A DNA stretch of 64,000 bases from Lytechinus pictus. Lineage: Eukaryota. The number at the start of each line of letters is the position of its first letter. Position 1 is the first letter of the stretch. This document shows positions 1 to 64,000 of the stretch, piece by piece. Both the position numbers and the translations under genes were made by a program. The notes below the pieces were generated by a model, which did not search any database, had not been told where the DNA came from, and was given only the letters and a program-made list of their open reading frames with translations. The stretch is from assembly GCF_037042905.1 (NCBI RefSeq), contig NC_087245.1, positions 31,374,001 to 31,438,000 of the forward strand, in the 5' to 3' direction.

Positions 1-966
1 TAAGTAAATAAATAAATATATAAATAAATAAAATCTATGAAAAAATAAAAAAGAAAAGATAATAAATGAATAGATTAAAACAAAAAAAAATAAATGAAGA
101 AATGAAAAATAAAAATAACGATGCGAATAGAGTAAAATAACTAAATGTTAACCATCTTTGGAGTTGATAACCTTTTTCATTCTGTATAACAAATTCTCAT
201 TGAGGAAAATCTCAACCAATACTTTTTTTTCTTATCAAATTCATGAGAAGGTAAGGTCGACCATATCTTGAGTTCATAAACTTTTTTTATCAAATTGTTG
301 ACCCATTCTAAATCTATAGTCGACCCTTTCTAAATAGCTCGGAATGTTTAATCTGGATTCAATTCCAAATCATGTAAAAATGTGAAAAATGAAGTTATAA
401 AAATTACGATTCATCATTGGCATGTTTCGTAAACTTTGTCAAGAAGAATAGATTTCTGTAACAAAATTAAGTACTTTATTATTGATAGACAGTACACCCA
501 TATATACATTTTTAATATTCTCATTCGATGTTTTTGTTTGTAAGGTACGTGTATTGAATTTCATCTACAGTATACCGACGTGTGAGAAAACCCTCATTTC
601 TCCTATATGTTCCTTATTTTTGTATATCGTCATGAAAAAATATGTGAAAGACAAAACAATAATTATGTTTCGTCATTAATCTGAGGCAGATTTTTAATAT
701 CTGAATTAAGCTCTAGTGCCTTAATCAAATTAGGATTGCAATGCAATTATAATCAGAGTGTGGTCGTCTTGATCGACGTATTAATATAGTATGAAATTTA
801 TAGGCATACTATTTTTATTCTATTTTTCCAGGGGGATAAATTTTAATATTAAATAGTCTTGCTTTAATATTGAAATGTAGCGCGCGCGCTCTCTCTCTCT
901 CTTTGCCTCAATTAATTAACCAAAACGCTTTCTTTTAAACTTTCTTTTCATTTAAATCTTCTCTAG

Positions 967-1092
967 AAGAGTGTGAGGAGGGGTATTCTCCGTGCCCCGG
1001 CCGATCCTGTATTGCAAATAAATACCTCTGTAACGGAATAACTGATTGTCCAGGAGGAGTAGACGAGGTCAACTGTACAGCCACACCTCCAG
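967..1092 (+). CDS. Copy A exon: LDLa module (equivalent to LDLa9)
   Basis: tag|AAG acceptor; [41 protein letters not shown]; donor G|GTAAT; phase 1-1. Confidence 0.9.
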
Positions 1093-4000
1093 GTAATATA
1101 ACTCCAAGAGGTTTTCATGATAATTCCTTCATCAAAGTTTATAGTCGTACTTACCTATTCCACAACACACACACACATACATGCACACACCCTTACCCAC
1201 TCACCTACGCCACACACACATGCCCACATAAAAGACGATCATATTTTCTTATATGATAATGAGTAGGAGTTTATTTTTCATGTTTCCATATAGTGACCCT
1301 CCGGAAATTATATATTTCTGTGCTCTAGTTCATATGAAAATTTGTAATACTTTAAATGGTCTTCACTTGGACAATTGACGAAGTGAAATAACAATGAAGA
1401 AAGTGGTGGTCAGACCTGCAAAAATGTTGATGGAGTTACCCTACAATTAATACAATATATTGTATTGAGTATGCTATACAGTGCGTCCCACAAAAACGAA
1501 ACCGAGATTTATCGATGATTTATCATAACTTAATCACAAATACAATAGACAAGTGACCTACCATTTTAAAGCTTAGAATCTCTTCTTTCATCTGAAATTA
1601 CTTATATTATTTCTTATTCACGCATAAGTGAGCACAATTTGAAGAAAGGATACCAAAAACTCATTTGGCGGGGGTATCTGAATTTCAAAAAGAAAATCAC
1701 ATGCCTAAAAAGTTAAATATCTGCTCTTTTATTTTATACCTTAATCACAGAAAATGGTCAAGAAAAAAAAAGATCTGTTCCCTCGAAACAATGCTTGTAT
1801 TTCCATAATTTCATTAAATAAACGTGTTTTCACCGGTTTCTCACAGAAGCTATCGCACGGTTAACAAAAGACTGAATGCATGGCTGATCGTCAACAAAAC
1901 AGAGTGTCGAGTGAGTCTGGACGCTAGCCTGTAAAACCTCTTCATTAATATGAAATTATTGAAATTCAAGCCTTATTTCAAATAACCAGAACTTTGTTAT
2001 TTCTTGATAATTTTCTGTAATTGAGGTATCATATTAAAGAGCAGATATTGAACCTTTTAAAAATGTGGTTTTCTTTTTGAAACACAGATACAGCCCGCCA
2101 AGTGACTTTTTGGTATCCCCTCTTCAAATTGTTTTTGTTCACTTATGCGTGAATGAGAAATAATTTAAGTAATTTCAGATGAAAGAGGAGATTCTAAGCT
2201 TTACAATGGTAGGTCACTTGTCTTTGTATTTGTGATTAAGTTATGATAAATCATCGATAAATCTCGGTTTCATTTTTTCTGGGACGCACTGTATATAAAA
2301 AAAATTATATTTATGAATTTCTACTAAATTTCATCAAACCTATAGATCCATGTGTATCTATCAACGGTTCGGAATACTTTGTGTGTGATGGTAAAGAGGA
2401 CTGCCCCGGAGGAACAGATGAATCACGACCTGAGTGCAGTGAGTAAATGTACCCTAACTTGTCATATATCTATATTGTTGGTTGATCGATTGATTGATTG
2501 AGGGATCAAGCAAAATGAACACAATAAATGAGAAAGAAAAAAAAACAAATCACTTAAAAAAAAAAAAAAAAAACGAATATTCATGCAGGTTTTAGAAACA
2601 TACCTGTGTGAGAGAAGTTAAATTGCAGCGTTTTTTAATGAATTTAAATTTACATTTTTATACATTTCCAATCAACAAAATAGACAAAATTCAATTGAAG
2701 TAACCGTACATATTCAAAATAACACTGACTGTTCAATGGTATATACATAAAAAAAAATTGAAAATGAAATAAACAGAAACTAAAGTAAGCTGCAATTTAT
2801 ATTTGGCTATGAACATGATGAAAAGTATGTGAAACTGAACGGAGGGAGAAAAGCAAGTCCCTGCACTAAGTTTCAATACTTGATTAACAAAACGATATAC
2901 AATAATGGAGACGATTGGAAGTCGAGCTTTAGACAAGAAATCTACAAAATATCAAAGTAAAGCGCATAAGCGACTACACAATAAAGAGAAAATAATTTAG
3001 ATAATAATTACGACAATTAATGTATGCTAATATTAATGTATAATATGATATAATGTAAGTAGAGTGTGAGATAGAAGAAAATATTTTAGTTTGTTGATAA
3101 TTCCGATTCTTCTTGAAATTATTTTGCATATGTTATCGATATGTGGTTTCCATGATAGTTTATTGCAATAAGAACATCCAAGAATCTGGTCTCAGAAATT
3201 TTTTTCAAGAACAGTGTTATAAAAGATAAGATGGTCAGGGAAGGTATGTATATATTTTGTTACTAAAAAGCATAAAATTCGTCTTTTGCGGGTTAAGTGA
3301 TAGTTCATTAGCCTTAATCCAGCCTATCATATGTATGAGTTCTGAGTTTATAATTCTTACAAGTTAGTTGGTTTACGTTATCATGAGAAAAGAAAATGTT
3401 CGAATCGTCAGCAAACAGTATCAATGTTAGTAATTTTTAAAATACAATTAATACAAGTAATAAAAAAAAGAGGACCAACTAAGCCACCCTGTAGTACTCC
3501 ACATGTAATGGGAAGAGTAGAAGAAATAATGTTAACTGAAACAAATTCAGTCTGTCTGTTAGGTAGCTCCTAAACCACTTCGACCGAATACCATAAAAAT
3601 AAAGCTTATGAAAAATTATTTCGTGGTTAATGGTGTCGAAGGCATTGGAGAAGTCCTGGAAAAAGTATGACAACCTTTATCTATGGAAGTAGTGATTTTA
3701 TCAATAAAATACAGAATTGCATGTGAGGTGCTATGATTTTCACGAAACCCAAATTGCGAGTTCGAAAATATATTGTGTTAATAAAAGAATGTACTTGCAC
3801 GTATATGTACAAGTTTTTCAAGAATTTTAGATAACGAAGTGAGCAATGAAATAGGACGGTAGTTAGAAACAAGTTGAATATCCCCTTTTTGTCTCACCTG
3901 CATAGCAGAGTGAGACTATAGGCGCCGCTTTTCCGACGGCGGCGGCGTCAACACCAAATCTTAACCGAAGTTCATGAAACTTTGCCATAAAGTTAATCAA

Positions 4001-5497
4001 GTATTACTGAACATCCTGCCCAAGTTTCATGTCACATGACCAAGGTCAAAGGTCATTTAGGGTCAATGAACGTAGACCATGTTGGGGGAATCAACATCAA
4101 AATCTTAACCTAAGGTTAAGTTTTTGAAATGTCATCATAACTTAGAAAATATATGAACCTAGTTCATGAAACTTGGACATAAGGTTAATCAAGTATTACT
4201 GAACACCCTGCATGAGTTTCACGTCACATGACTATGGTCAAATGTCATTTAGGGTCAATGAACTTTGGCCATAATGGGGGTATCTGTTGAATTACCATCA
4301 TAACTTTGAAAGTTTATGGATCTGACTCATGAAACTTGGACATAAGAGTAATCAAGTATCACTGCACATCATGTGCGAGTTTCAGGTCACATGATCAAGG
4401 TCAACGGTCATGTAAGGTCAATGAACTTTGGTCATGTTTTTTGTTGTTGTTGAACTACCATCATATCTCTGTAAGTGTATTGGTCTAGATCATAAAACGT
4501 GGACATAAGAGTAACCAAATATCACTGAACATCTTGTGTGAGTTTCAGGTCACATGGCCAAGGTAAAAGGTCAATTGATATTGGCCATGTTGGGGGTATT
4601 TGTTGAATTACCATCATAACTCTGTAAGTATATTGGTCTAGTTCATAAAACTTGGACATAAGAGTCGTCTAGTATTACTGAACATCCCATGCGAGTTTCA
4701 GGTCACATGACCAAAGTCAAAGGTCATTTAAGGTCATTGAACTTTGGCCATTTTAGAGGTAATTATTAGATTGCTGTTTTTTTTTTCCTTGTTGATATTA
4801 TGTCTGTATATATATATATATTTGTAATGATGCACTTTTTCTTTATAATTACCGTTCATACTTTTGCATGTCTTTCACTCATGTATTTTAAGATGTTTTC
4901 ATGAAATGTATGTATGTAAATCCCAAAAAAATTTCCTTTATGGACCTGAATAAATTGAATTGAATTGAATAACTTTCAAAGTTTATAGATATAGTGTATA
5001 AAATGTGGATATAGGGGTAATCAAGTATCACTGACAAGTTTTAGGTCACATTATCAAGGACAAATGTCAATGAACGTAGTATTGTATCATATGAATGGTG
5101 TTTTTTGTGAATAGTTATTAAAAGGTTGTTTTTCAAAGTCAGCACTGCTGCTATATTGAATCGCGTGATGCAGGTGAAACCGCCAGAGGCATTCCACTTG
5201 TTGTTAAGAGGGATGAATTTTGCTATTTTCATGAGATTAGGTACCTTACCTGTGTTTAAAGAATTATTGAATATATTTGCACGAGTTTTCAGCATTTTCT
5301 CTCAAATAAAAGACAGATAAATTTGGATAATGACAAGATATGACAAGACAAGAGAATTGATTTCTTGATTCATGTGGTTTGTTATTGCAGATTGCGGAAC
5401 GATTCCTTTGTCTCAGTCGAGAATCATCGGTGGTCAGGATTCGGAAAGGGGAAATTGGCCAATGCAAATCTTAATCAGCAGTGAGAACAATTATCAA

Positions 5498-5578
<81 letters not shown>

Positions 5579-8500
5579 TATATATATACTTTGGATAATA
5601 AAAGTAGAAAAGTTAAAGGAGGGGTGTAGATTGCGGACGGGGAATGCCTTTATGCCTTTTCCTTGGATTCGAGATGAAAGGTGTTGGATGCCACGTGTAG
5701 ATGTGTAATAGCGCAGTGGACAAGTCGCCGGACTTTGAACCACGAGGTCCGGGGTTCAAACCCCACCATGGCACTCGCGTCTTTTGTCAATGCGTTTATG
5801 TACATTTGCCACTCTCCACCCATTTGTAGGAATTCCTTAAATGGGCCAGGGTAGCTTGCAGCGTTTAGAAAAATTGTTTTAAGCGCTATGTAAATGTTGC
5901 ATAATATATTATTCAAACTATTACTATTAATATTATTATTATGATTATCATTATTATTACGTGATATTTTATCACAAATATGTTCAGCATTTGTATTATT
6001 ATTTGCATGGGGTGGAGTCCCCAGTCCCGGTGATACTGAAAACGTAAAAATTCATCAAAATTCGGGAAGAACACGGAATTCACAGAATTACACGGAAAGC
6101 ACATTGTTCTGGCTTAGTGAGTTGAATTAATAAAATAACATCGAAGATCATGGAGAAAAAAATTGAAGAATCTGTCTATCAAGCCTCTCCGCATTGTTAA
6201 GCATGCGTTTGCTAATGTTTATCTGCATAGACATGGGCGGATCCAGGATTTTCTCAATGAGGGCACTTTGTCAGGAAAATTTTGACCCCCCCCCCCAAAA
6301 AAAAAAAAAAGTCTACCCCAAATGGAGGTCGTTTGTTGTAGGAAAAATTGGACAAGCAAAAAAGGTCTTCACTCCCAAAGCGATGTTATTATATTCCATG
6401 AATAAGGTGAGTGCATCTCAAATAGGTATGTGGGGGTGGGGTACGGGCCAGATGTCTCACCCCCCCCCCCCCCCACCTCCATGGATCCGCCACTGTTCAT
6501 AGATTTTCAGTACTTACAATATTGCATTATAAAAATACGTTTTGTACATATAATCACCAAAGAACAAGGAATGTGATGTTTCGAACAGCAAAGAACATCG
6601 AATTGGCGGCATTTAAGGAAACCCAAGTCTGGGGTCTGGCGTAATTAAGATTTAAAATAGTTTCCCTTAGTTCAATGTAAAAGTCTATCAGTAGGAATTA
6701 ATTGTTGGTCGATGTCTACGAACTCATTTCATTACCATTGTTGTTTTATGTTACATTTTTTTATCCCTATTGTCATAATGATCATAATTACTATGTTTGT
6801 TCATTTTCACCACCCATTCAGCTGAGAATACGTCGGCCAATCTCTTTTGCGGAGGCACTATTCTCAACCGTCGTTGGGTACTGACTGCTGCTCACTGTGT
6901 GTGAGTATGCCAGGGCCCCGTCTTACAAAGAGTTACGATTAATCCGATCAACCTCATCTATATGGAGAGCCATCAATGTCATAATTGCTACTGTACATGC
7001 AGGGAATTCGCAAAGTGTCCTTTATAAATAACGAGAATAAAGAATTTCCAAGAAAACAATGTATAAATGTACATAATATCTGGGTTTTTTTGTGTGAAAA
7101 CAAAACAAACATGCAGCTTAGATGTTGACATTACTGGCTTTCCATAGTTTTGGTTGAACGGATCGATTAGTAACTCTTTGAAAGACGGGGCCCAGATAGG
7201 GAGAAAGGAGGGGAGAGAGTGATAGAAAGAACGATATAGTGACAGAGAACCATAGATGGAGAGAGAGAGATGATATTTCTTTTTACAATATTTTTTTTTC
7301 TTGAAAGACTCGTTTGCATTTCATTCTGTCAATGTTCTAATGTAAATGTATAAAGTGATAGCTGAGGGTAAATGTGTGTCTTTCTACGCACCATAATTAT
7401 ACTGTATCAATAATCATGTGTATTTATCACTTGTATTGGATATTCATTTGCATTGTAATTGTTTGTAATTATTTTATTTAATGTGTAATTTGATTTATTA
7501 TTATTGTTGAGAAATGACAATAAACTTGAACCTTGAATCGCGATGATAGAACGATGAAAGTAAACTGCCATGCAATAGTAATCACAAACCTGGGTTTCAA
7601 TAATGAAAATATCACAGCGTATATGGTCATAACATAAAATATATAAATATACAATACTAAAATAGGCAGCGTGTACAACATGACAAAGAAACCATCTCAC
7701 GCAATCTACAACAGACAGCATCATTTCGGTCATTTTCATAACCTTATTTTGTCCTGGTAAAGGGATAAATTACCATTATTCGTAAAAAAATTAACATTCT
7801 ATTCGAAACTCTTAGGTTGCCAAGTACGGTTGGAAATGTCTACGTCGTCGCAGGTGTGACGGATGTGAATGAAAACAACTCTACCTGGCAGTTCAGGCTC
7901 ATCGCTGACGCCGTATGCAATCCCGAGTTCGCCTCCAATACCTTTCTCGGGGGTGACAACTGTCTCTTGCTCATGGATGAACCCTTTGAGTTCAATGAAT
8001 ACGTGCAGCCGGTCTGCATACCTGGCCCCAACTTTACCCTTGATCACTACGCCACCGCCGTGGGATGGGGACAAACAGGGGGAGGTGAGAACAGCAACAC
8101 GTATCTCTGTTTTATGTTGATGTAATCTGTCATCGGGGGGGGGGGTCATAAAGCTGTTCGTAGTTTAAGAGGGACTTTAAGAACGACCGTGAACCTTTCT
8201 TACGCGCTAACATATTGGTGTATACCATTTACCCAAAGAAAGGATCACCAGTCCTCCTTAAAGTCGCCCTTAACTTACGAACAGCTTTATAAAACCCCAC
8301 CTGGGGTCAATTGCAGTAAGGGTTATGCTCAAACACAAACTCCAAAAGTCAAACGCAACTAGACTTTCAACAAATAGAATACGAGTATTAGTAACTTGTG
8401 GTTGATTTCTTGACTTGCGTTTTAAGACAACTATTTCTTTAACGGACTCCTGGTCATGTTATATCAGTTCTTAAATGTCAAGTCCATCCGAAGAAAAAAA

Positions 8501-10187
8501 ATTGAGCTGAATGAAAACGGGACAATCTAATCTAGATGAGAAAGTTGTGATATTTTCCACTCTCCCCTCCCTCCCCCCTCTCTCTCTCTCTCTCTTATTG
8601 TCACAAAACCACTTTCTGATGTCATTGTACTTGATGATGAATATAGTCTGTAAATGACCAATATGCAATCGGAGATGAATATATTCACTTGAAAACGAAT
8701 ATACTTTATTGATGACGATTATAATCACTTGATGATAAATATACTCACTTTGTGACGATTATAATCACTAGATGACAAACATACTCTCTCTTGGTGACGA
8801 ATATATTCACTTTATGACGAATATACTCTCTTAGACGAATATACTCACTTGATGACGAATATACTCTCTTGGTACCGAATACTAGTATACTCTCTTGGTA
8901 ACGAATATACTCTCTAGATGACGAATATACTCTCTTGGTGACGAATATACCCTCTTAATGACGAATATACTCTCTTGTGACGAAAAGACTCTATAGATGA
9001 CGAATATACTCTCTAGATGACGAATATACTCTCTTGGTGACGAATATACTCTCTAGATAACCAATATACTCTCTTGGTGACGAATATACCACCTAGATTG
9101 CGAATTTATTTTCTGGATGACGAATACACTCTCTTGTTGACAAATCTACTCTCTTGGTGACGAATATGCTATATTCTCTTCATATACCAGCCTCTCTCTG
9201 TTATTTTCGGAGGTCGCAAATTCGAGTCTAAAAATATTCTACGTTCGTAAATTTATTTATTATGTTAATTTTCCTAATTATTATTGCGTGTTCTAATGTT
9301 CTTATCATGTTCTAATCGTCATTTCTATTTCTTCGAACTATCCCAGGATACATAGCTCCTAATCTTCAGGTGGTCCGCCTACCCGTATGGCCAGACAATA
9401 TTTGTGACAGATATAGTTACTTTGGCAGTGATAATGTTGAAAAAGTAATCTGCATCGGTTACGAGAAGGGAGGCCATGGATTATGCTTTGTGAGTATCTA
9501 GCGTTTTTGTTGACAAAAAAATCTAGAAACATAATCAAATGAAATAGAGAAGTAAAAAAAACCTGCGTAATCTTATAATCGAATAAATGAATCAATAAAG
9601 TTGAGGCCGTAAAATGAAATTACAAACATTATATATTTCATTAAATTTTTCTTAGCTAACAAATATTTTAAGGCTATTGAATATAAAGAAAGTGGATAAA
9701 ACGCTTATTAATTTTTTAGCGGTATGACTTAGTAGATGTCGAGTGAGCTGCGATTGGCTTACGGTAAACAAAATTAGGCTTGACAGCCAATCACAGCTCG
9801 TCATTCAGCGACCACTGGTATATTATTTCGTGATCTAGCGTTCTATTCACCTATGTCATTTATACTCACGAGTGTATATGTTAAAAACATTCAGTGTGTT
9901 TGTTTCCAATGCTATTTTTCCGAATTTGCAACACCAAACACTTATTCATTTGATAGATACAAACGTATGATGCTAAGGCAAGATTTTTTTCTTCGTTTTC
10001 CTTTTCAATTCAGGGCGATTCTGGTGGATCTATTCTTATGGAGAGGGATAATCTCTGGTACGTCGTCGGGACTGTGTCGGGTGGGAGTGAATGCGGTGCT
10101 CCGTTCACACCCAGCATATGCACAAAAACTTCCTACTATTACCAATTCATCAATGACACCATAAACAATGTCTATCCGGACTATTGA
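967..10187 (+). CDS. 3' part (last 7 exons) of upstream paralog, copy A: 2 LDLa modules + S1A serine protease; 5' exons lie upstream of the window
   Basis: join(967..1092,2346..2438,5391..5480,6822..6900,7816..8084,9347..9489,10014..10187). All introns are GT-AG and phases match. Motifs R|IIGG, TAAHC, GDNCLL, GDSGG; stop TGA at 10185-10187. Confidence 0.92.
1479..2291. mobile_element. Tc1/mariner-type non-autonomous element, 813 bp
   Basis: TA-CAGTGCGTCCCA...TGGGACGCACTG-TA; roughly 290-bp imperfect TIRs; empty site with a single TA in copy B near 49112. Confidence 0.92.
2346..2438 (+). CDS. Copy A exon: 4-Cys LDLa-like module (LDLa10)
   Basis: [31 protein letters not shown]; donor A|GTGAGT; 93 nt, phase 1-1. 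Confidence 0.88.
2482..5330 (-). mobile_element. Degenerate LINE (CR1/L2-group RT), interrupted by the 3886-5202 insertion
   Basis: Minus-strand [33 protein letters not shown]; stops and frameshifts; (TCAA)n tail near 2490; boundaries approximate. Confidence 0.75.
3886..5202. mobile_element. Helentron-associated (HINE/DINE-1-like) non-autonomous element with internal tandem repeats
   Basis: 5' GTCTCACCTGCAT and 3' subterminal ATGCAGGTGAAAC inverted repeat; 5' palindrome; (GGC)n; repeated core aggtcaaaggtca...gaactttggcc; 3' hairpin GCCAGAGGC; sits in a T run; absent in copy B (about 50690). Confidence 0.72.
5391..5480 (+). CDS. Copy A exon: zymogen activation site
   Basis: ttgcag| [30 protein letters not shown]; donor A|GTGAGA gives the phase needed by the next exon. 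Confidence 0.9.
5506..5588. repeat. (TA)n microsatellite, copy A only
   Basis: About 40 TA units; copy B reads catgtagacttt at 50981. Confidence 0.95.
5703..5960 (+). mobile_element. tRNA-derived SINE, old subfamily (counterpart about 51095-51348)
   Basis: A box TAGCGCAGTGG, B box GGTTCAAACCC, (ATT)n tail. Confidence 0.7.
6232..6495. mobile_element. hAT-type MITE
   Basis: CATGGGCGGATCCA...TGGATCCGCCACTG; 8-bp flanks TGCATAGA/TTCATAGA; left end lost in copy B (about 51612-51838). Confidence 0.7.
6822..6900 (+). CDS. Copy A exon: catalytic His
   Basis: [27 protein letters not shown]; ttcag| ... |GTGAGT. Confidence 0.93.
6914..7192. mobile_element. PIF/Harbinger-type MITE (counterpart about 52346-52617)
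   Basis: GGCCCCGTCTTACAAAGAGTTAC...GTAACTCTTTGAAAGACGGGGCC with CAG on both sides. Confidence 0.72.
7816..8084 (+). CDS. Copy A exon: catalytic Asp
   Basis: LPSTVGNVYVVAG...VCNPEF...GDNCLLLM...VQPVCIP...AVGWGQT; 269 nt, phase 2-1. Confidence 0.93.
8137..8300. mobile_element. MITE of the same family as 61266-61435 (counterpart about 53550-53717)
   Basis: CATAAAGCTGTTCGTA...TACGAACAGCTTTAT inverted repeat. Confidence 0.65.
8675..9170. repeat. 20-bp minisatellite (GACGAATATACTCTCTTGGT)
   Basis: Direct tandem units with variants; expanded counterpart at 54090-55000. Confidence 0.93.
9347..9489 (+). CDS. Copy A exon: protease 170-192 region
   Basis: [22 protein letters not shown]...[15 protein letters not shown]; |GTGAGT. 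Confidence 0.92.
10014..10187 (+). CDS. Copy A terminal exon: catalytic Ser
   Basis: [57 protein letters not shown]. Confidence 0.93.
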   Translation, partial: GDSGGSILMERDNLWYVVGTVSGGSECGAPFTPSICTKTSYYYQFINDTINNVYPDY

Positions 10188-10725
10188 TGAAAAAATATCT
10201 CATAGAGACAGCGTTTTATGATGATGGTTGATGAATAGTAGTGTATATGGCAAATCTGTCAATTTTGACTTTTATTGTCTTCTTCTTTTTTATAACGACC
10301 ATAAATTGTTTCCTTTTGGGTCTTTTTAAACATTTATCCACTTATGAAAAATAATTGATATTTTTGGACATTTGTTTTTTATTTGAAAAGAAATAGTAAG
10401 ATAATACTATTCTATTGGATTGACGAAGAAATTTCTTATCGACGGAGTAATCAAGTTTTCTATATAGCCAAACGTATGTTATGTAATCACAAACCCTCTC
10501 GCAAGTTCCGACATGCATCAAATTCAAACCTTTTTTTGAGAGAGAGACTAAGTGTTTCGAAAGAATATATTCAAGTACTTGTAGTCGTGGTAGTCGACAA
10601 AAATATAGAAAAATTGATAGTGTTCTTTTATTTTTTGCTCATGAACTTTTAATTGATTGCATACACTATCATTTTGTTTTCTCTATGCATAAACAGATTT
10701 TATATCCTTATAGAATATGAACTGA

Positions 10726-10731
10726 AATAAA
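10726..10731 (+). terminator. Candidate polyadenylation signal of copy A
   Basis: AATAAA about 540 nt after the stop; conserved in copy B at 56560-56565. Confidence 0.45.
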
Positions 10732-12155
10732 GACCCTCGTCATCACACACAAAATGTGGAATATCCCACTCACCATAGACCTATTATCATGTGTAATGGT
10801 AGCATCATACTGTGAATCATTCAGAATACAAATGATATATGTTATTTGTTTGTTGATTTCCTTTTAGTAATCGATGCAAGTTTAAAATTTGTTTCTTTAT
10901 ATATATATACTTGCCAAATATCATATTACATTGGTCAGTGTTGGTGTATTAATAGTAAAATGCTAAATTTGTATCGTTTGTTGTTTATCCCTCATTTGGT
11001 TAGGTCTATATTCTGATTGTGTATAATATGAGGAAGAATAGAAAATTTTATGAAATCTGTTGAATGTCATACCTTTACATTCTTCGTACAGACAGTAGTG
11101 AGTAACACGTTTAATCCTAGTGACATGTTGGGGGTATTTGGATTAGTTGCGATGTAATTTTCATGAGGTGAAAGGGAAAAAAGTTTAAAATTTCACAATG
11201 TTGATGCATTTGTATATATGTCACATTCATATTCATGTCACTGTGCTGTATAGATTTGAACGTCTTAGTAATCCCCAATAGGTGTATATTCATGGTTGAA
11301 ATCAATGGCATAAACGGATATGAATAGTCTGCAGACACAGACCCGTGGCTTTCGCAATTCATATAATGCTTAATGCAGTCTGAAGTAGTGAGACTAGATT
11401 CACTATGTACTGTGATGGCTGGCTCATCTCTATGGGCTGGCTCTACAGTACACAACCCGAGAGTTGGGTGTCTCATAGTACTTATAGTCTTCACTCTAGA
11501 CACGGTGGTTAAAGTGTCAAGTATGAGTCTGTGCTTGCAGACTAGGCTATGAAAGTGGATACATGAGAGAGCTATGGTTTATCAGCAAAGGTAAGATTAT
11601 TTGCTGATATGAATTAATTTAACCAAGACATGGGTGCCGATTGGTGTTCATTATTGAGGGAATCCTGAAGACAGGGGGGCCGGGGGGTAAATTTCAACAA
11701 GATAATGTCATGTATAAAAACCAAAACGCAGGACGAATCCAAGAACACACTTAAATGCAAGTCAAAGCACAATCAACAGCTGGGAGGTCTTTGTCGAAAA
11801 TTGGTGAACTGGAATAGCAGATCCATCCTATTAAAGTTTTATCTAACTTCTGAGCGAAATGTAGCCCTACTCTCTATACTCTACTCTCTATACTCCCCCA
11901 AGTAATTAGTTAAGGCTGGAGCATATTATGTGCAGGCTTCCAGCAATTTTACCACGATAACCTTCAGAATTTTATTTTTCAACTTATATCGCATATTTCT
12001 AATTACATCTAAAATAGTCACAACAAGATTGGTTCCCCCATTATAGCCTCAATTTGATTTTGCTCATTAAATTTCACCAAAAAGAAATTCTTAGAAAGAA
12101 AACAAAACATTTCGAATCTGCTACCGCATCTGTCAGGTACTATAGTTAGGTCATT

Positions 12156-12463
12156 AATAATAATAATAATAAACAGTTCTTGTATAGCGCATATCACGAT
12201 TATGAATAATGTCTCTATGCGCTTCCAAAGGACTTGGATATTATTACCCCAGCTGTAGCTTGGCAGCCGTAATTACTAAGATTACAGCGCACACGCATTT
12301 CAAGGAATAAATTCCTGCCAGGTACCCATTCACCTCACCTGGGTTGAGTGCAGCACAATGTGGATAAATTTCTTGCCGAAGGAAATTACGCCATGGCTGG
12401 GATTCGAACCCACAACCCTCTGTTTCAAAGTCCGGAGACTAATCCACTGGGCCACAACGCTCC
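12156..12463 (-). mobile_element. tRNA-derived SINE
   Basis: Reverse complement of GGAGCGTTGTGGCCCAGTGGATTAGTC..GGTTCGAATCCC; (TTA)n tail; same family as 19256, 39021 and 58069. Confidence 0.85.
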
Positions 12464-12822
12464 GCGTTACCATGTATAAACTTATCCTCTCATGCACTCC
12501 CTCTTTCGCCCCCATCCAGTTCTCTCTCCCACTCCCTCTCTGTGTCTGTCTGTCTGTCTCCATCCCCCCGCTGCATGTCCCCCTTATTTTTACTGCCCCC
12601 CCCCTCTCTCTCTCTCCTATTTTGTTCTCAATTTCAAAAGGGTATATCATGAGACTGCACACAAACAATAGGGTGTGTAATAAAAGAGAAGTTCAGCATT
12701 CCTCTGCGGTTTGAAATAGATGGGTTTTCATTTTACACCCGTGAAGGAGGAACATATACAATCGTTTCCACAAATCGCGGTCTTTCATCTTCATTAATTG
12801 CTGTTATAATATTTGATTGACA

Positions 12823-12833
12823 ATGGCGAACGG
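12823..12833 (+). CDS. Copy B candidate first coding exon (MANG)
   Basis: acaATGG Kozak-like context; ATG GCG AAC GG|GTATGT gives the phase 2 required by the TM exon. Confidence 0.55.
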
Positions 12834-15800
12834 GTATGTTGTACATTTTAATCCTTCTTTGAATAAGTTCGACTTTCTTTGCTTTCTAAAATTACCTAAA
12901 ATATCCGGATAAATTCGGTAAAAAGTTATATGTATCTCCACAAGGATCAATAAAAATATTGGGGCGACCCATTTTGAAGCCGATTGTTACGGGTGTATAA
13001 AAATGAGGAAACCCGAATATCTTTTTTTGTTAATGATAACTTAAGGTGACGATGATCAAGATAATATCAATCAGTATTCGAAATAAGTTTTAGGTTTCTC
13101 TGGTCATTTACACACTGCGTGGTTAAAAAGTTGTGTCAGATTGCAGATGTTTCCCTATTATAATCGGGAAATCGACCTTTTTGCCACGAAGAATTAGAAT
13201 ACTCTATCCAGGCCTATATCAATTGCATTATGCTTATCACTATCAGGCATCTGAATTGAAGTTTCTAATTGTTATTCATTTTAAGAAAAAAGGGGTTTCA
13301 GATGAGGAATATATTTTCATGTGCTCAACAAGCTTTGCTTTTATACAGACCAACTCTTTCCCATACTGTATATCTGATATTCTCAACAAATTGTTCATGA
13401 GCTTATTACTGTCTTTTTTAACATCATTGATATTGTACATGAATGAATGTATTTGTGTACTGCAAAAACTCTGGTGTTAATTTATCACCAGCCCGGAATC
13501 TATATATGTCAACACCAGAGAAGTGTTAAACAACACCAGTTTCGTTTTGGTCTAACACGTACTAGATAGGTGTTTGTACAACACCAATTAGTATTAAAAC
13601 AGCATCTGTTTGATTCCAAACTGGTGTTGGTGTGGACATAGATTCCAGGCTGGTGTTAAATCAACACCGGAGTTTTTGCAGTGTGCCTTTCAGTGGAAAG
13701 AAATAAACTTGAACTTGAACTTCCATGTTTGAATATTATGTATACATTAGAAATGTGTTTAATTACCATGCATGTGAAGTAGCTGCATATTGGTAATATT
13801 ATTTTATAACAATGGTTATAAGTGACTTGCGCTCTCAAAACCGAATTGAATAATAATTCCAATCTAATTTCTCCTTTTCAATTGATATTTTAATAGAAAT
13901 GTGACTTCTCTTATATTTAAAAGTTATCTTTCTTTTTTTTCATCCTGTATTCATTTCATCAATGAAATTTCTCAAAACAAAACATGATGAAGCCATAAAA
14001 TTTGATTTTTCATAATAATGATCATAATCATCGTTGCGTAAGTTACATAGTTTATAACATAAACGATGTAATTTAAACAGCGATGTCATTTACTATGTAA
14101 CTTACACAATTATGTCATTTACTATGTACTTTACACAATGTCATTTACTATTACACAACGATGCCATTTAATATATGTTACTTACACACTGATGTCATTT
14201 ACTATGTAATTTACTCAACGATGTAATTTACTAAATAAACTTACACAACGATGCCATTTACTACGTAACTGACACAACGATGCCATTTACTACGTAACTT
14301 ACACAACAATGTCATTTACTATTTAACCTACACAACGATGCCAATTACTATACGTAACTTACACAACGATGTCATTTACTATGTAACTTACACAACGATG
14401 TCATTTACTATGTAACTTACACAACGATGTCATTTGCTAGTAACTTACACAATGATGTCATTTACTATGTAATTTACACAACAATGTCATTTACTAGTTA
14501 ACCTACACAACGATGCCAATTACTACGTAACTTACACAACGATTCCATTTGCTATGTAACTTACACAATTATGTCATTTACTATGTACTTTACACAATGT
14601 CATTTACTATTACACAACGATGCCATTTAATATATGTTACTTACACACTGATGTCATTTACTAGTTAACCTACACAACGATGCCAATTACTACGTAACTG
14701 ACACAACGATGCCATTTACTACGTAACTTACACAACAATGTCATTTACTATTTAACCTACACAACGATGCCAATTACTATACGTAACTTACACAACGATG
14801 TCATTTACTATGTAACTTACACAACGATGTCATTTACTATGTAACTTACACAACGATTCCATTTGCTATGTAACTTACACAATTATGTCATTTACTATGT
14901 AAATTACACAACAATGTCATTTACTATGTAACCTACACAGCGATGCCATTAACTATACATGACTTACACAATGATGTTCATTTACTATATAATTTACTCA
15001 ACGATGTAATTTACTATGTAACTTACACAAGGATGCCATTTACTATGCAGCTTACACAACGATGTCATTTGCTAGTAACTTACACAATGATGTCATTTAC
15101 TATGTAATTTACACAACAATGTCATTTACTAGTTAACCTACACAACGATGCCAATTACTACGTAATTTACTCAACGATGTAATTTACTAAATAAACTTAC
15201 ACAACGATGCCATTTACTACGTAACTGACACAACGATGCCATTTACTATGTAACTTACACAACGATGTCATTTACTACGTAACTTACACAACAATGTCAT
15301 TTACTATTTAACCTACACAACGATGCCAATTACTATACGTAACTTACACAACGATGTCATTTACTATGTAACTTACACAACGATGTCATTTACTATGTAA
15401 CTTACACAACGATGTCATTTGCTAGTAACTTACACAATGATGTCATTTACTATGTAATTTACATAACAATGTCATTTACTAGTTAACCTACACAACGATG
15501 CCAATTACTACGTAACTTACACAACGATTCCATTTGCTATGTAACTTACACAATGATGTCATTTACTATGTAACCTACACAGCGATGCCATTAACTATAC
15601 ATAACTTACACAATGATGTCATTTACTATATAATTTACTCAACGATGTCATTTACTATGTAACTTACACAACGATGCCATTAACTATGTAGCTTACACAA
15701 CGATGCCATTTACTACGTAACTTACACAACGATGCCATCTGCTATATGTAACTTACACAATGATGTTATTTACTATGTAATTGTCATTTACAATGTAACC

Positions 15801-18800
15801 TACACAACGATGTCATTTACTATGTAACTTACACAACGATGTCATTTACTATGTAACTTACACAACGATGTAATTTACTATGTAACCTACACAACGATGT
15901 CATTTACTATGTAACTAACACATCGATGTCATTTACTATGTAACTTACACAACGATGTCATTTACTATGTAGCTTACACAACGATGTCATTTACTTTGTA
16001 ACTTACACAACGATGCCATTTACTACGTAACTTACAGAACGATGCCATTTGCTATGTAACTAACACATCGATGCCATTTACTATGTAACTTACACAACGA
16101 TGTCATTTACTATGTAACTTACACAACGATGTCATTTACTATGTAACTTACACAACGATGCCATTTACTACGTAACTTACACAACGAAGTCCAACATGCG
16201 TCCAAAAAAATCGGATGTTTACTCTTTCCATCGTTATGATTATCATAACGGCACTTCTTTTGGAAGTTATATTGTGTCTGTATAAATATCATTGATTTTT
16301 TTATTATTGATTATTGATGAGAACTGCAATCAATCCAAGGACTGATTTAATGGTAAACATACACAAATGCAACGATGCTTAAACGATAAGTATAGATTGC
16401 TTTAAAAAAAACGATGAACATAGATCGCTTAACGAAAAAGAAAATATATAAACAAGAAATAAAATTAAAAGTGGTGTTGGTTAAAATCAACCAAAAGAAA
16501 ATAAAAATTATGTGACAACTCATTACAAAATATTTGGATGCATTATTTTTATGAAACAATAAATTACAAGAAGTTTGTATTTTTTGGGTTTTTTTTAATG
16601 ATAATACTAAACGATCGACTACTGTAAATTTTAGGTTATGTATACATGACCTAAAATTTACAGTAGTCGATCGTTTAGTATTATCATTAAAAAAACAAAA
16701 AAAAATACAAACTTCTTGTAATCGTAACAGTTAACATCCTATAGGATGTTAACTGTTACGATATCAGTATTGATATCTAAGCACTTCATACACCTCCCGC
16801 AACATGGATACCATGCCTGTTGATTGGCCTGCCTAGCTGGCCTGTATAATAAAACTGTATATACGTTCACTACCAAAGTCTCCACCAGAGTCCTTTGTAT
16901 TGGATCATTAACTATCCCTATAATAAGTTCGATTTTAAAAGGTCTATCTATTTTTGATTATGCGAATGGCTTTATCTGAATGTGAAAAGGAATCAAGATT
17001 ATTTATACCCACTCGGTCTAATTCTCCTATATATATATATTTTGTTCGATACATTTTTTTTAAATTATGATCATGGTCTAAATCTCAGATTGTTTAACAC
17101 CATCATGGCTAAATCACCTTGGTTTACTTTACCAGTTTGGCGTTAGTACCGCTCTGTAAAAACGCTGTTTTAAACACGTTATTTAAGCCCGTCACTCTAA
17201 CAACTACTGTTTAAACTTTTTAAAACAACTGTTTGAATTTTTTTAACAACTGTTTAAACTTTTTGAACAAGTTGTTTAAAAATTTTAAAACAATTACAAA
17301 CAAGTTTAAACAACTTGTTATTAGAGTGACAGGCTTAAACGCCGCCTATTTTTTTTTTACTGTGCGTTTGGTCTATAATCATTACTTGGCTAACTGCCAT
17401 TTCGTCTAATGCCGAGATTGTCTAATTTCCTTCCCGTCTACATTTTTTCACTTTTTTCAATGAAAATTTGGTTCATAAAAAGATTATATAATCATATGCC
17501 TATATACCAATTGGGTATAGTCTAACTGAATATTAGACAAATTGGTATGTGGGCTACATTGTAATTTGACCAAATGATCAGTACTGTAGACCAACTGGTT
17601 GTAGACGAATTGGGATTATACCATCCGGGATGAGACCCAATGAAAAGTAGACAAAGCTCGTGTGGACCAAGTGGTAATTTACTAAAATGGTCGTAGACCA
17701 ATTGGTTTTACTTTTAGACGAACTGGGAGTAGACCATGTGCAACACCAAACGAAAAATTAAATAAAGTGCGTAAACCAAGTGACAACAAGTTTATTCAGG
17801 TGGTGGATTAACTTCTTTTCCTGAACATTCAAACTTTATTTTTTTTTATCCTGTAGCCCGTATTTTTCTTCTTTTCTCCATCAGTCATCACTTCGAGTCT
17901 GGCGCGCCGATTGTCAAGTCGAAAGGAACACCGACTTCGGTGATTTGTACAGTACTCGTCATCGTGCTCATAACCGTTGCCGCTCTCGTTGGCATCGCGA
18001 TGCACATCTACACCTTAGGTGAGATCTCAGAAAGAGAGAAAGAAATTGGAGAAAGATAGAAATCAAGAAAGATAGTTATTAATAGAAAGAGGAGGATGGG
18101 GAGAAAGCAAGAAAGAGGGATTTACAGAGAGGGGGGGGGGAGAGTTGGGGAGAAGCAGGGGGTGGAGATGAGGACGAGGGGGTTGAGGATACTTAATGAT
18201 TTTTTTTTTAATACTTTGGATTACTTTATTTTTTATTTTATTTTATTCTATTTTAATATTTTACTTATTTTATCCAAAAAAAAAAAAAACAGAGAAGCCC
18301 ATTCAACAATATGTTGGTCTCCCACAGGCCATGTGACAATGTACATAAAAAACATTACTTAACAAACATTATAGCATAACTTGCAAGTAGAACAATCTCA
18401 AAGCAAAAATGCTATTAGTTGGATCTGAATGTGTAACCATATAACAGATAGACCTGTATGTGATGACGATAACTTAATAACGTCATCTTTGTTGAATATT
18501 TTCACATGAATAGTTTTACCTATTTTACGTTAAACTTGCATTTTTCTGGGCCTCCACCCAACTCTTCCCCTGGTGTATGTTTTTTTCTATTACCATTGTT
18601 GGAACCATAATGACAAAAATTACACAAGCCGAAAAGTACAATGAGATTTGTCTGTAAACAATTGATGAAAGCAGCCTCATTGACAATGATTTGTATTTAA
18701 AAAAGAAGATTGGTTCAATCTGAAAGGGGAAAGAATACACAGTCGACTAAAGGTCAATCGTGAGCCCAAAATTGACTTCGAAAAATAAAACCCGTTCTTA

Positions 18801-21800
18801 TATTAAAACGCCATACAAATTCTTTAGCATCGTTCGAAAATTATTTTTTATTTATACTTCATGTATATATTACATAGTATTTATTCTATCATATTCGTAT
18901 TTATTTGTATTATTGCTCACAGGCTATTTGAATACTCAAAAGCTGATAAAATGGCAATATAACATAATTATCAGCACACCATTTTGTCAATGTAATGGCA
19001 AAGTGAATTGTACGTCAATTTTTGGGTGAAATCGACAGTTATTTAATCTTGTATGTTACTCTTATCATTTTTTCCTTACTGACTTTCAAGTACACAGTGA
19101 ACGAAAAAGTTACTGCGGGTGTTGCTGCCGAAGATGCTACTATCACTATTACCGTTGTCATTTTGTTGTTAAATACAATTATATTGTCTATAATAGGTGT
19201 CACAAGCTTAATTGCAACAAGAAGGCAAAAAGTATTAATTCGACCAAACACATACGTGGAGCGTTGTGGCCCAGTGGATTAGTCTTCGGACTTTGAAACA
19301 GAGGGTCGTGGGTTCGAATCCCAGCCATAGCGTAATTTCCTTCAGCAAGAAATTGATCCACAGTTTGCTGCACTCAACCCAGGTGAGGTAAATGGGTACC
19401 GGTAGGAAGTAATTCCTTAAAAAGCTGTGTGCGCTATGAACGCCTAGCTTAGCCGGGTAATATAGGAGCGCCTTCAGCACCTAGCAAGGTGGATATGTGC
19501 GCAATATAAATACCCTATATTATTATTATACCAAGGATTTGTATTTTGACATAGCTGATTGACAAAAATTAGGCCTATAGGCCTATACATATGCTTAGCC
19601 ATCTAACATTGATTCTAAGAAGGGCATTCACTTCACTTTCTTAGTCCAAATGTTGAAGAAATATCATTTAACTTTTGGAACTATTCGACTGGAGGAAGTG
19701 ATAAGGGTTATCTAATTCTTTCAGTAGATGTTTTCATACATGTTGAACTATTTCAAAAATTAAGCGGTCAACGTACCCTTTGATGATCACATATGAAATC
19801 TCAGATATATGTCCTGTATTCCGGTCGTAAACAAGTAATTAGTTATAAGATTTTGTTGTGTTTACTGCCATCCATAGGCGGCGGAAGCGGGAGAGACGGG
19901 GGGACCTGTCCCCCTAAATTTGAGATGGGGGGACGATCCCCCCTTAATTTGGTTTATAACCTTTTTTTTTTTTTTTGCTTGTCACTTTTTGTTCCTGCGT
20001 CCCCCCTAAATTCCGGTGGACCCCCCTAAAATGTTTATGATCCCCCCTAAAATTTAGGTTGATAACCTATTTTTTTTGGCAAAAGATTGTGGTGGTCCCC
20101 CCTAAAAAATTTGGCTCCCGCCGCCAATGCTGCCATCCAACACGCGTTTTTACTGATGAAATATTTACAGGTGTGACACCTTTTCACAATGAAATACCAA
20201 TAATATGGCACTATCATTGTACACGTTAGCACATTAGTTGAATTACATACAATTATAATAGTCTAATATTTCCCCCTCCCTCTCTCTCTCTTTTCCACAG
20301 AGCTTTCCAGACAAGGTAAATTGAAATCACTTCCAAGTAGGCCTATATTACTTTTGGCTAATTTTTGCATATTTGCATTATGGGACAGAAGTATATAATC
20401 AAACTGTGTCATTGTTGTATGATGTCAATCGCTGACATTTCGGGGTATTTATTTTTGCAATTCAAGAATGATAAGAAATGTTTATATAAATCAAATTTTG
20501 TTTAATCAAGAAGAACAGTTTCCCATACAACAGCTAGCCTATTGTGTAGACTGACTTCTTACAAAGCTTAAATTGATAAGAGAAATCGAATAGTAGTTGA
20601 TTCTTTTTCAGACAAACTGAATAGAATACAAACTTAGATGTAGTTTTAAAAGAATTCTTGTACTAATGCACGAAATTCCATTAATTCTATATTTGTTAGA
20701 AATCAGACGAAGTGACCAATACGTTTAGAGGGAATTTGACCAAAATAATAGGCACTTAAAATTGAGGATTAATTGGCACATATTGATATATTTTAAGATT
20801 ATTGATTCTAATTTTTTTACTGTACGGGACGGCATTAGGATGGCCTGTAACAAAGTAACATGTGTTTACTACGTAATAACAACCTATAGAAGTAGGAAAG
20901 AAATATAACTCGAGGAACAAATACGTTTCTGTTGATGAAATTTGGCGCAATGAATAAGTAGTTAATTCCACAGCAGGATATCAGTGTTTTACTTCGGACA
21001 TGTCGGGTGTATGGAGCAATAGATACTGTGGGTAGGTATGAGCTAGTAGAAAATGTAGTTTAGTTTGACGGTTTATAGATGTATCTGTAACAACTGATTC
21101 ATTTGTTCTCTTATTACCCTTATTATTATTATTATTATTGTCATTAGGAGGTAAAGGTATGGTCAATAAGACGGAAACGACGGAGTCAATGACCACGACT
21201 ACCTCTACGCCAATGACTACCCCCGAACGTATGTACTGCGTCTCTTACTTTACCAATATTGCTTGAATATGTGTTTTTAATCTGTTGTATCCTTTACCCC
21301 CTACTAATCTCTTAGTTTGGAATAAGCACTGTTTGCCACAGGCCTATAGATGTGTAGAGTATGAAAGGGGATCCCAACCTTGGTCATAAAATGTTGTGCG
21401 GGAAGGAGAACAATAAGTAAAACAGAATGGTGAAAGTTTAAAAGAAATCGGACAAGCAATAAGAAAGTTATGGCTGTTTTAAAATTGAGATGCAAATTTT
21501 TAAATTGATAACTGGGTTAGTAAATTATGACAATCGGCAGGGACAATTTCCCCAATGGGCCATGGACTTAATTATCAGGGATTTGTGATTTCTTCCCAAT
21601 TAACTATTCCCCCTGGGGCAGTAATGAAAATACAACACAGGTACCATAATTGTTTAATGTCCTCATGAAAGAAAAATGTAACCCAGGTAGCATAATTGTG
21701 TAATGTCCCCATGAAAGAAAAATATAATTTAAAGTAATTCATTTTGAAAAAAAAAGTCATTTTAGCCATTATTTGGTTTGGGGTACATGGAAGGTAAGTC

Positions 21801-24800
21801 CTTCCCTTAATATCAATATGACATCACAAATGCGGCCCATTTGAAGTCTCCATAGTGATCGCCAATTTTTATAACTTTTGAAAATTTCTTTTTGCTTGTC
21901 CGATATTGTTCAAACATTCACCTATCAGTATGTCTGATTTTTCTTTTTCCTCTAAAACAACTTTTTATTTGGGCTGGATTCCCATTTAAGAATGGTGAGC
22001 TTAGCTAGATTGCTCTTCATTTTGTGTATTAGTGTGTATTGTATTTCTTTACATGATTATGAATTTTCCTGCATGATAAGGTCTCATTTGCATTAATTAT
22101 TTTGTATTGACATAATCAACATTTGTCATCGTATTCATCTACATTTGTTTTCATAATTACATTATTGTGCTTGCTGCATTTGTAATTGTAATTCATTTAA
22201 TTTTCATGTAGATTATTATTCTAATTTCATAGTGTACTTGCTTTTTACATTCATCTTTTTGTATGCATGTTTGCATTTTGTATTTGCATTTGTATTTGCA
22301 AATGTATTTGCAATTGCACTTAAGTTTGTATTTGCATAATGTGCTCTTACATTTGCATTTTGCATATGTATTTGCATATGTTGCATTTATGTATTTGCAT
22401 TTGCGTTTCTGTGTTTGAATTTGCGTATGCATTGCATTTCGTGCTTGTATTGTTAATTGTGTTTGCTTTTGTATTTGCATTTACATTTCATTAATATATG
22501 AATTTAAATTTTGCCTTTTTTTGCATTTGTCTTTTTAAAATGCTTGTTGGCTTTTTATTACGACGATAACATCGGAGATGACCACCACATTTATGGATAC
22601 CACAGTGGATATTATCACTCCATAACGTAGGTATATTTTGCACTTATACCAGCAATAATTTTTTTCAGGTTATTCGAATCTTTTAGACGAATATAGACGT
22701 GCATGCTTATTTATTACTACCTTGATAGTGATATCCTTTTCATTCATTCATTTATTCATTCATTCATTCACTCACTCACTCATTCATTAATTTATCGATT
22801 CATTTGTTTTTTTGTCACATTTATTATGTATTCATTTATATATCCATGCCAGTGAACAATTATCTCATTCGAAGCTTTTAGCTGTAGATGCTCTTACATA
22901 TATATTTCAACTTTATAATATCTTATTTCAATGATCACTATCATGGACAATGGCCATTTGTAGGATTTTTTTTGGGGGAGGCAAATTTCCGCAAAATGTT
23001 CCAGAAAACCGAGAGAGGGAGAGAAGCAACCGAGCTTCTTTTTAATAACAAATTGATGGCCCTAGTACACACTTTGTGTAGAATCTGAGTGAACTATCAA
23101 TAAAATTAGGGGTTTTGAAGACTTTTGTTGGTGTCACGGGAAATAGCCCGTCAGTGCGAAGCGGACTGCCGTGCATTCTGTAAATTCTGTTTTGACAAAT
23201 AGATTTGGCCTCTCCTTTTATAATTGTATATTTTGGGGGTATATGGTCGCACAGGAATGGAGAATGGACTACTCATAATTCAATAGACCTATAGAGTCAG
23301 GTCATTGCACAAGTACAGAAAATGAATAACAACATCGTTAAACACACAAAACGCCCTCGCGTAACAAACTTCCACAACCTATGAGAAATATCTCCACCGG
23401 TTTGGGCAGTGCTACATGGGGATGTGCGGACCCCCCCCCTCTCAGATTGATTTTAAGGTAGTCGGGAAATAAGCCTTGAGAAAGAAGGGAAAGGGAGAAA
23501 GAAGAAGAAGAATAAAGAAGAAGAAGAAGGAGGAGAAGAAGAATAAGAAGAAGAAGGAGAAGAAGTAAGATGAGGTAAGAAAGAAAAATGATGAATGTAA
23601 TAAAACGAAGTCTTTGTCATACCCCTATGACCTCCCGTCCCCCCAAAAAAACAAGACGTCGACTTTACGTTGTCACCTCCCCCCCCCCCTCCTATCAAAA
23701 TATCTTTGCGTCAACCTAGGTACTGTTGTTCTCCCAAGTATTTTTTTTGTCATATGATATAATATCGAACACCTCCAAAATATTCGTATAAGTCCAAGTT
23801 GGGGGTAACCTAGTCTACAAATGTAGACCACATCTGCAGTGTGTACCACAGCTGATTCAACGAGTCTGCATAGCAGACTAGGTCTACTCTGGCTGCATCG
23901 CTCGCCCATTCAGGCTGGTTTGTTTCGCGAACCAGCAGCAGCGCGCTTCGCGCGCAGAGATCCCACCTCACGAGCCATTCAGAGTCTGCATAGCAGACTA
24001 GGGGTAACCAGGGGCTGATATTATTTTGTTAGACTATCGAAATCTACTTGTACCATTCTCATTTACTTTATCGCTTTATGATCGTGTGTACCTATGTTGT
24101 TGTTTCTACAATATCTATTTAAATGCCAGTGTCTTCAGAATTATCCAGAATTTTCTGTCTTACAATTTTCCTTATTCTATTTGTTTGTAGATATAGTCAT
24201 AGGGTCCTTTTTCCCCGTGATCTTTTAAGTTTATACATGGATGAATGTGTCAAGTATTTGCCTATTATAGCAGAAATGATTTTTTTTCAGCCAGACTTTA
24301 GTTGTTTTTTTTAATTTCCCAAATCCTAAAACAATTTAGGTAATTTGTTTGGAAAGTTATTGTTTTCACCCTGATCGAATTAAAATTGTATAAAATTATG
24401 TGACTACATATGATTTTGATTTCTTTTTCTTATATTTTCTGCATTTTGTAAGTTTCTGGGACTGAATAAAAACTTTGACAGGTATTTCTTAATGTTTGAA
24501 GTTCAAAAGGATTTTCTAAGTAAATTATTTCAAGCTGTAATTATAATGATGATTGTTTGGCATCTTATAATTTGAAGTGATTGTTATCATCATTGTGATT
24601 TGTAAGGGTTCAAGCATTTATCATTGATAATTTTTCTGATATCTCTGATACTTTTAATCAATGTTGAATTACATTCTTTTTCAAATACAGCTTGCTTGAT
24701 GCCACAGAATGTTTCCGTTGGTAAGTTAAATGTTTTTGTCTGTACCTGGCAAGCAAACTTTCATAATTATCATGTAACGTTGATTGGATTTTGTATTCTT

Positions 24801-27800
24801 GGCCTTTAAATGTTATGAAATCATTTATTTTATAACCTTGTTATTTTACATTTTTATCGTCATTACTATCGTTATTTTGGTGGGTTTTTTTTTCTCGAGG
24901 TGGTGGGTCTTAAATTAATTTTTCAGCATGCTATCTCTGTAGTATAGGAGTAATTTTTTTATTAAAAAGCCATTGCATGAAACAGTAGGGCCTTTTACTC
25001 AATAATTAAATAGCTTCACCCGTCAAAAAAGAAATATATTAATCTCGTATTATTGTCAATAAGTAAAGGGGATTTGCATTTCAAAAGGTCATTGAGCGTA
25101 CATGATTTATAAATACACTTACCACAATAGAGTGTCTGTGAAACGCAGCAAACAACGACCGCAATAATTTTCCACGGTTTTGACGGAATATACATTCGAT
25201 TTTACAATGCAGGAATTGGACCGTAAAGATCTCTGCTTGTAAAATTCCTCGGCTTCAAGTCCAAGAACAAGCAGGCCTGAAAAAAAAGAAATTGCAGGGT
25301 TGGTGTGCAAATTTTAAGATTTGATATAATGGACTTGTCGTTGGGGCAAAACTGACGATTAGGGGGGACATGGGGTATGGGCCCCGGCCAAAGAGAAATT
25401 ATTCAACGAAGATTGATATGGGGGGGGGGTAAAATGTGAAGTTTGATTGATTATAAGTCGAGTAGCATTCAAAATAATGCGAGCTTGAATTATATATGTA
25501 CAATATAGGCCTAATCACCAATACGTAAATCTGTTCTGCTTTTGAAAGAAATAATTTTAGATACAGATTTCGTTATATCTAGTTGAGCGCAATATGGTGA
25601 TAGGGAGGCAGTTTTATTTTCCACTACTGGGATGAGGGGGGGGGGGGGTGGTTCCGTGAATCATCCCCGGAAAATAGGTTTTTAATCATTAGTATGCAAG
25701 GAAACTTATCGATCAGCGAGAAAATTTGGATTTTCAAGAGGGAAACCTATAGTATTCTGAAAGTATATAACGGTATGAAATCGGCTAATCGGATATTATA
25801 TTTATTGTCGTCAAAGCATGTAGTGGCATGCCCTTTCTGGAAAATGAATTCCAATTTGATTGTATGCGAGGGAGCTAAGCGAACGAAGAAGATAATTTGT
25901 TATTCTAAGTGGAGAAACATAGCGTTTTGAATATCATTTCCTAACATTATTATTATTATTTAGCAAGTGCACACATGGTTATTGAATACTGTCTTGATTT
26001 GAAATTATTGAGAATGAATGCTCTTGGGTTTAGTCAGTGAAGAGCCGGGAATATCAACCATGATAATCTTTTAGGTAAACTCAAGTTTTATGAGGGATTG
26101 ATGGGAAATCATGGAAATGGTTTCATAGCTATTTAAGTAATAGAAATGTTAAAATGATCGATGGATCACTGTCATCTGAAAAATCCATCTCTCATGAGGT
26201 GCCGCAAGGATCCATCTTGGGTCCGATCCTTTTCCTTAATGACTTACCTATGTTACGATAAATACACCTTGACGCAGGTGATACCGTAGTCTATTATTCT
26301 GATAAAGATCCCATTTAAGTTCAAACTACTACAACATGAATTAAATTCTTTGACAAAATTGAATGTGGCAAAATACATTCTTAAAACAAATCAGTCAAAC
26401 TAACTAGACCAGTAGTCAGCTGGGTGCAACTGATTTTCTAGTCACATTTCTGACAAATATTCTAGTCGGAAATAACTCTGTTCTAGTAAAATACGACTAG
26501 AAAATAGTCAAATATGACGAGAATAACAGTTGCACCCAGCTGACCCTATCAAGTAGTCATTTTTTACTGATTTGTTTTTAGAGTGTAGATTAAAAAGAAA
26601 CTCCACCAAAACTGTATGTTTGTTGATTGGTACAAAACGTATGATTCAGAAGCATGATACATTAAATCTAAAGGGTATTACTATTGATTTTGAACTAAAA
26701 TGGAATGATCATGTTTTGAACCATTGCAAAAAAGTCAGTAAGATGATCATTTTTTTTTGGTAGACTTAGTTCTTTTTTAATGAGTCAAGTTTAAATCTTT
26801 TATGTAAGGCTGTATATATTGCCACATTTTGACTATACGGACATAATTTGGTCTTCTGCGACTAATTTTGTTTGAGTATGTTACAAAAAATGCAAAACCG
26901 TGCAGGTATAGGATCATTTTAAAATCAAAACTGTCAGAGCACCGACCAGTACATGAAAATCATTATACTCTAGGCTGGGAAACTTTACAGAAACGTCAAT
27001 TCTTTTATATAAAATATTCCATGATATGTCGCCTGGGAAATTTTTAAGACATCGAGATACCATACTCTGAAACGTAATGAAGTTGTCTTGCCCAAACCTA
27101 ATACTGAAAAATGCAAACGTTCATTTCAATATCGTTGTGGAAAATTATAGAACAAAGTTTTGTAAATAACCGGTAAAATGTAATGGTGGTTTCATGCTAG
27201 TACTGTCCGGGGGGGGGGGGGGTAATGTGATTTAGCACCGAGAGTTCATTCATCTATTCTTTTACATTTTTAAAATGATTTGTTCTATATGTATTTATTA
27301 GCAATTTTTCATATTGTAATATTAATTTAATCAATTTATCTATATGGACCTCGGGGAAGAACAGGTTGGCTATTATAGCCAATCTGAAACGGATATATAA
27401 TTTTGTGATATATAATTTTGTATTACATGCATTGTTAAGTTTGATTATTGATACATTGTTATATTGTATATAATCATTTGATCATGTACTGTTTATTTTG
27501 TTTATATTTATGTATTTATAAAAATTGTGAATAAAACCAAACCAAATTAATATAGAACCCTAGACTTTTCATGTTTGAAGTCAGGTTCCTTAGACCACTC
27601 GGCCACGACGCGACGCCTCCACATGTAAATGCAAGCTCTTCCATTAGCAAACAACCGGTATCTGACTGATAATAAATACAGGCCTATTTGATAGCAAAAA
27701 TAACAATATTCCGCTTTTATATCAGGGGCCGCGGAAGCGGGGGGCTGGGGGACTTCAGCCCCCCCCTCCCCACTTTTATCCCAAAACCGTGTACAAAAAC

Positions 27801-30800
27801 GTAAAAATTACCATAATTTTATGATTGTGATTGCTTGCATGGTAAGCCCCCCCCCCCCCACCACTTTGAAAATCGTTCCGCGGCCCTTGTATATAACGCT
27901 TTTTATACCAAAACGACGTCTCCAAGCGCTTTTACAGATGTGCTTTTACCCCTGCTATCGGATCCTGGCTTGTCCACTCACACAATGCATTGACTTTTAT
28001 ACATTCCTTGGGGAGCATTCTAATAAGTTAGTTTCAAAACTCAATTGCTAGGCATGCTACCAGGCCTTCGCATCCTATTTCTATTTTGATATTTTTGTAA
28101 TTTCCCTCATTTTTTTCTTCATCTAATCGGTAAAGCTGTGGTCACATCCCGTCGTACTTGCACGTGCACGCAGTCTACGTGCGAAAACGTGGGCAAAAAT
28201 CGGGAAATTCGTACGTCACGCACGTGGTGAGTACCGACTCGGTACGGATTTGGCAGTGCGCAGACACGACGCAGAACTTTTAGTGCAGGAGGAACTTTCG
28301 CTGCGTGCAGGCTACGTTCGAGCTACGGATTTGCCCCACGTGCGCGCACGCACGCCCTCGGTACTGCCAAAGTACGCACAACGCACCGACTCCGTGAGAC
28401 TTTTTAGATATTCGCCGCGGCCACTTCCTGTAACGAAGGTGCACTTAGCAAGTGTGCGTTGCCGCACGGATAATTGCGTGGCCCGTGCTTACTCGGCACT
28501 TTCCCAATCTAATTATTCAAATGAACGTGAAGAACTCACGTGCACGTGCGGAGTAAGCATGTGATCAGCACTTACAACGCACGTTGTGCTCAAATATAAA
28601 CAAGAAAACACAAAGTCATATTCTATTACCATGTTCCACATAATGACCTTATTCTTATTTATTCACACACTATATAATACATGAATTTCATGAACTATGT
28701 CCAAAATTTATTATCATGAGTGCTTGAAGAGGTTGTAGAATGTAAAAAAATGAAATCGAATCGTGTATCATGAGTTCAAACAAAGACAGTGGGAAACTGT
28801 ATTAGTCCGCCAAATAAAATAAAAACAAGAATTAAAAAAAAAAAAAATCATAGATTTCTATGAAATGAAATAATGCTTATTACGAGTTCCTGCGTTCACA
28901 CAACGAGATCCTGCCATGGTATTCGTCCGAGCGGGGAACTGTAATAGTTCGCGAAGTAGTTCCTTAGGGGTTTTCCTTCCCTCGCAGCCCGTTGGCCGAC
29001 CATCTGGTCGGGTTCGGTCATCTGTACATCATTCCTCCAGGCCCCGGGGATTACCTTGCCATCCGCATCCTCACGGTCCACATTCACGTCAGTTTGTCCG
29101 GGCCGGTGCTTTCGAAGCAAATTGTGAAGGATGATACAACCCAACAGGACGCAAATTCCGTTGTTAGGCTCCATCTGCAAGGTAGTCAAGAGACATCGCC
29201 ATCGATGAGCCAATATCCCGAAACCGTTCTCTACGACACGACGAGCCCGAGAGGTCCGATAGTTCATTACCCTCTCTTTGTGTATCAGGGCATGGCGACA
29301 ATATGGCTTCATCAGCCACTTTCGAAGGGGAAACGCGTCGTCGCCCACTAGGAAATTAGGAAAATTCTGGTCGTCACCTGGCAGTGGATCCGGTGGTGGA
29401 AATCCAATGGTGGTTCCCTCAAGTGCTCCCGGAATGCTCCCCAAAACGTGGACTGGTTTAACACGCCTGCATCTGAAGAGGAGCCGTTGGCCCCAATATT
29501 GCACCACAAGAAGGAATAGTTAGAATCCACGATTGCCATGAGCACCACAGAGCAGAACCACTTATAAGAGCGATTCACTCGTCCTGGGTAGAGGGCATGG
29601 TGCGCATCTATCTCCTTATATTCCTCGTATAGGGCGGTGCAAACTTCCGGTACGAACGTGGATATACTATTGTGTGCCACCCGGAAGTCATATGCAAGGG
29701 ACCTGCTTCCCGTTGCCAAAAAAGCGAAGAGTGATGGCGAGTTTTAGGCCAGGTTCCAAGGCGCGGCGACTCCTGAAACATTGAAAGTATCTACACCATT
29801 GATATATAGTCAATATGTGTAATCACACGTAAAGACAATTCCTTCTTTTTTCTAAAAGGAAAGGCAACCCCCTCCCCATAATGGAGAATATAAGTTTTAA
29901 TTGGCATTATAATTGCAGTTAGTTTTGACCTTTTCTATTCAAGAAGGATTGCTTCAAAACTGTCAATATTCTTTATTACAAAATTAAGGAGTTAGAAGTA
30001 GCGAATGAAATAATTGTTTATAACCCGTCAAGTAATATTTGCCGTCCAAGTTATCGATTTTTATAAAGGTGCCACGTCTTGCTCATGCCCTGCCACTTGA
30101 AGCTGCTCTTGCAGTATCAGAAGTATCTGGAGTCTCTGTGGTAGAAGAGGCGGCATTTTGAAGGACGTCAGAAGATCAATCTCTATAAATATACCCCACC
30201 ACATAGGGGGGAGGGGCTTACGTTCATCGCAAGTGCATGCAGTTGCAACCTGCGCGTAAGTAAGGACGGCGTACGTGAGCAGCACGTGTAAGTACGGCCT
30301 CCATTCCAAAATGTGTCGAACGCACGGAGATCGTACGTTGTAAGCAGGTACAACTCACTCCACACGTGCGCGACGTACATTGCACGCAATCGCTCACTGC
30401 AAGGCGTGACACGCGGGCAGCGCACGCACTACGTACTTACACCTTGCGTAGTCGTACGAGTGACGTGCGTCGATGCACTTGCTCCCTGCGTTCGCCACTT
30501 TTCCCTACGTTTTCAGAAAAACGCAGCGACCGTAGCCTCCCCCAAAAAACGTACGGCCAAAAAACCGTACGGCGGCTTGTGACCAGGGCTTACCCTAGTT
30601 GCCTTGGTCATGTTGGTTATGTATAATTACTGGCGTTTCAAGCAAATCAGCAATTCAAGACGAAACTGTTGATTTTAATGACCTGTCCCTCTCTCTCTTC
30701 CTCTCTACCATTCCCGCTTGATCATGATACATTATCATTCAATTATCAATTTACAGAGGAATTTGACCTGGTGGTCGGCGAGGTACTAAATGTGACATCA

Positions 30801-33800
30801 CCATGTTTCCCCTCCGAGGACGACCTCCCTCCAGGCACGACCATGGTGTTCAACGCTCCAGAAGGATACAGGGTCAAGATCTCTTTCAGCGAGTTCAGAT
30901 TCGATCCATGTAAGTCACACAAAAATGAGTTAAAGAATGATAAGAAATCAACAATCTTTCATGTCTTTATTCATTGTACTGTATTTCAATATATTTACAT
31001 TCCTTCACCGTTAATTTTTATGAATTGATAAATGTATAGATGGGTTATAGATACCACTTCAATAACAACATACACCCCAATAACAAAAAGAGGACCATAT
31101 AATGACATTATTTTTAAAAATAAAAAGATAAAAAACAACGCAACGAAATTTTTAGACAGAATGAGAATTTTTAGTGATCAATCTGGAAAAAGCTTTATCG
31201 ATTTATCGAAATAGGAGTCGAAACTAATAGAAATAATTCAAGCATTTAGCTTTTTAAATGAAGAATATCCGGGGAAACATAATCATCTATATATATTAAT
31301 AGGGACGATTTTTTTTAAATCATTCGATGTTCATTGCATAAACAAACAGTGATTTTTCGTCTGAAATACAACCGGGGGGGGGGGGGGCTGCCGCTCCAGC
31401 CCCCCACCTTTTTCCAAAACCGTGTACAAAAACGTATGAACATCTGTTTGTGATTTTTTGCATGTTCAGCCCCCCGGCTCAGCCCCCCTCCCCCCTTGAA
31501 AACCGTTCCGCGGCCCCTGGACTTCAACGCTGTTTCAGTGAACTGAGTTACTTTTTACGACATTGGCAATTTAAAAAAACTTATATTTTCATCCTCCCTC
31601 TCACGTGCCTGGACAGATGGACTGAATCGTATTTGGTTAGGTAACGGTGAAGTTCCTAGGTCCTCAGAAGGGTTCATAGGATACTTCCAAGGCTACGATC
31701 TCCCGCCCGACGTGGTGTCTGCCGATAGCACTATGTGGTTGATGATGTTTTCTCCTTATGATTACATGAATGCTGCATTTGAAGCCGAGGTATCTGCCGT
31801 CACCGATCAAGGTAAGGGTACTTCCGGAGAAGAAAACAAAACCAGGACGGAAGACAAACAGGCGAGGATGGAAGTTTTTTATTCGATCTGCGCATGCTTA
31901 TTCGTAAAGAAAGTGCATGGACTGAGCATGTGTAGATCTTGAACCTTCGTCCTCTATGATTTCTAGCATAATGATAATACTAAAACGAATGTGCTGCATA
32001 GTTTGAAAATGAGTACAAAGACCCCTATTTCGATGTTTTGATCTATTAATCAAACCTTCCTCTACTTCTTTGCAATTTGTGAAGAAAATGACATTAATCT
32101 AAATGAAGTAGATAATGTTTGTACTTTTATAAATTTTATTCGAAAATTTACAAGTCTTTGTAACTTTACGCATCATTTTGTGCAAACGCGAGAACATCAT
32201 CATTCAACATCTAACGAATGTTCTAAGATTTTGATTGCCTGAATATATAAAGTCCCGCCTTAGTTTCGATTGGCGAAATTCCGAGCTCAATAATGAAAAA
32301 ATAGGGTCCATGGTTTAATAATTTGACCTAAATAAGTACAAAAGCAAATCTGTGTTAAGTCTTATGTGAACTGCCAGAAAGTGTCTCACGACTGTTAAGT
32401 TCCTTAATTTCCTTTAAAAAATATTCGCTTTTGATCTGCATTCTGCACCCGCCTCCCTTTCTCTCTCTCTCTCTCCGTACAGACGCCCAGATAAACTGCC
32501 CAGGTACATCTCAACAATGTCGGTATGCTTTGATGTGTTTCACTGAAGAAGAAGTGTGTAGTGGAGAGTCCGACTGCCCAAGCGGAACCGACGAAATTGG
32601 ATGTGGTCAGTGTTTACATTTAAATGATCGTGATTGAGCAAAACAATGATGTTGTTTTGTTTTTCACATTTAAAGCAGTTTCACTTTATTATTATCCAGC
32701 AACTCTCCGTCTGATTCGAAAGCATTAGTTGCCATAAATGCATCTGCCCACAAAAGAGAATAAACTTATCTTAATCGTGATTCAGTTTAATTTGAATAGT
32801 GTTTTTATTCAGGAGAATTCAAAATTCTGTTCGTTTTCCTTTTCTATATTGTTTGTGTGTATGTTTATTTCTCTTGAAGCGCCATGAGCACCGAAAGGTG
32901 GACTTGTGCGCTATATAAGTAGCCATCATTATTATTCAGTAAAATAGTAAATATAAGACAGGGGCGGATCCAGCCTTCGCCAGTAGTGGGGCCCGGATTT
33001 TTTTCCAGCCATATTCCCCGGTCGCCGGCCGCTCGAAGATGATTTCTGGTTTCTTTGAAGGGGTAGTCCTAATAGTCACTTCTTAGCTTTATTCTTATAA
33101 ATAAACATAAATATATGATATCATAATCCTTGTTTATATAATGCGAGTGCGAAGCGCGAGCTATTTTTTGGGGGATCTTATGTATTTTTTCCTAAAATTT
33201 CGATCATTCTGGGCAATGTTTGTTATCCTGAAAAAGATGTGTATGCAAATGAATAATTACTACGAACGTGAAGCGCGAGCAGAAATGAACTGATGGAAAA
33301 GGTATCTGTTAAAAAGAGCTTGCAGTTAGCCATGAAGACGTTACATATTTTAAAAATCAAATAATGCGAGCGCGGAGCGCGAGCTGAAATTTTTTGACAA
33401 TTTTACCTAAGGAATGGAAATTCTAAGCTCTTTTTGTAACTTGAACAAAATAGGTATATGACTAAACAATTGATGCGAGCGCGAGCGAAAAATTTCGAGA
33501 TTTTGACCTACTGAACGAGATCGAGACACTCTATTCAACTTTTGTAGATCATGACAAAGATGAGTAAGTGGGGATCATCCTTACATTAATAATGCGAGCG
33601 CAGAGCGCTAGCAGAAAAATTTTATATACATTTTGATGTGGTCGAAAATGTACCTGTTAAGTATTGCTTGCAATTAGCCATGAAGACGTTACATATTTCA
33701 ACAGTCCAATCATGCGAGCGCGAAGCGCGAGCTGAATTTTTTTTTGACATTTCTACATAAAGAATGTAAAATTTCAATCAATTTTTGTAATCGTGAACAG

Positions 33801-36800
33801 GATAACTAAACAATTGATGCGAGCGCGAAGCGCGAGCGGAACAAAATCGAGATTTAGACCTAAAAACGGGACACTCTATTAATGTTTTGTAAATCATGAA
33901 AAGATTTAGATAAATAGGGGATCTTCCTACAATAATAATGCGAGTACAAAGTGCGAGCAGAAAATTTTTGATATTGTGATCTGAAACTGGATAATTATTT
34001 AAATAGAGAACAAGTTGAGTATCTGAATAAACATGCGCGCGCGTTTTTTATATTTAGACCTAGAATCTAGGCATTCTAAATGCATCTTTTATCATGAAAA
34101 TCAAAGCGAGCGCGAAGTGCGAGCTTAAACTATTTGATATTCCGATCTGAAAAAAGGCAATTTCAGCTCTATATTTCAAGCACTTTGTAGGAAAATTGTG
34201 AGGTGGATATGGATCGCAATTAATAAAGAGCTGATATTTTTAATTATTATTACTTTGAGTTTTAACATAGGACCGGGACATCCTTAGGACATGCATATGA
34301 AATGATAGCCTATATCTTCATATTCCTCTTGCTAAGCGCGAGAGGAAACAAAAGGGACAATATGATTATTAAATTAATATTTTATTCATCAATGCCCAAT
34401 GAGGGCGCAAAATCTGATGATATTATGGCCTGAAAACCGGACATTTCAAGCACTTTTGTAATAAAAAATTGGATGCATTAGTTAATAATATTTTAACTAT
34501 TAATGCGAGCGCAAATCGCGAGCCAAATTTTTTGATAAATTTTCATGAAAAGGGGATTTTAAGTATTTTGTTGTATAATCAATATTGAGACATACATAAC
34601 TCGCCAATCAAAATACGAGCGTGCAGCTTTGCTGATACGTTCTGACAATCTTACCTGAAAAGGGATATTTTGAAAACTTTGTTGAATACACGAAAATAAT
34701 AGCCTATAGGTACCTGATAAATCAAAATTTGCGAGCGCGAGCAGAAAATGTTAATATTCAGACCATAAAACTAACATTTTACAGAGCACTTTTTAAAAAT
34801 CAATTTGTAAATCACACAAAATATTGAAAGTTCGATTTCCGAGGTGAATATGTTTTGTATATTGACTTCCAAACTTGATATCTAGACTCCATATTGAAGA
34901 AAATTTTATATACATGAAAGATTCTTTTTATTTTCCAAGTCTTCCCCTCATGTTATTTATATTCACTTGTCTCCCTCTTTCTTTTTCTCCCCTTTTTCCC
35001 TCCCTTTTCCCCTTTTTTTTCCTTCTTTCCCTTTTTTCTTTATTTGCTCCGCCAATAGGGGGGAGCCGGGCCCCCCTCCTGGATCCGCCTATGTAAGATA
35101 AACCATGGTAAATGTTAATTAAGTCAGTATATCTGGAAATACTGTATAATATAAAAATCATTCTATGCTTCGTCTTATTGTGAGGACTTTACTTTGACCT
35201 GTTTTTTTTTCTTTTATTTGTTTAGATTGTTTGAATGCCCGAGATATCAAATGTCCAGATGGACAATGTATCAAACGTGACCAAATGTGTGACGAGTTTC
35301 CGTCTTGTGACAACGATAATGCCAACTGTAGTAAGTTCGTTTGCTTTTACAACGAAATCGTTTAAATTTATCATCACTGGGGTATAGATGGGGGCCTTGG
35401 GGAATATTGATTCCCCCCCCCCCGAAAAACAGAAAAACATTCACGATTAAGAAAACAAAAGAGTAAAGGGAAATAAAATGAAAGGAGAGGGGTGAAACAT
35501 GAGGTCAATGACGTCTAATGCCAATTCGTCCAATTGCCATCTCGTCTACTATCATTTGCTCTACCATCAGTTCGTCCACTCACCACAAGGTCTACTTTCA
35601 TTTAGTCTAATGCCATTCCGTCTATTAACCAGTTGATCCAATAGCAATTTAGTCCATATACCATTTGGTATAATTGAACTTAAGTGTTAATCGGTGCAAA
35701 ATGAATGAAAAGAAAATTGGTATAAGACCATTTGGTTCTTAGACGAAATGGTTATAGACGAACTGGTGATTAGACGAAGTGATGATTGGACCAAATGGTT
35801 GTTAGACGAAATGTTGATGGACGGAATGGCATTAGACTAAATGAAGGTAGACCATGTGGCGTGTGGACGATTTGGCAGCAGTTTACCAAACATGACATCA
35901 TTTAATGAATATCATGTGAAAATCTATCAGGAAATTCGATTGTGTATTGAAAATGTCAAAAAAATGTCCCATACGCCAGTCTGACCCCTCAAAATAGTAG
36001 TAGTAGAAGTTACAATAGTAGTAGTAGTAGTAGAATTAGTAGTAGTAATAGTAGTAGTAGTAGTAGTACTAGTAGTAGTAGTAGTAGTAGTATATTTGCA
36101 TACTAATGAGGGCTTTGGTGGAGCTGGACCCCCTGAAGAAAAATAGTAAATTAATATAAACTGTATGATTAAAAAATAATTTCATAGTATTTCTACGTTT
36201 CAAGAGAATTTCGTTGAATGTTCAATGTTTTTCAATTAATGTATACACCAAAGCTATGAAATCATTTGTGTATAAGATTTGCTCGCTCTCTTTCATTTTC
36301 TTTTATTTTTTTCTCACTTATTGCAATATTCTTATGAGAAACTAAATTGTCATGATGTACTACCCTATCATATGAACATGAAATTGGATATAAAAGAAAT
36401 CTGCCTGTCTTCATTTTTTTTCTATATATTAAAAAAAAAGTATCATTGTGGACCTAACCCCTTTTGCAAGTAAACTTAAATGAATCGAATCTCTTTTGAT
36501 TAAAAAAGTGATTTTTCTTTGCCACTTTTATTCACGTTTTCATTTGAATTTCAAATTTTCTTTGGTATCATCAGAGTGACTAAAAATTTAGAGGTTTAGA
36601 GACAAAAAACAATAAAATTTATGAAAAATGGACCTAACCCCTTTTGACAAATGAGTTCTTTAGAAGAGTTTTGTTGCAAAAGGGGTTAGGTCCACTCCAA
36701 GAAAATAATTTTTTTTAATTCTCCCATATTGTAATATTCTTAAGCGAAACTGAATTTTCATGATACCCTACCATGAGAACATAAAATTGGGTATAAGAGA

Positions 36801-39800
36801 AATCTACCTGTCTTCATATTTTTTATGATATTCTTTTCCAAAAAAAACTGTGTTGACCTAACCCCTTTTGCAACTAAACTTAAATGGACCTAACCCCTTT
36901 TGAAAAAAAAGTAATTTTTCTTTGCCATTTTAGTTCATTTTTTAATAGGAATTTGATGAAAAATGGACCTAACCCCTTTTGCAAGTGAGCTCTTCAAATA
37001 GTGCAATTGCCATGATTTGCATTATCATGATAATTTATTTTTCTTTGTGCAGCCTTTCGGTGTCCAGAAGGATATAACATATCCACGTTACTATTTTGTG
37101 ACAGTGTCAACGACTGTGGGGACCATTCAGATGAACAACAAAATTGCGGTAAGCCTTTCCCAGAAGTCTTTTATTTTTGCACAAAATAATGTCGGGCCCA
37201 AATTTTCCAGCAAAATACTCTAAATAGACTTCCTTTCTAAATGAATGTAGCAGTATCTTCTTTAATGCAGGTTCAATCGAAATTATTAACAGGTCTCTGA
37301 AGCCCGGCGCGCACTACGCGATCGGGGTGGCGTTTTATCAGCCTTTTATTATCTTACAAGTTGTCACCTCTGTATGGCAACTTTCCTTGGTTCTGATTGG
37401 CTGAGAGACTGTTACTATGGTAACTGTCGGATAAAACTTCTTTGTCGGATAAATTATCCGAATGGCCCTTTCTTAAAACACCCCCCCCCCGAAAAAAATT
37501 TCAAACCTGTAAAATCTGAATAAGTGTCGAATATTGCTATGAAAGTATCAATCTAAATTCTAGTCTGCGAGGTTTATTCTTTCTCATTCTGACATTGCTT
37601 TGATGTTAATGATGCATTTTTCCATTAAATTTATCCACTCTGCAAAATGATAATAACATCTATATATATATAATTTTTTATTAGTTTGTAGAAAAGAGGG
37701 GGAAGATATGAAATAAAATAAATCTCAAAATCAAATCAATGATCAGTAAGTGTAAGAGACTGAAATGCAATAATATATTTACACATTTTTTAATTAAACA
37801 TAATATGTGTTGGTCTTTGTGATTGCCAGCTTGTGACCACGAGAATCTTCACTTATGTGGGAGTGGGGAGTGTATCTACGATTACAATGTCTGTGATGGC
37901 GTATCGCAGTGTAGTAACGGCTCCGATGAGGAAAATTGCGGTAAGTAGATAACGACGATGATAACCACAATGACAGCGACGATGATCTCGATTATTAACC
38001 AACCTTTAATGATTGTGAACATCCCCTCAGACTTTTTTAAACTAACCAAAAAGTTGGTTAGAATATTAACGACCAACTGTCGGTTAATCAAGTACTTGGA
38101 ATGTTCATGTTCGAATTTCTCTACTGGTTAAATGTCTGAGAGTGCAGTGGGGTCGCCACCCTTCTTGGGGTGGGAGGGGGAGATGAGGCCCTTACTCTCA
38201 ATGAATCCCCTGTTTGTGAGTAATTTAATTGGCGAGAACGCCTTGTCTCACGGTGAGCATGAAATTATGTGAAGTATGATGACAATGATGGTTGTGACTG
38301 AATATGACGATGGAATTTGCATTTTTTGAAAAAATACAATATATGATTCGTGAGATGTCTCTGAATATTTCACTGACAAAATAGGTCAAACGTGTGGTCT
38401 AGTGATTAGAGCTTTGGACACATAATCGCAAGGTTGTGAGTTCAAATCACAGCTCTGCCATTGTCCCCACTTTGATTGAAATACCCGAGAGTAATATATG
38501 TCGTCTATAAGGTCGGCCACTAAGCCTGATTAACTCAGACGTAAAATGTTTCTTATGTTATTGGTTATATACCAGCTTGGCGTTTACCAGCAAAAAAGTT
38601 GTCCTGCCAAGTTCCTACGGAGGTTACAAGAAACAGAAACAAGTACATGACAAAGTTGGAAAAGATGAAAATGATTACAATCTAAAAACCAAGGATAAAA
38701 AATAAATCCATATCAGCTGTGGATAGTGACCAGCCGAATATTGGATTTATTTGAAATCTTTAACTTTCAAATCTCAAAAGATTTAAATTCAAATCTTTTA
38801 GATTAATATCTAAATCTGCAAGGTTTAAAATTAAAATATGATAATGTGTTGGTCACTATTCGCAGCCAATCTGGATTTATTTTTTAATCCTTGATTCTTA
38901 AAAGGTATGATAATAGCTGACGATGATGATGATGATGTGGATGCTGCTGCTGCTGCTGTTGCTGCTGATAATGATTGTGACAACGACGATGATGACGATG
39001 ATGATGGTGATGATGATGATAATAATAATATTAGGCATTTATATAGCGCCATCTATCTAGAAATATTATATTCCGAGGTGTGTTGTTATTATTATTATTA
39101 CCCCGGCTTTAGCTCGAGCTGCCTTTCAGCGCTCATGCATTCAAGGAAATTAATCCTGCCGGGTACCCATTCACCTCACCTGGGTTGAGTGCAGCATAAT
39201 GTGGATCACTTTCTTGCTGAAGGAAATTACGCCATGGCTGGGATTCGAACCCATGACCCTCTGTTTCAAAGTCAGAAGACTTATCCACTGGGCCACAACG
39301 CTCCACTTGATGATGATGATGATGATGATAATAGTTATTGTGATGATGACGATGATTATGATGATGTTGGAGATGATGATGATGATTATGATGATGTTGG
39401 AGATGATGATGATGACGATGATTATGATGATGTTGGAGATGATGATGATGATGATGATTGTGATGAAATCGTAGTGGTAGAGAAGAACATGATGGACGTG
39501 AATGATTTCACCAAGATCCTGGTGTAAATTATGTTAAACACCCAGTAAAGAAACGTATGCGAAATATGAGGATGATCGTATTGAATTAAGGGGCATGTAC
39601 TGTATTGTGCACGCTATTTCATGTAAATAATAATATCATTATCATCTATTATCATGATCAATCTTTTCGTCACCCTGTGTTTTCCAGTTTGTCAGAGCTG
39701 GCAGGTGATTTGTCCGAACAATAACACATGTATGCCCTGGTGGATAAGATGTGACGGTGTCGACGATTGCGGTGATAACAGTGATGAACAGGATTGTCCA

Positions 39801-39876
39801 GGTATTTTATATATTATGTGAGGATAAAGAATATGAGTAGTATAGTAAAAGGAATAGTAGTAGTAGTAGTAGCAGC

Positions 39877-39907
<31 letters not shown>

Positions 39908-39967
39908 ATAATGATATAGTAATTGTACATTTATATAGCGCAATGACTATATGTATGTATATGTATA

Positions 39968-40057
<90 letters not shown>

Positions 40058-40455
40058 AAGTATTAGTAGTATAAGTAGTAGTAGTAATAATGATATAGTA
40101 ATTGTACATTTATATAGCGCAATTTCTATATGTATTTATATGTATATAGTAGTAGGAGTAGTAGTAGTAGTAGTAGTGATATTAGTTGTAGTAGTATGTT
40201 ACAGTAGTGTATTAGTAGTTGTAGTAGTAGTGGTAGTAGTAGTAGTAGTAGTAGTAGAGTAGTAGTAGTAGCAGCAGCAGTAGTAGTAGTAGTAGTAGTA
40301 GTAGAAGTAGTAGTAGTAGTAGTAGTAGTAATAATGATATAGTAATTGTACATTTATAGCGCAATTTCTATATGTATTTATATGTATATAGTAGTAGTAG
40401 TATTAGTAGTATAGTAGTAGTAGTAGTGGTAGTAGTGGTAGTAGTGGTAGTAGTA

Positions 40456-40488
<33 letters not shown>

Positions 40489-40919
40489 GTGTTAGTAGTT
40501 GTAGGAGTAGTAGTAGTAGTGTTAATAGTAGTAGAAGTGGTAGTAGTAGAATAATAATGATATAGTAATTGTACATTTATATAGCGCAATTTCTATATGT
40601 ATTTATATGTATATAGTCAGTGGCGGACCGTGACCCGGTGGAGACAAAGCATTGGGGGGGCACAGCATTGTTCACAGACAATGCAGTGCCCCCCCCCATG
40701 CTTTGTCTCCACCGGGTCACGGTACGCTACTGTATATAGTAGTAGTAGTATAGTAGTAGTAGTAGTAATAATAATGATATAGTAATTGTACATTTATATA
40801 GCGCAATTTCTATATGTATTTATATGTATATAGTAGTAGGAGTAGTAGTAGTAGTAGTAGTAGTGATATTAGTTGTAGTAGTATGTTACAGTAGTGTATT
40901 AGTAGTTGTAGTAGTAGTG

Positions 40920-40953
<34 letters not shown>

Positions 40954-41057
40954 AAGTATTAGTAGTAGTAGAAGTAGTAGTAGTAGTAGTAGTAGTAATA
41001 ATGATATAGTAATTGTACATTTATATAGCGCAATGACTATATGTATGTATATGTATA

Positions 41058-41125
<68 letters not shown>

Positions 41126-41554
41126 ATAGTAGTAGTAGAAGTATTAGTAGTATAAGTAGTAGTAGTAATAATGATATAGTAATTGTACATTTATATACGG
41201 CAATTTCTATATGTATTTATATGTATATAGTAGTAGGAGTAGTAGTAGTAGTAGTAGTAGTGATATTAGTTGTAGTAGTATGTTACAGTAGTGTATTAGT
41301 AGTTGTAGTAGTAGTGGTAGTAGTAGTAGTAGTAGTAGTAGAGTAGTAGTAGTAGCAGCAGCAGTAGTAGTAGTAGTAGTAGTAGAAGTAGTAGTAGTAG
41401 TAGTAGTAGTAATAATGATATAGTAATTGTACATTTATAGCGCAATTTCTATATGTATTTATATGTATATAGTAGTAGTAGTATTAGTAGTATAGTAGTA
41501 GTAGTAGTGGTAGTAGTGGTAGTAGTGGTAGTAGTGTTAGTAGTGGTAGTAGTA

Positions 41555-41586
<32 letters not shown>

Positions 41587-41780
41587 GTTAGTAGTTGTAG
41601 GAGTAGTAGTAGTAGTGTTAATAGTAGTAGAAGTGGTAGTAGTAGAAGTAGTGGTAGTAGTAATAATAATGATATAGTAATTGTACATTTATATAGCGCA
41701 ATTTCTATATGTATTTATATGTATATAGTAGTAGTAGTATAGTAGTAGTAGTAGTAGTAGTAGTAGTATAGTAGGAGTAT

Positions 41781-41819
<39 letters not shown>

Positions 41820-41842
41820 TAGTGGTAGTAGTGGTAGTTGTG

Positions 41843-41878
<36 letters not shown>

Positions 41879-42047
41879 TTAGTAGTGTTAGTAGTAGTAG
41901 AAGTGGTAGTAGTAGAAGTAGTAGTAGTAGTAATAATAATGATATAGTAATTGTACATTTATATAGCGCAATTTCTATATGTATTTATATGTATATAGTA
42001 GTAGTAGTATAGTAGTAGTAGTAGTAGCAGTAGTATAGTAGTAGTAT

Positions 42048-42080
<33 letters not shown>

Positions 42081-42103
42081 TAGTGGTAGTAGTGGTAGTT
42101 GTG

Positions 42104-42144
<41 letters not shown>

Positions 42145-42163
42145 GTTAGTAGTAGTAGAAGTG

Positions 42164-42202
<39 letters not shown>

Positions 42203-42265
42203 ATAATAATGATATAGTAATTGTACATTTATATAGCGCAATTTCTATATGTATTTATATGTATA

Positions 42266-42301
<36 letters not shown>

Positions 42302-42469
42302 TAGTGGTAGTAGTAGTAGTTGTAGTAGTAGCAGTAGTAGTAGGTAGTAGTGGTAGTAGTAGTAGTGTTAGTAGTAGTAGAAGTGGTAGTAGTAGTAGTA
42401 GTAGTAATAATAATGATATAGTAATTGTACATTTATATAGCGCAATTTCTATATGTATTTATATGTATA

Positions 42470-42507
<38 letters not shown>

Positions 42508-42569
42508 TAGTAGTAGTATTAGTAGTAGTAGTAGTATTAGTAGTAGTGGTAGTAGTAGTAGTAGTAGTG

Positions 42570-42606
<37 letters not shown>

Positions 42607-42781
42607 AAGTATTAGTAGTATAAGTAGTAGTAGTAATAATGATATAGTAATTGTACATTTATATAGCGCAATTTCTATATGTATTTATATGTATATAGTA
42701 GTAGGAGTAGTAGTAGTAGTAGTAGTGATATTAGTTGTAGTAGTATGTTACAGTAGTGTATTAGTAGTTGTAGTAGTAGTG

Positions 42782-42815
<34 letters not shown>

Positions 42816-42829
42816 AAGTATTAGTAGTA

Positions 42830-42904
<75 letters not shown>

Positions 42905-43327
42905 ATAGTAGTAGTAGAAGTATTAGTAGTATAAGTAGTAGTAGTAATAATGATATAGTAATTGTACATTTATATAGCGCACTTTCTATATGTATTTATA
43001 TGTATATAGTAGTAGGAGTAGTAGTAGTAGTAGTAGTGATATTAGTTGTAGTAGTATGTTACAGTAGTGTATTAGTAGTTGTAGTAGTAGTGGTAGTAGT
43101 AGTAGTAGTAGTAGTAGAGTAGTAGTAGTAGCAGCAGCAGTAGTAGTAGTAGTAGTAGTAGTAGAAGTAGTAGTAGTAGTAGTAGTAGTAATAATGATAT
43201 AGTAATTGTACATTTATAGCGCAATTTCTATATGTATTTATATGTATATAGTAGTAGTAGTAGTATTAGTAGTATAGTAGTAGTAGTAGTAGTAGTAGTG
43301 GTAGTAGTGGTAGTAGTGGTAGTAGTA

Positions 43328-43359
<32 letters not shown>

Positions 43360-43618
43360 GTTAGTAGTTGTAGGAGTAGTAGTAGTAGTGTTAATAGTAG
43401 TAGAAGTGGTAGTAGTAGAAGAAGTGGTAGTAGTAATAATAATGATATAGTAATTGTACATTTATATAGCGCAATTTCTATATGTATTTATATGTATATA
43501 GTAGTAGTAGTAGTATAGTAGTAGTAGTAGTAGTAGTAGTAGTATAGTAGTAGTATTAGTAGTAGTAATAGTAGTAGTAGTAGTAGTAGTGGTAGTAGTG
43601 GTAGTAGTGGTAGTTGTG

Positions 43619-43659
<41 letters not shown>

Positions 43660-43820
43660 GTTAGTAGTAGTAGAAGTGGTAGTAGTAGAAGTAGTAGTAG
43701 TAGTAATAATAATGATATAGTAATTGTACATTTATATAGCGCAATTTCTATATGTATTTATATGTATATAGTAGTAGTAGTATAGTAGTAGTAGTAGTAG
43801 TAGTAGTATAGTAGTAGTAT

Positions 43821-43853
<33 letters not shown>

Positions 43854-43885
43854 TAGTGGTAGTAGTGGTAGTTGTGGTAGTAGTG

Positions 43886-43921
<36 letters not shown>

Positions 43922-43942
43922 GTGTTAGTAGTAGTAGAAGTG

Positions 43943-43981
<39 letters not shown>

Positions 43982-44044
43982 ATAATAATGATATAGTAAT
44001 TGTACATTTATATAGCGCAATTTCTATATGTATTTATATGTATA

Positions 44045-44080
<36 letters not shown>

Positions 44081-47000
44081 TAGTGGTAGTAGTGGTAGTA
44101 GTAGTAGTTGTAGTAGTAGCAGTAGTAGTAGGTAGTAGTGGTAGTAGTAGTAGTAGTAGTAGTCGTAGAAGTAATGATATAGTAATTGTACATTTATATA
44201 GCGCAATTTCTATCTGTATATTTTCAACTGCGCATTACAATAATATTATTATCATTACCCCGGCTATAGCCATGCTGCCTACAGGTGCTCTGGCATTCGA
44301 GGAATTTCTTTCTTCCTCGAAAAAGCACAATTTGGGTAAATTTCTTGCTGAAGGAAAACACACCATGGTTGGGAATCGAACCCACGTCCCTCAGATTGAA
44401 AGACGAGAGTCTAGACCACGACGCCCCCGTCGTCGTCGTAGTAGTAGTAGTAGTAGTAGTAGAAGTATAGTGCCCAAATTGGGTCTCCATAATCACAAAT
44501 TTAAACGTGAGTTCAGAATACGGGCCATTCCGGTACCACTCTACAGCGCGTTCCAAAATATGTCGTTCTGACATAGGGCTGAATTAATTCTAAAATGTGG
44601 TAGTATTCTCAAATAAATGTTCATGAGTAGAAAGCTCATTTCATGATCTAACTTCTATGAAAATTACATTGGAATGGGCTGAAAAGCACCACTGTAACAT
44701 AATAGACTGTATTCAAAACCACTGAAGCGAGACCAATGAAATTTTATAGAAGTTTGAACATGAGATGAGCTTCCTATATCTATACATTTCATTGAGAATA
44801 ATTCTTATTTTTAGAAGTAATTTAGCCGCATATCAGAGGGACATTTTTTGGGGGGACGCGCTGTATGTTAAATAATAGTGAAATGGAATGATATTTTTTC
44901 TAATATATTTTGTTTGTATACATCACAGTGTGTCATGATAACGCATTTGATTGTGGCAATCATCAGTGTATACCAGCTTCTTGGGAGTGCAATGGAATCT
45001 CTGACTGCTATGACGGGCAAGACGAAGATAATTGCCGTAAGTTTTCAGGAGCATAATACACTCTTCAAAATGTTGGGCAACATACTTACTGTCAACACAA
45101 CATTTGGTTAAAACTTTATCCAATTCTGGGTAGTTTTAAACCAATAATGTGTGCTTTTGGCGAAAACTACACAGTATTGGTTGAAAACTACCCAGACATG
45201 GATAATTTTTTTAACCAATTGTTGTATGGACAGTATGTTGTCCAGCATTTTAAGAGTGTAAAGAAGAGATGTCGAAAAAAGACAAGAGAAAAGAGGACGG
45301 TTACTTCGATCAGCGCATGTTTTGGTCCTCATAAAATTGAAGAAAAAAATATCATGTGATATTTCTTATCTTTTTGCAACCTATGGCATGTTTCGAAATT
45401 CATTATCAGCAAATACGTATCAGATATTTGTGCTGAAAAATGTGTAATATTAATAGATGATGGTTATCAGTATGGACGTAAAACTGCGATGCTTACATAT
45501 ATGTGCTAAATATTACTTTTACGACATCTATCCTTGCCTGTTTTCAATGGGCATAGTTTTTTTATCTTGGTAAAATTGTTTAATATGCTAATTCCATGTT
45601 TATACATGCCAGTGTATAGCCGTAAACAATTTAATCAATCACTAGATTTATGTCTCATGTTATTCCCGTGTAAGCCATGTATACCTGATTAATTTACATT
45701 TATACACTTATCTCATTAAAAAAAAACTCCCTTTAAGCAGTTCTACCAACCTTATTTGCATCATTATTTTTTTTCTCCTTATTCCGGCACAGTTATATAT
45801 TATCTTCAAGTCTTTAAAGAAATACCATTTGTTTATAATTTCTGTTTTTTATTTTACTCATGCAAGCAAATGAATTACTGACTTTATCCCCACAGAATCA
45901 TATTCTGGTTACAAATATCCAAGATTACTGTTATCCCATGTATATAATTATTCTACTCTACTCTTTTTTTTTTTTTCAACATATAACATTGATTATATTA
46001 CTTTCACATGTCATTTTGTTATGATCATTGATATTGTATATATTTTGTATTTTAACTTGTAAAGAATTTCGCAATTCAGCCTTCGGCTGCGATGAAGTGT
46101 TCTTGATAACCCATTCCAATTTCATTTCCAATTATCATGTAGCACCACCGGAACCATGTGAGGAGGGCGAGTTCCAGTGCGAGGACGGAACGTGTCTGCG
46201 CCAGGCCCTGGTATGTGACGACGTAGAACAATGCGAGTACGGTGAAGACGAAAATGCAACACTCTGCGGCAGAGGTATTAAACCTTTAATTTACCTTTAA
46301 TTGACCTTGAATTTATCTTGAATATACATTGAATTTACCTTGAATTTGTCATGAATTTACCTTGCATCTACCTTAATTTTACCTTGAAATTACCTTAATT
46401 CACCAGTAATGTACCTTAATTTTACCTTGGTTTATATTGAATTTACCTTGAAATTGATTTGAATTTACTTTGAATTTACTTTCAATTTACCTTGAATATA
46501 CTTTGAATTCACCTTGATTTTGCCTTGATTTTTTATTTACCTTACATTTACCTTGATTTCTTTTTAATTTACCCTGAAATTACCTTAAAATTACCTTGAA
46601 ATCACCTTGCATTTACCTTGAATCTACCATAAATTTACCCTAAGTCTTTCTTGAATTCACTTTTAAATTTATTTTGGATCTACCCTGAATTTACCCGGAA
46701 TTAACCTTGAACCTATTATTGAATTACCTTGTCATATTACAACTTATTTCATTCACGTACATTGTAGTAATATCCAAAATTACAATTTGTATGTAAATTT
46801 CTTATGTGTAAAAGTAAAAGAGGAGGAAACATCTCTGTATATGTATATTTTATTATACGCTACACTAACATAATTGCATCGAATTCTGGTTCATGTCCAT
46901 TAATTTTACTTAACTTTTTTCACAATATAGGCAATACTACTTTACTCGTTAAACTCGTTAAAGTTTCATTAACCCCCCCCCCCTGTTTCCACACTCTATC

Positions 47001-50000
47001 CAACTTATTTTTATATCCTAGATGAGGAAGATTCTGATTGTTACGAGTGTGGAGACGGGTCTGATTGTATCCCTTGGGATTGGATATGTGACGACTACGC
47101 TGATTGCGCTAATGCAGAAGACGAGGAGGACTGTGCAGAAGAAGGTAAGGGTTAAATAGTGGCAGAAATCATGGGCGGGTCCAGGAGGGGGGCACATTTT
47201 CCCCGAGGAAAATTTGACAAGCAAAAAAAAAAAAGGTTCTCACTAAAAAAGGAAGGTCATTTTGTCCCACGTACAATTTGACAAGCAAAAAAAAAAGGTC
47301 CTCACCTGTGTATAAACGACATATTCCCATTAAAAATATTTGATGTGACTCTAAAGGGGGCGCACTCGTGTATGATATTGATAATATTGACTCTGAAAGG
47401 GGGCACGGGCTGGATGTGCCCCCCCCCCCATATCCGCCACTGGCAGGAAGATATCAAATTAATCAAATATAGGGCCACTCAAACTAGGGGTTCGCAGAAA
47501 CACCCTTAGAAATGAATAAATAAATAAATATATAAATGAATAAGTACATAAATAAATAAATATATATATAGATAAATAAAATCTATAAAGAAATAAAAGA
47601 AGAAAAGATAACAAATGAATAGATTAAAATACAAATAAGTAATAAAGAAATGAAAAATAAAAATAAAAATAACGATGAGAATAGAGTAAATAAATAAATC
47701 AAGTTAATCTAAGAGAAAAAATAAAAAATGAGATAAATTGAATAAAACTAAATGTTAACCATCTTTGGAATTGATAACCTTTTTCATTCTGTATAAAAAA
47801 TTCTCATGGAGGAAAATCTCAACCAATACTTTTTTTTCTTATCAAATTCATGAGAAGGTAAAGTCGACCATATCTTGAGTTCATAAACTTTTTTTTATCA
47901 CATTGTTGACCCATTCTAAATCAATAGTCGACCCTTTCTAAATAGGTCATAATAGCTCGGAATGTGTTATATGTTTAGTCTGCATATTCAATTCCAAGTC
48001 ATGTAAAAGTGTGAAAAATGAAGTTATAAATATGACGATTAATCATTGGCATGTTTCGTAAACTTTGTCAAGAAGAATAGATTTCTGTAACAAACTTAAG
48101 TACTTTATTATTAATAGACAATGTTCAGTACACCCATATATACATTTTTAATATTCTCATTCGATGTTTTTGTTTGTAAGGTACGTGTATTGAATTTCAT
48201 CTGCAGTATACCAACGTGTGAGAAAACCCTCATTTCTCATATATGTTCCTTATTTTTGTATATCGTCATGAATGAATATGTGAAAGACAAAACAATAATT
48301 ATGTTTCGTCATTCATCTGATGCAGTTTTTCAATTAAGCTCTAGGGCCTTAATCAAATTAGGATTGCAATGCAATTATAATCAGAGTATGGTCGTCTTGA
48401 TCGATGTAATAATATAGTATGAAATTGATAGGCAAACTATTTTTATTCTATTTTTCCAGGGGGGATAAATTATAATATTGAATAGTCTTGCTTTGATATT
48501 TTGAATGTAGCGCGCGCTCTCTCTTTCTCTCTTTGCCTCAATTAATTAACCAAAACGCTTTCTTTTAAACTTTCTTTTCATTTAAATCTTCTCTAAAAGA
48601 GTGTGAGGAGGGGTATTCTCCGTGCCCCGGCCGATCCTGTATTGCAAATAAATACCTCTGTAACGGAATAACTGATTGTCCAGGAGGAGTAGACGAGGTC
48701 AACTGTACAGCCACACCTCCAGGTAATATAACTCCAAGAGGTTTTCATGATAATTCCTTCATCAAAGTTTTTAGTCGTACTTACCTATTCCACAACACAC
48801 ACACACACATGCACACACCCTTACCCACTCACCTACGCCACACACACATGCCCACATAAAAGACAAAAGACGATCATATTTTCTTATATGATAATGAGTA
48901 GGAGTTTATTTTTCATGTTTCCATATAGTGACCCTCCGGAAATTGTATATTTCTGTGCTCTAGTTCATATGAAAATTTGTAATACTTTAAATGGTCTTCA
49001 CTTGGACAATTGACGAAGTGAAATAACAATGAAGAAAGTAGTGGTCAGACCTGCAAAAATGTTGATGGAGTTACCCTACAATTAATACAATATATTGTAT
49101 TGAGTATGCTATATATAAAAAAAAATGATATTTATGAATTTCTACTAAATTTCATCAAACCTATAGATCTATGTGTATCCATCAACGGCTCGGAATACTT
49201 TGTGTGTGATGGTAAAGAGGACTGCCCCGGAGGAACAGATGAATCACGACCTGAGTGCAGTGAGTAAATGTACCTTAACTTGTCATATATGTATATTGTT
49301 GGTTGATCGATTGATTGATGGAGGGATCAAGAAAAATGAACACAATAAATGAGAAAGAAAAAAAACAAATCACTTAAAAATTAAAACAAGAGCATTCATG
49401 GAAGTTTCAGAAACATATCTGTGTGAGAGAAGTCAAATTGCAGCGGGGTTTTTTTAATGAATTTAGATTTTATTCATTTCCAATCAACAAAATAGACAAA
49501 ATACAATCGAAGTAACAGTACATATTCAAAATAACACTGACAGTTCAATGATATATACATAAAAATATTGAAAATAATTAAACAGATTCTAGAGTGAGCT
49601 GCAATTTATTTTTGGCTAGAAAAAGTATGTGGAACTGAACGGAGGGAGAAAAGCAAGTCCCTAAACTTAGTTTTAATACTTGATTAACAAAACTATATAC
49701 AATAATGGAGACGGTCGGAAGACGAGCTTAAGACAAGTAAACTACAAAATATCAAAGTAAAGCGAATAAGCGACGACACAATTAAGATGAAATAATTTAG
49801 ACAATAATTATCACAATTAATGTATGCTAATATTAATGTATGATATGATATAATGTAAGTAGAGTGTAACATGGAAGAAAATATTTTAGTTTGTTGATAA
49901 TTCAGATTTTTCTTGAAATTATTTTGCATATATTATCGATATGTGGTTTCCATGATAGTTTATTGCAATAAGAACACCCAATAATCTGGTATCAGAATTT

Positions 50001-53000
50001 TTTTTCAAGAACAGTGTTATAAAAAACAAGATTGTCAGGGAAGGTATGTATTTTGTTACTAAAGAGCATAAAATTCGTCTTTTGCAGGTTAAGTAATAGT
50101 TCATTAGCCTTAATCCAGCCAATCACATGTATGACTTCTGAGTTTATAATTCTTACAAGTTAGTTGGTTTACGTTATCATAAGAAAAGAAATGTTCGAAT
50201 CGTCAGCAAACAGTATGAATGTTAGTAATTTTGAACTTTTTTAATATCATTAATATAAGTAATAAAAAGAAGAGGACCAAGTAAGCCACCCTGTAGTACT
50301 CCACATGTAAAAGGAAGGGTAGAAGAAATAACGTTAACTGATACAAATTCAGACTTGTCTGTAAGGTAGCTCCTGAACCACTTCCCCCGAATACCATAAA
50401 AATAAAGTTTATGAAGAAGTATTTCGTGGTTAATGGTGTCGAAGGCATTGGAGACGTCCAGGAAAAAGTATGACAACCTTTATTTATGAAAGTAGTGATT
50501 TTATCAATAAAAGACAGAATTGCATGTGAGGTGCTATGATTTTCACAAAACCCAAATTGCTAGTTCGAAAAGATATTGTGTTAATTAAAGAATGTACTTG
50601 TCCGTATATATATAAGTTTTTTAAGAATTTTAGATAACGAAGTGAGCAATGAAATAGGCCGGTAGTAAGAAACAAGTTTATTATCCCCTTTTTTTGTTAA
50701 GAGGGATGACTTTGGCTATTTTCATGAGATTAGGTACTTACCTGTGTTCAAAGAACTATTAAATCTATTCACACGACTAATCATCATTTTCTCTCAAATA
50801 AAAGACAGATGATGTTGGATAATGACAAGACAAGATAATTAATTTCTTGATTCATGTGGTTTGTTATTGCAGATTGCGGAACCATTCCTTTGTCTCAGTC
50901 GAGAGTCATCGGTGGTCAAGATTCGAAAAGGGGAAACTGGCCAATGCAAATCTTAATCAGCAGTGAGAACAATTATCAAACATGTAGACTTTGGGTTATA
51001 AAAGTAGAAAAGTTCATGGAGGGGTGTAGATTGCGGACGGGGAATGCCTTTTCCTTGGATTTCAGATGAAAGGTGTTGGATGCCACGTGTAGATGTGTAA
51101 TAGCTCAGTGGGCAAGTCACCGGAGTTTGAACCACGAGGTCCGGGGTTCAAACCCCACCACGGCACTCACGTCTTTTGTCAATGCGTTTATGTACATTTG
51201 CCACTTTCCACCAATTTGTAGGAATTCCTTACATGTGCCAGGGTAGCTTGCAGCGTTTAGAAACATTGTTTTAAGCGCTATGTAAATGTTGCATATTATC
51301 ATTCTGACTATTACTATTGATATTATTATTATAATTATCATTATTATTAAGTGATATTTTATCACAAATATGTTCACATTTGTATTATCATTTGCATGAG
51401 ATGGAGTCCCCAGTCCCCGGCGATACTGAAAGCGTAAAAATTTATTATAATTCGGGAAGAACACAGAATTCACAGAATTTCACGGAAAACACATTGTTCT
51501 GGCTTAGTGAGTTGAATTTTAAAAAATAACATCGAAAATCATGGGGAAAAAAAATTGCATGATTAAAGAATCTTTCTATCAAACCTCTCCTTATTATCTG
51601 CCTTGGCTTTTGCGGATCCAGGATATTCTCCATGGGGGCACTTTGTACAGGAAATTTTTGACCAAAAAAAAAGTCTACTCCAAATGGAGGTCTTTGTTGC
51701 AGGAAAAACTGGACAGGCAAAAAAAGGTCTCCACTACCAAGCGATGTCATTGTGTCCCATGAACAAATTGAGTGCCTCTCAAATGGGGATGGGGGTGGGG
51801 TACGGGCCAGATGCCCCCCCCCCCTGGATCCGTCACTGTTCATAGATACTTTCGTTTTTCTTAGATTTTCAGTACTTACAATATTGCATTATAAAAAAAA
51901 ATCGTTTTGCACATGTCACCAAAGAACATGGAATGCGATGTTAAGAACAGCAAAAAACACCAAATTGGCATTTTAGGAATCCAAAATCTGGGGTCTGGCG
52001 TAAGATTTTAAGTATTAGGTCAATTTAAAAGTCTGACTGTAGGAAATAATTGTTGGTCGATGTCTACGAACTCATTTCATTACCATTGTTGTTTTGATAT
52101 TACTTTATTATCATTATTATTATCATTATTATTATAATAATTATCATTATTATTATTATTATTATTATCAATATTATTATTATTATTATTAGTGTAGTTA
52201 TTAAGATCATAAGTAAGACATTACTATGTTTGTTCATTTTCACCACCCATTCAGCTGAGATTACGTCGGCCAGTCTCTATTGCGCAGGCACTATTCTCAA
52301 CCGTCGTTGGGTAATGACTGCTGCTCACTGTGTGTGAGTATTCCAGAGCCCCGTCTTACAAAGAGTTACGATTGATCCGATCAACCTCATCTATATGGAA
52401 AACCATCAATGTCATAATTTCTACTACAGCGAATTTGCAAAATGTCCTTTATAGATAAAGAGAATAAAGAATTTCCAAGAAAACAATGTATAAATATACA
52501 TAATATCTGGATTTTTTATATAAAACAAACCAAACATGCAGCTTAGATGTTGACATTGCTGGCTTTCCATAGTTTTGGTTGATCGGATCGATTAGTAACT
52601 CTTTGAAAGACGGGGCCCAAATAGGGAGAAAGGAAGGGAGAGAGTAACAGAAAGAACGAGATAGAGACAGAGAACCATAGATGGAGAGAGAGAGATGAGA
52701 TTTTTTTTTACAATATTTTTTTTTCTTGAAAGACTTGTTTGCATTTCATTCTGTCAATGTTCTAATGTAAATGTATAAAGTGATAGCTGTGTCTTTCTAC
52801 GCACCATAATTATACTGTATCAATAATCATGTGTATTTATCACTTGTATTGGATATTCATTTGCATTGTAATTTTTTGTAATTATTTTATTTAATGTGTA
52901 ATTTGATTTATTATTATTGTTGAGAAATGACAATAAACTTGAACCTTGAATCGCGATGATAGAACGATGAAAGTAAACTGCCATGCAATAGTAATCACAA

Positions 53001-56000
53001 ACCTGGGTTTCAATAATGAAAATATCACAGCGTATATGGTCATAACACAAAATATATAAATATATAATACTAAAATAGGCAGTGTGTACAACATGACAAA
53101 GAAAACATCTGTACGCAATCTACAACAGACAGCATCATTTCGGTCATTTTCATAACCTTATTTTGTCCTGGTAAAGGGATAAATTACTAATATTCGTAAA
53201 ATTTAACATTCTGTTTTAAACTCGTAGGGGGCCAAGTACGGTTGGAAATTTCTACGTCGTCGCGGGTGTGACCGATGTGAATGGAGACAACTCTACCTGG
53301 CAGTTCAGGCTCATCGCTGACGCCGTATGCAATCCCGAGTTCTCCTTCACTACCTTTGTCGGGGGTGACAACTGTCTCTTGCTCATGGATGAACCCTTTG
53401 AGTTCAATGACTACGTGCAGCCGGCCTGCATACCTGGCCCCAACTTTACCCTTGATCATTACGCCACCGCCGTGGGATGGGGACAAACAGGGGGAGGTGA
53501 GAACAGCAACACGTATCTCTGTTTTATGTTGATGTAATCTGTCATCGGGGGGGGGGGGGGGGTCATAAAGCTGTTCATAGTTTAAGAGGGACTTTAAGAA
53601 GACTGTGAACCTTTCTTACGCGCTAACATATTGGTGTATACCATTTACCAAAAGAAAGGATCACCAGTCGTCCTCAAAGTCGCCCTTAACTTACGAACAG
53701 CTTTATGAAAACCCCACCTGGGGTCAATTGCAGTAAGGGTTATGCTCAAACACAAACTCCAAAAGTCAAACGCAACTAGACTTTCAACAAAAGGAATACG
53801 AGTATTAGTAACTTGTGGTTGATTTCTTGACTTGCGTTTTAAGACAACCATTTCTTTAACGGACTCCTGGTCATGTTATATCAGTTTTTAAATGTCAAGT
53901 CCATCCGAAGAAAAAAAAGTTGAGCTGAATGAAAACAGGACAATCTAATCTAGATGAGAAAGTTGTGATATTTCCCACTCTCCCCTCCCCCCCCCCTCTC
54001 TCTCTCTCTCTCTTATTGTCACAAAACCACTTTCTGATGTCATTGTACTTGATGATGAATATAGTCTGTAAATGACCAATATGCAATCGGAGACGAATAT
54101 ATTCACTTGAAAACGAATATACTTTATTGATGACGATCATAATCACTTGATAAATATACTCACTTTGTGACGATTATAATCACTAGATGACAAACATACT
54201 ATCTCTTGGTGACGAATATATTCACTTTATGACGAATATACTCTCTTAGACGAATATACTCACTTGATGACGAATATACTCTCTAGATGACGAATATACT
54301 CTCTTGGTACCGAATATACTCTCTTGGTAACGAATATACTCTCTAGATGACGAATATACTCTCTTGGTGACGAATATACCCTCTTAATGACGAATATACT
54401 CTCTTTTGACGAAAATACTCTATAGATGACGAATATACTATCTAGATGACGAATATACTCTCTTGGTGACGAATATACTCTCTAGATGACGAATATACTC
54501 TCTTGGTGACGAATATACTCTCTAGATGACGAATATACTATCTTGATGACGAATATACCATCTAGATTGCGAATTTATATTCTGGATGACGAATACACTC
54601 TCTTGTTGACAAATCTACTCTCTTGGTGACGAATATACTCTCTAGATAACGAATATACTCTCTTGGCGACGAATATACCATCTAGATTGCGAATTTATTT
54701 TCTGGATGACGAATACACTCTCTTGTTGACAAATCTACTCTCTTGGTGACGAATATACTCTCTAGATAACGAATATACTCTCTTGGTGACGAATATACCA
54801 TCTAGATTGCGAATTTATTTTCTGGATGACGAATACACTCTCTTGTTGACAAATCTACTCTCTTGGTGACGAATGAACTTTCTAGATAACGAATATACTC
54901 TCTTGGTGACGAACATACCATCTAGATTGCGAATTTATTTTCTGGATGACGAATACACTCTCTTGTTGACAAATCTACTCTCTTGGTGACGAATATGCTA
55001 TATTCTCTTCATATACCAGCCTCTCTCTGTTATTTTCGGAGGTCGCAAATTCGAGTCTAAAAATCTTCTACGTTCGTAAATTTATTGATTATGTTAATTT
55101 TCCTAATTATTATTGGGTGATTCATACATGTTCTAATCGTCATTTCTATTTCTTCGAACTATCCCAGGATACACAGCTCCTAATCTTCAGGTGGTCCGCC
55201 TACCCGTTTGGCCAGACAATATTTGTGACAGATATAGTTACTTTGGCAGTGATGATGTTGAAAAAGTAATCTGCATCGGTTACGAGAAGGGAGGCCATGG
55301 ATTATGCTTTGTGAGTATCTAGCGTTTTTGTTGACAAAAAAATCTAGAAACATAATCAAATGAAATAGAGAAGTAAAAAAAACCTGCGTAATCTTAGAAT
55401 CGAATAAATAAATCAATAAAGTTTAGGCCGTAAAATGAAATTACAAACATTATATATTTCATTAAATTTTTCTTAGCTAACAAATATTTTAAGGCTATTG
55501 AATATAAAGTGGATAAAACGCTTATGAATTTTTTAGCGGTATGACTTAGTAGATGTCGAGTGAGCTGCGATTGGCTTACGGTAAACAAAATTAGGCTTGA
55601 CAGCCAATCACAGCTCGTCATTCAGCGACCAATATCTTTTCTGGTATATTATTTCGTGATCTAGCGTTCTATTCACCTATGCCATTTATACTCACGAGTG
55701 TTTATGTTAAAAACCTTCAGTATGTTTGTTTCCAATGCTATTTTTCCGAAATTGCAGCACCAAACACTTATTCATCTGATAGATACAAACGTATGATGCT
55801 AAGGCAAGATTTTTTTCTTCGTTTTCCTTTTCAATTCAGGGCGATTCCGGTGGATCTATTCTCATGGAGAGGGATAATCTCTGGTACGTCGTCGGGACTG
55901 TGTCGGGTGGGAGTGAATGCGGTGCTCCGTTCACACCCAGCGAATGCACAAAAACTTCCTACTATTACCAATTCATCAATGACACCATAAACAATGTCTA

Positions 56001-56013
56001 TCCTGACTATTAA
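12823..56013 (+). CDS. Copy B, complete gene: type II transmembrane serine protease-like protein (TM-mucin-CUB-10xLDLa-S1A protease), about 833 aa, 22 exons
   Basis: join(12823..12833,17885..18018,20301..20315,21148..21228,24691..24720,30757..30909,31617..31811,32483..32605,35226..35330,37053..37148,37830..37940,39688..39801,44929..45036,46143..46274,47022..47144,48600..48722,49167..49259,50873..50962,52255..52333,53228..53496,55168..55310,55840..56013) = 2502 nt, open frame, all GT-AG. The first exon and the micro-exons are the least certain. Confidence 0.85.
13458..13683. mobile_element. MITE with CACTGCAAAAACTC-type TIRs
   Basis: ACTGCAAAAACTCTGGTGTT...AACACCGGAGTTTTTGCAGT, about 50-bp imperfect inverted repeat. 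Confidence 0.75.
14029..16190. repeat. 29-bp satellite array (ACTTACACAACGATGTCATTTACTATGTA), about 70-75 units
   Basis: Period of 29 seen directly; no unique spacers; first unit inverted. Confidence 0.96.
16563..16777. repeat. Three abutting palindromes (160 bp, 42 bp, 18 bp)
   Basis: Centres GTA|TAC at 16642/3 and CCTA|TAGG at 16741/2, then GATATCA-gtat-TGATATC at 16760-16777. Confidence 0.93.
17080..17790. repeat. Foldback-type interspersed repeat (gtcta.. / ..tagac motifs) with a nested MITE at about 17150-17365; related to 35505-35890
   Basis: Short repeated motifs that switch orientation mid-element; nested inverted repeat gtcactctaa..ttagagtgac. Confidence 0.55.
17885..18018 (+). CDS. 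Copy B exon: cytoplasmic tail + signal-anchor helix
   Basis: Polypyrimidine tract + cag; [51 protein letters not shown]. Confidence 0.85.
19256..19529 (+). mobile_element. tRNA-derived SINE
   Basis: A box TGGCCCAGTGG, anticodon-loop remnant CTTTGAA (Gln-like), B box GGTTCGAATCCC, core CTCAACCCAGGTG..AATGGGTACC, (TTA)n tail. Confidence 0.88.
19873..20129. mobile_element. hAT-type MITE
   Basis: CATAGGCGGCGG...CCGCCGCCAATG with perfect 8-bp TSD CTGCCATC. Confidence 0.88.
20301..20315 (+). CDS. Copy B 15-nt micro-exon (ELSRQ)
   Basis: Long (CT)n tract + ccacag|AGCTTTCCAGACAAG|GTAAA; phase 1-1. Confidence 0.6.
21148..21228 (+). CDS. Copy B exon: Thr-rich mucin-like stalk
   Basis: [34 protein letters not shown]; 81 nt, phase 1-1. 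Confidence 0.72.
21365..21989. mobile_element. Probable Kolobok-like non-autonomous element
   Basis: AAAGGGGATCCCAACC...GGGCTGGATTCCCATTTAA degenerate TIRs; TTAA at the right end only. Confidence 0.45.
22230..22530. repeat. Degenerate (TTTGCA/TTTGTA)n hexamer tract
   Basis: Seen directly; explains the CKYK ORF. Confidence 0.8.
22561..22626 (+). pseudogene. Decayed Thr-rich pseudo-exon
   Basis: [20 protein letters not shown]; 66 nt, phase 1-1; donor C|GTAGGT retained; acceptor lacks G; in-frame TAA at 22623. Confidence 0.6.
23811..24000. mobile_element. 190-bp element with TAGTCT...AGACTA termini and 9-bp TSD (AcademH-like by inference)
   Basis: GGGGTAACC at 23802-23810 and 24001-24009; terminal hairpins. 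Confidence 0.75.
24691..24720 (+). CDS. Copy B 30-nt exon ([10 protein letters not shown])
   Basis: tacag| ... G|GTAAGT consensus donor; phase 1-1. Confidence 0.7.
25960..27546 (+). mobile_element. Highly degenerate LINE fragment
   Basis: GTGCCGCAAGGATCCATCTTGGGTCCGATCCTTTTC = [12 protein letters not shown] near 26200; later LKWNDHV..CKKVSK; AATAAA + (ACCAA)n end; boundaries approximate. Confidence 0.65.
26376..26585. mobile_element. MITE nested in the LINE fragment
   Basis: TA-CATTCTTAAAACAAATCAGT...ACTGATTTGTTTTTAGAGTG-TA; inner inverted repeat CAGCTGGGTGCAACTG. Confidence 0.75.
27723..27889. mobile_element. Small hAT-like MITE (related truncated copy at about 31372-31519)
   Basis: CAGGGGCCGCGGAA...TTCCGCGGCCCTTG. 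Confidence 0.65.
28134..30590 (-). mobile_element. PIF/Harbinger DNA transposon, internally deleted
   Basis: TIRs AGCTGTGGTCACATCCCGTCGTAC / AGCCCTGGTCACAAGCCGCCGTAC (19/24); flanks TAA/TAC; GC-rich subterminal regions; HARBI1-like transposase remnants. Confidence 0.9.
28896..29772 (-). pseudogene. Frameshifted HARBI1-like (DDE_Tnp_4-type) transposase
   Basis: [27 protein letters not shown]...[41 protein letters not shown]; at least 2 frameshifts; the GAIDG-type first catalytic segment is missing. Confidence 0.9.
30757..30909 (+). CDS. Copy B exon: CUB domain, N-terminal half
   Basis: [51 protein letters not shown] resembles the CUB pattern SPxyP..APeGxrvxlxFxxF; |GTAAGT. Confidence 0.85.
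31617..31811 (+). CDS. Copy B exon: CUB domain, C-terminal half
   Basis: [72 protein letters not shown]. Confidence 0.85.
32483..32605 (+). CDS. Copy B exon: LDLa1
   Basis: [41 protein letters not shown]. Confidence 0.88.
32959..35093 (+). mobile_element. 2.1-kb non-autonomous TIR element with repeated GCGAGCGCGAAGCGCGAGC motifs
   Basis: CAGGGGCGGATCCAG...CTGGATCCGCCTATG; TAAGA on both flanks; no ORF. Confidence 0.78.
35226..35330 (+). CDS. Copy B exon: LDLa2 (degenerate acidic motif)
   Basis: [42 protein letters not shown]. Confidence 0.85.
36300..36998. mobile_element. Two tandem copies (first partial) of a MITE with TGGACCTAACCCCTTTTGCAA motifs
   Basis: GAAGAG..TTGCAAAAGGGGTTAGGTCCA at about 36663 is inverted relative to TGGACCTAACCCCTTTTTGCAA..CTCTTC at about 36995. 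Confidence 0.6.
37053..37148 (+). CDS. Copy B exon: LDLa3 (4-Cys variant)
   Basis: [32 protein letters not shown]. Confidence 0.88.
37830..37940 (+). CDS. Copy B exon: LDLa4
   Basis: [37 protein letters not shown]. Confidence 0.9.
38386..38642 (+). mobile_element. Second tRNA-derived SINE family
   Basis: TGGTCTAGTGATTAGAGC A box and GAGTTCAAATC B box; A-rich end. Confidence 0.55.
39021..39306 (-). mobile_element. tRNA-derived SINE inserted within a (GAT)n tract (38920-39470)
   Basis: Reverse complement of the 19256 family; (GAT)n on both sides. Confidence 0.85.
39688..39801 (+). CDS. Copy B exon: LDLa5
   Basis: [38 protein letters not shown]. Confidence 0.9.
39836..44215. repeat. 4.4-kb composite array: about 19 constant units of roughly 60 bp separated by variable (AGT)n tracts
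   Basis: Unit AATAATGATATAGTAATTGTACATTTATATAGCGCAATTTCTATATGTATTTATATGTATAT; explains all the poly-T/V/S/Y/L ORFs. Confidence 0.96.
40618..40732. mobile_element. 115-bp palindromic hAT-type MITE
   Basis: CAGTGGCGGACCGTGACCCGGTGGAGACAAAGCAT..ATGCTTTGTCTCCACCGGGTCACGGTACGCTACTG; perfect 8-bp TSD TATATAGT. Confidence 0.92.
44172..44428 (-). mobile_element. tRNA-derived SINE whose 3' end is the array monomer
   Basis: Minus strand GGGGCGTCGTGGTCTAG..GGTTCGATTCCC..CCTTCAGCAAGAAATTTACCC; tail merges into the array unit. Confidence 0.8.
44544..44863. mobile_element. Tc1/mariner-type MITE
   Basis: TA-CAGCGCGTTCC...GGGACGCGCTG-TA; long imperfect inverted repeat. Confidence 0.78.
44929..45036 (+). 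CDS. Copy B exon: LDLa6
   Basis: [36 protein letters not shown]. Confidence 0.9.
45059..45258. mobile_element. MITE with CACTCTT TIRs
   Basis: TA-CACTCTTCAAAATGTTGGGCAACATACT...AGTATGTTGTCCAGCATTTTAAGAGTG-TA. Confidence 0.8.
46143..46274 (+). CDS. Copy B exon: LDLa7
   Basis: [44 protein letters not shown]. Confidence 0.9.
46280..46732. repeat. 11-bp minisatellite (AATTTACCTTG)n
   Basis: Degenerate tandem units starting just after the LDLa7 donor. Confidence 0.88.
47022..47144 (+). CDS. Copy B exon: LDLa8 (very acidic)
   Basis: [41 protein letters not shown]. Confidence 0.9.
47169..47442. mobile_element. hAT-type MITE related to 6232-6495
   Basis: CATGGGCGGGTCCAGG...TATCCGCCACTG. Confidence 0.6.
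48600..48722 (+). CDS. Copy B exon: LDLa9 (must use the distal AG of a former NAGNAG)
   Basis: Exon body identical to 970-1092; proximal TAG has become TAA. Confidence 0.8.
49167..49259 (+). CDS. Copy B exon: LDLa10 (4-Cys variant)
   Basis: [31 protein letters not shown]. Confidence 0.88.
49303..50810 (-). mobile_element. Degenerate LINE fragment, uninterrupted counterpart of 2482-5330
   Basis: [32 protein letters not shown]...[21 protein letters not shown]. Confidence 0.8.
50873..50962 (+). CDS. Copy B exon: activation site
   Basis: [30 protein letters not shown]. Confidence 0.9.
52255..52333 (+). CDS. Copy B exon: catalytic His
   Basis: [27 protein letters not shown]. Confidence 0.93.
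53228..53496 (+). CDS. Copy B exon: catalytic Asp
   Basis: [13 protein letters not shown]...[21 protein letters not shown]...VQPACIP...AVGWGQT. Confidence 0.93.
54090..55000. repeat. 20-bp minisatellite with a 120-bp higher-order repeat
   Basis: Identical text recurs at 54601, 54721, 54841 and 54961. Confidence 0.93.
55168..55310 (+). CDS. Copy B exon: protease 170-192 region
   Basis: [19 protein letters not shown]...[15 protein letters not shown]. Confidence 0.92.
55840..56013 (+). CDS. Copy B terminal exon: catalytic Ser
   Basis: GDSGGSILM...[42 protein letters not shown] at 56011-56013. Confidence 0.93.
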   Translation, partial: GDSGGSILMERDNLWYVVGTVSGGSECGAPFTPSECTKTSYYYQFINDTINNVYPDY

Positions 56014-57746
56014 TGAAAAAAATATCTCATAAAGACAGCGTTTTATGATGATGGTTAATGGTTGATGAATAGTAGTGATTATGGCAAATCTGTCAATTTT
56101 GACTTTTATTGTCTTCTTCTTTTTTATAACGACCATAAATTGTTTCCTTTTGGATCTTTTTAAACATTTATCCACTCATGAAAAATAATTTATATGTTTG
56201 GACATTTGTTTTTAATTTGAAAAGAAATAGTAAGATAATACTATTCTATTGGATTGACGAAGAAATTTCTTATCGACGGAGTAATCAAGTTTTCTATATA
56301 GCCAAACGTATGTTATGTAATCACAAACCCTCTCGCAAGTTCCGACATGCATCAAATTCAAACCTTTTTTTGAGAGAGAGACTAAGTGTTTCGAAAGAAT
56401 ATATTCAAGTACTTGTAGTCGTGGTAGTCGACAAAAATATAGAAAAATTGATAGTGTTCTTTTATTTTTTGCTCATGAACTTTTAATTGATTGTATGCAC
56501 TATCATTTTGTTTTCTCTATGCATAAACGGATTTTATATCCTTATAGAATATGAACTGAAATAAAGACCCTCGTCATCACACACAAAATGTGGAATATCC
56601 TACTCACCATATACCTATTATCATGTGTAATGGTAACATCATACTGTAAATCATTCAGAATACAAGTGATATATGTTATTTGTTTGTTGATTTCCTTTTA
56701 GTAATCGATGCAAGTTTAAAATTTGTTTCTTTATATATACATACTTGCCAAATATCATATTACATTGGTCAGTGTTGGTGTATCAATAGTAAAATGCTAA
56801 ATTTGTATCATTTGTTGTTTATCCCTCATTTGGTGAGGTCTATATTCTGATTGTGTATAATATGAGGAAGAATAGAAAATTTTATGAAATTTGTTGAATG
56901 TCATACCTTTACATTTTACGTACAGACAGTAGTGAGTAACACATTTAATCCTGGTGACATGTTGGGGGTATTGGGATTAGTTGCGATGTAATTTTCATGA
57001 GGTGAAAGGGAAAAAAGTTTAAAATTTCACAATGTTGATGCATTTGTATATATGTCACTGTGCTGTATAGATTTGAACGTCTTAGTAATCCCCAATAGGT
57101 GTATGCATGGTTGAAATCAATGGCATAAACTGATATGAATAGTCTGCAGACACAGACCCGTGGCTTTCGCAATTCATATAATGCGTAATGCAGTCTGAAG
57201 TAGTGAGACTAGATTCACTATGTACTGTGATGGCTGGCTCATCTCTATGGGCTGGCTCTACAGTACACAACCCGAGAGTTCGGCGTCTCATAGTACTTAA
57301 AGTATTCACTGTAGACACGGTGGTTAAATTGTCAAGTATGAGTCTGTGCTTGCAGACTAGCATATGAAAGTGGATACATGGGAGAGCTATGGTTTATCAG
57401 CAAAGGTAAGATTATTTGCTGATATGAATTAATTTAACCAAGACATGGGTGCCGATTGGTGTTCATTATTGAGGGGATTCCTGAAGACAGGGGGGCCGGG
57501 GGGTAAATTTTAAAAAGATAATGTCATGTATAAAAGCCAAAACATGACCATGGTATAGCTATGTCATCCTGGATTTTTTTTTCTCCATCCATCTGTTTCT
57601 AACAATATCCGAAAGGAAGGGTTTCATTCAATATCAAAAAGAAACATAACAAAATACCGATAGAAAAAAAAACGATGGTCATAATGCGTATAGGACAATT
57701 AATATTATCATAATGATCATCGTGTCCCTCTTAGTATGATCTTGAT

Positions 57747-58003
57747 CAGGGGCGGATTAAGGATTTTCCAAAAGGGGGGGAACAGTTTTCCTAGGAAAAA
57801 TTTTAACCAAAAATTAAGGATATTTCGTCCCCGAAAAAAATTGACGAGCAAGCAAAAAAAAAAAGGGTCTTCACTTTTAAAAGGGGGAGCACACTTCTTT
57901 TTTAACGGTATTTTTACATTACAAATTTTTGTTTTGCTTCTCAAAAGGGGGGCACGGGCTGGCTTTGCCCCCCCCCCCCCCCCCCCCGCTGGATCCGCCA
58001 GTA
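57747..58003. mobile_element. hAT-type MITE
   Basis: CAGGGGCGGATT...GGATCCGCCAGTA; flanks ATCTTGAT/ATCATGAT. Confidence 0.72.
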
Positions 58004-58068
58004 ATCATGATGATAAAGAGACCAGGGGCTCGTGACACAAAGCTTAGCAATCATCATAGAATGATATT

Positions 58069-58382
58069 GTGGAGCGTTGTGGCCCAGTGGATTAGTCTTC
58101 GGACTTTGAAACAGAGGGTCGTGGGTTCGAATCCCAGCCATGGCGTAATTTCCTTCGGCAAGAAATTTATCCACATTGTGCTGCACTCGACCCAGGTGAG
58201 GTGAATGGGTACCCGGTAGGATTTATTCCTTGAATGCTTTAGCGCCTATATGGCCGCTCAGCTACAGCCGGGGTAATAATAATATACCAAGTATATTTCA
58301 GCGCCTTGAGCACATAATCAATGTGGATTTGCCGCTTTATAAATACTCTATATTATTATATTATTATTATCATTATTATTAT
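58069..58382 (+). mobile_element. tRNA-derived SINE
   Basis: Same head and core as 19256; (TTA)n tail. Confidence 0.88.
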
Positions 58383-58735
58383 CTTTACGATTGACTGCTT
58401 TGACTATCAATGTACAATCAATCGTGAAAATAAAACTGTTAGACAATTTATCCTTAAAATAAAAGAAGTTCCTGCGGCAGAGTCTCGAGAACACCTGTAA
58501 TTTTACCAGATTGCGTAATCTTACATTATATCTTGTAAAATTACAGGAAATTGGTATTTGGTGTATGGAACCTTACAAATTTCCTTAAATAAAACACAAT
58601 TTCCCCCTTTTTAAACAGACCTGTTCTGTTAAATTGTAGAAAAATTCCTGTTTTATGAATTTACAGAATGATTCTTTTATTGCTTTCTGCAAAATCTTGT
58701 TTTTTCTGTAAAATCAGAGGGTTTTTTTAACAGTG

Positions 58736-60330
58736 GTTCAGGAATTACCTCTCTAACAGAAAACAATTTGTTTTTCTTAATGACCATTCCTCCAACTTGT
58801 GTAATATTAGTTGTGGTGTGCCACAAGGAAGTATTCTGGGACCCCTCTTGTTTATTTTATATATAAATGATTTTTGCAGAGCATCTGACATTTTATCTTT
58901 CATTATTTTTGCTGATGACACAAATCTATTCTTCTCTCACAATGATCCGCTTACACTTGTTAACATAATAAACTCTGAATTAACTAATATTTTGAATTGG
59001 ATCAGAGCTAACAAATTATCAATTAACCTTCAAAAAACTAAATACATTTTATTCAGTAATACCATAGATTCCTTACCTTTTGAAATTTTTATTGAAGATT
59101 TTCAACTGGAAAGTGTCTCCTCAATTAAATTTTTGGGAGTTCATGTAGATAACAAACTCTCCTGGAAATGCCATATTGATAATATTTGTAAAACAATATC
59201 CCGAAATATAGGCATCATAAATAGGTTGAAAACGTTTATTCCTGTAACTTCTCTACTTACATTATATTCTTCTCTTATATTACCATATATCAACTATGGG
59301 ATCCTTGTTTGGGGCAATACCCACCAAAACCTACTTCGTATTATTTCATTCTCACATCCCCATTCTCACACTAATCCACTTTTCCTTGATTACAAAATTT
59401 TAAAGGTTCAAGACTTATACCAATTTCAGCTTGGGCAGTTTATGTTCATGTATAAAAACAGTATGGTTCCTTTGGCATTTAATCATTTTTTTCTCAAAAT
59501 AACAATTTTCATAGGTATCCTACCAGACAAGCCGATAACTTTCATCTGCCTATCTTAAGAACTCGTTTTGCGCAAAACACTTTTATTTTCACCGCCCCCA
59601 AATTTTGGAATTCACTCCATACAGATGTTCAACAGGCCCCCTCTATCCACTCCTTTAAGAGAAAACTAAAAAAAATATGTTACTGTCTTACCAAAGTAAT
59701 TAATTAGTTCGTATATTTTTTAGTATTATCTAAGCACGCTATTATAAGTCACACTCTCTTTGATCCACGTTTGCACTCTCGTTCTTGCCCCCCCCCCTTA
59801 TCTCTCTCTTTCCGACCCTTTCTCTCCACATAATCTGTGTCTGTGTGTGTTTGTGTGCCTCCCTCGCTCCCCCTCTCTCTCTCCCCCCCCCCCCACTTAT
59901 ATTTGCCCTCTCTCTCTCTCTCTCGCTCCCCTTTCAGTACTTTATTCCTTCTCTCTGCCCTCTATTCTTCATCATGTCTTTGTTTTCTTTTTAGTTTTTA
60001 GTATCGTCCCATATCTCTGTCATCTTTTTATCATTTCTCGCTATTACTCACCATCTTTTTATTATTTCCAATATTCTATTTCAACCTATTGTATTTACAC
60101 CTGCAAATGAGTCCGATTTCTCAAATGTTTAATATACTTTCTTAGGGGATCCACGCTCTACAAGCAATGCTTTTTAGTGGATCCCCTCATTTCCATATCA
60201 GATTGTATTAAAACTATTTTACAAATATTTTGGAACCTGCAATTGATTTGTAATCATTGTTATCTTATTTCTTTTGTATTTGCTTATGTTGATAATGGAA
60301 ATGGAAAATATACTTGAACTTGAACTTGAA
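58736..60330 (+). mobile_element. 5'-truncated LINE (CR1/L2-group), relatively young
   Basis: ORF 58797-59558 has [31 protein letters not shown]; frameshifted C-terminus (..KFWNSL..SFKRKLK); pyrimidine-rich 3'UTR; (ACTTGA)n tail; AACAGTG on both sides. Confidence 0.9.
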
Positions 60331-61265
60331 CAGTGATGAAGCGTACGATTGATCGCTAACCATTGTGATTATGGACATCTTGATCGTTGTCATAATTTAT
60401 GATTCATCATAAATATTTTGATGTTCGACCTTAATTATTAAAGCCTTCAAGGATGATGATACAGGTCATTCCCCCACCTTTAATTGAAAATTGGATGGGT
60501 GGGTATATCCCCATTCCCCGTGATCGACACCCATGGATAATATGTATCTGTCTAAAAATGTTGGATTATGTGTAAAGTAACAGATTTTATAAATGAACTG
60601 TTCAGAATTAATGTAGCGTAATGATCAACCTGTCTTTCATCCATGCATTGTTGCTCCATGGTTTTACAGTGTGTCATAACCAAAATTCTGAACTCATGCA
60701 ATATACTCTCAGTACGTTCTCACCAAATTGTTTGAAATATATAATACACTGTGTGTGTTTTTTTTATATCAGAATAAAGAGCATTGGTAACTCATATAGT
60801 ATTGTCAGTGTAGTCATTGCAATTATTTTGGTAAAAAAAGTCTTTGTTTTAAGAATTCTAGATCCATTGTGATTTATAAAGAACGCATAATTTAGGAAAC
60901 AAATTAATGAGAGAGCAAATCCTTTGGCTTTATATTCCAACTGATTAGTGTCATTGATATTTTTTTACCTTTCAATTCCGATAACGCTCCAAACCTCTTT
61001 CTCGCTCTTGGTGAGAGCAGCTGAATCCAGCCCTTCACCCCCCCCCCCTTGAAAAATGTGAAAATCTTCGAAAGAAAGTAGAATGTTTAGAAAAAAAAAT
61101 GCCCCCCCCCGAAGTCGAGGGGATTTTTTTGTTATCATTTTTTGCTGGTTTAAAATAGTTATTAAAAAAAATTGACACCTTTGACCTTCTTTATGGTCGT
61201 TTTTATATTTTGCCTATCATATGATATATATACAATTTTTTAAGAAAAAGTTCTGGTCAATCCTG

Positions 61266-61435
61266 GTGGGTGTTTCATAAAGCTGTTCGTAAGATACGAA
61301 TGACTTTACGCACGACTGGTGATCCTTTCTTGTGCTATGTGATATCCCTATGTAATTGAGTTATGACCTAAGAACATGTTCCAGTCGTGCGTAAAGTCGT
61401 TCGTAACTTTACGAACAGCTTTATGAAACACCCAC
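61266..61435. mobile_element. PIF/Harbinger-type MITE
   Basis: GTGGGTGTTTCATAAAGCTGTTCGTAA...TTACGAACAGCTTTATGAAACACCCAC with CTG TSD. Confidence 0.88.
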
Positions 61436-62007
61436 CTGATTTCATCGCTAGCTGAGAGGGGGGGTGGGGGTATGGGTGGGTATGTGTGCATATGCACGGT
61501 GTGTTATTATGTCTTACGATATATCAACCCACTCATCTTTTGCAATTTGAATAGGAATGATGAAGCAGTATAAACAACGCATATTCACATTTTAAGCTAT
61601 CTTACAAACTGTACGCTCTGGAGGCTCCATATATCTGCCAATACTATATTAGTAAAGAAAAATACAATTAAAAATTGTCGACTTCATTAAAAAAAAATCA
61701 TCACGAACACAAAACTGTTGAAGTATTTTTAAGGTCAAAGAGTACCTTCTCCAAAGTCCATTTTCATATGTTTGGTGATTATTACGCTCACATAATCATT
61801 TTGCTGTGCTGTATTCAATGAAAGTCCTAAAACCAAACCCCCTCTCCGACCCCATCCCAAGATGCCCCCAACAAAACCCCACTAGGCTCCAGTCCAACAA
61901 TAGCCAAAAACTTGCTTTGAGTCTCGCGCTTTTCCAGGTAAAGGAAATCTGTTTACTTTTACCATACGTTTTTTTAACTCAATAGAGCAACTCGGTCAAC
62001 CCATGGG

Positions 62008-63438
62008 GCAGTGACGTAGCTACGGGGGGCCTGGGGGCATGTGCCCCCCTGAGATTTGGTGTGCCCCCCCCCTGAAAAAATTGGCGGAGCAAAAAAAAAG
62101 AAAAGAAAAGGAGAAAGAAGAATAGATAGAAGGAGAAAGACAGAAGGAAAAAAGAAGAGGAAAATAGGAGGAAGACGAGTGAATGAGGGGAAGACTTGCA
62201 AAAAAACCCAAATCTTTCATGTTACTATATAAAGTTTTCGCTTGCACTTCGCGCCAGAATTGCCTGTTCGATGAGATTCATATCTCGCTCAATAGGCTGA
62301 TATGGAGCTTAAAATATCAAGTTTTGAAGTCATTATACAAAACAAATTTCAGCTCGGACATCGAGCTTTTATTGTTTTTTTTTTCATTTACAAATTTAAG
62401 TGCTCTGTAAAATGTCCGTTTTATGGTCTACATATTAACATTGTAAGCTCACGCTGCGTGGTCGCATTGTTTCTATTGTTCCTATTGTCTTCGTGTATTT
62501 CATAAAGTTATCAAAATATCAATTTTCAGATGTGATTGTCAAACGTAGGCCTATATAAGTTAGCGCTGCGCGCTCGCATTTTGATTGGTGAGTACTCTTT
62601 ATCAATTCTATAACCAACAAGCTCCCCTTTTCATTACATTTTATTTCAAAAACCTTTTTTTGAGATCGGTATATCAAATGTTTTCAGCTCGTGCTTGCAT
62701 TATTGATCTGCATGATTAAACAAATGTATTCAGAATGCCCAGGTTCTAGGTCTAAATCTAAAACATGCGCGATAGCCTGCATGTTCTTTAGTTAAAATGT
62801 GCTTAAATTATCCAGTTTCAGATCAGAATATCAATAATTGTCTGCTCGCATTATTAATGATACCCAATTAACCATATCCATATTCATGATATACAAAATA
62901 TATATAGAGTGTCCCGCTTTTAGGTCTAAAATCTCAATTTTCTTCCTCTCGCGCTTCGCACTCGCTTCAATTATTTAGTTACATACCCCATTTGTGATTA
63001 CAAAAACTGCTTATGACCATGTTTTAGGTCGGAATATCACAAAAATTCAGGTCGCGCTTCGCGCTTCCATTATTGAAATATGTACCGTCTTCTTGGGTAA
63101 CTGTAAACAGTCCTTAGCAGGTCCTTTTCGATCATGTTAGAACAGTTATCAACAATTTCTGATCGCGCTTGGCGTTCGCAGTATATTTAGTTACATACGC
63201 ATCTTGTTCAAGATCACAAATTACATTGCCCAGAATATTAAATTTTCAGGACAAAATACATGAAAGTTAAAAAAAATCGCTTGCGCTTTGCGCGCACTTT
63301 TTATATAGGGCTTATGACATTATTTCATATTTATATTGTTTTATAAGAATAAAGCTAAGAAGTGACTGATCGGGGAAAATATAGGTGAAGATAATTTAGG
63401 GCCCCACCCCCTATTGACGAAAGTCGGATCCGCCCTTA
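62008..63438 (-). mobile_element. Inverted relative of the 32959-35093 element
   Basis: GGATCCGCCCTT terminus at about 63427-63438; reverse-complement CTCGCGCTTCGC motifs; shared TAAGAATAAAGCTAAGAAGTGACT block. Confidence 0.7.
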
Positions 63439-64000
63439 ATTGTGACCGGCATACACACACACACACAGAGAAAAAATGTTGCCCCCCTGAAAAAGCAAGG
63501 ACCCCGGCCCCCCAGGAAAAAAGCATAGCTATATACGCCACTGCATACGCCACTGCATACCCGGTGCATTTCATCAACATTTTTGTCTGACAAGTTGTCA
63601 GATCTGACATCTTTCCTTGATTCTGATTGGCTGAGAGGCACTGTTACTATAGTAACTGTCGGATCAAATGGGACTTGTCAGATAAAACGTGTCATGAAAC
63701 GCTCCCCAGGTTATAAAAAGCTAAAAAGCGGCTTTTTGACAATTAAGCTTGCCTGAGAAAGCGCCCACTCATTTAGAAAAAATAATGCTAGTTAGTTTAC
63801 TTTTAGTCAAGTCAAGGAGCAGGATTTTTTTTTTTTACAAGTTTCATTGAAAAAAAAAACGGGGGACCCTAAAGGTCCATACCGTATAGCTAACAGCCAT
63901 GTCACGTCAAGTGAAAGGTTTGGGCAAGTCAATGATGAATAATATTACACTGGACGTGATGTATTTTGAAGTTTTACAGAAAAAAATTATCAGACTTGAT

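What the first reader, a model, noticed from the sequence alone, without database searches (positions are those of the whole stretch)
12823..56013. Unusual mosaic membrane protease: signal anchor-mucin-CUB-(LDLa)10-serine protease
Seen: 22 phase-compatible exons give an open frame of about 833 aa that the ORF track does not show. Known: vertebrate TTSPs have other stems (matriptase SEA-CUB2-LDLa4; enteropeptidase SEA-LDLa-CUB-MAM-CUB-LDLa-SRCR; corin Fz/LDLa8/SRCR). One CUB followed by ten uninterrupted LDLa modules running directly into the protease matches none of these. Inference: a lineage-specific cell-surface protease family in which a long acidic LDLa array captures ligands or substrates. 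Its role (digestion, fertilisation, matrix, immunity) cannot be read from sequence.
Basis: partly seen in the sequence, partly recalled or inferred. Interest (0 to 1): 0.8.

Follow-up and report, generated by a model that had tools for sequence, protein, structure and literature searches.

The report
Sea urchin ten-LDLa membrane protease
This is a 22-exon sea urchin gene for a predicted membrane-anchored protease with a chain of ten LDL-receptor-type modules, kept in the same pattern in five urchin species; unlike the vertebrate members of its class it lacks the acidic pocket residue and so would likely cut after hydrophobic rather than basic residues.

Summary
22 GT-AG exons give an 833-aa open frame identical to RefSeq XP_063956463.1 (Lytechinus pictus, auto-named 'ST14 homolog'). 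Layout: signal anchor, short Ser/Thr stalk, divergent CUB, ten LDLa modules, S1 protease with His/Asp/Ser intact. It belongs to a small family found only in sea urchins in my searches: 13 full-length proteins from 5 species, three subfamilies, one clade (SH-aLRT 98). All 13 keep ten LDLa modules with cysteine pattern 6,6,4,6,6,6,6,6,6,4. New here: none of the 13 has Asp189 (window: Gly189/Gly216/Ser226), while all have a basic activation site. The enzyme is therefore predicted to be chymotrypsin/elastase-like and to need an upstream trypsin-like activator. A 95%-identical tandem copy ends just upstream. No direct transcript evidence was obtained; activity, tissue and substrate are untested. 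[quoted passage not shown]

The parts
12823..12833 (+). exon 1, ATG (aa 1-4)
   Evidence: matches the start of XP_063956463.1
17885..18018 (+). exon 2: short cytoplasmic tail and signal anchor (aa 23-41)
   Evidence: hydropathy; same segment in 9 of 9 family proteins checked
20301..20315 (+). exon 3, 15-nt micro-exon
21148..21228 (+). exon 4, Ser/Thr-rich stalk (aa 54-80)
22576..22626 (+). dead copy of the optional second Thr-rich exon used by isoform X1 of the paralogs; no AG acceptor in register and an in-frame TAA (ends approximate)
24691..24720 (+). exon 5, carries the first CUB cysteine (C82)
30757..30909 (+). exon 6, CUB first half (C107)
31617..31811 (+). exon 7, CUB second half
   Evidence: Pfam CUB E=0.033
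32483..32605 (+). exon 8, LDLa 1 (6 Cys)
35226..35330 (+). exon 9, LDLa 2 (6 Cys, lacks the usual final Asp-Glu)
37053..37148 (+). exon 10, LDLa 3 (4 Cys)
37830..37940 (+). exon 11, LDLa 4
39688..39801 (+). exon 12, LDLa 5
44929..45036 (+). exon 13, LDLa 6
46143..46274 (+). exon 14, LDLa 7
47022..47144 (+). exon 15, LDLa 8 (most acidic, net -19)
48600..48722 (+). exon 16, LDLa 9
49167..49259 (+). exon 17, LDLa 10 (4 Cys)
50873..50962 (+). exon 18: tether cysteine C584 and activation site R593|V594-I-G-G
52255..52333 (+). exon 19: C42-C58 pair and catalytic His637
53228..53496 (+). exon 20: catalytic Asp686, C706, Lytechinus-only Cys673/Cys688
55168..55310 (+). exon 21: Gly773 at the S1 pocket position 189
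55840..56013 (+). exon 22: catalytic Ser779, Gly215/Gly216/Ser226/Cys228 positions, stop
970..10187 (+). 3' seven exons (LDLa 9, LDLa 10, protease) of an intact tandem paralog, equal to the C-terminus of XP_063956453.1/XP_063956456.1; homology with 47549-57543 includes introns and 3' flank, repeat unit about 45.8 kb

Best explanation
The gene encodes a predicted type II membrane-anchored serine protease zymogen that is likely switched on by a separate trypsin-like protease and would then cut its substrates after hydrophobic residues, with the ten-module LDLa chain likely serving as spacer and docking surface. Steps: (1) shown by sequence: anchor at aa 23-41, CUB, ten LDLa, S1 domain with His637/Asp686/Ser779 and Asp194; (2) inferred from S1-family knowledge: cleavage at R593|V594 activates it and the catalytic chain stays tied by C584-C706; (3) inferred: with Gly at 189, Gly at 216 and Ser at 226 the pocket suits Leu/Met/Phe/Tyr, so it cannot cut its own Arg site and sits as a second step in a cell-surface cascade; (4) inferred, weakest: the calcium-bound acidic array holds the protease away from the membrane and binds basic patches of activator, substrate or inhibitor; the most likely setting is an epithelial surface (gut or body wall), processing apical matrix or zymogens as the matriptase-prostasin pair does.
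For: Model identical to a RefSeq protein and collinear with proteins of four more species. Triad intact in 13 of 13 full-length family proteins; position 189 is Gly (8) or Ser (5), never Asp; 216 is Gly in 13 of 13; 192 is Phe/Tyr in 13 of 13. Numbering of 214-228 rests on a gap-free alignment to TMPRSS11D and prostasin. Activation site follows Arg or Lys in 13 of 13; the SEA-bearing paralog has RQRKRR, a furin-type site (furin motif recalled). The protease domain folds confidently (pLDDT 90, pTM 0.90) and matches enteropeptidase, plasmin, chymotrypsin and elastase chains at TM 0.81-0.87. Ten modules with the same cysteine pattern in 13 of 13, net charge -56 to -79. Between the tandem copies the part outside the N-terminal barrel shows purifying selection (5 amino-acid changes among 13; p=0.003). 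The 189/216/226 rule is stated in PMC10036332 (passage); six human TTSPs prefer P1 Arg (PMC4161349, passages).
Against: No activity, expression or localisation data. The rule quoted names Ser/Thr189, not Gly189; only the SEA-bearing subfamily (Ser189/Gly216/Ala226) fits it exactly, and others have Thr or Asn at 226. The window protein departs from usual active S1 enzymes at several places: Gly for Trp215, GGSI for GGPL, PSECT for PGVYT, a Cys at 228 with no evident partner. A confident fold does not show catalysis. The N-terminal barrel differs between the tandem copies at a neutral-looking rate (18 amino-acid against 4 silent changes, dN 0.072, dS 0.055; p=0.44 against neutrality), which fits relaxed constraint as well as new specificity. 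Type II orientation is inferred from one hydrophobic segment; no topology predictor was run. Nothing here favours an epithelial role over a gamete or immune role.
Confidence: 0.6

Rival explanations
1. It is a catalytically weak or dead protease-like receptor: the LDLa/CUB stem does the work (binding or adhesion) and the protease domain is decaying or serves as a binding domain.
For: Gly for Trp215, degenerate PGVYT motif, unpaired Cys228, neutral-looking change in the N-terminal barrel between the copies; the LDLa array is more conserved than the protease domain across subfamilies (43-61% against 35-46%).
Against: Triad, Asp194 and a basic activation site are kept in 13 of 13 proteins across three subfamilies; Gly/Ser215 is a family-wide trait, not recent decay; confident protease fold.
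Confidence: 0.12
2. It is a membrane-tethered immune initiator that works like insect ModSP/HP14: LDLa repeats bind pattern-recognition proteins, clustering triggers self-activation, and the chymoelastase-like domain starts a cascade.
For: Language-model features of aa 500-833 are nearest to ModSP clusters (0.93, 190 of 256 features). ModSP has LDLa repeats (PMC10036332) and is chymoelastase-like with P1 Leu (PMC10732536, passages).
Against: No CCP/Sushi or Wonton module; there is a membrane anchor and a CUB; the activation site is basic, so a hydrophobic-P1 enzyme could not self-activate as ModSP does. No ModSP sequence was in my tree, so kinship is untested; the atlas hit may reflect only LDLa plus protease.
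Confidence: 0.12
3. It is a gamete-surface or egg-coat protease (sperm lysin or fertilisation-envelope processing enzyme); the biochemistry is as in the best explanation but the setting is fertilisation.
For: Recent tandem duplication in each Lytechinus species and amino-acid changes clustered near substrate-contact loops. Sea urchin egg-coat proteins carry LDLa and CUB arrays, and chymotrypsin-like activity has been tied to sperm penetration (recalled; one search gave listings only).
Against: The family is well conserved for a gamete-recognition protein (90% between Lytechinus species, 67% to Strongylocentrotus, 54% to Diadema); dN does not significantly exceed dS; no expression data.
Confidence: 0.13
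4. The TM/CUB exons and the LDLa/protease exons belong to separate transcripts and the 22-exon model is a fusion artefact.
For: I obtained no read-level evidence for any exon junction; all database proteins are predicted models; older-assembly models P0008 and P0010 lack the N-terminus.
Against: The same continuous order stands in 13 proteins of 5 species; phases match at 21 of 21 junctions; neither half has its own stop or signal peptide in the model.
Confidence: 0.03

Closest known systems
Matriptase subfamily (ST14, TMPRSS6, TMPRSS7)
   Same: Signal anchor, CUB then LDLa run directly before the protease; TMPRSS6 is the best-scoring protease among solved sequences for P0007 (E=8e-33) and for the subfamily-C fragment P0183, helped by its LDLa modules; one family paralog has SEA.
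   Different: One CUB and ten LDLa against two CUB and three LDLa in matriptase-2 (PMC10376093 passage; four in matriptase, recalled); no SEA in this gene; no Asp189; matriptase-2 self-activates. Orthology was not tested: no matriptase sequence was in my tree.
Corin
   Same: Type II anchor and many LDLa repeats (eight; PMC10376093 passage); RefSeq names the upstream paralog corin-like.
   Different: No frizzled or SRCR domain; a CUB instead; non-trypsin S1 pocket.
Enteropeptidase
   Same: Its light chain ranks first in the fold search (TM 0.84-0.86), with no meaningful gap to plasmin, factor XI, chymotrypsinogen or elastase.
   Different: No MAM or SRCR; ten contiguous LDLa; 26-27% identity; cuts after Lys.
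Insect ModSP / HP14
   Same: LDLa run before a chymoelastase-like protease.
   Different: Secreted, 4-7 LDLa plus CCP (and Wonton), self-activating; no anchor, no CUB.
Drosophila Nudel
   Same: Transmembrane protein with many LDLa modules and a protease domain (TM-3LDLA-PD-LDLA-PLD-LDLA; PMC10036332 table).
   Different: LDLa clusters are split around an active and an inactive protease domain; no CUB.
Sea urchin cortical granule protease CGSP1
   Same: Sea urchin S1 protease; LDLa modules before the protease (recalled, not from a call).
   Different: Secreted and trypsin-like with few LDLa (recalled); groups with acrosins (PMC2689223 passage). Not compared by sequence here.

Membership tests
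Type II transmembrane serine proteases (class) | single hydrophobic segment near the N-terminus after a short tail | tested here: met
   aa 23-41, mean hydropathy 3.1; present in 9 of 9 family proteins checked; orientation inferred
Type II transmembrane serine proteases (class) | C-terminal S1 protease domain with His/Asp/Ser triad | tested here: met
   Pfam Trypsin E=3e-39; triad; fold
Type II transmembrane serine proteases (class) | modular stem of SEA/CUB/LDLa/SRCR/Fz/MAM-type domains | tested here: met
   CUB through relatives; ten LDLa
Type II transmembrane serine proteases (class) | basic activation site and tether disulfide between pro and catalytic chain | tested here: met
   R593|V594; C584 and C706 present; the bond itself is inferred
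Type II transmembrane serine proteases (class) | trypsin-like specificity (Asp189, P1 Arg), as described for the human family | tested here: not met
   Gly189 here; Gly or Ser in 13 of 13; specificity itself not assayed
Matriptase subfamily | SEA domain after the anchor | tested here: not met
   no Pfam SEA; no remnant by tblastn with the Diadema SEA region; present in paralogs P0079/P0082
Matriptase subfamily | two CUB plus three or four LDLa | tested here: not met
   one CUB, ten LDLa
Matriptase subfamily | protease domain groups with matriptases in a tree | not tested
   no matriptase sequence among the 68 rows
Corin | two frizzled domains and one SRCR | tested here: not met
   no such Pfam hit at E<=1
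ModSP/HP14 | secreted; LDLa run followed by CCP/Sushi | tested here: not met
   internal anchor; no Sushi hit
ModSP/HP14 | self-activation on pattern recognition | not testable with these tools
   needs biochemistry; the basic activation site argues against
CUB domain (PF00431) | profile match above the curated cut-off | tested here: inconclusive
   not met in this protein; met in P0078, P0177, P0238, P0239, which align to this region at 54%, 28% and 30% for P0078, P0177, P0239; atlas features 0.92 to CUB/LDLa clusters

The most novel reading that the evidence does not exclude
Sea urchins have their own conserved family of membrane-anchored serine proteases with chymotrypsin/elastase-type pockets, built on a fixed ten-module LDLa ruler. 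The furin-site, SEA-bearing paralog and the Arg/Lys-site paralogs act in a cell-surface cascade of a kind not described in vertebrates, and the Lytechinus tandem copies are diverging in the loops that read the substrate around an unchanged S1 pocket.
Probability: 0.35. Interest if true: 0.6.

Novelty: new variant of a known kind. Interest (0 to 1): 0.42.

Why it matters
The human type II transmembrane serine proteases are described as trypsin-like. A family with the same anchor and stem logic but a hydrophobic pocket would widen the class and imply an unknown upstream activator. An array of exactly ten LDLa modules with the same cysteine pattern in three old subfamilies suggests that length or order matters, which is testable by deletion in Lytechinus, a laboratory urchin. 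It also corrects the automatic names (ST14-like, corin-like, LRP1-like) given to near-identical proteins. The limit: shuffled mosaic proteases are common in sea urchins and hemichordates (searches show several), so a new domain order alone is not very surprising.

Tried and rejected
No whole genome is held for this window, so the paralog's 5' part and further copies were judged only from database proteins. No reads were laid on the gene, so no junction is checked at read level. Full-length AlphaFold2 on a 6-row alignment failed (pLDDT 28) and was discarded; the CUB fold therefore has no structural check. Best-local-match mapping of single LDLa modules was in order for P0011 and P0078 but not for P0079, P0177 and P0239, because modules resemble each other; global alignment and cysteine counts settle the order. 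The tree is the quick one; the careful search did not finish, and it held 68 of 321 extracted protease domains, chosen by hand. Positive selection in the N-terminal barrel: not shown (p=0.44); the contrast with the rest (Fisher p=0.024) was chosen after seeing the data. A SEA remnant, an eleventh LDLa exon and a third copy downstream in the window were sought and not found. Literature: 9 full-text searches; one search found 0 papers naming five accessions or locus ids; no listing described this family. Subscription papers and supplementary tables (none read) may list the gene. PMC11312191 (passages) was not relevant. Earlier scan notes: nothing. Absence outside echinoids rests on three word-based searches and one exhaustive search with an 89-aa exon (best 150 of 260 hits seen, 10 looked up by name): weak evidence.
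Full report
Observation. The window is AT-rich animal DNA. Reading the sequence and fixing splice sites gave 22 exons from 12823 to 56013, 2502 nt, 833 aa with no internal stop; 21 of 21 introns are GT-AG and phase-compatible, and every LDLa module sits on its own phase-1 exon. The translation is identical, 833 of 833 residues, to RefSeq XP_063956463.1 of Lytechinus pictus, auto-named 'suppressor of tumorigenicity 14 protein homolog'. That record is a predicted model, so it shows that an annotation pipeline reached the same structure, not that the transcript was seen; I obtained no read-level evidence.

Anatomy. A short tail precedes one hydrophobic segment (aa 23-41). A 27-aa Ser/Thr-rich stalk follows; it is variable: paralog isoforms add a second such exon, which is dead in this gene (about 22576-22626), and the Diadema orthologs lack the stalk. 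The CUB (aa 82-206) is too divergent for Pfam in this protein but aligns with regions that pass the cut-off in four relatives; it does not pass in P0080, P0079 or P0082. Ten LDLa modules follow: 7 of 10 exons pass the Pfam cut-off alone, modules 3 and 10 have four cysteines, and the array has net charge -78. A six-frame scan finds no further module. The protease domain has R593|V594-I-G-G, His637, Asp686, Asp778, Ser779, and folds confidently as an S1 protease (pLDDT 90).

Family. Searches with a protease exon, the protease domain and the CUB region, with name look-ups, gave 13 full-length proteins from L. pictus, L. variegatus, Strongylocentrotus purpuratus, Diadema antillarum and D. setosum (isoforms, older-assembly models and fragments P0002, P0004, P0006, P0008, P0009, P0010, P0092, P0183 left out of that count). 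In a quick maximum-likelihood tree of 68 protease domains the 12 family rows included form one side of a branch with SH-aLRT 98 and fall into three groups: A, the window's orthologs; B, Diadema proteins with TM-SEA-CUB-LDLa10-protease (Pfam SEA E=1e-10); C, Diadema and Strongylocentrotus proteins with a clearer CUB. All 13 have ten modules with cysteine counts 6,6,4,6,6,6,6,6,6,4. Paralogs of one species lie on contigs of equal recorded length in S. purpuratus and D. setosum, and two of them in D. antillarum, which suggests linkage but does not show adjacency. No starfish or sea cucumber member appeared, but the searches were too insensitive to exclude one. The SEA-bearing group suggests that SEA was lost in groups A and C or gained in B; the tree does not order these events.

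Specificity. Position 189 is Gly in 8 and Ser in 5 of 13, never Asp; 216 is Gly in all; 226 is Ser, Gly, Thr, Ala or Asn; 215 is Gly or Ser instead of Trp; 192 is Phe or Tyr. The numbering of 214-228 rests on gap-free alignments to TMPRSS11D and prostasin. By the 189/216/226 rule (PMC10036332, passage) these are chymotrypsin- or elastase-like pockets, although the rule names Ser/Thr189 and not Gly. The human TTSPs are described as trypsin-like (PMC10376093, passages) and six of them prefer P1 Arg (PMC4161349, passages). All 13 activation sites follow Arg or Lys, group B after RQRKRR. The inference is a zymogen that cannot activate itself and needs a trypsin-like or furin-like upstream enzyme. 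Against it: several departures from usual active enzymes (GGSI, PSECT, a Cys at 228 without an evident partner) and no assay.

Tandem copy. Bases 1-11727 repeat 47549-57543 at about 82-93% identity, introns included. The seven exons there are intact and equal the C-terminus of XP_063956453.1; the two proteins are 94.7% identical. Over exons 16-22 dS is 0.058 and dN 0.031. The N-terminal barrel has 18 amino-acid and 4 silent changes, the rest 5 and 8. Counting from C42, H57 and D102, many changes fall near the 37, 60 and 99 loops, while 189, 216 and 226 are unchanged. This is not significant against neutrality (p=0.44) and the split was post hoc (Fisher p=0.024), so it is a lead. The two copies in each Lytechinus species group by species (SH-aLRT 95 and 84): separate duplications or gene conversion.

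Mechanism. Most likely a surface-anchored zymogen, activated by an upstream trypsin-like enzyme, tethered by C584-C706, cutting after hydrophobic residues, with the acidic LDLa chain as spacer and docking surface (confidence 0.6; calcium and lysine binding by LDLa modules is recalled knowledge). I place it on an epithelial surface by analogy with the matriptase-prostasin cascade (PMC6331135, passages), but nothing here tests the tissue. Rivals: inactive receptor (0.12), ModSP-like immune initiator (0.12; nearest atlas clusters; ModSP specificity from PMC10732536, passages), gamete protease (0.13), split gene (0.03).

Comparison and novelty. [quoted passage not shown] Nine full-text searches listed no description of the family, and one search found no paper naming the accessions; subscription papers and supplements were not seen. 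Mosaic proteases with shuffled CUB, LDLa, Fz and SEA modules are common in sea urchins and hemichordates, which lowers the surprise of a new order. What lifts it above routine is the fixed ten-module array and the family-wide non-trypsin pocket. Verdict: new variant of a known kind, interest 0.42.

Noticed in passing
28130-30590 (intron 5), - strand frames 28896-29519 and 29348-29743: Broken PIF/Harbinger-type transposase (Pfam DDE_Tnp_4, E=5e-13 and 8e-5) in a GC-richer block; only short inverted similarity at the presumed ends, no clean terminal repeat found.
   Followed up: partly
58731-59558 (+): Reverse-transcriptase fragment of a LINE-type element (Pfam RVT_1, E=4e-16).
   Followed up: partly
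39836-44173 (intron 12): 4.3 kb of degenerate (AGT)n with internally repeated unique blocks.
   Followed up: no
14066-16191; 54092-54996 and 8630-9167; 46282-46711; 4133-4751: Minisatellites of 29, 20, 11 and about 160 bp units; the 20-bp array differs in length between the two gene copies.
   Followed up: no
12155-12467, 19254-19526, 39090-39421, 58050-58366: Dispersed 200-300 bp repeat, 80-91% alike, in both orientations; looks like a tRNA-derived SINE (type not tested).
   Followed up: no
P0010 (XP_054759668.1) and P0009 against P0007 and P0005: An older-assembly model has paralog-type LDLa 6-8 joined to a window-type protease: a recombinant allele, a third copy or a mis-assembly.
   Followed up: no
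53228-53496 (Cys673, Cys688) and 55840-56013 (Cys812): Three cysteines in the protease domain found only in the four Lytechinus proteins; 673 and 688 may form an extra disulfide next to the catalytic Asp.
   Followed up: partly
P0119, P0093 (L. pictus); P0104 (Saccoglossus); P0194 (Ptychodera); P0197 (Tubulanus): Other large mosaic proteases with two to four protease domains; several domains also lack Asp189 (Ser, Gly or Thr), so non-trypsin pockets recur in invertebrate mosaic proteases.
   Followed up: partly
P0081 (D. antillarum): Group-A member with an N-terminal extension of about 170 aa rich in Pro, Glu and Ala before the anchor, which would be a long cytoplasmic tail.
   Followed up: no

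What the first reader, a model, noticed from the sequence alone, without database searches (positions are those of the whole stretch)
55168..56013. Intact catalytic triad but non-tryptic specificity pocket (G189, G215, S226, S198)
Seen in both copies: GGHGLCF-GDSGGS where GGxDSCQ-GDSGGP is usual, VSGG for VSWG, and PS(I/E)CT for PGVYT. Counting from GDSGG, residue 189 is Gly (codons 9478-9480 and 55299-55301). Known: Asp189 gives Arg/Lys specificity in essentially all characterised TTSPs, and Trp215 shapes S2-S4. Inference: a membrane-tethered protease that prefers uncharged or hydrophobic P1 residues. Its activation site is Arg|(I/V)IGG, so it probably cannot self-activate and would need an upstream tryptic protease, implying a cascade.
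Basis: partly seen in the sequence, partly recalled or inferred. Interest (0 to 1): 0.72.

Follow-up and report, generated by a model that had tools for sequence, protein, structure and literature searches.

The report
Sea urchin non-tryptic membrane serine protease
A sea urchin cell-surface protease has an intact cutting site but lacks the acidic residue that makes known proteases of its type cut after arginine or lysine, and it belongs to an old, apparently undescribed urchin family that probably cuts after uncharged residues.

Summary
The interval holds the last two of 22 coding exons of a spliced sea urchin gene: type II anchor, CUB, ten LDLa-type modules, trypsin-fold protease. It matches RefSeq Lytechinus pictus XP_063956463. 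His57/Asp102/Ser195, Gly193/Asp194 and an Arg|Val-Ile-Gly-Gly activation site are intact; residue 189 is Gly and 215 is Gly. The two window copies (about 95% identical proteins) are weak support. The strong support is a monophyletic urchin family of three paralogue groups (Lytechinus, Strongylocentrotus, Diadema). All 23 family domains keep the triad and a basic activation site, and none has Asp189; none of the 22 complete at 215 has Trp215. Ser226 and Ser198 occur only in Lytechinus, so they are not the family's determinants. Best reading (0.6): an active membrane protease with neutral or hydrophobic P1, switched on in trans by a tryptic protease (furin-type for one paralogue). Activity is unproven, and this lineage also carries odd Asn103, Ser198 and Cys228, so a weak or cofactor-gated enzyme remains possible. 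Non-Asp189 S1A domains are common (69 of 575 sampled have Gly189), and insect modSP is a soluble precedent. The membrane-anchored version appears uncharacterised: a new variant of a known kind.

The parts
12823..12833 (+). Coding exon 1 of gene copy B (start ATG), followed by a GT donor
   Evidence: Only Met-Ala-Asn match in the + frames; sequence
17885..18017 (+). Exon with short cytoplasmic tail and type II signal-anchor (about 17940-17996)
   Evidence: Exact match to P0233 residues 5-48; hydropathy 3.1 at residue 23
20300..24719 (+). Three short stalk exons (20300-20317, Thr-rich 21150-21227, 24693-24719)
   Evidence: Exact mapping of P0233 residues 49-90
30756..31810 (+). Divergent CUB domain on two exons (30756-30908, 31619-31810)
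   Evidence: No Pfam hit on these exons. They are collinear with the Pfam-positive CUB of paralogue P0169; the Diadema orthologue P0003 has CUB at E=1.3e-5
32482..49258 (+). Ten exons, each an LDL-receptor class A-type module (some degenerate)
   Evidence: Mapping; Pfam PF00057 on 2 of 2 such exons scanned and 7 stretches in the orthologue P0001
50873..50962 (+). Activation exon: tethering Cys, Arg15 (50902-50904) | Val16-Ile-Gly-Gly (from 50905)
52255..52333 (+). Protease exon with Cys42, His57 (52326-52328), Cys58
   Evidence: (PF00089)
53228..53496 (+). Protease exon with Cys90 (53328-53330), Asp102 (53367-53369), Asn103, Cys104 (53373-53375), Cys122; Ala at 136
55168..55310 (+). Protease exon with Cys168, Cys182, Gly189 (55299-55301), Leu190, Cys191, Phe192
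   Evidence: covered by spliced contigs
55311..55839 (+). 529-base GT..AG intron between residues 192 and 193
   Evidence: Joint 55310->55840 in contigs of runs X1 and X7
55840..56013 (+). Last exon: Gly193, Asp194, Ser195 (55846-55848), Ser198, Ser214, Gly215 (55906-55908), Gly216, Glu219, Cys220, Ser226 (55939-55941), Glu227, Cys228 (55945-55947), stop
40..11727 (+). 3' part of tandem copy A (two LDLa exons; protease exons 5391-5480, 6822-6900, 7816-8084, 9347-9489, 10014-10187), a duplicate of 47644-57543
   Evidence: Self-comparison; translation equals the C-terminus of RefSeq model P0231

Best explanation
The gene encodes a type II membrane zymogen (anchor, stalk, CUB, ten LDLa modules, S1A protease) of a sea-urchin subfamily that lost Asp189 before Diadema and the camarodont urchins split. 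SHOWN: architecture, splicing, intact His57/Asp102/Ser195, Gly193/Asp194/Ser214/Gly216, Arg|Val/Ile activation site, and family-wide absence of Asp189 and Trp215. INFERRED: a separate tryptic protease cuts after Arg15; Val16 inserts and pairs with Asp194; the chain stays tethered through Cys1-Cys122. The S1 pocket (Gly189 floor, Leu190 wall, Gly216/Ser226 rim, Cys228 in place of Tyr) then takes an uncharged, most likely aliphatic or aromatic P1 such as Leu, Met or Phe. Leu190 probably fills the space left by Tyr228. With no indole at 215, S2-S4 is open, and residue 227 (Ile, Val or Glu in the L. pictus copies) may set P2-P4 preference. The enzyme would act on proteins at the cell surface and should not activate itself.
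For: All 23 family domains (isoforms and older models included) have His57, Asp102 and Ser195 and a basic P1 at the activation site (Arg in groups 1 and 2, Lys in group 3). Residue 189 is Gly in 18 and Ser in 5, Asp in 0; residue 215 is Gly in 19, Ser in 3, missing in 1 truncated model. Only 45 of 238 columns are invariant across 14 family rows, and 91 of 238 across 7 group-1 rows, yet the triad is among them, which points to selection on catalysis. The clade holds with pocket columns removed: support 98 in FastTree on 53 rows and SH-aLRT 98 in IQ-TREE on 30 rows. The AlphaFold2 model of the mature domain is an ordinary trypsin fold (pLDDT 89, pTM 0.89), closest to enteropeptidase and matriptase (Z 35.5, rmsd 1.8 A over 228 residues; TM 0.88). 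No acidic residue stands at 226 in any of the 22 complete rows. Precedent for the same classes of change in an LDLa-bearing family: 4 wasp modSP-type proteins carry Ser189, Val190, Gly198 and Val215; Drosophila modSP is classed chymotrypsin-like (PMC11050137, table passage); and HP14 is described as autoactivating upstream of a cascade (PMC10036332, passages). Spliced contigs in 2 of 4 runs laid.
Against: No activity data exist. This lineage has changes next to the catalytic core that were absent or nearly absent from 575 triad-intact comparison domains: Asn103 (0), Cys228 (0), Ser198 (2); the L. variegatus and S. purpuratus orthologues also have Met229. In thrombin, removing the Trp215 side chain loosens the 170s and 220s loops and speeds active-site closure, with reduced activity (PMC10339233 and PMC7294081, passages). 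The S1 loops are trypsin-length, and engineered trypsin that merely loses Asp189 is a poor enzyme (recalled). Leu190 with a small residue at 228 is one evolutionary event (10 related rows), not independent covariation.
Confidence: 0.6

Rival explanations
1. Weak, cofactor-gated or catalytically vestigial enzyme. The family ancestor was an active non-tryptic protease, but this camarodont lineage (Asn103, Ser/Ala198, Gly215, Cys/Val228, Thr/Met229) rests in a closed state. It cuts one substrate only when a partner bound through the CUB/LDLa stem orders the site (complement factor I-like, recalled), or it serves as a binding or decoy protein.
For: The cluster of rare changes near Asp102 and the S1 base is confined to Lytechinus and Strongylocentrotus group 1; the Diadema orthologue and the other paralogues keep Pro198 and an aromatic 228. 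Loss of Trp215 destabilises thrombin's active site. Copies A and B differ at 20 codons by amino acid, pN 0.038 against pS 0.060, which is weak constraint.
Against: Triad, oxyanion residues and activation site are retained between Lytechinus and Strongylocentrotus at only 65% domain identity. 17 of the 20 A/B amino-acid changes fall in the first 112 residues, many in surface loops, and none hits the triad or S1. Cys90 and Cys104 appear together, which looks like rebuilding rather than decay.
Confidence: 0.25
2. Broad or residual basic specificity. An acid elsewhere (Glu219, or Glu227 in copy B) or a bound anion substitutes for Asp189, so the enzyme still accepts Arg and can slowly autoactivate.
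For: Glu219 is present in all camarodont group-1 and group-2 rows. The activation site is always basic. Relocated-charge proteases exist (Asp/Glu226 types, recalled; PDB 1bra is listed).
Against: The known substitute position, 226, is Ser, Gly, Thr or Asn in all 22 complete rows. Residue 219 is Ala, Thr or Met in Diadema group 1 and in group 3, and 227 is Ile, Val or Leu in the other group-1 rows. Leu190 and Phe/Tyr192 make the pocket apolar.
Confidence: 0.12
3. The feature is real but the 'two copies' are one locus assembled twice (uncollapsed haplotypes). This affects only the duplication, not the pocket.
For: Substitutions in non-coding stretches between the copies are 0.9-8.2% (9 stretches), a range that polymorphic urchin genomes can reach (recalled).
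Against: A-type and B-type proteins recur in two sets of RefSeq models: A/A 97.7%, B/B 98.2%, A/B 92.7-94.7%. L. variegatus also has two models on one contig.
Confidence: 0.2

Closest known systems
Vertebrate type II transmembrane serine proteases (matriptase/ST14, enteropeptidase, corin)
   Same: Type II anchor, CUB and LDLa stem (plus SEA in paralogue group 2), C-terminal S1A domain, basic activation site, tethering Cys; nearest solved folds are enteropeptidase and matriptase.
   Different: TTSPs are described as trypsin-like with Lys/Arg at P1 (PMC4161349, PMC7834812, passages); this family has Gly/Ser189 and Gly/Ser215 and lacks Cys136-Cys201. The stem is one CUB plus ten LDLa modules, with no SRCR, MAM or Fz. 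It forms its own clade, not grouped with the vertebrate TTSP rows sampled. The RefSeq names 'ST14-like' and 'corin-like' are automatic labels.
Insect modular serine proteases (Drosophila modSP, Manduca HP14)
   Same: LDLa-rich stem and non-Asp189 pocket with hydrophobic 190, non-Pro198 and non-Trp215; classed chymotrypsin-like.
   Different: They carry CCP rather than CUB modules and are soluble (recalled). Their activation site is Leu|Ile/Val, matching their own pocket, so they can autoactivate; the urchin proteins have Arg/Lys there.
Chymotrypsin / elastase / neutrophil elastase-type S1A enzymes
   Same: Small neutral 189 and hydrophobic 190-192 (Gly189, Val190, Phe192 in neutrophil elastase, recalled). 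Pancreatic chymotrypsinogen and proelastase are activated by a tryptic cut (recalled).
   Different: They are small soluble enzymes, mostly with an aromatic residue at 215 and 228 (recalled); no membrane anchor or modular stem.
Hemichordate multi-protease membrane proteins (Saccoglossus XP_002736238, Ptychodera XP_070534296)
   Same: N-terminal hydrophobic segment, CUB/LDLa modules and a second protease domain with Gly189 and an intact triad.
   Different: Uncharacterised predictions. They carry a tryptic domain in the same chain and keep an aromatic 215. Their Gly189 domains group apart from the urchin clade, which suggests a separate loss of Asp189.

Membership tests
Peptidase S1A (trypsin fold) | Trypsin fold and PF00089 | tested here: met
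   Pfam on exons and orthologues; model matches at Z 35, TM 0.88
Peptidase S1A (trypsin fold) | His57/Asp102/Ser195, Gly193, Asp194 and an N-terminal insertion motif | tested here: met
Peptidase S1A (trypsin fold) | Proteolytic activity | not testable with these tools
   Needs an assay
Type II transmembrane serine proteases (architecture class) | Single N-terminal signal-anchor with short cytoplasmic tail | tested here: met
   Hydropathy peak 3.1 at residue 23, basic residues before it; 16 of 16 family proteins scored 2.86-3.65. Topology is inferred, not measured.
Type II transmembrane serine proteases (architecture class) | Modular stem (CUB, LDLa, SEA) before a C-terminal protease with tethering cysteine | tested here: met
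Type II transmembrane serine proteases (architecture class) | Asp189, trypsin-like P1 Arg/Lys pocket | tested here: not met
   Gly189; 0 of 23 family domains have Asp189
Matriptase / corin / enteropeptidase subfamilies | Subfamily stem (SEA-CUB2-LDLa4; Fz/SRCR; MAM/SRCR; layouts recalled) | tested here: not met
   One CUB plus ten LDLa modules; no SEA, Fz, MAM or SRCR hit in the orthologues
Matriptase / corin / enteropeptidase subfamilies | Orthology by protease-domain tree | tested here: inconclusive
   No matriptase, corin or enteropeptidase sequence was in the trees; deep nodes are unresolved
Insect modSP/HP14 | LDLa + CCP stem and hydrophobic activation-site P1 | tested here: not met
   No CCP hit; activation site is Arg, against Leu in modSP-type proteins
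Serine protease homologues (pseudo-proteases) | Loss of a triad residue | tested here: not met
   Triad intact in 23 of 23 family domains

The most novel reading that the evidence does not exclude
Sea urchins keep an ancient three-member set of non-tryptic TTSPs that forms a second, hydrophobic-P1 tier of cell-surface proteolysis. One member is armed constitutively by furin (Arg-Leu-Arg-Arg-Arg-Arg|Met site), two await a tryptic trigger (Arg or Lys site), and none can activate itself or the others. This gene is the most rebuilt member (Leu190/Cys228 swap, open Gly215 floor, new Cys90-Cys104 bridge), and it is duplicating with loop and 227 changes that retune its substrates. These would be the first demonstrable chymotrypsin/elastase-type TTSPs and a natural solution to working without both Asp189 and Trp215.
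Probability: 0.35. Interest if true: 0.7.

Novelty: new variant of a known kind. Interest (0 to 1): 0.5.

Why it matters
TTSPs are treated as uniformly trypsin-like. A conserved urchin family with the TTSP layout and an apolar pocket would show that cell-surface S1A proteolysis can be re-aimed at hydrophobic bonds and made dependent on an upstream activator. It also offers natural, stepwise variants (Diadema to Strongylocentrotus to Lytechinus) for the old question of how S1 specificity changes without loss of activity, and of what Trp215 is needed for. L. pictus is an established multigenerational laboratory model (bioRxiv 10.1101/2023.09.14.557644, abstract in search listing), so knock-outs are feasible. 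The limits: non-Asp189 S1A domains are common in animals, and no function or tissue is known yet.

Tried and rejected
No whole genome is held for this window, so synteny of the three paralogue groups was not mapped. RefSeq contig lengths only suggest that they share a chromosome in each species. Search for non-urchin orthologues: the 150 best hits of the representative search and the 120 listed of 3211 hits of the profile search were dominated by multi-protease proteins. No starfish or sea-cucumber member appeared, but these lists cannot exclude one. No RNA holder was on record as RNA. Raw-read runs X4 (4 reads, none across the joint) and X5 (0 reads) were read at about 6 in 100 and are no test of expression. 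I first read the X7 contig as a mosaic of copies A and B; I rejected this once its two coding changes in the last exon (Val227, Phe at the codon of 55964) and the Asn at 55254 matched the older A-type model P0234. An apparent Gly215 in modSP-type P0057 was a misalignment. Literature: searches listed no paper on this gene or on a non-tryptic urchin TTSP; in the 20 rows listed the locus tag and accession had 0 occurrences. The library lacks most subscription journals, and I opened no supplements, where single-cell or proteomic tables could list the gene. Passages of PMC4880809 and PMC9663175 gave nothing on it. Earlier findings of this scan: none returned. No complex prediction was run, because no binding claim is made.

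Full report
WHAT IS THERE. The window is intron-rich animal DNA of 31-46% G+C per 2-kb bin. The interval 55168-56013 holds the last two coding exons of a gene that runs from an ATG at 12823 to a stop at 56011-56013. RefSeq model P0233 (XP_063956463, Lytechinus pictus, 833 aa, automatic name 'ST14 homolog') maps onto the window in 21 exact segments plus the start exon. The five protease exons translate to exactly its C-terminus. The protein has a short tail, one hydrophobic segment (Kyte-Doolittle 3.1 from residue 23), a Thr-rich stalk, a divergent CUB domain, ten one-exon LDLa-type modules and an S1A domain. Bases 40-11727 duplicate 47644-57543 and encode the C-terminus of model P0231.

OBSERVATION. 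The register is fixed by alignment to solved plasma kallikrein and by splicing. Contigs of runs X1 and X7 join 55310 to 55840 across a GT..AG intron, and their loose ends continue into the Asp exon. The X1 contig has 0 other letters over both exons. These runs are not on record as RNA, but exact intron removal points to mRNA. The other 2 of the 4 runs laid gave 4 and 0 reads and are no test.

HOW UNUSUAL. From my search hits I cut 734 protease domains: 23 family and 711 other, of which 575 have an intact triad. This sample is redundant and rich in multi-protease proteins, so it is not a census. Among the 575: Asp189 423, Gly189 69, Ser189 56; Trp215 322, Phe 152, Gly 7; Pro198 552, Ser 2; Tyr228 444, Cys 0; Asn103 0; Gly189 with Gly215 together 2. 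One Gly215 row proved misaligned. Gly189 is therefore ordinary among S1A domains, and the combination is rare.

THE FAMILY. The two window copies are poor evidence: they differ at 33 of 755 protease-exon bases and at 20 amino acids. Relatives are much better evidence. Orthologues occur in L. variegatus (85% domain identity), S. purpuratus (65%) and Diadema (47%). Two further paralogue groups with a collinear CUB-LDLa stem occur in these urchins: group 2, with an added SEA domain, in Lytechinus and Strongylocentrotus; group 3 also in Diadema. With pocket columns left out, they form one clade (FastTree 98 on 53 rows; IQ-TREE SH-aLRT 98 on 30 rows), and Diadema P0003 joins this gene's group (96 and 92). 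Across the 23 family domains, isoforms and older models included: triad 23 of 23; residue 189 Gly 18, Ser 5, Asp 0; residue 215 Gly 19, Ser 3, missing 1; residue 226 Ser 9 (all Lytechinus group 1), Gly 1, Thr 3, Asn 9, missing 1; residue 198 Ser 9, Ala 2, Pro 12; residue 192 always Tyr or Phe; activation P1 always Arg or Lys. Only 45 of 238 columns are invariant across 14 family rows. So loss of Asp189 and Trp215 is old and shared, while Ser226 and Ser198 are local. Group 2 has a polybasic, furin-type activation site (consensus R-X-R/K-R and the presence of furin in echinoderms from PMC10381214, passages).

STRUCTURE. AlphaFold2 on the mature domain of P0233 with 31 sequences gave pLDDT 89 and pTM 0.89, with 82-96 over residues 171-220. 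The best matches are enteropeptidase and matriptase light chains (Foldseek TM 0.88; Z 35.5, rmsd 1.8 A, 228 residues). The fold is intact, but no coordinates were returned, so I measured no pocket. In the model, strand 71-80 ends at Cys90 and strand 95-99 starts at Cys104 (mature residues 80 and 95). Both cysteines are present in Lytechinus and both are absent in S. purpuratus, which suggests a new cross-strand disulfide (inference). Leu190 goes with Cys or Val at 228 in the 10 complete camarodont group-1 rows, while the rest of the family has a small or Pro residue at 190 with Phe/Tyr228. Residues 190 and 228 are neighbours in trypsin (recalled), so this looks like a size swap, but it is a single event.

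MECHANISM. Best reading (0.6): an active, membrane-tethered protease with an uncharged, probably aliphatic or aromatic P1, activated in trans by a tryptic cut at Arg15 and unable to activate itself. The sequence features are shown; activation route, P1 preference and activity are inferred. Against it: rare changes near Asp102 and the S1 base in this lineage, and thrombin data that loss of the Trp215 side chain mobilises the 170s and 220s loops and lowers activity (PMC10339233, PMC7294081, passages). These support a weak or cofactor-gated rival (0.25). Residual basic specificity through Glu219 or Glu227 is less likely (0.12), because neither residue is conserved and 226 is never acidic. The need for an upstream activator follows, but it is the usual arrangement for chymotrypsinogen (recalled) and has a TTSP-world parallel in prostasin, which does not autoactivate (PMC7834812, passage).

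COMPARISON. By layout it is a TTSP. It fails the feature that the literature gives to TTSPs, Lys/Arg specificity through an acidic S1 (PMC4161349, passages; PMC7834812), and its stem is not that of matriptase, corin or enteropeptidase. It works more like a membrane-bound chymotrypsin or elastase. Precedents narrow the novelty. Insect modSP/HP14 are LDLa-rich and chymotrypsin-like (PMC11050137 table; PMC10036332), and four wasp modSP-type proteins show Ser189/Val190/Gly198/Val215 but with a Leu activation site. Two hemichordate membrane proteins carry a second, Gly189 domain that groups apart from the urchin clade. A review states that echinoderm serine proteases still lack a systematic classification (PMC10381214). 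Six searches listed no paper on this family, in a library that misses most subscription journals; supplements were not opened.

THE DUPLICATION. A-type and B-type proteins recur in two sets of RefSeq models (within type 97.7-98.2%, between types 92.7-94.7%), which favours true tandem paralogues over a haplotype artefact without proving it. Between A and B, pN is 0.038 and pS 0.060; 17 of 20 amino-acid changes lie in the first 112 residues of the mature domain, and residue 227 is Ile/Val in A and Glu in B.

VERDICT. A real, conserved and apparently undescribed variant of the TTSP plan with a non-tryptic pocket; function and activity untested. Interest 0.5; new variant of a known kind.

Noticed in passing
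P0124 / P0221 / P0305 (paralogue group 2; not in the window): SEA-CUB-LDLa protease with a five-arginine, furin-type activation site followed by Met16, and a Gly189/Pro190/Gly215/Asn226 pocket, in Lytechinus and Strongylocentrotus.
   Followed up: partly
window 53328-53330 and 53373-53375: Cys90 and Cys104 are both present in Lytechinus and both absent in S. purpuratus (Trp, Ala): a likely new disulfide beside Asp102. Cys228 (55945-55947) appears unpaired.
   Followed up: partly
window 6822-8084 against 52255-53496: Amino-acid differences between copies A and B cluster in the His and Asp exons, including loops around the active site, while the last two exons differ at only 3 residues; possible substrate divergence or gene conversion.
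   Followed up: partly
window 10187-12823: Copy B starts only about 2.6 kb after the stop of copy A: a tight head-to-tail array.
   Followed up: no
window 1475-2295: Insert of about 810 bases in an intron of copy A, absent from copy B, with long inverted arms (87% over 347 bases): MITE-like.
   Followed up: no
window 28899-29743 (-): DDE_Tnp_4 (Harbinger-type) transposase pieces in a G+C-richer intron segment.
   Followed up: partly
window 58731-59558 and 26094-26258: Reverse-transcriptase (LINE-like) remnants.
   Followed up: no
window 14066-16191, 39836-44173, 8630-9167, 54092-54996, 46282-46711, 4133-4751: Intronic tandem arrays with periods 29, 3 (4.3 kb), 20 (higher order 120 in copy B), 11 and about 160.
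   Followed up: no
P0105 (Saccoglossus) and P0107 (Ptychodera): Membrane proteins carrying a tryptic domain and a Gly189 domain in one chain, each behind an Arg site: a possible built-in activator-effector pair.
   Followed up: partly
P0088 (L. pictus XP_063966351): A 2345-aa CUB/LDLa protein with three protease domains, two with broken triads and a third with Ser189/Asp226.
   Followed up: no
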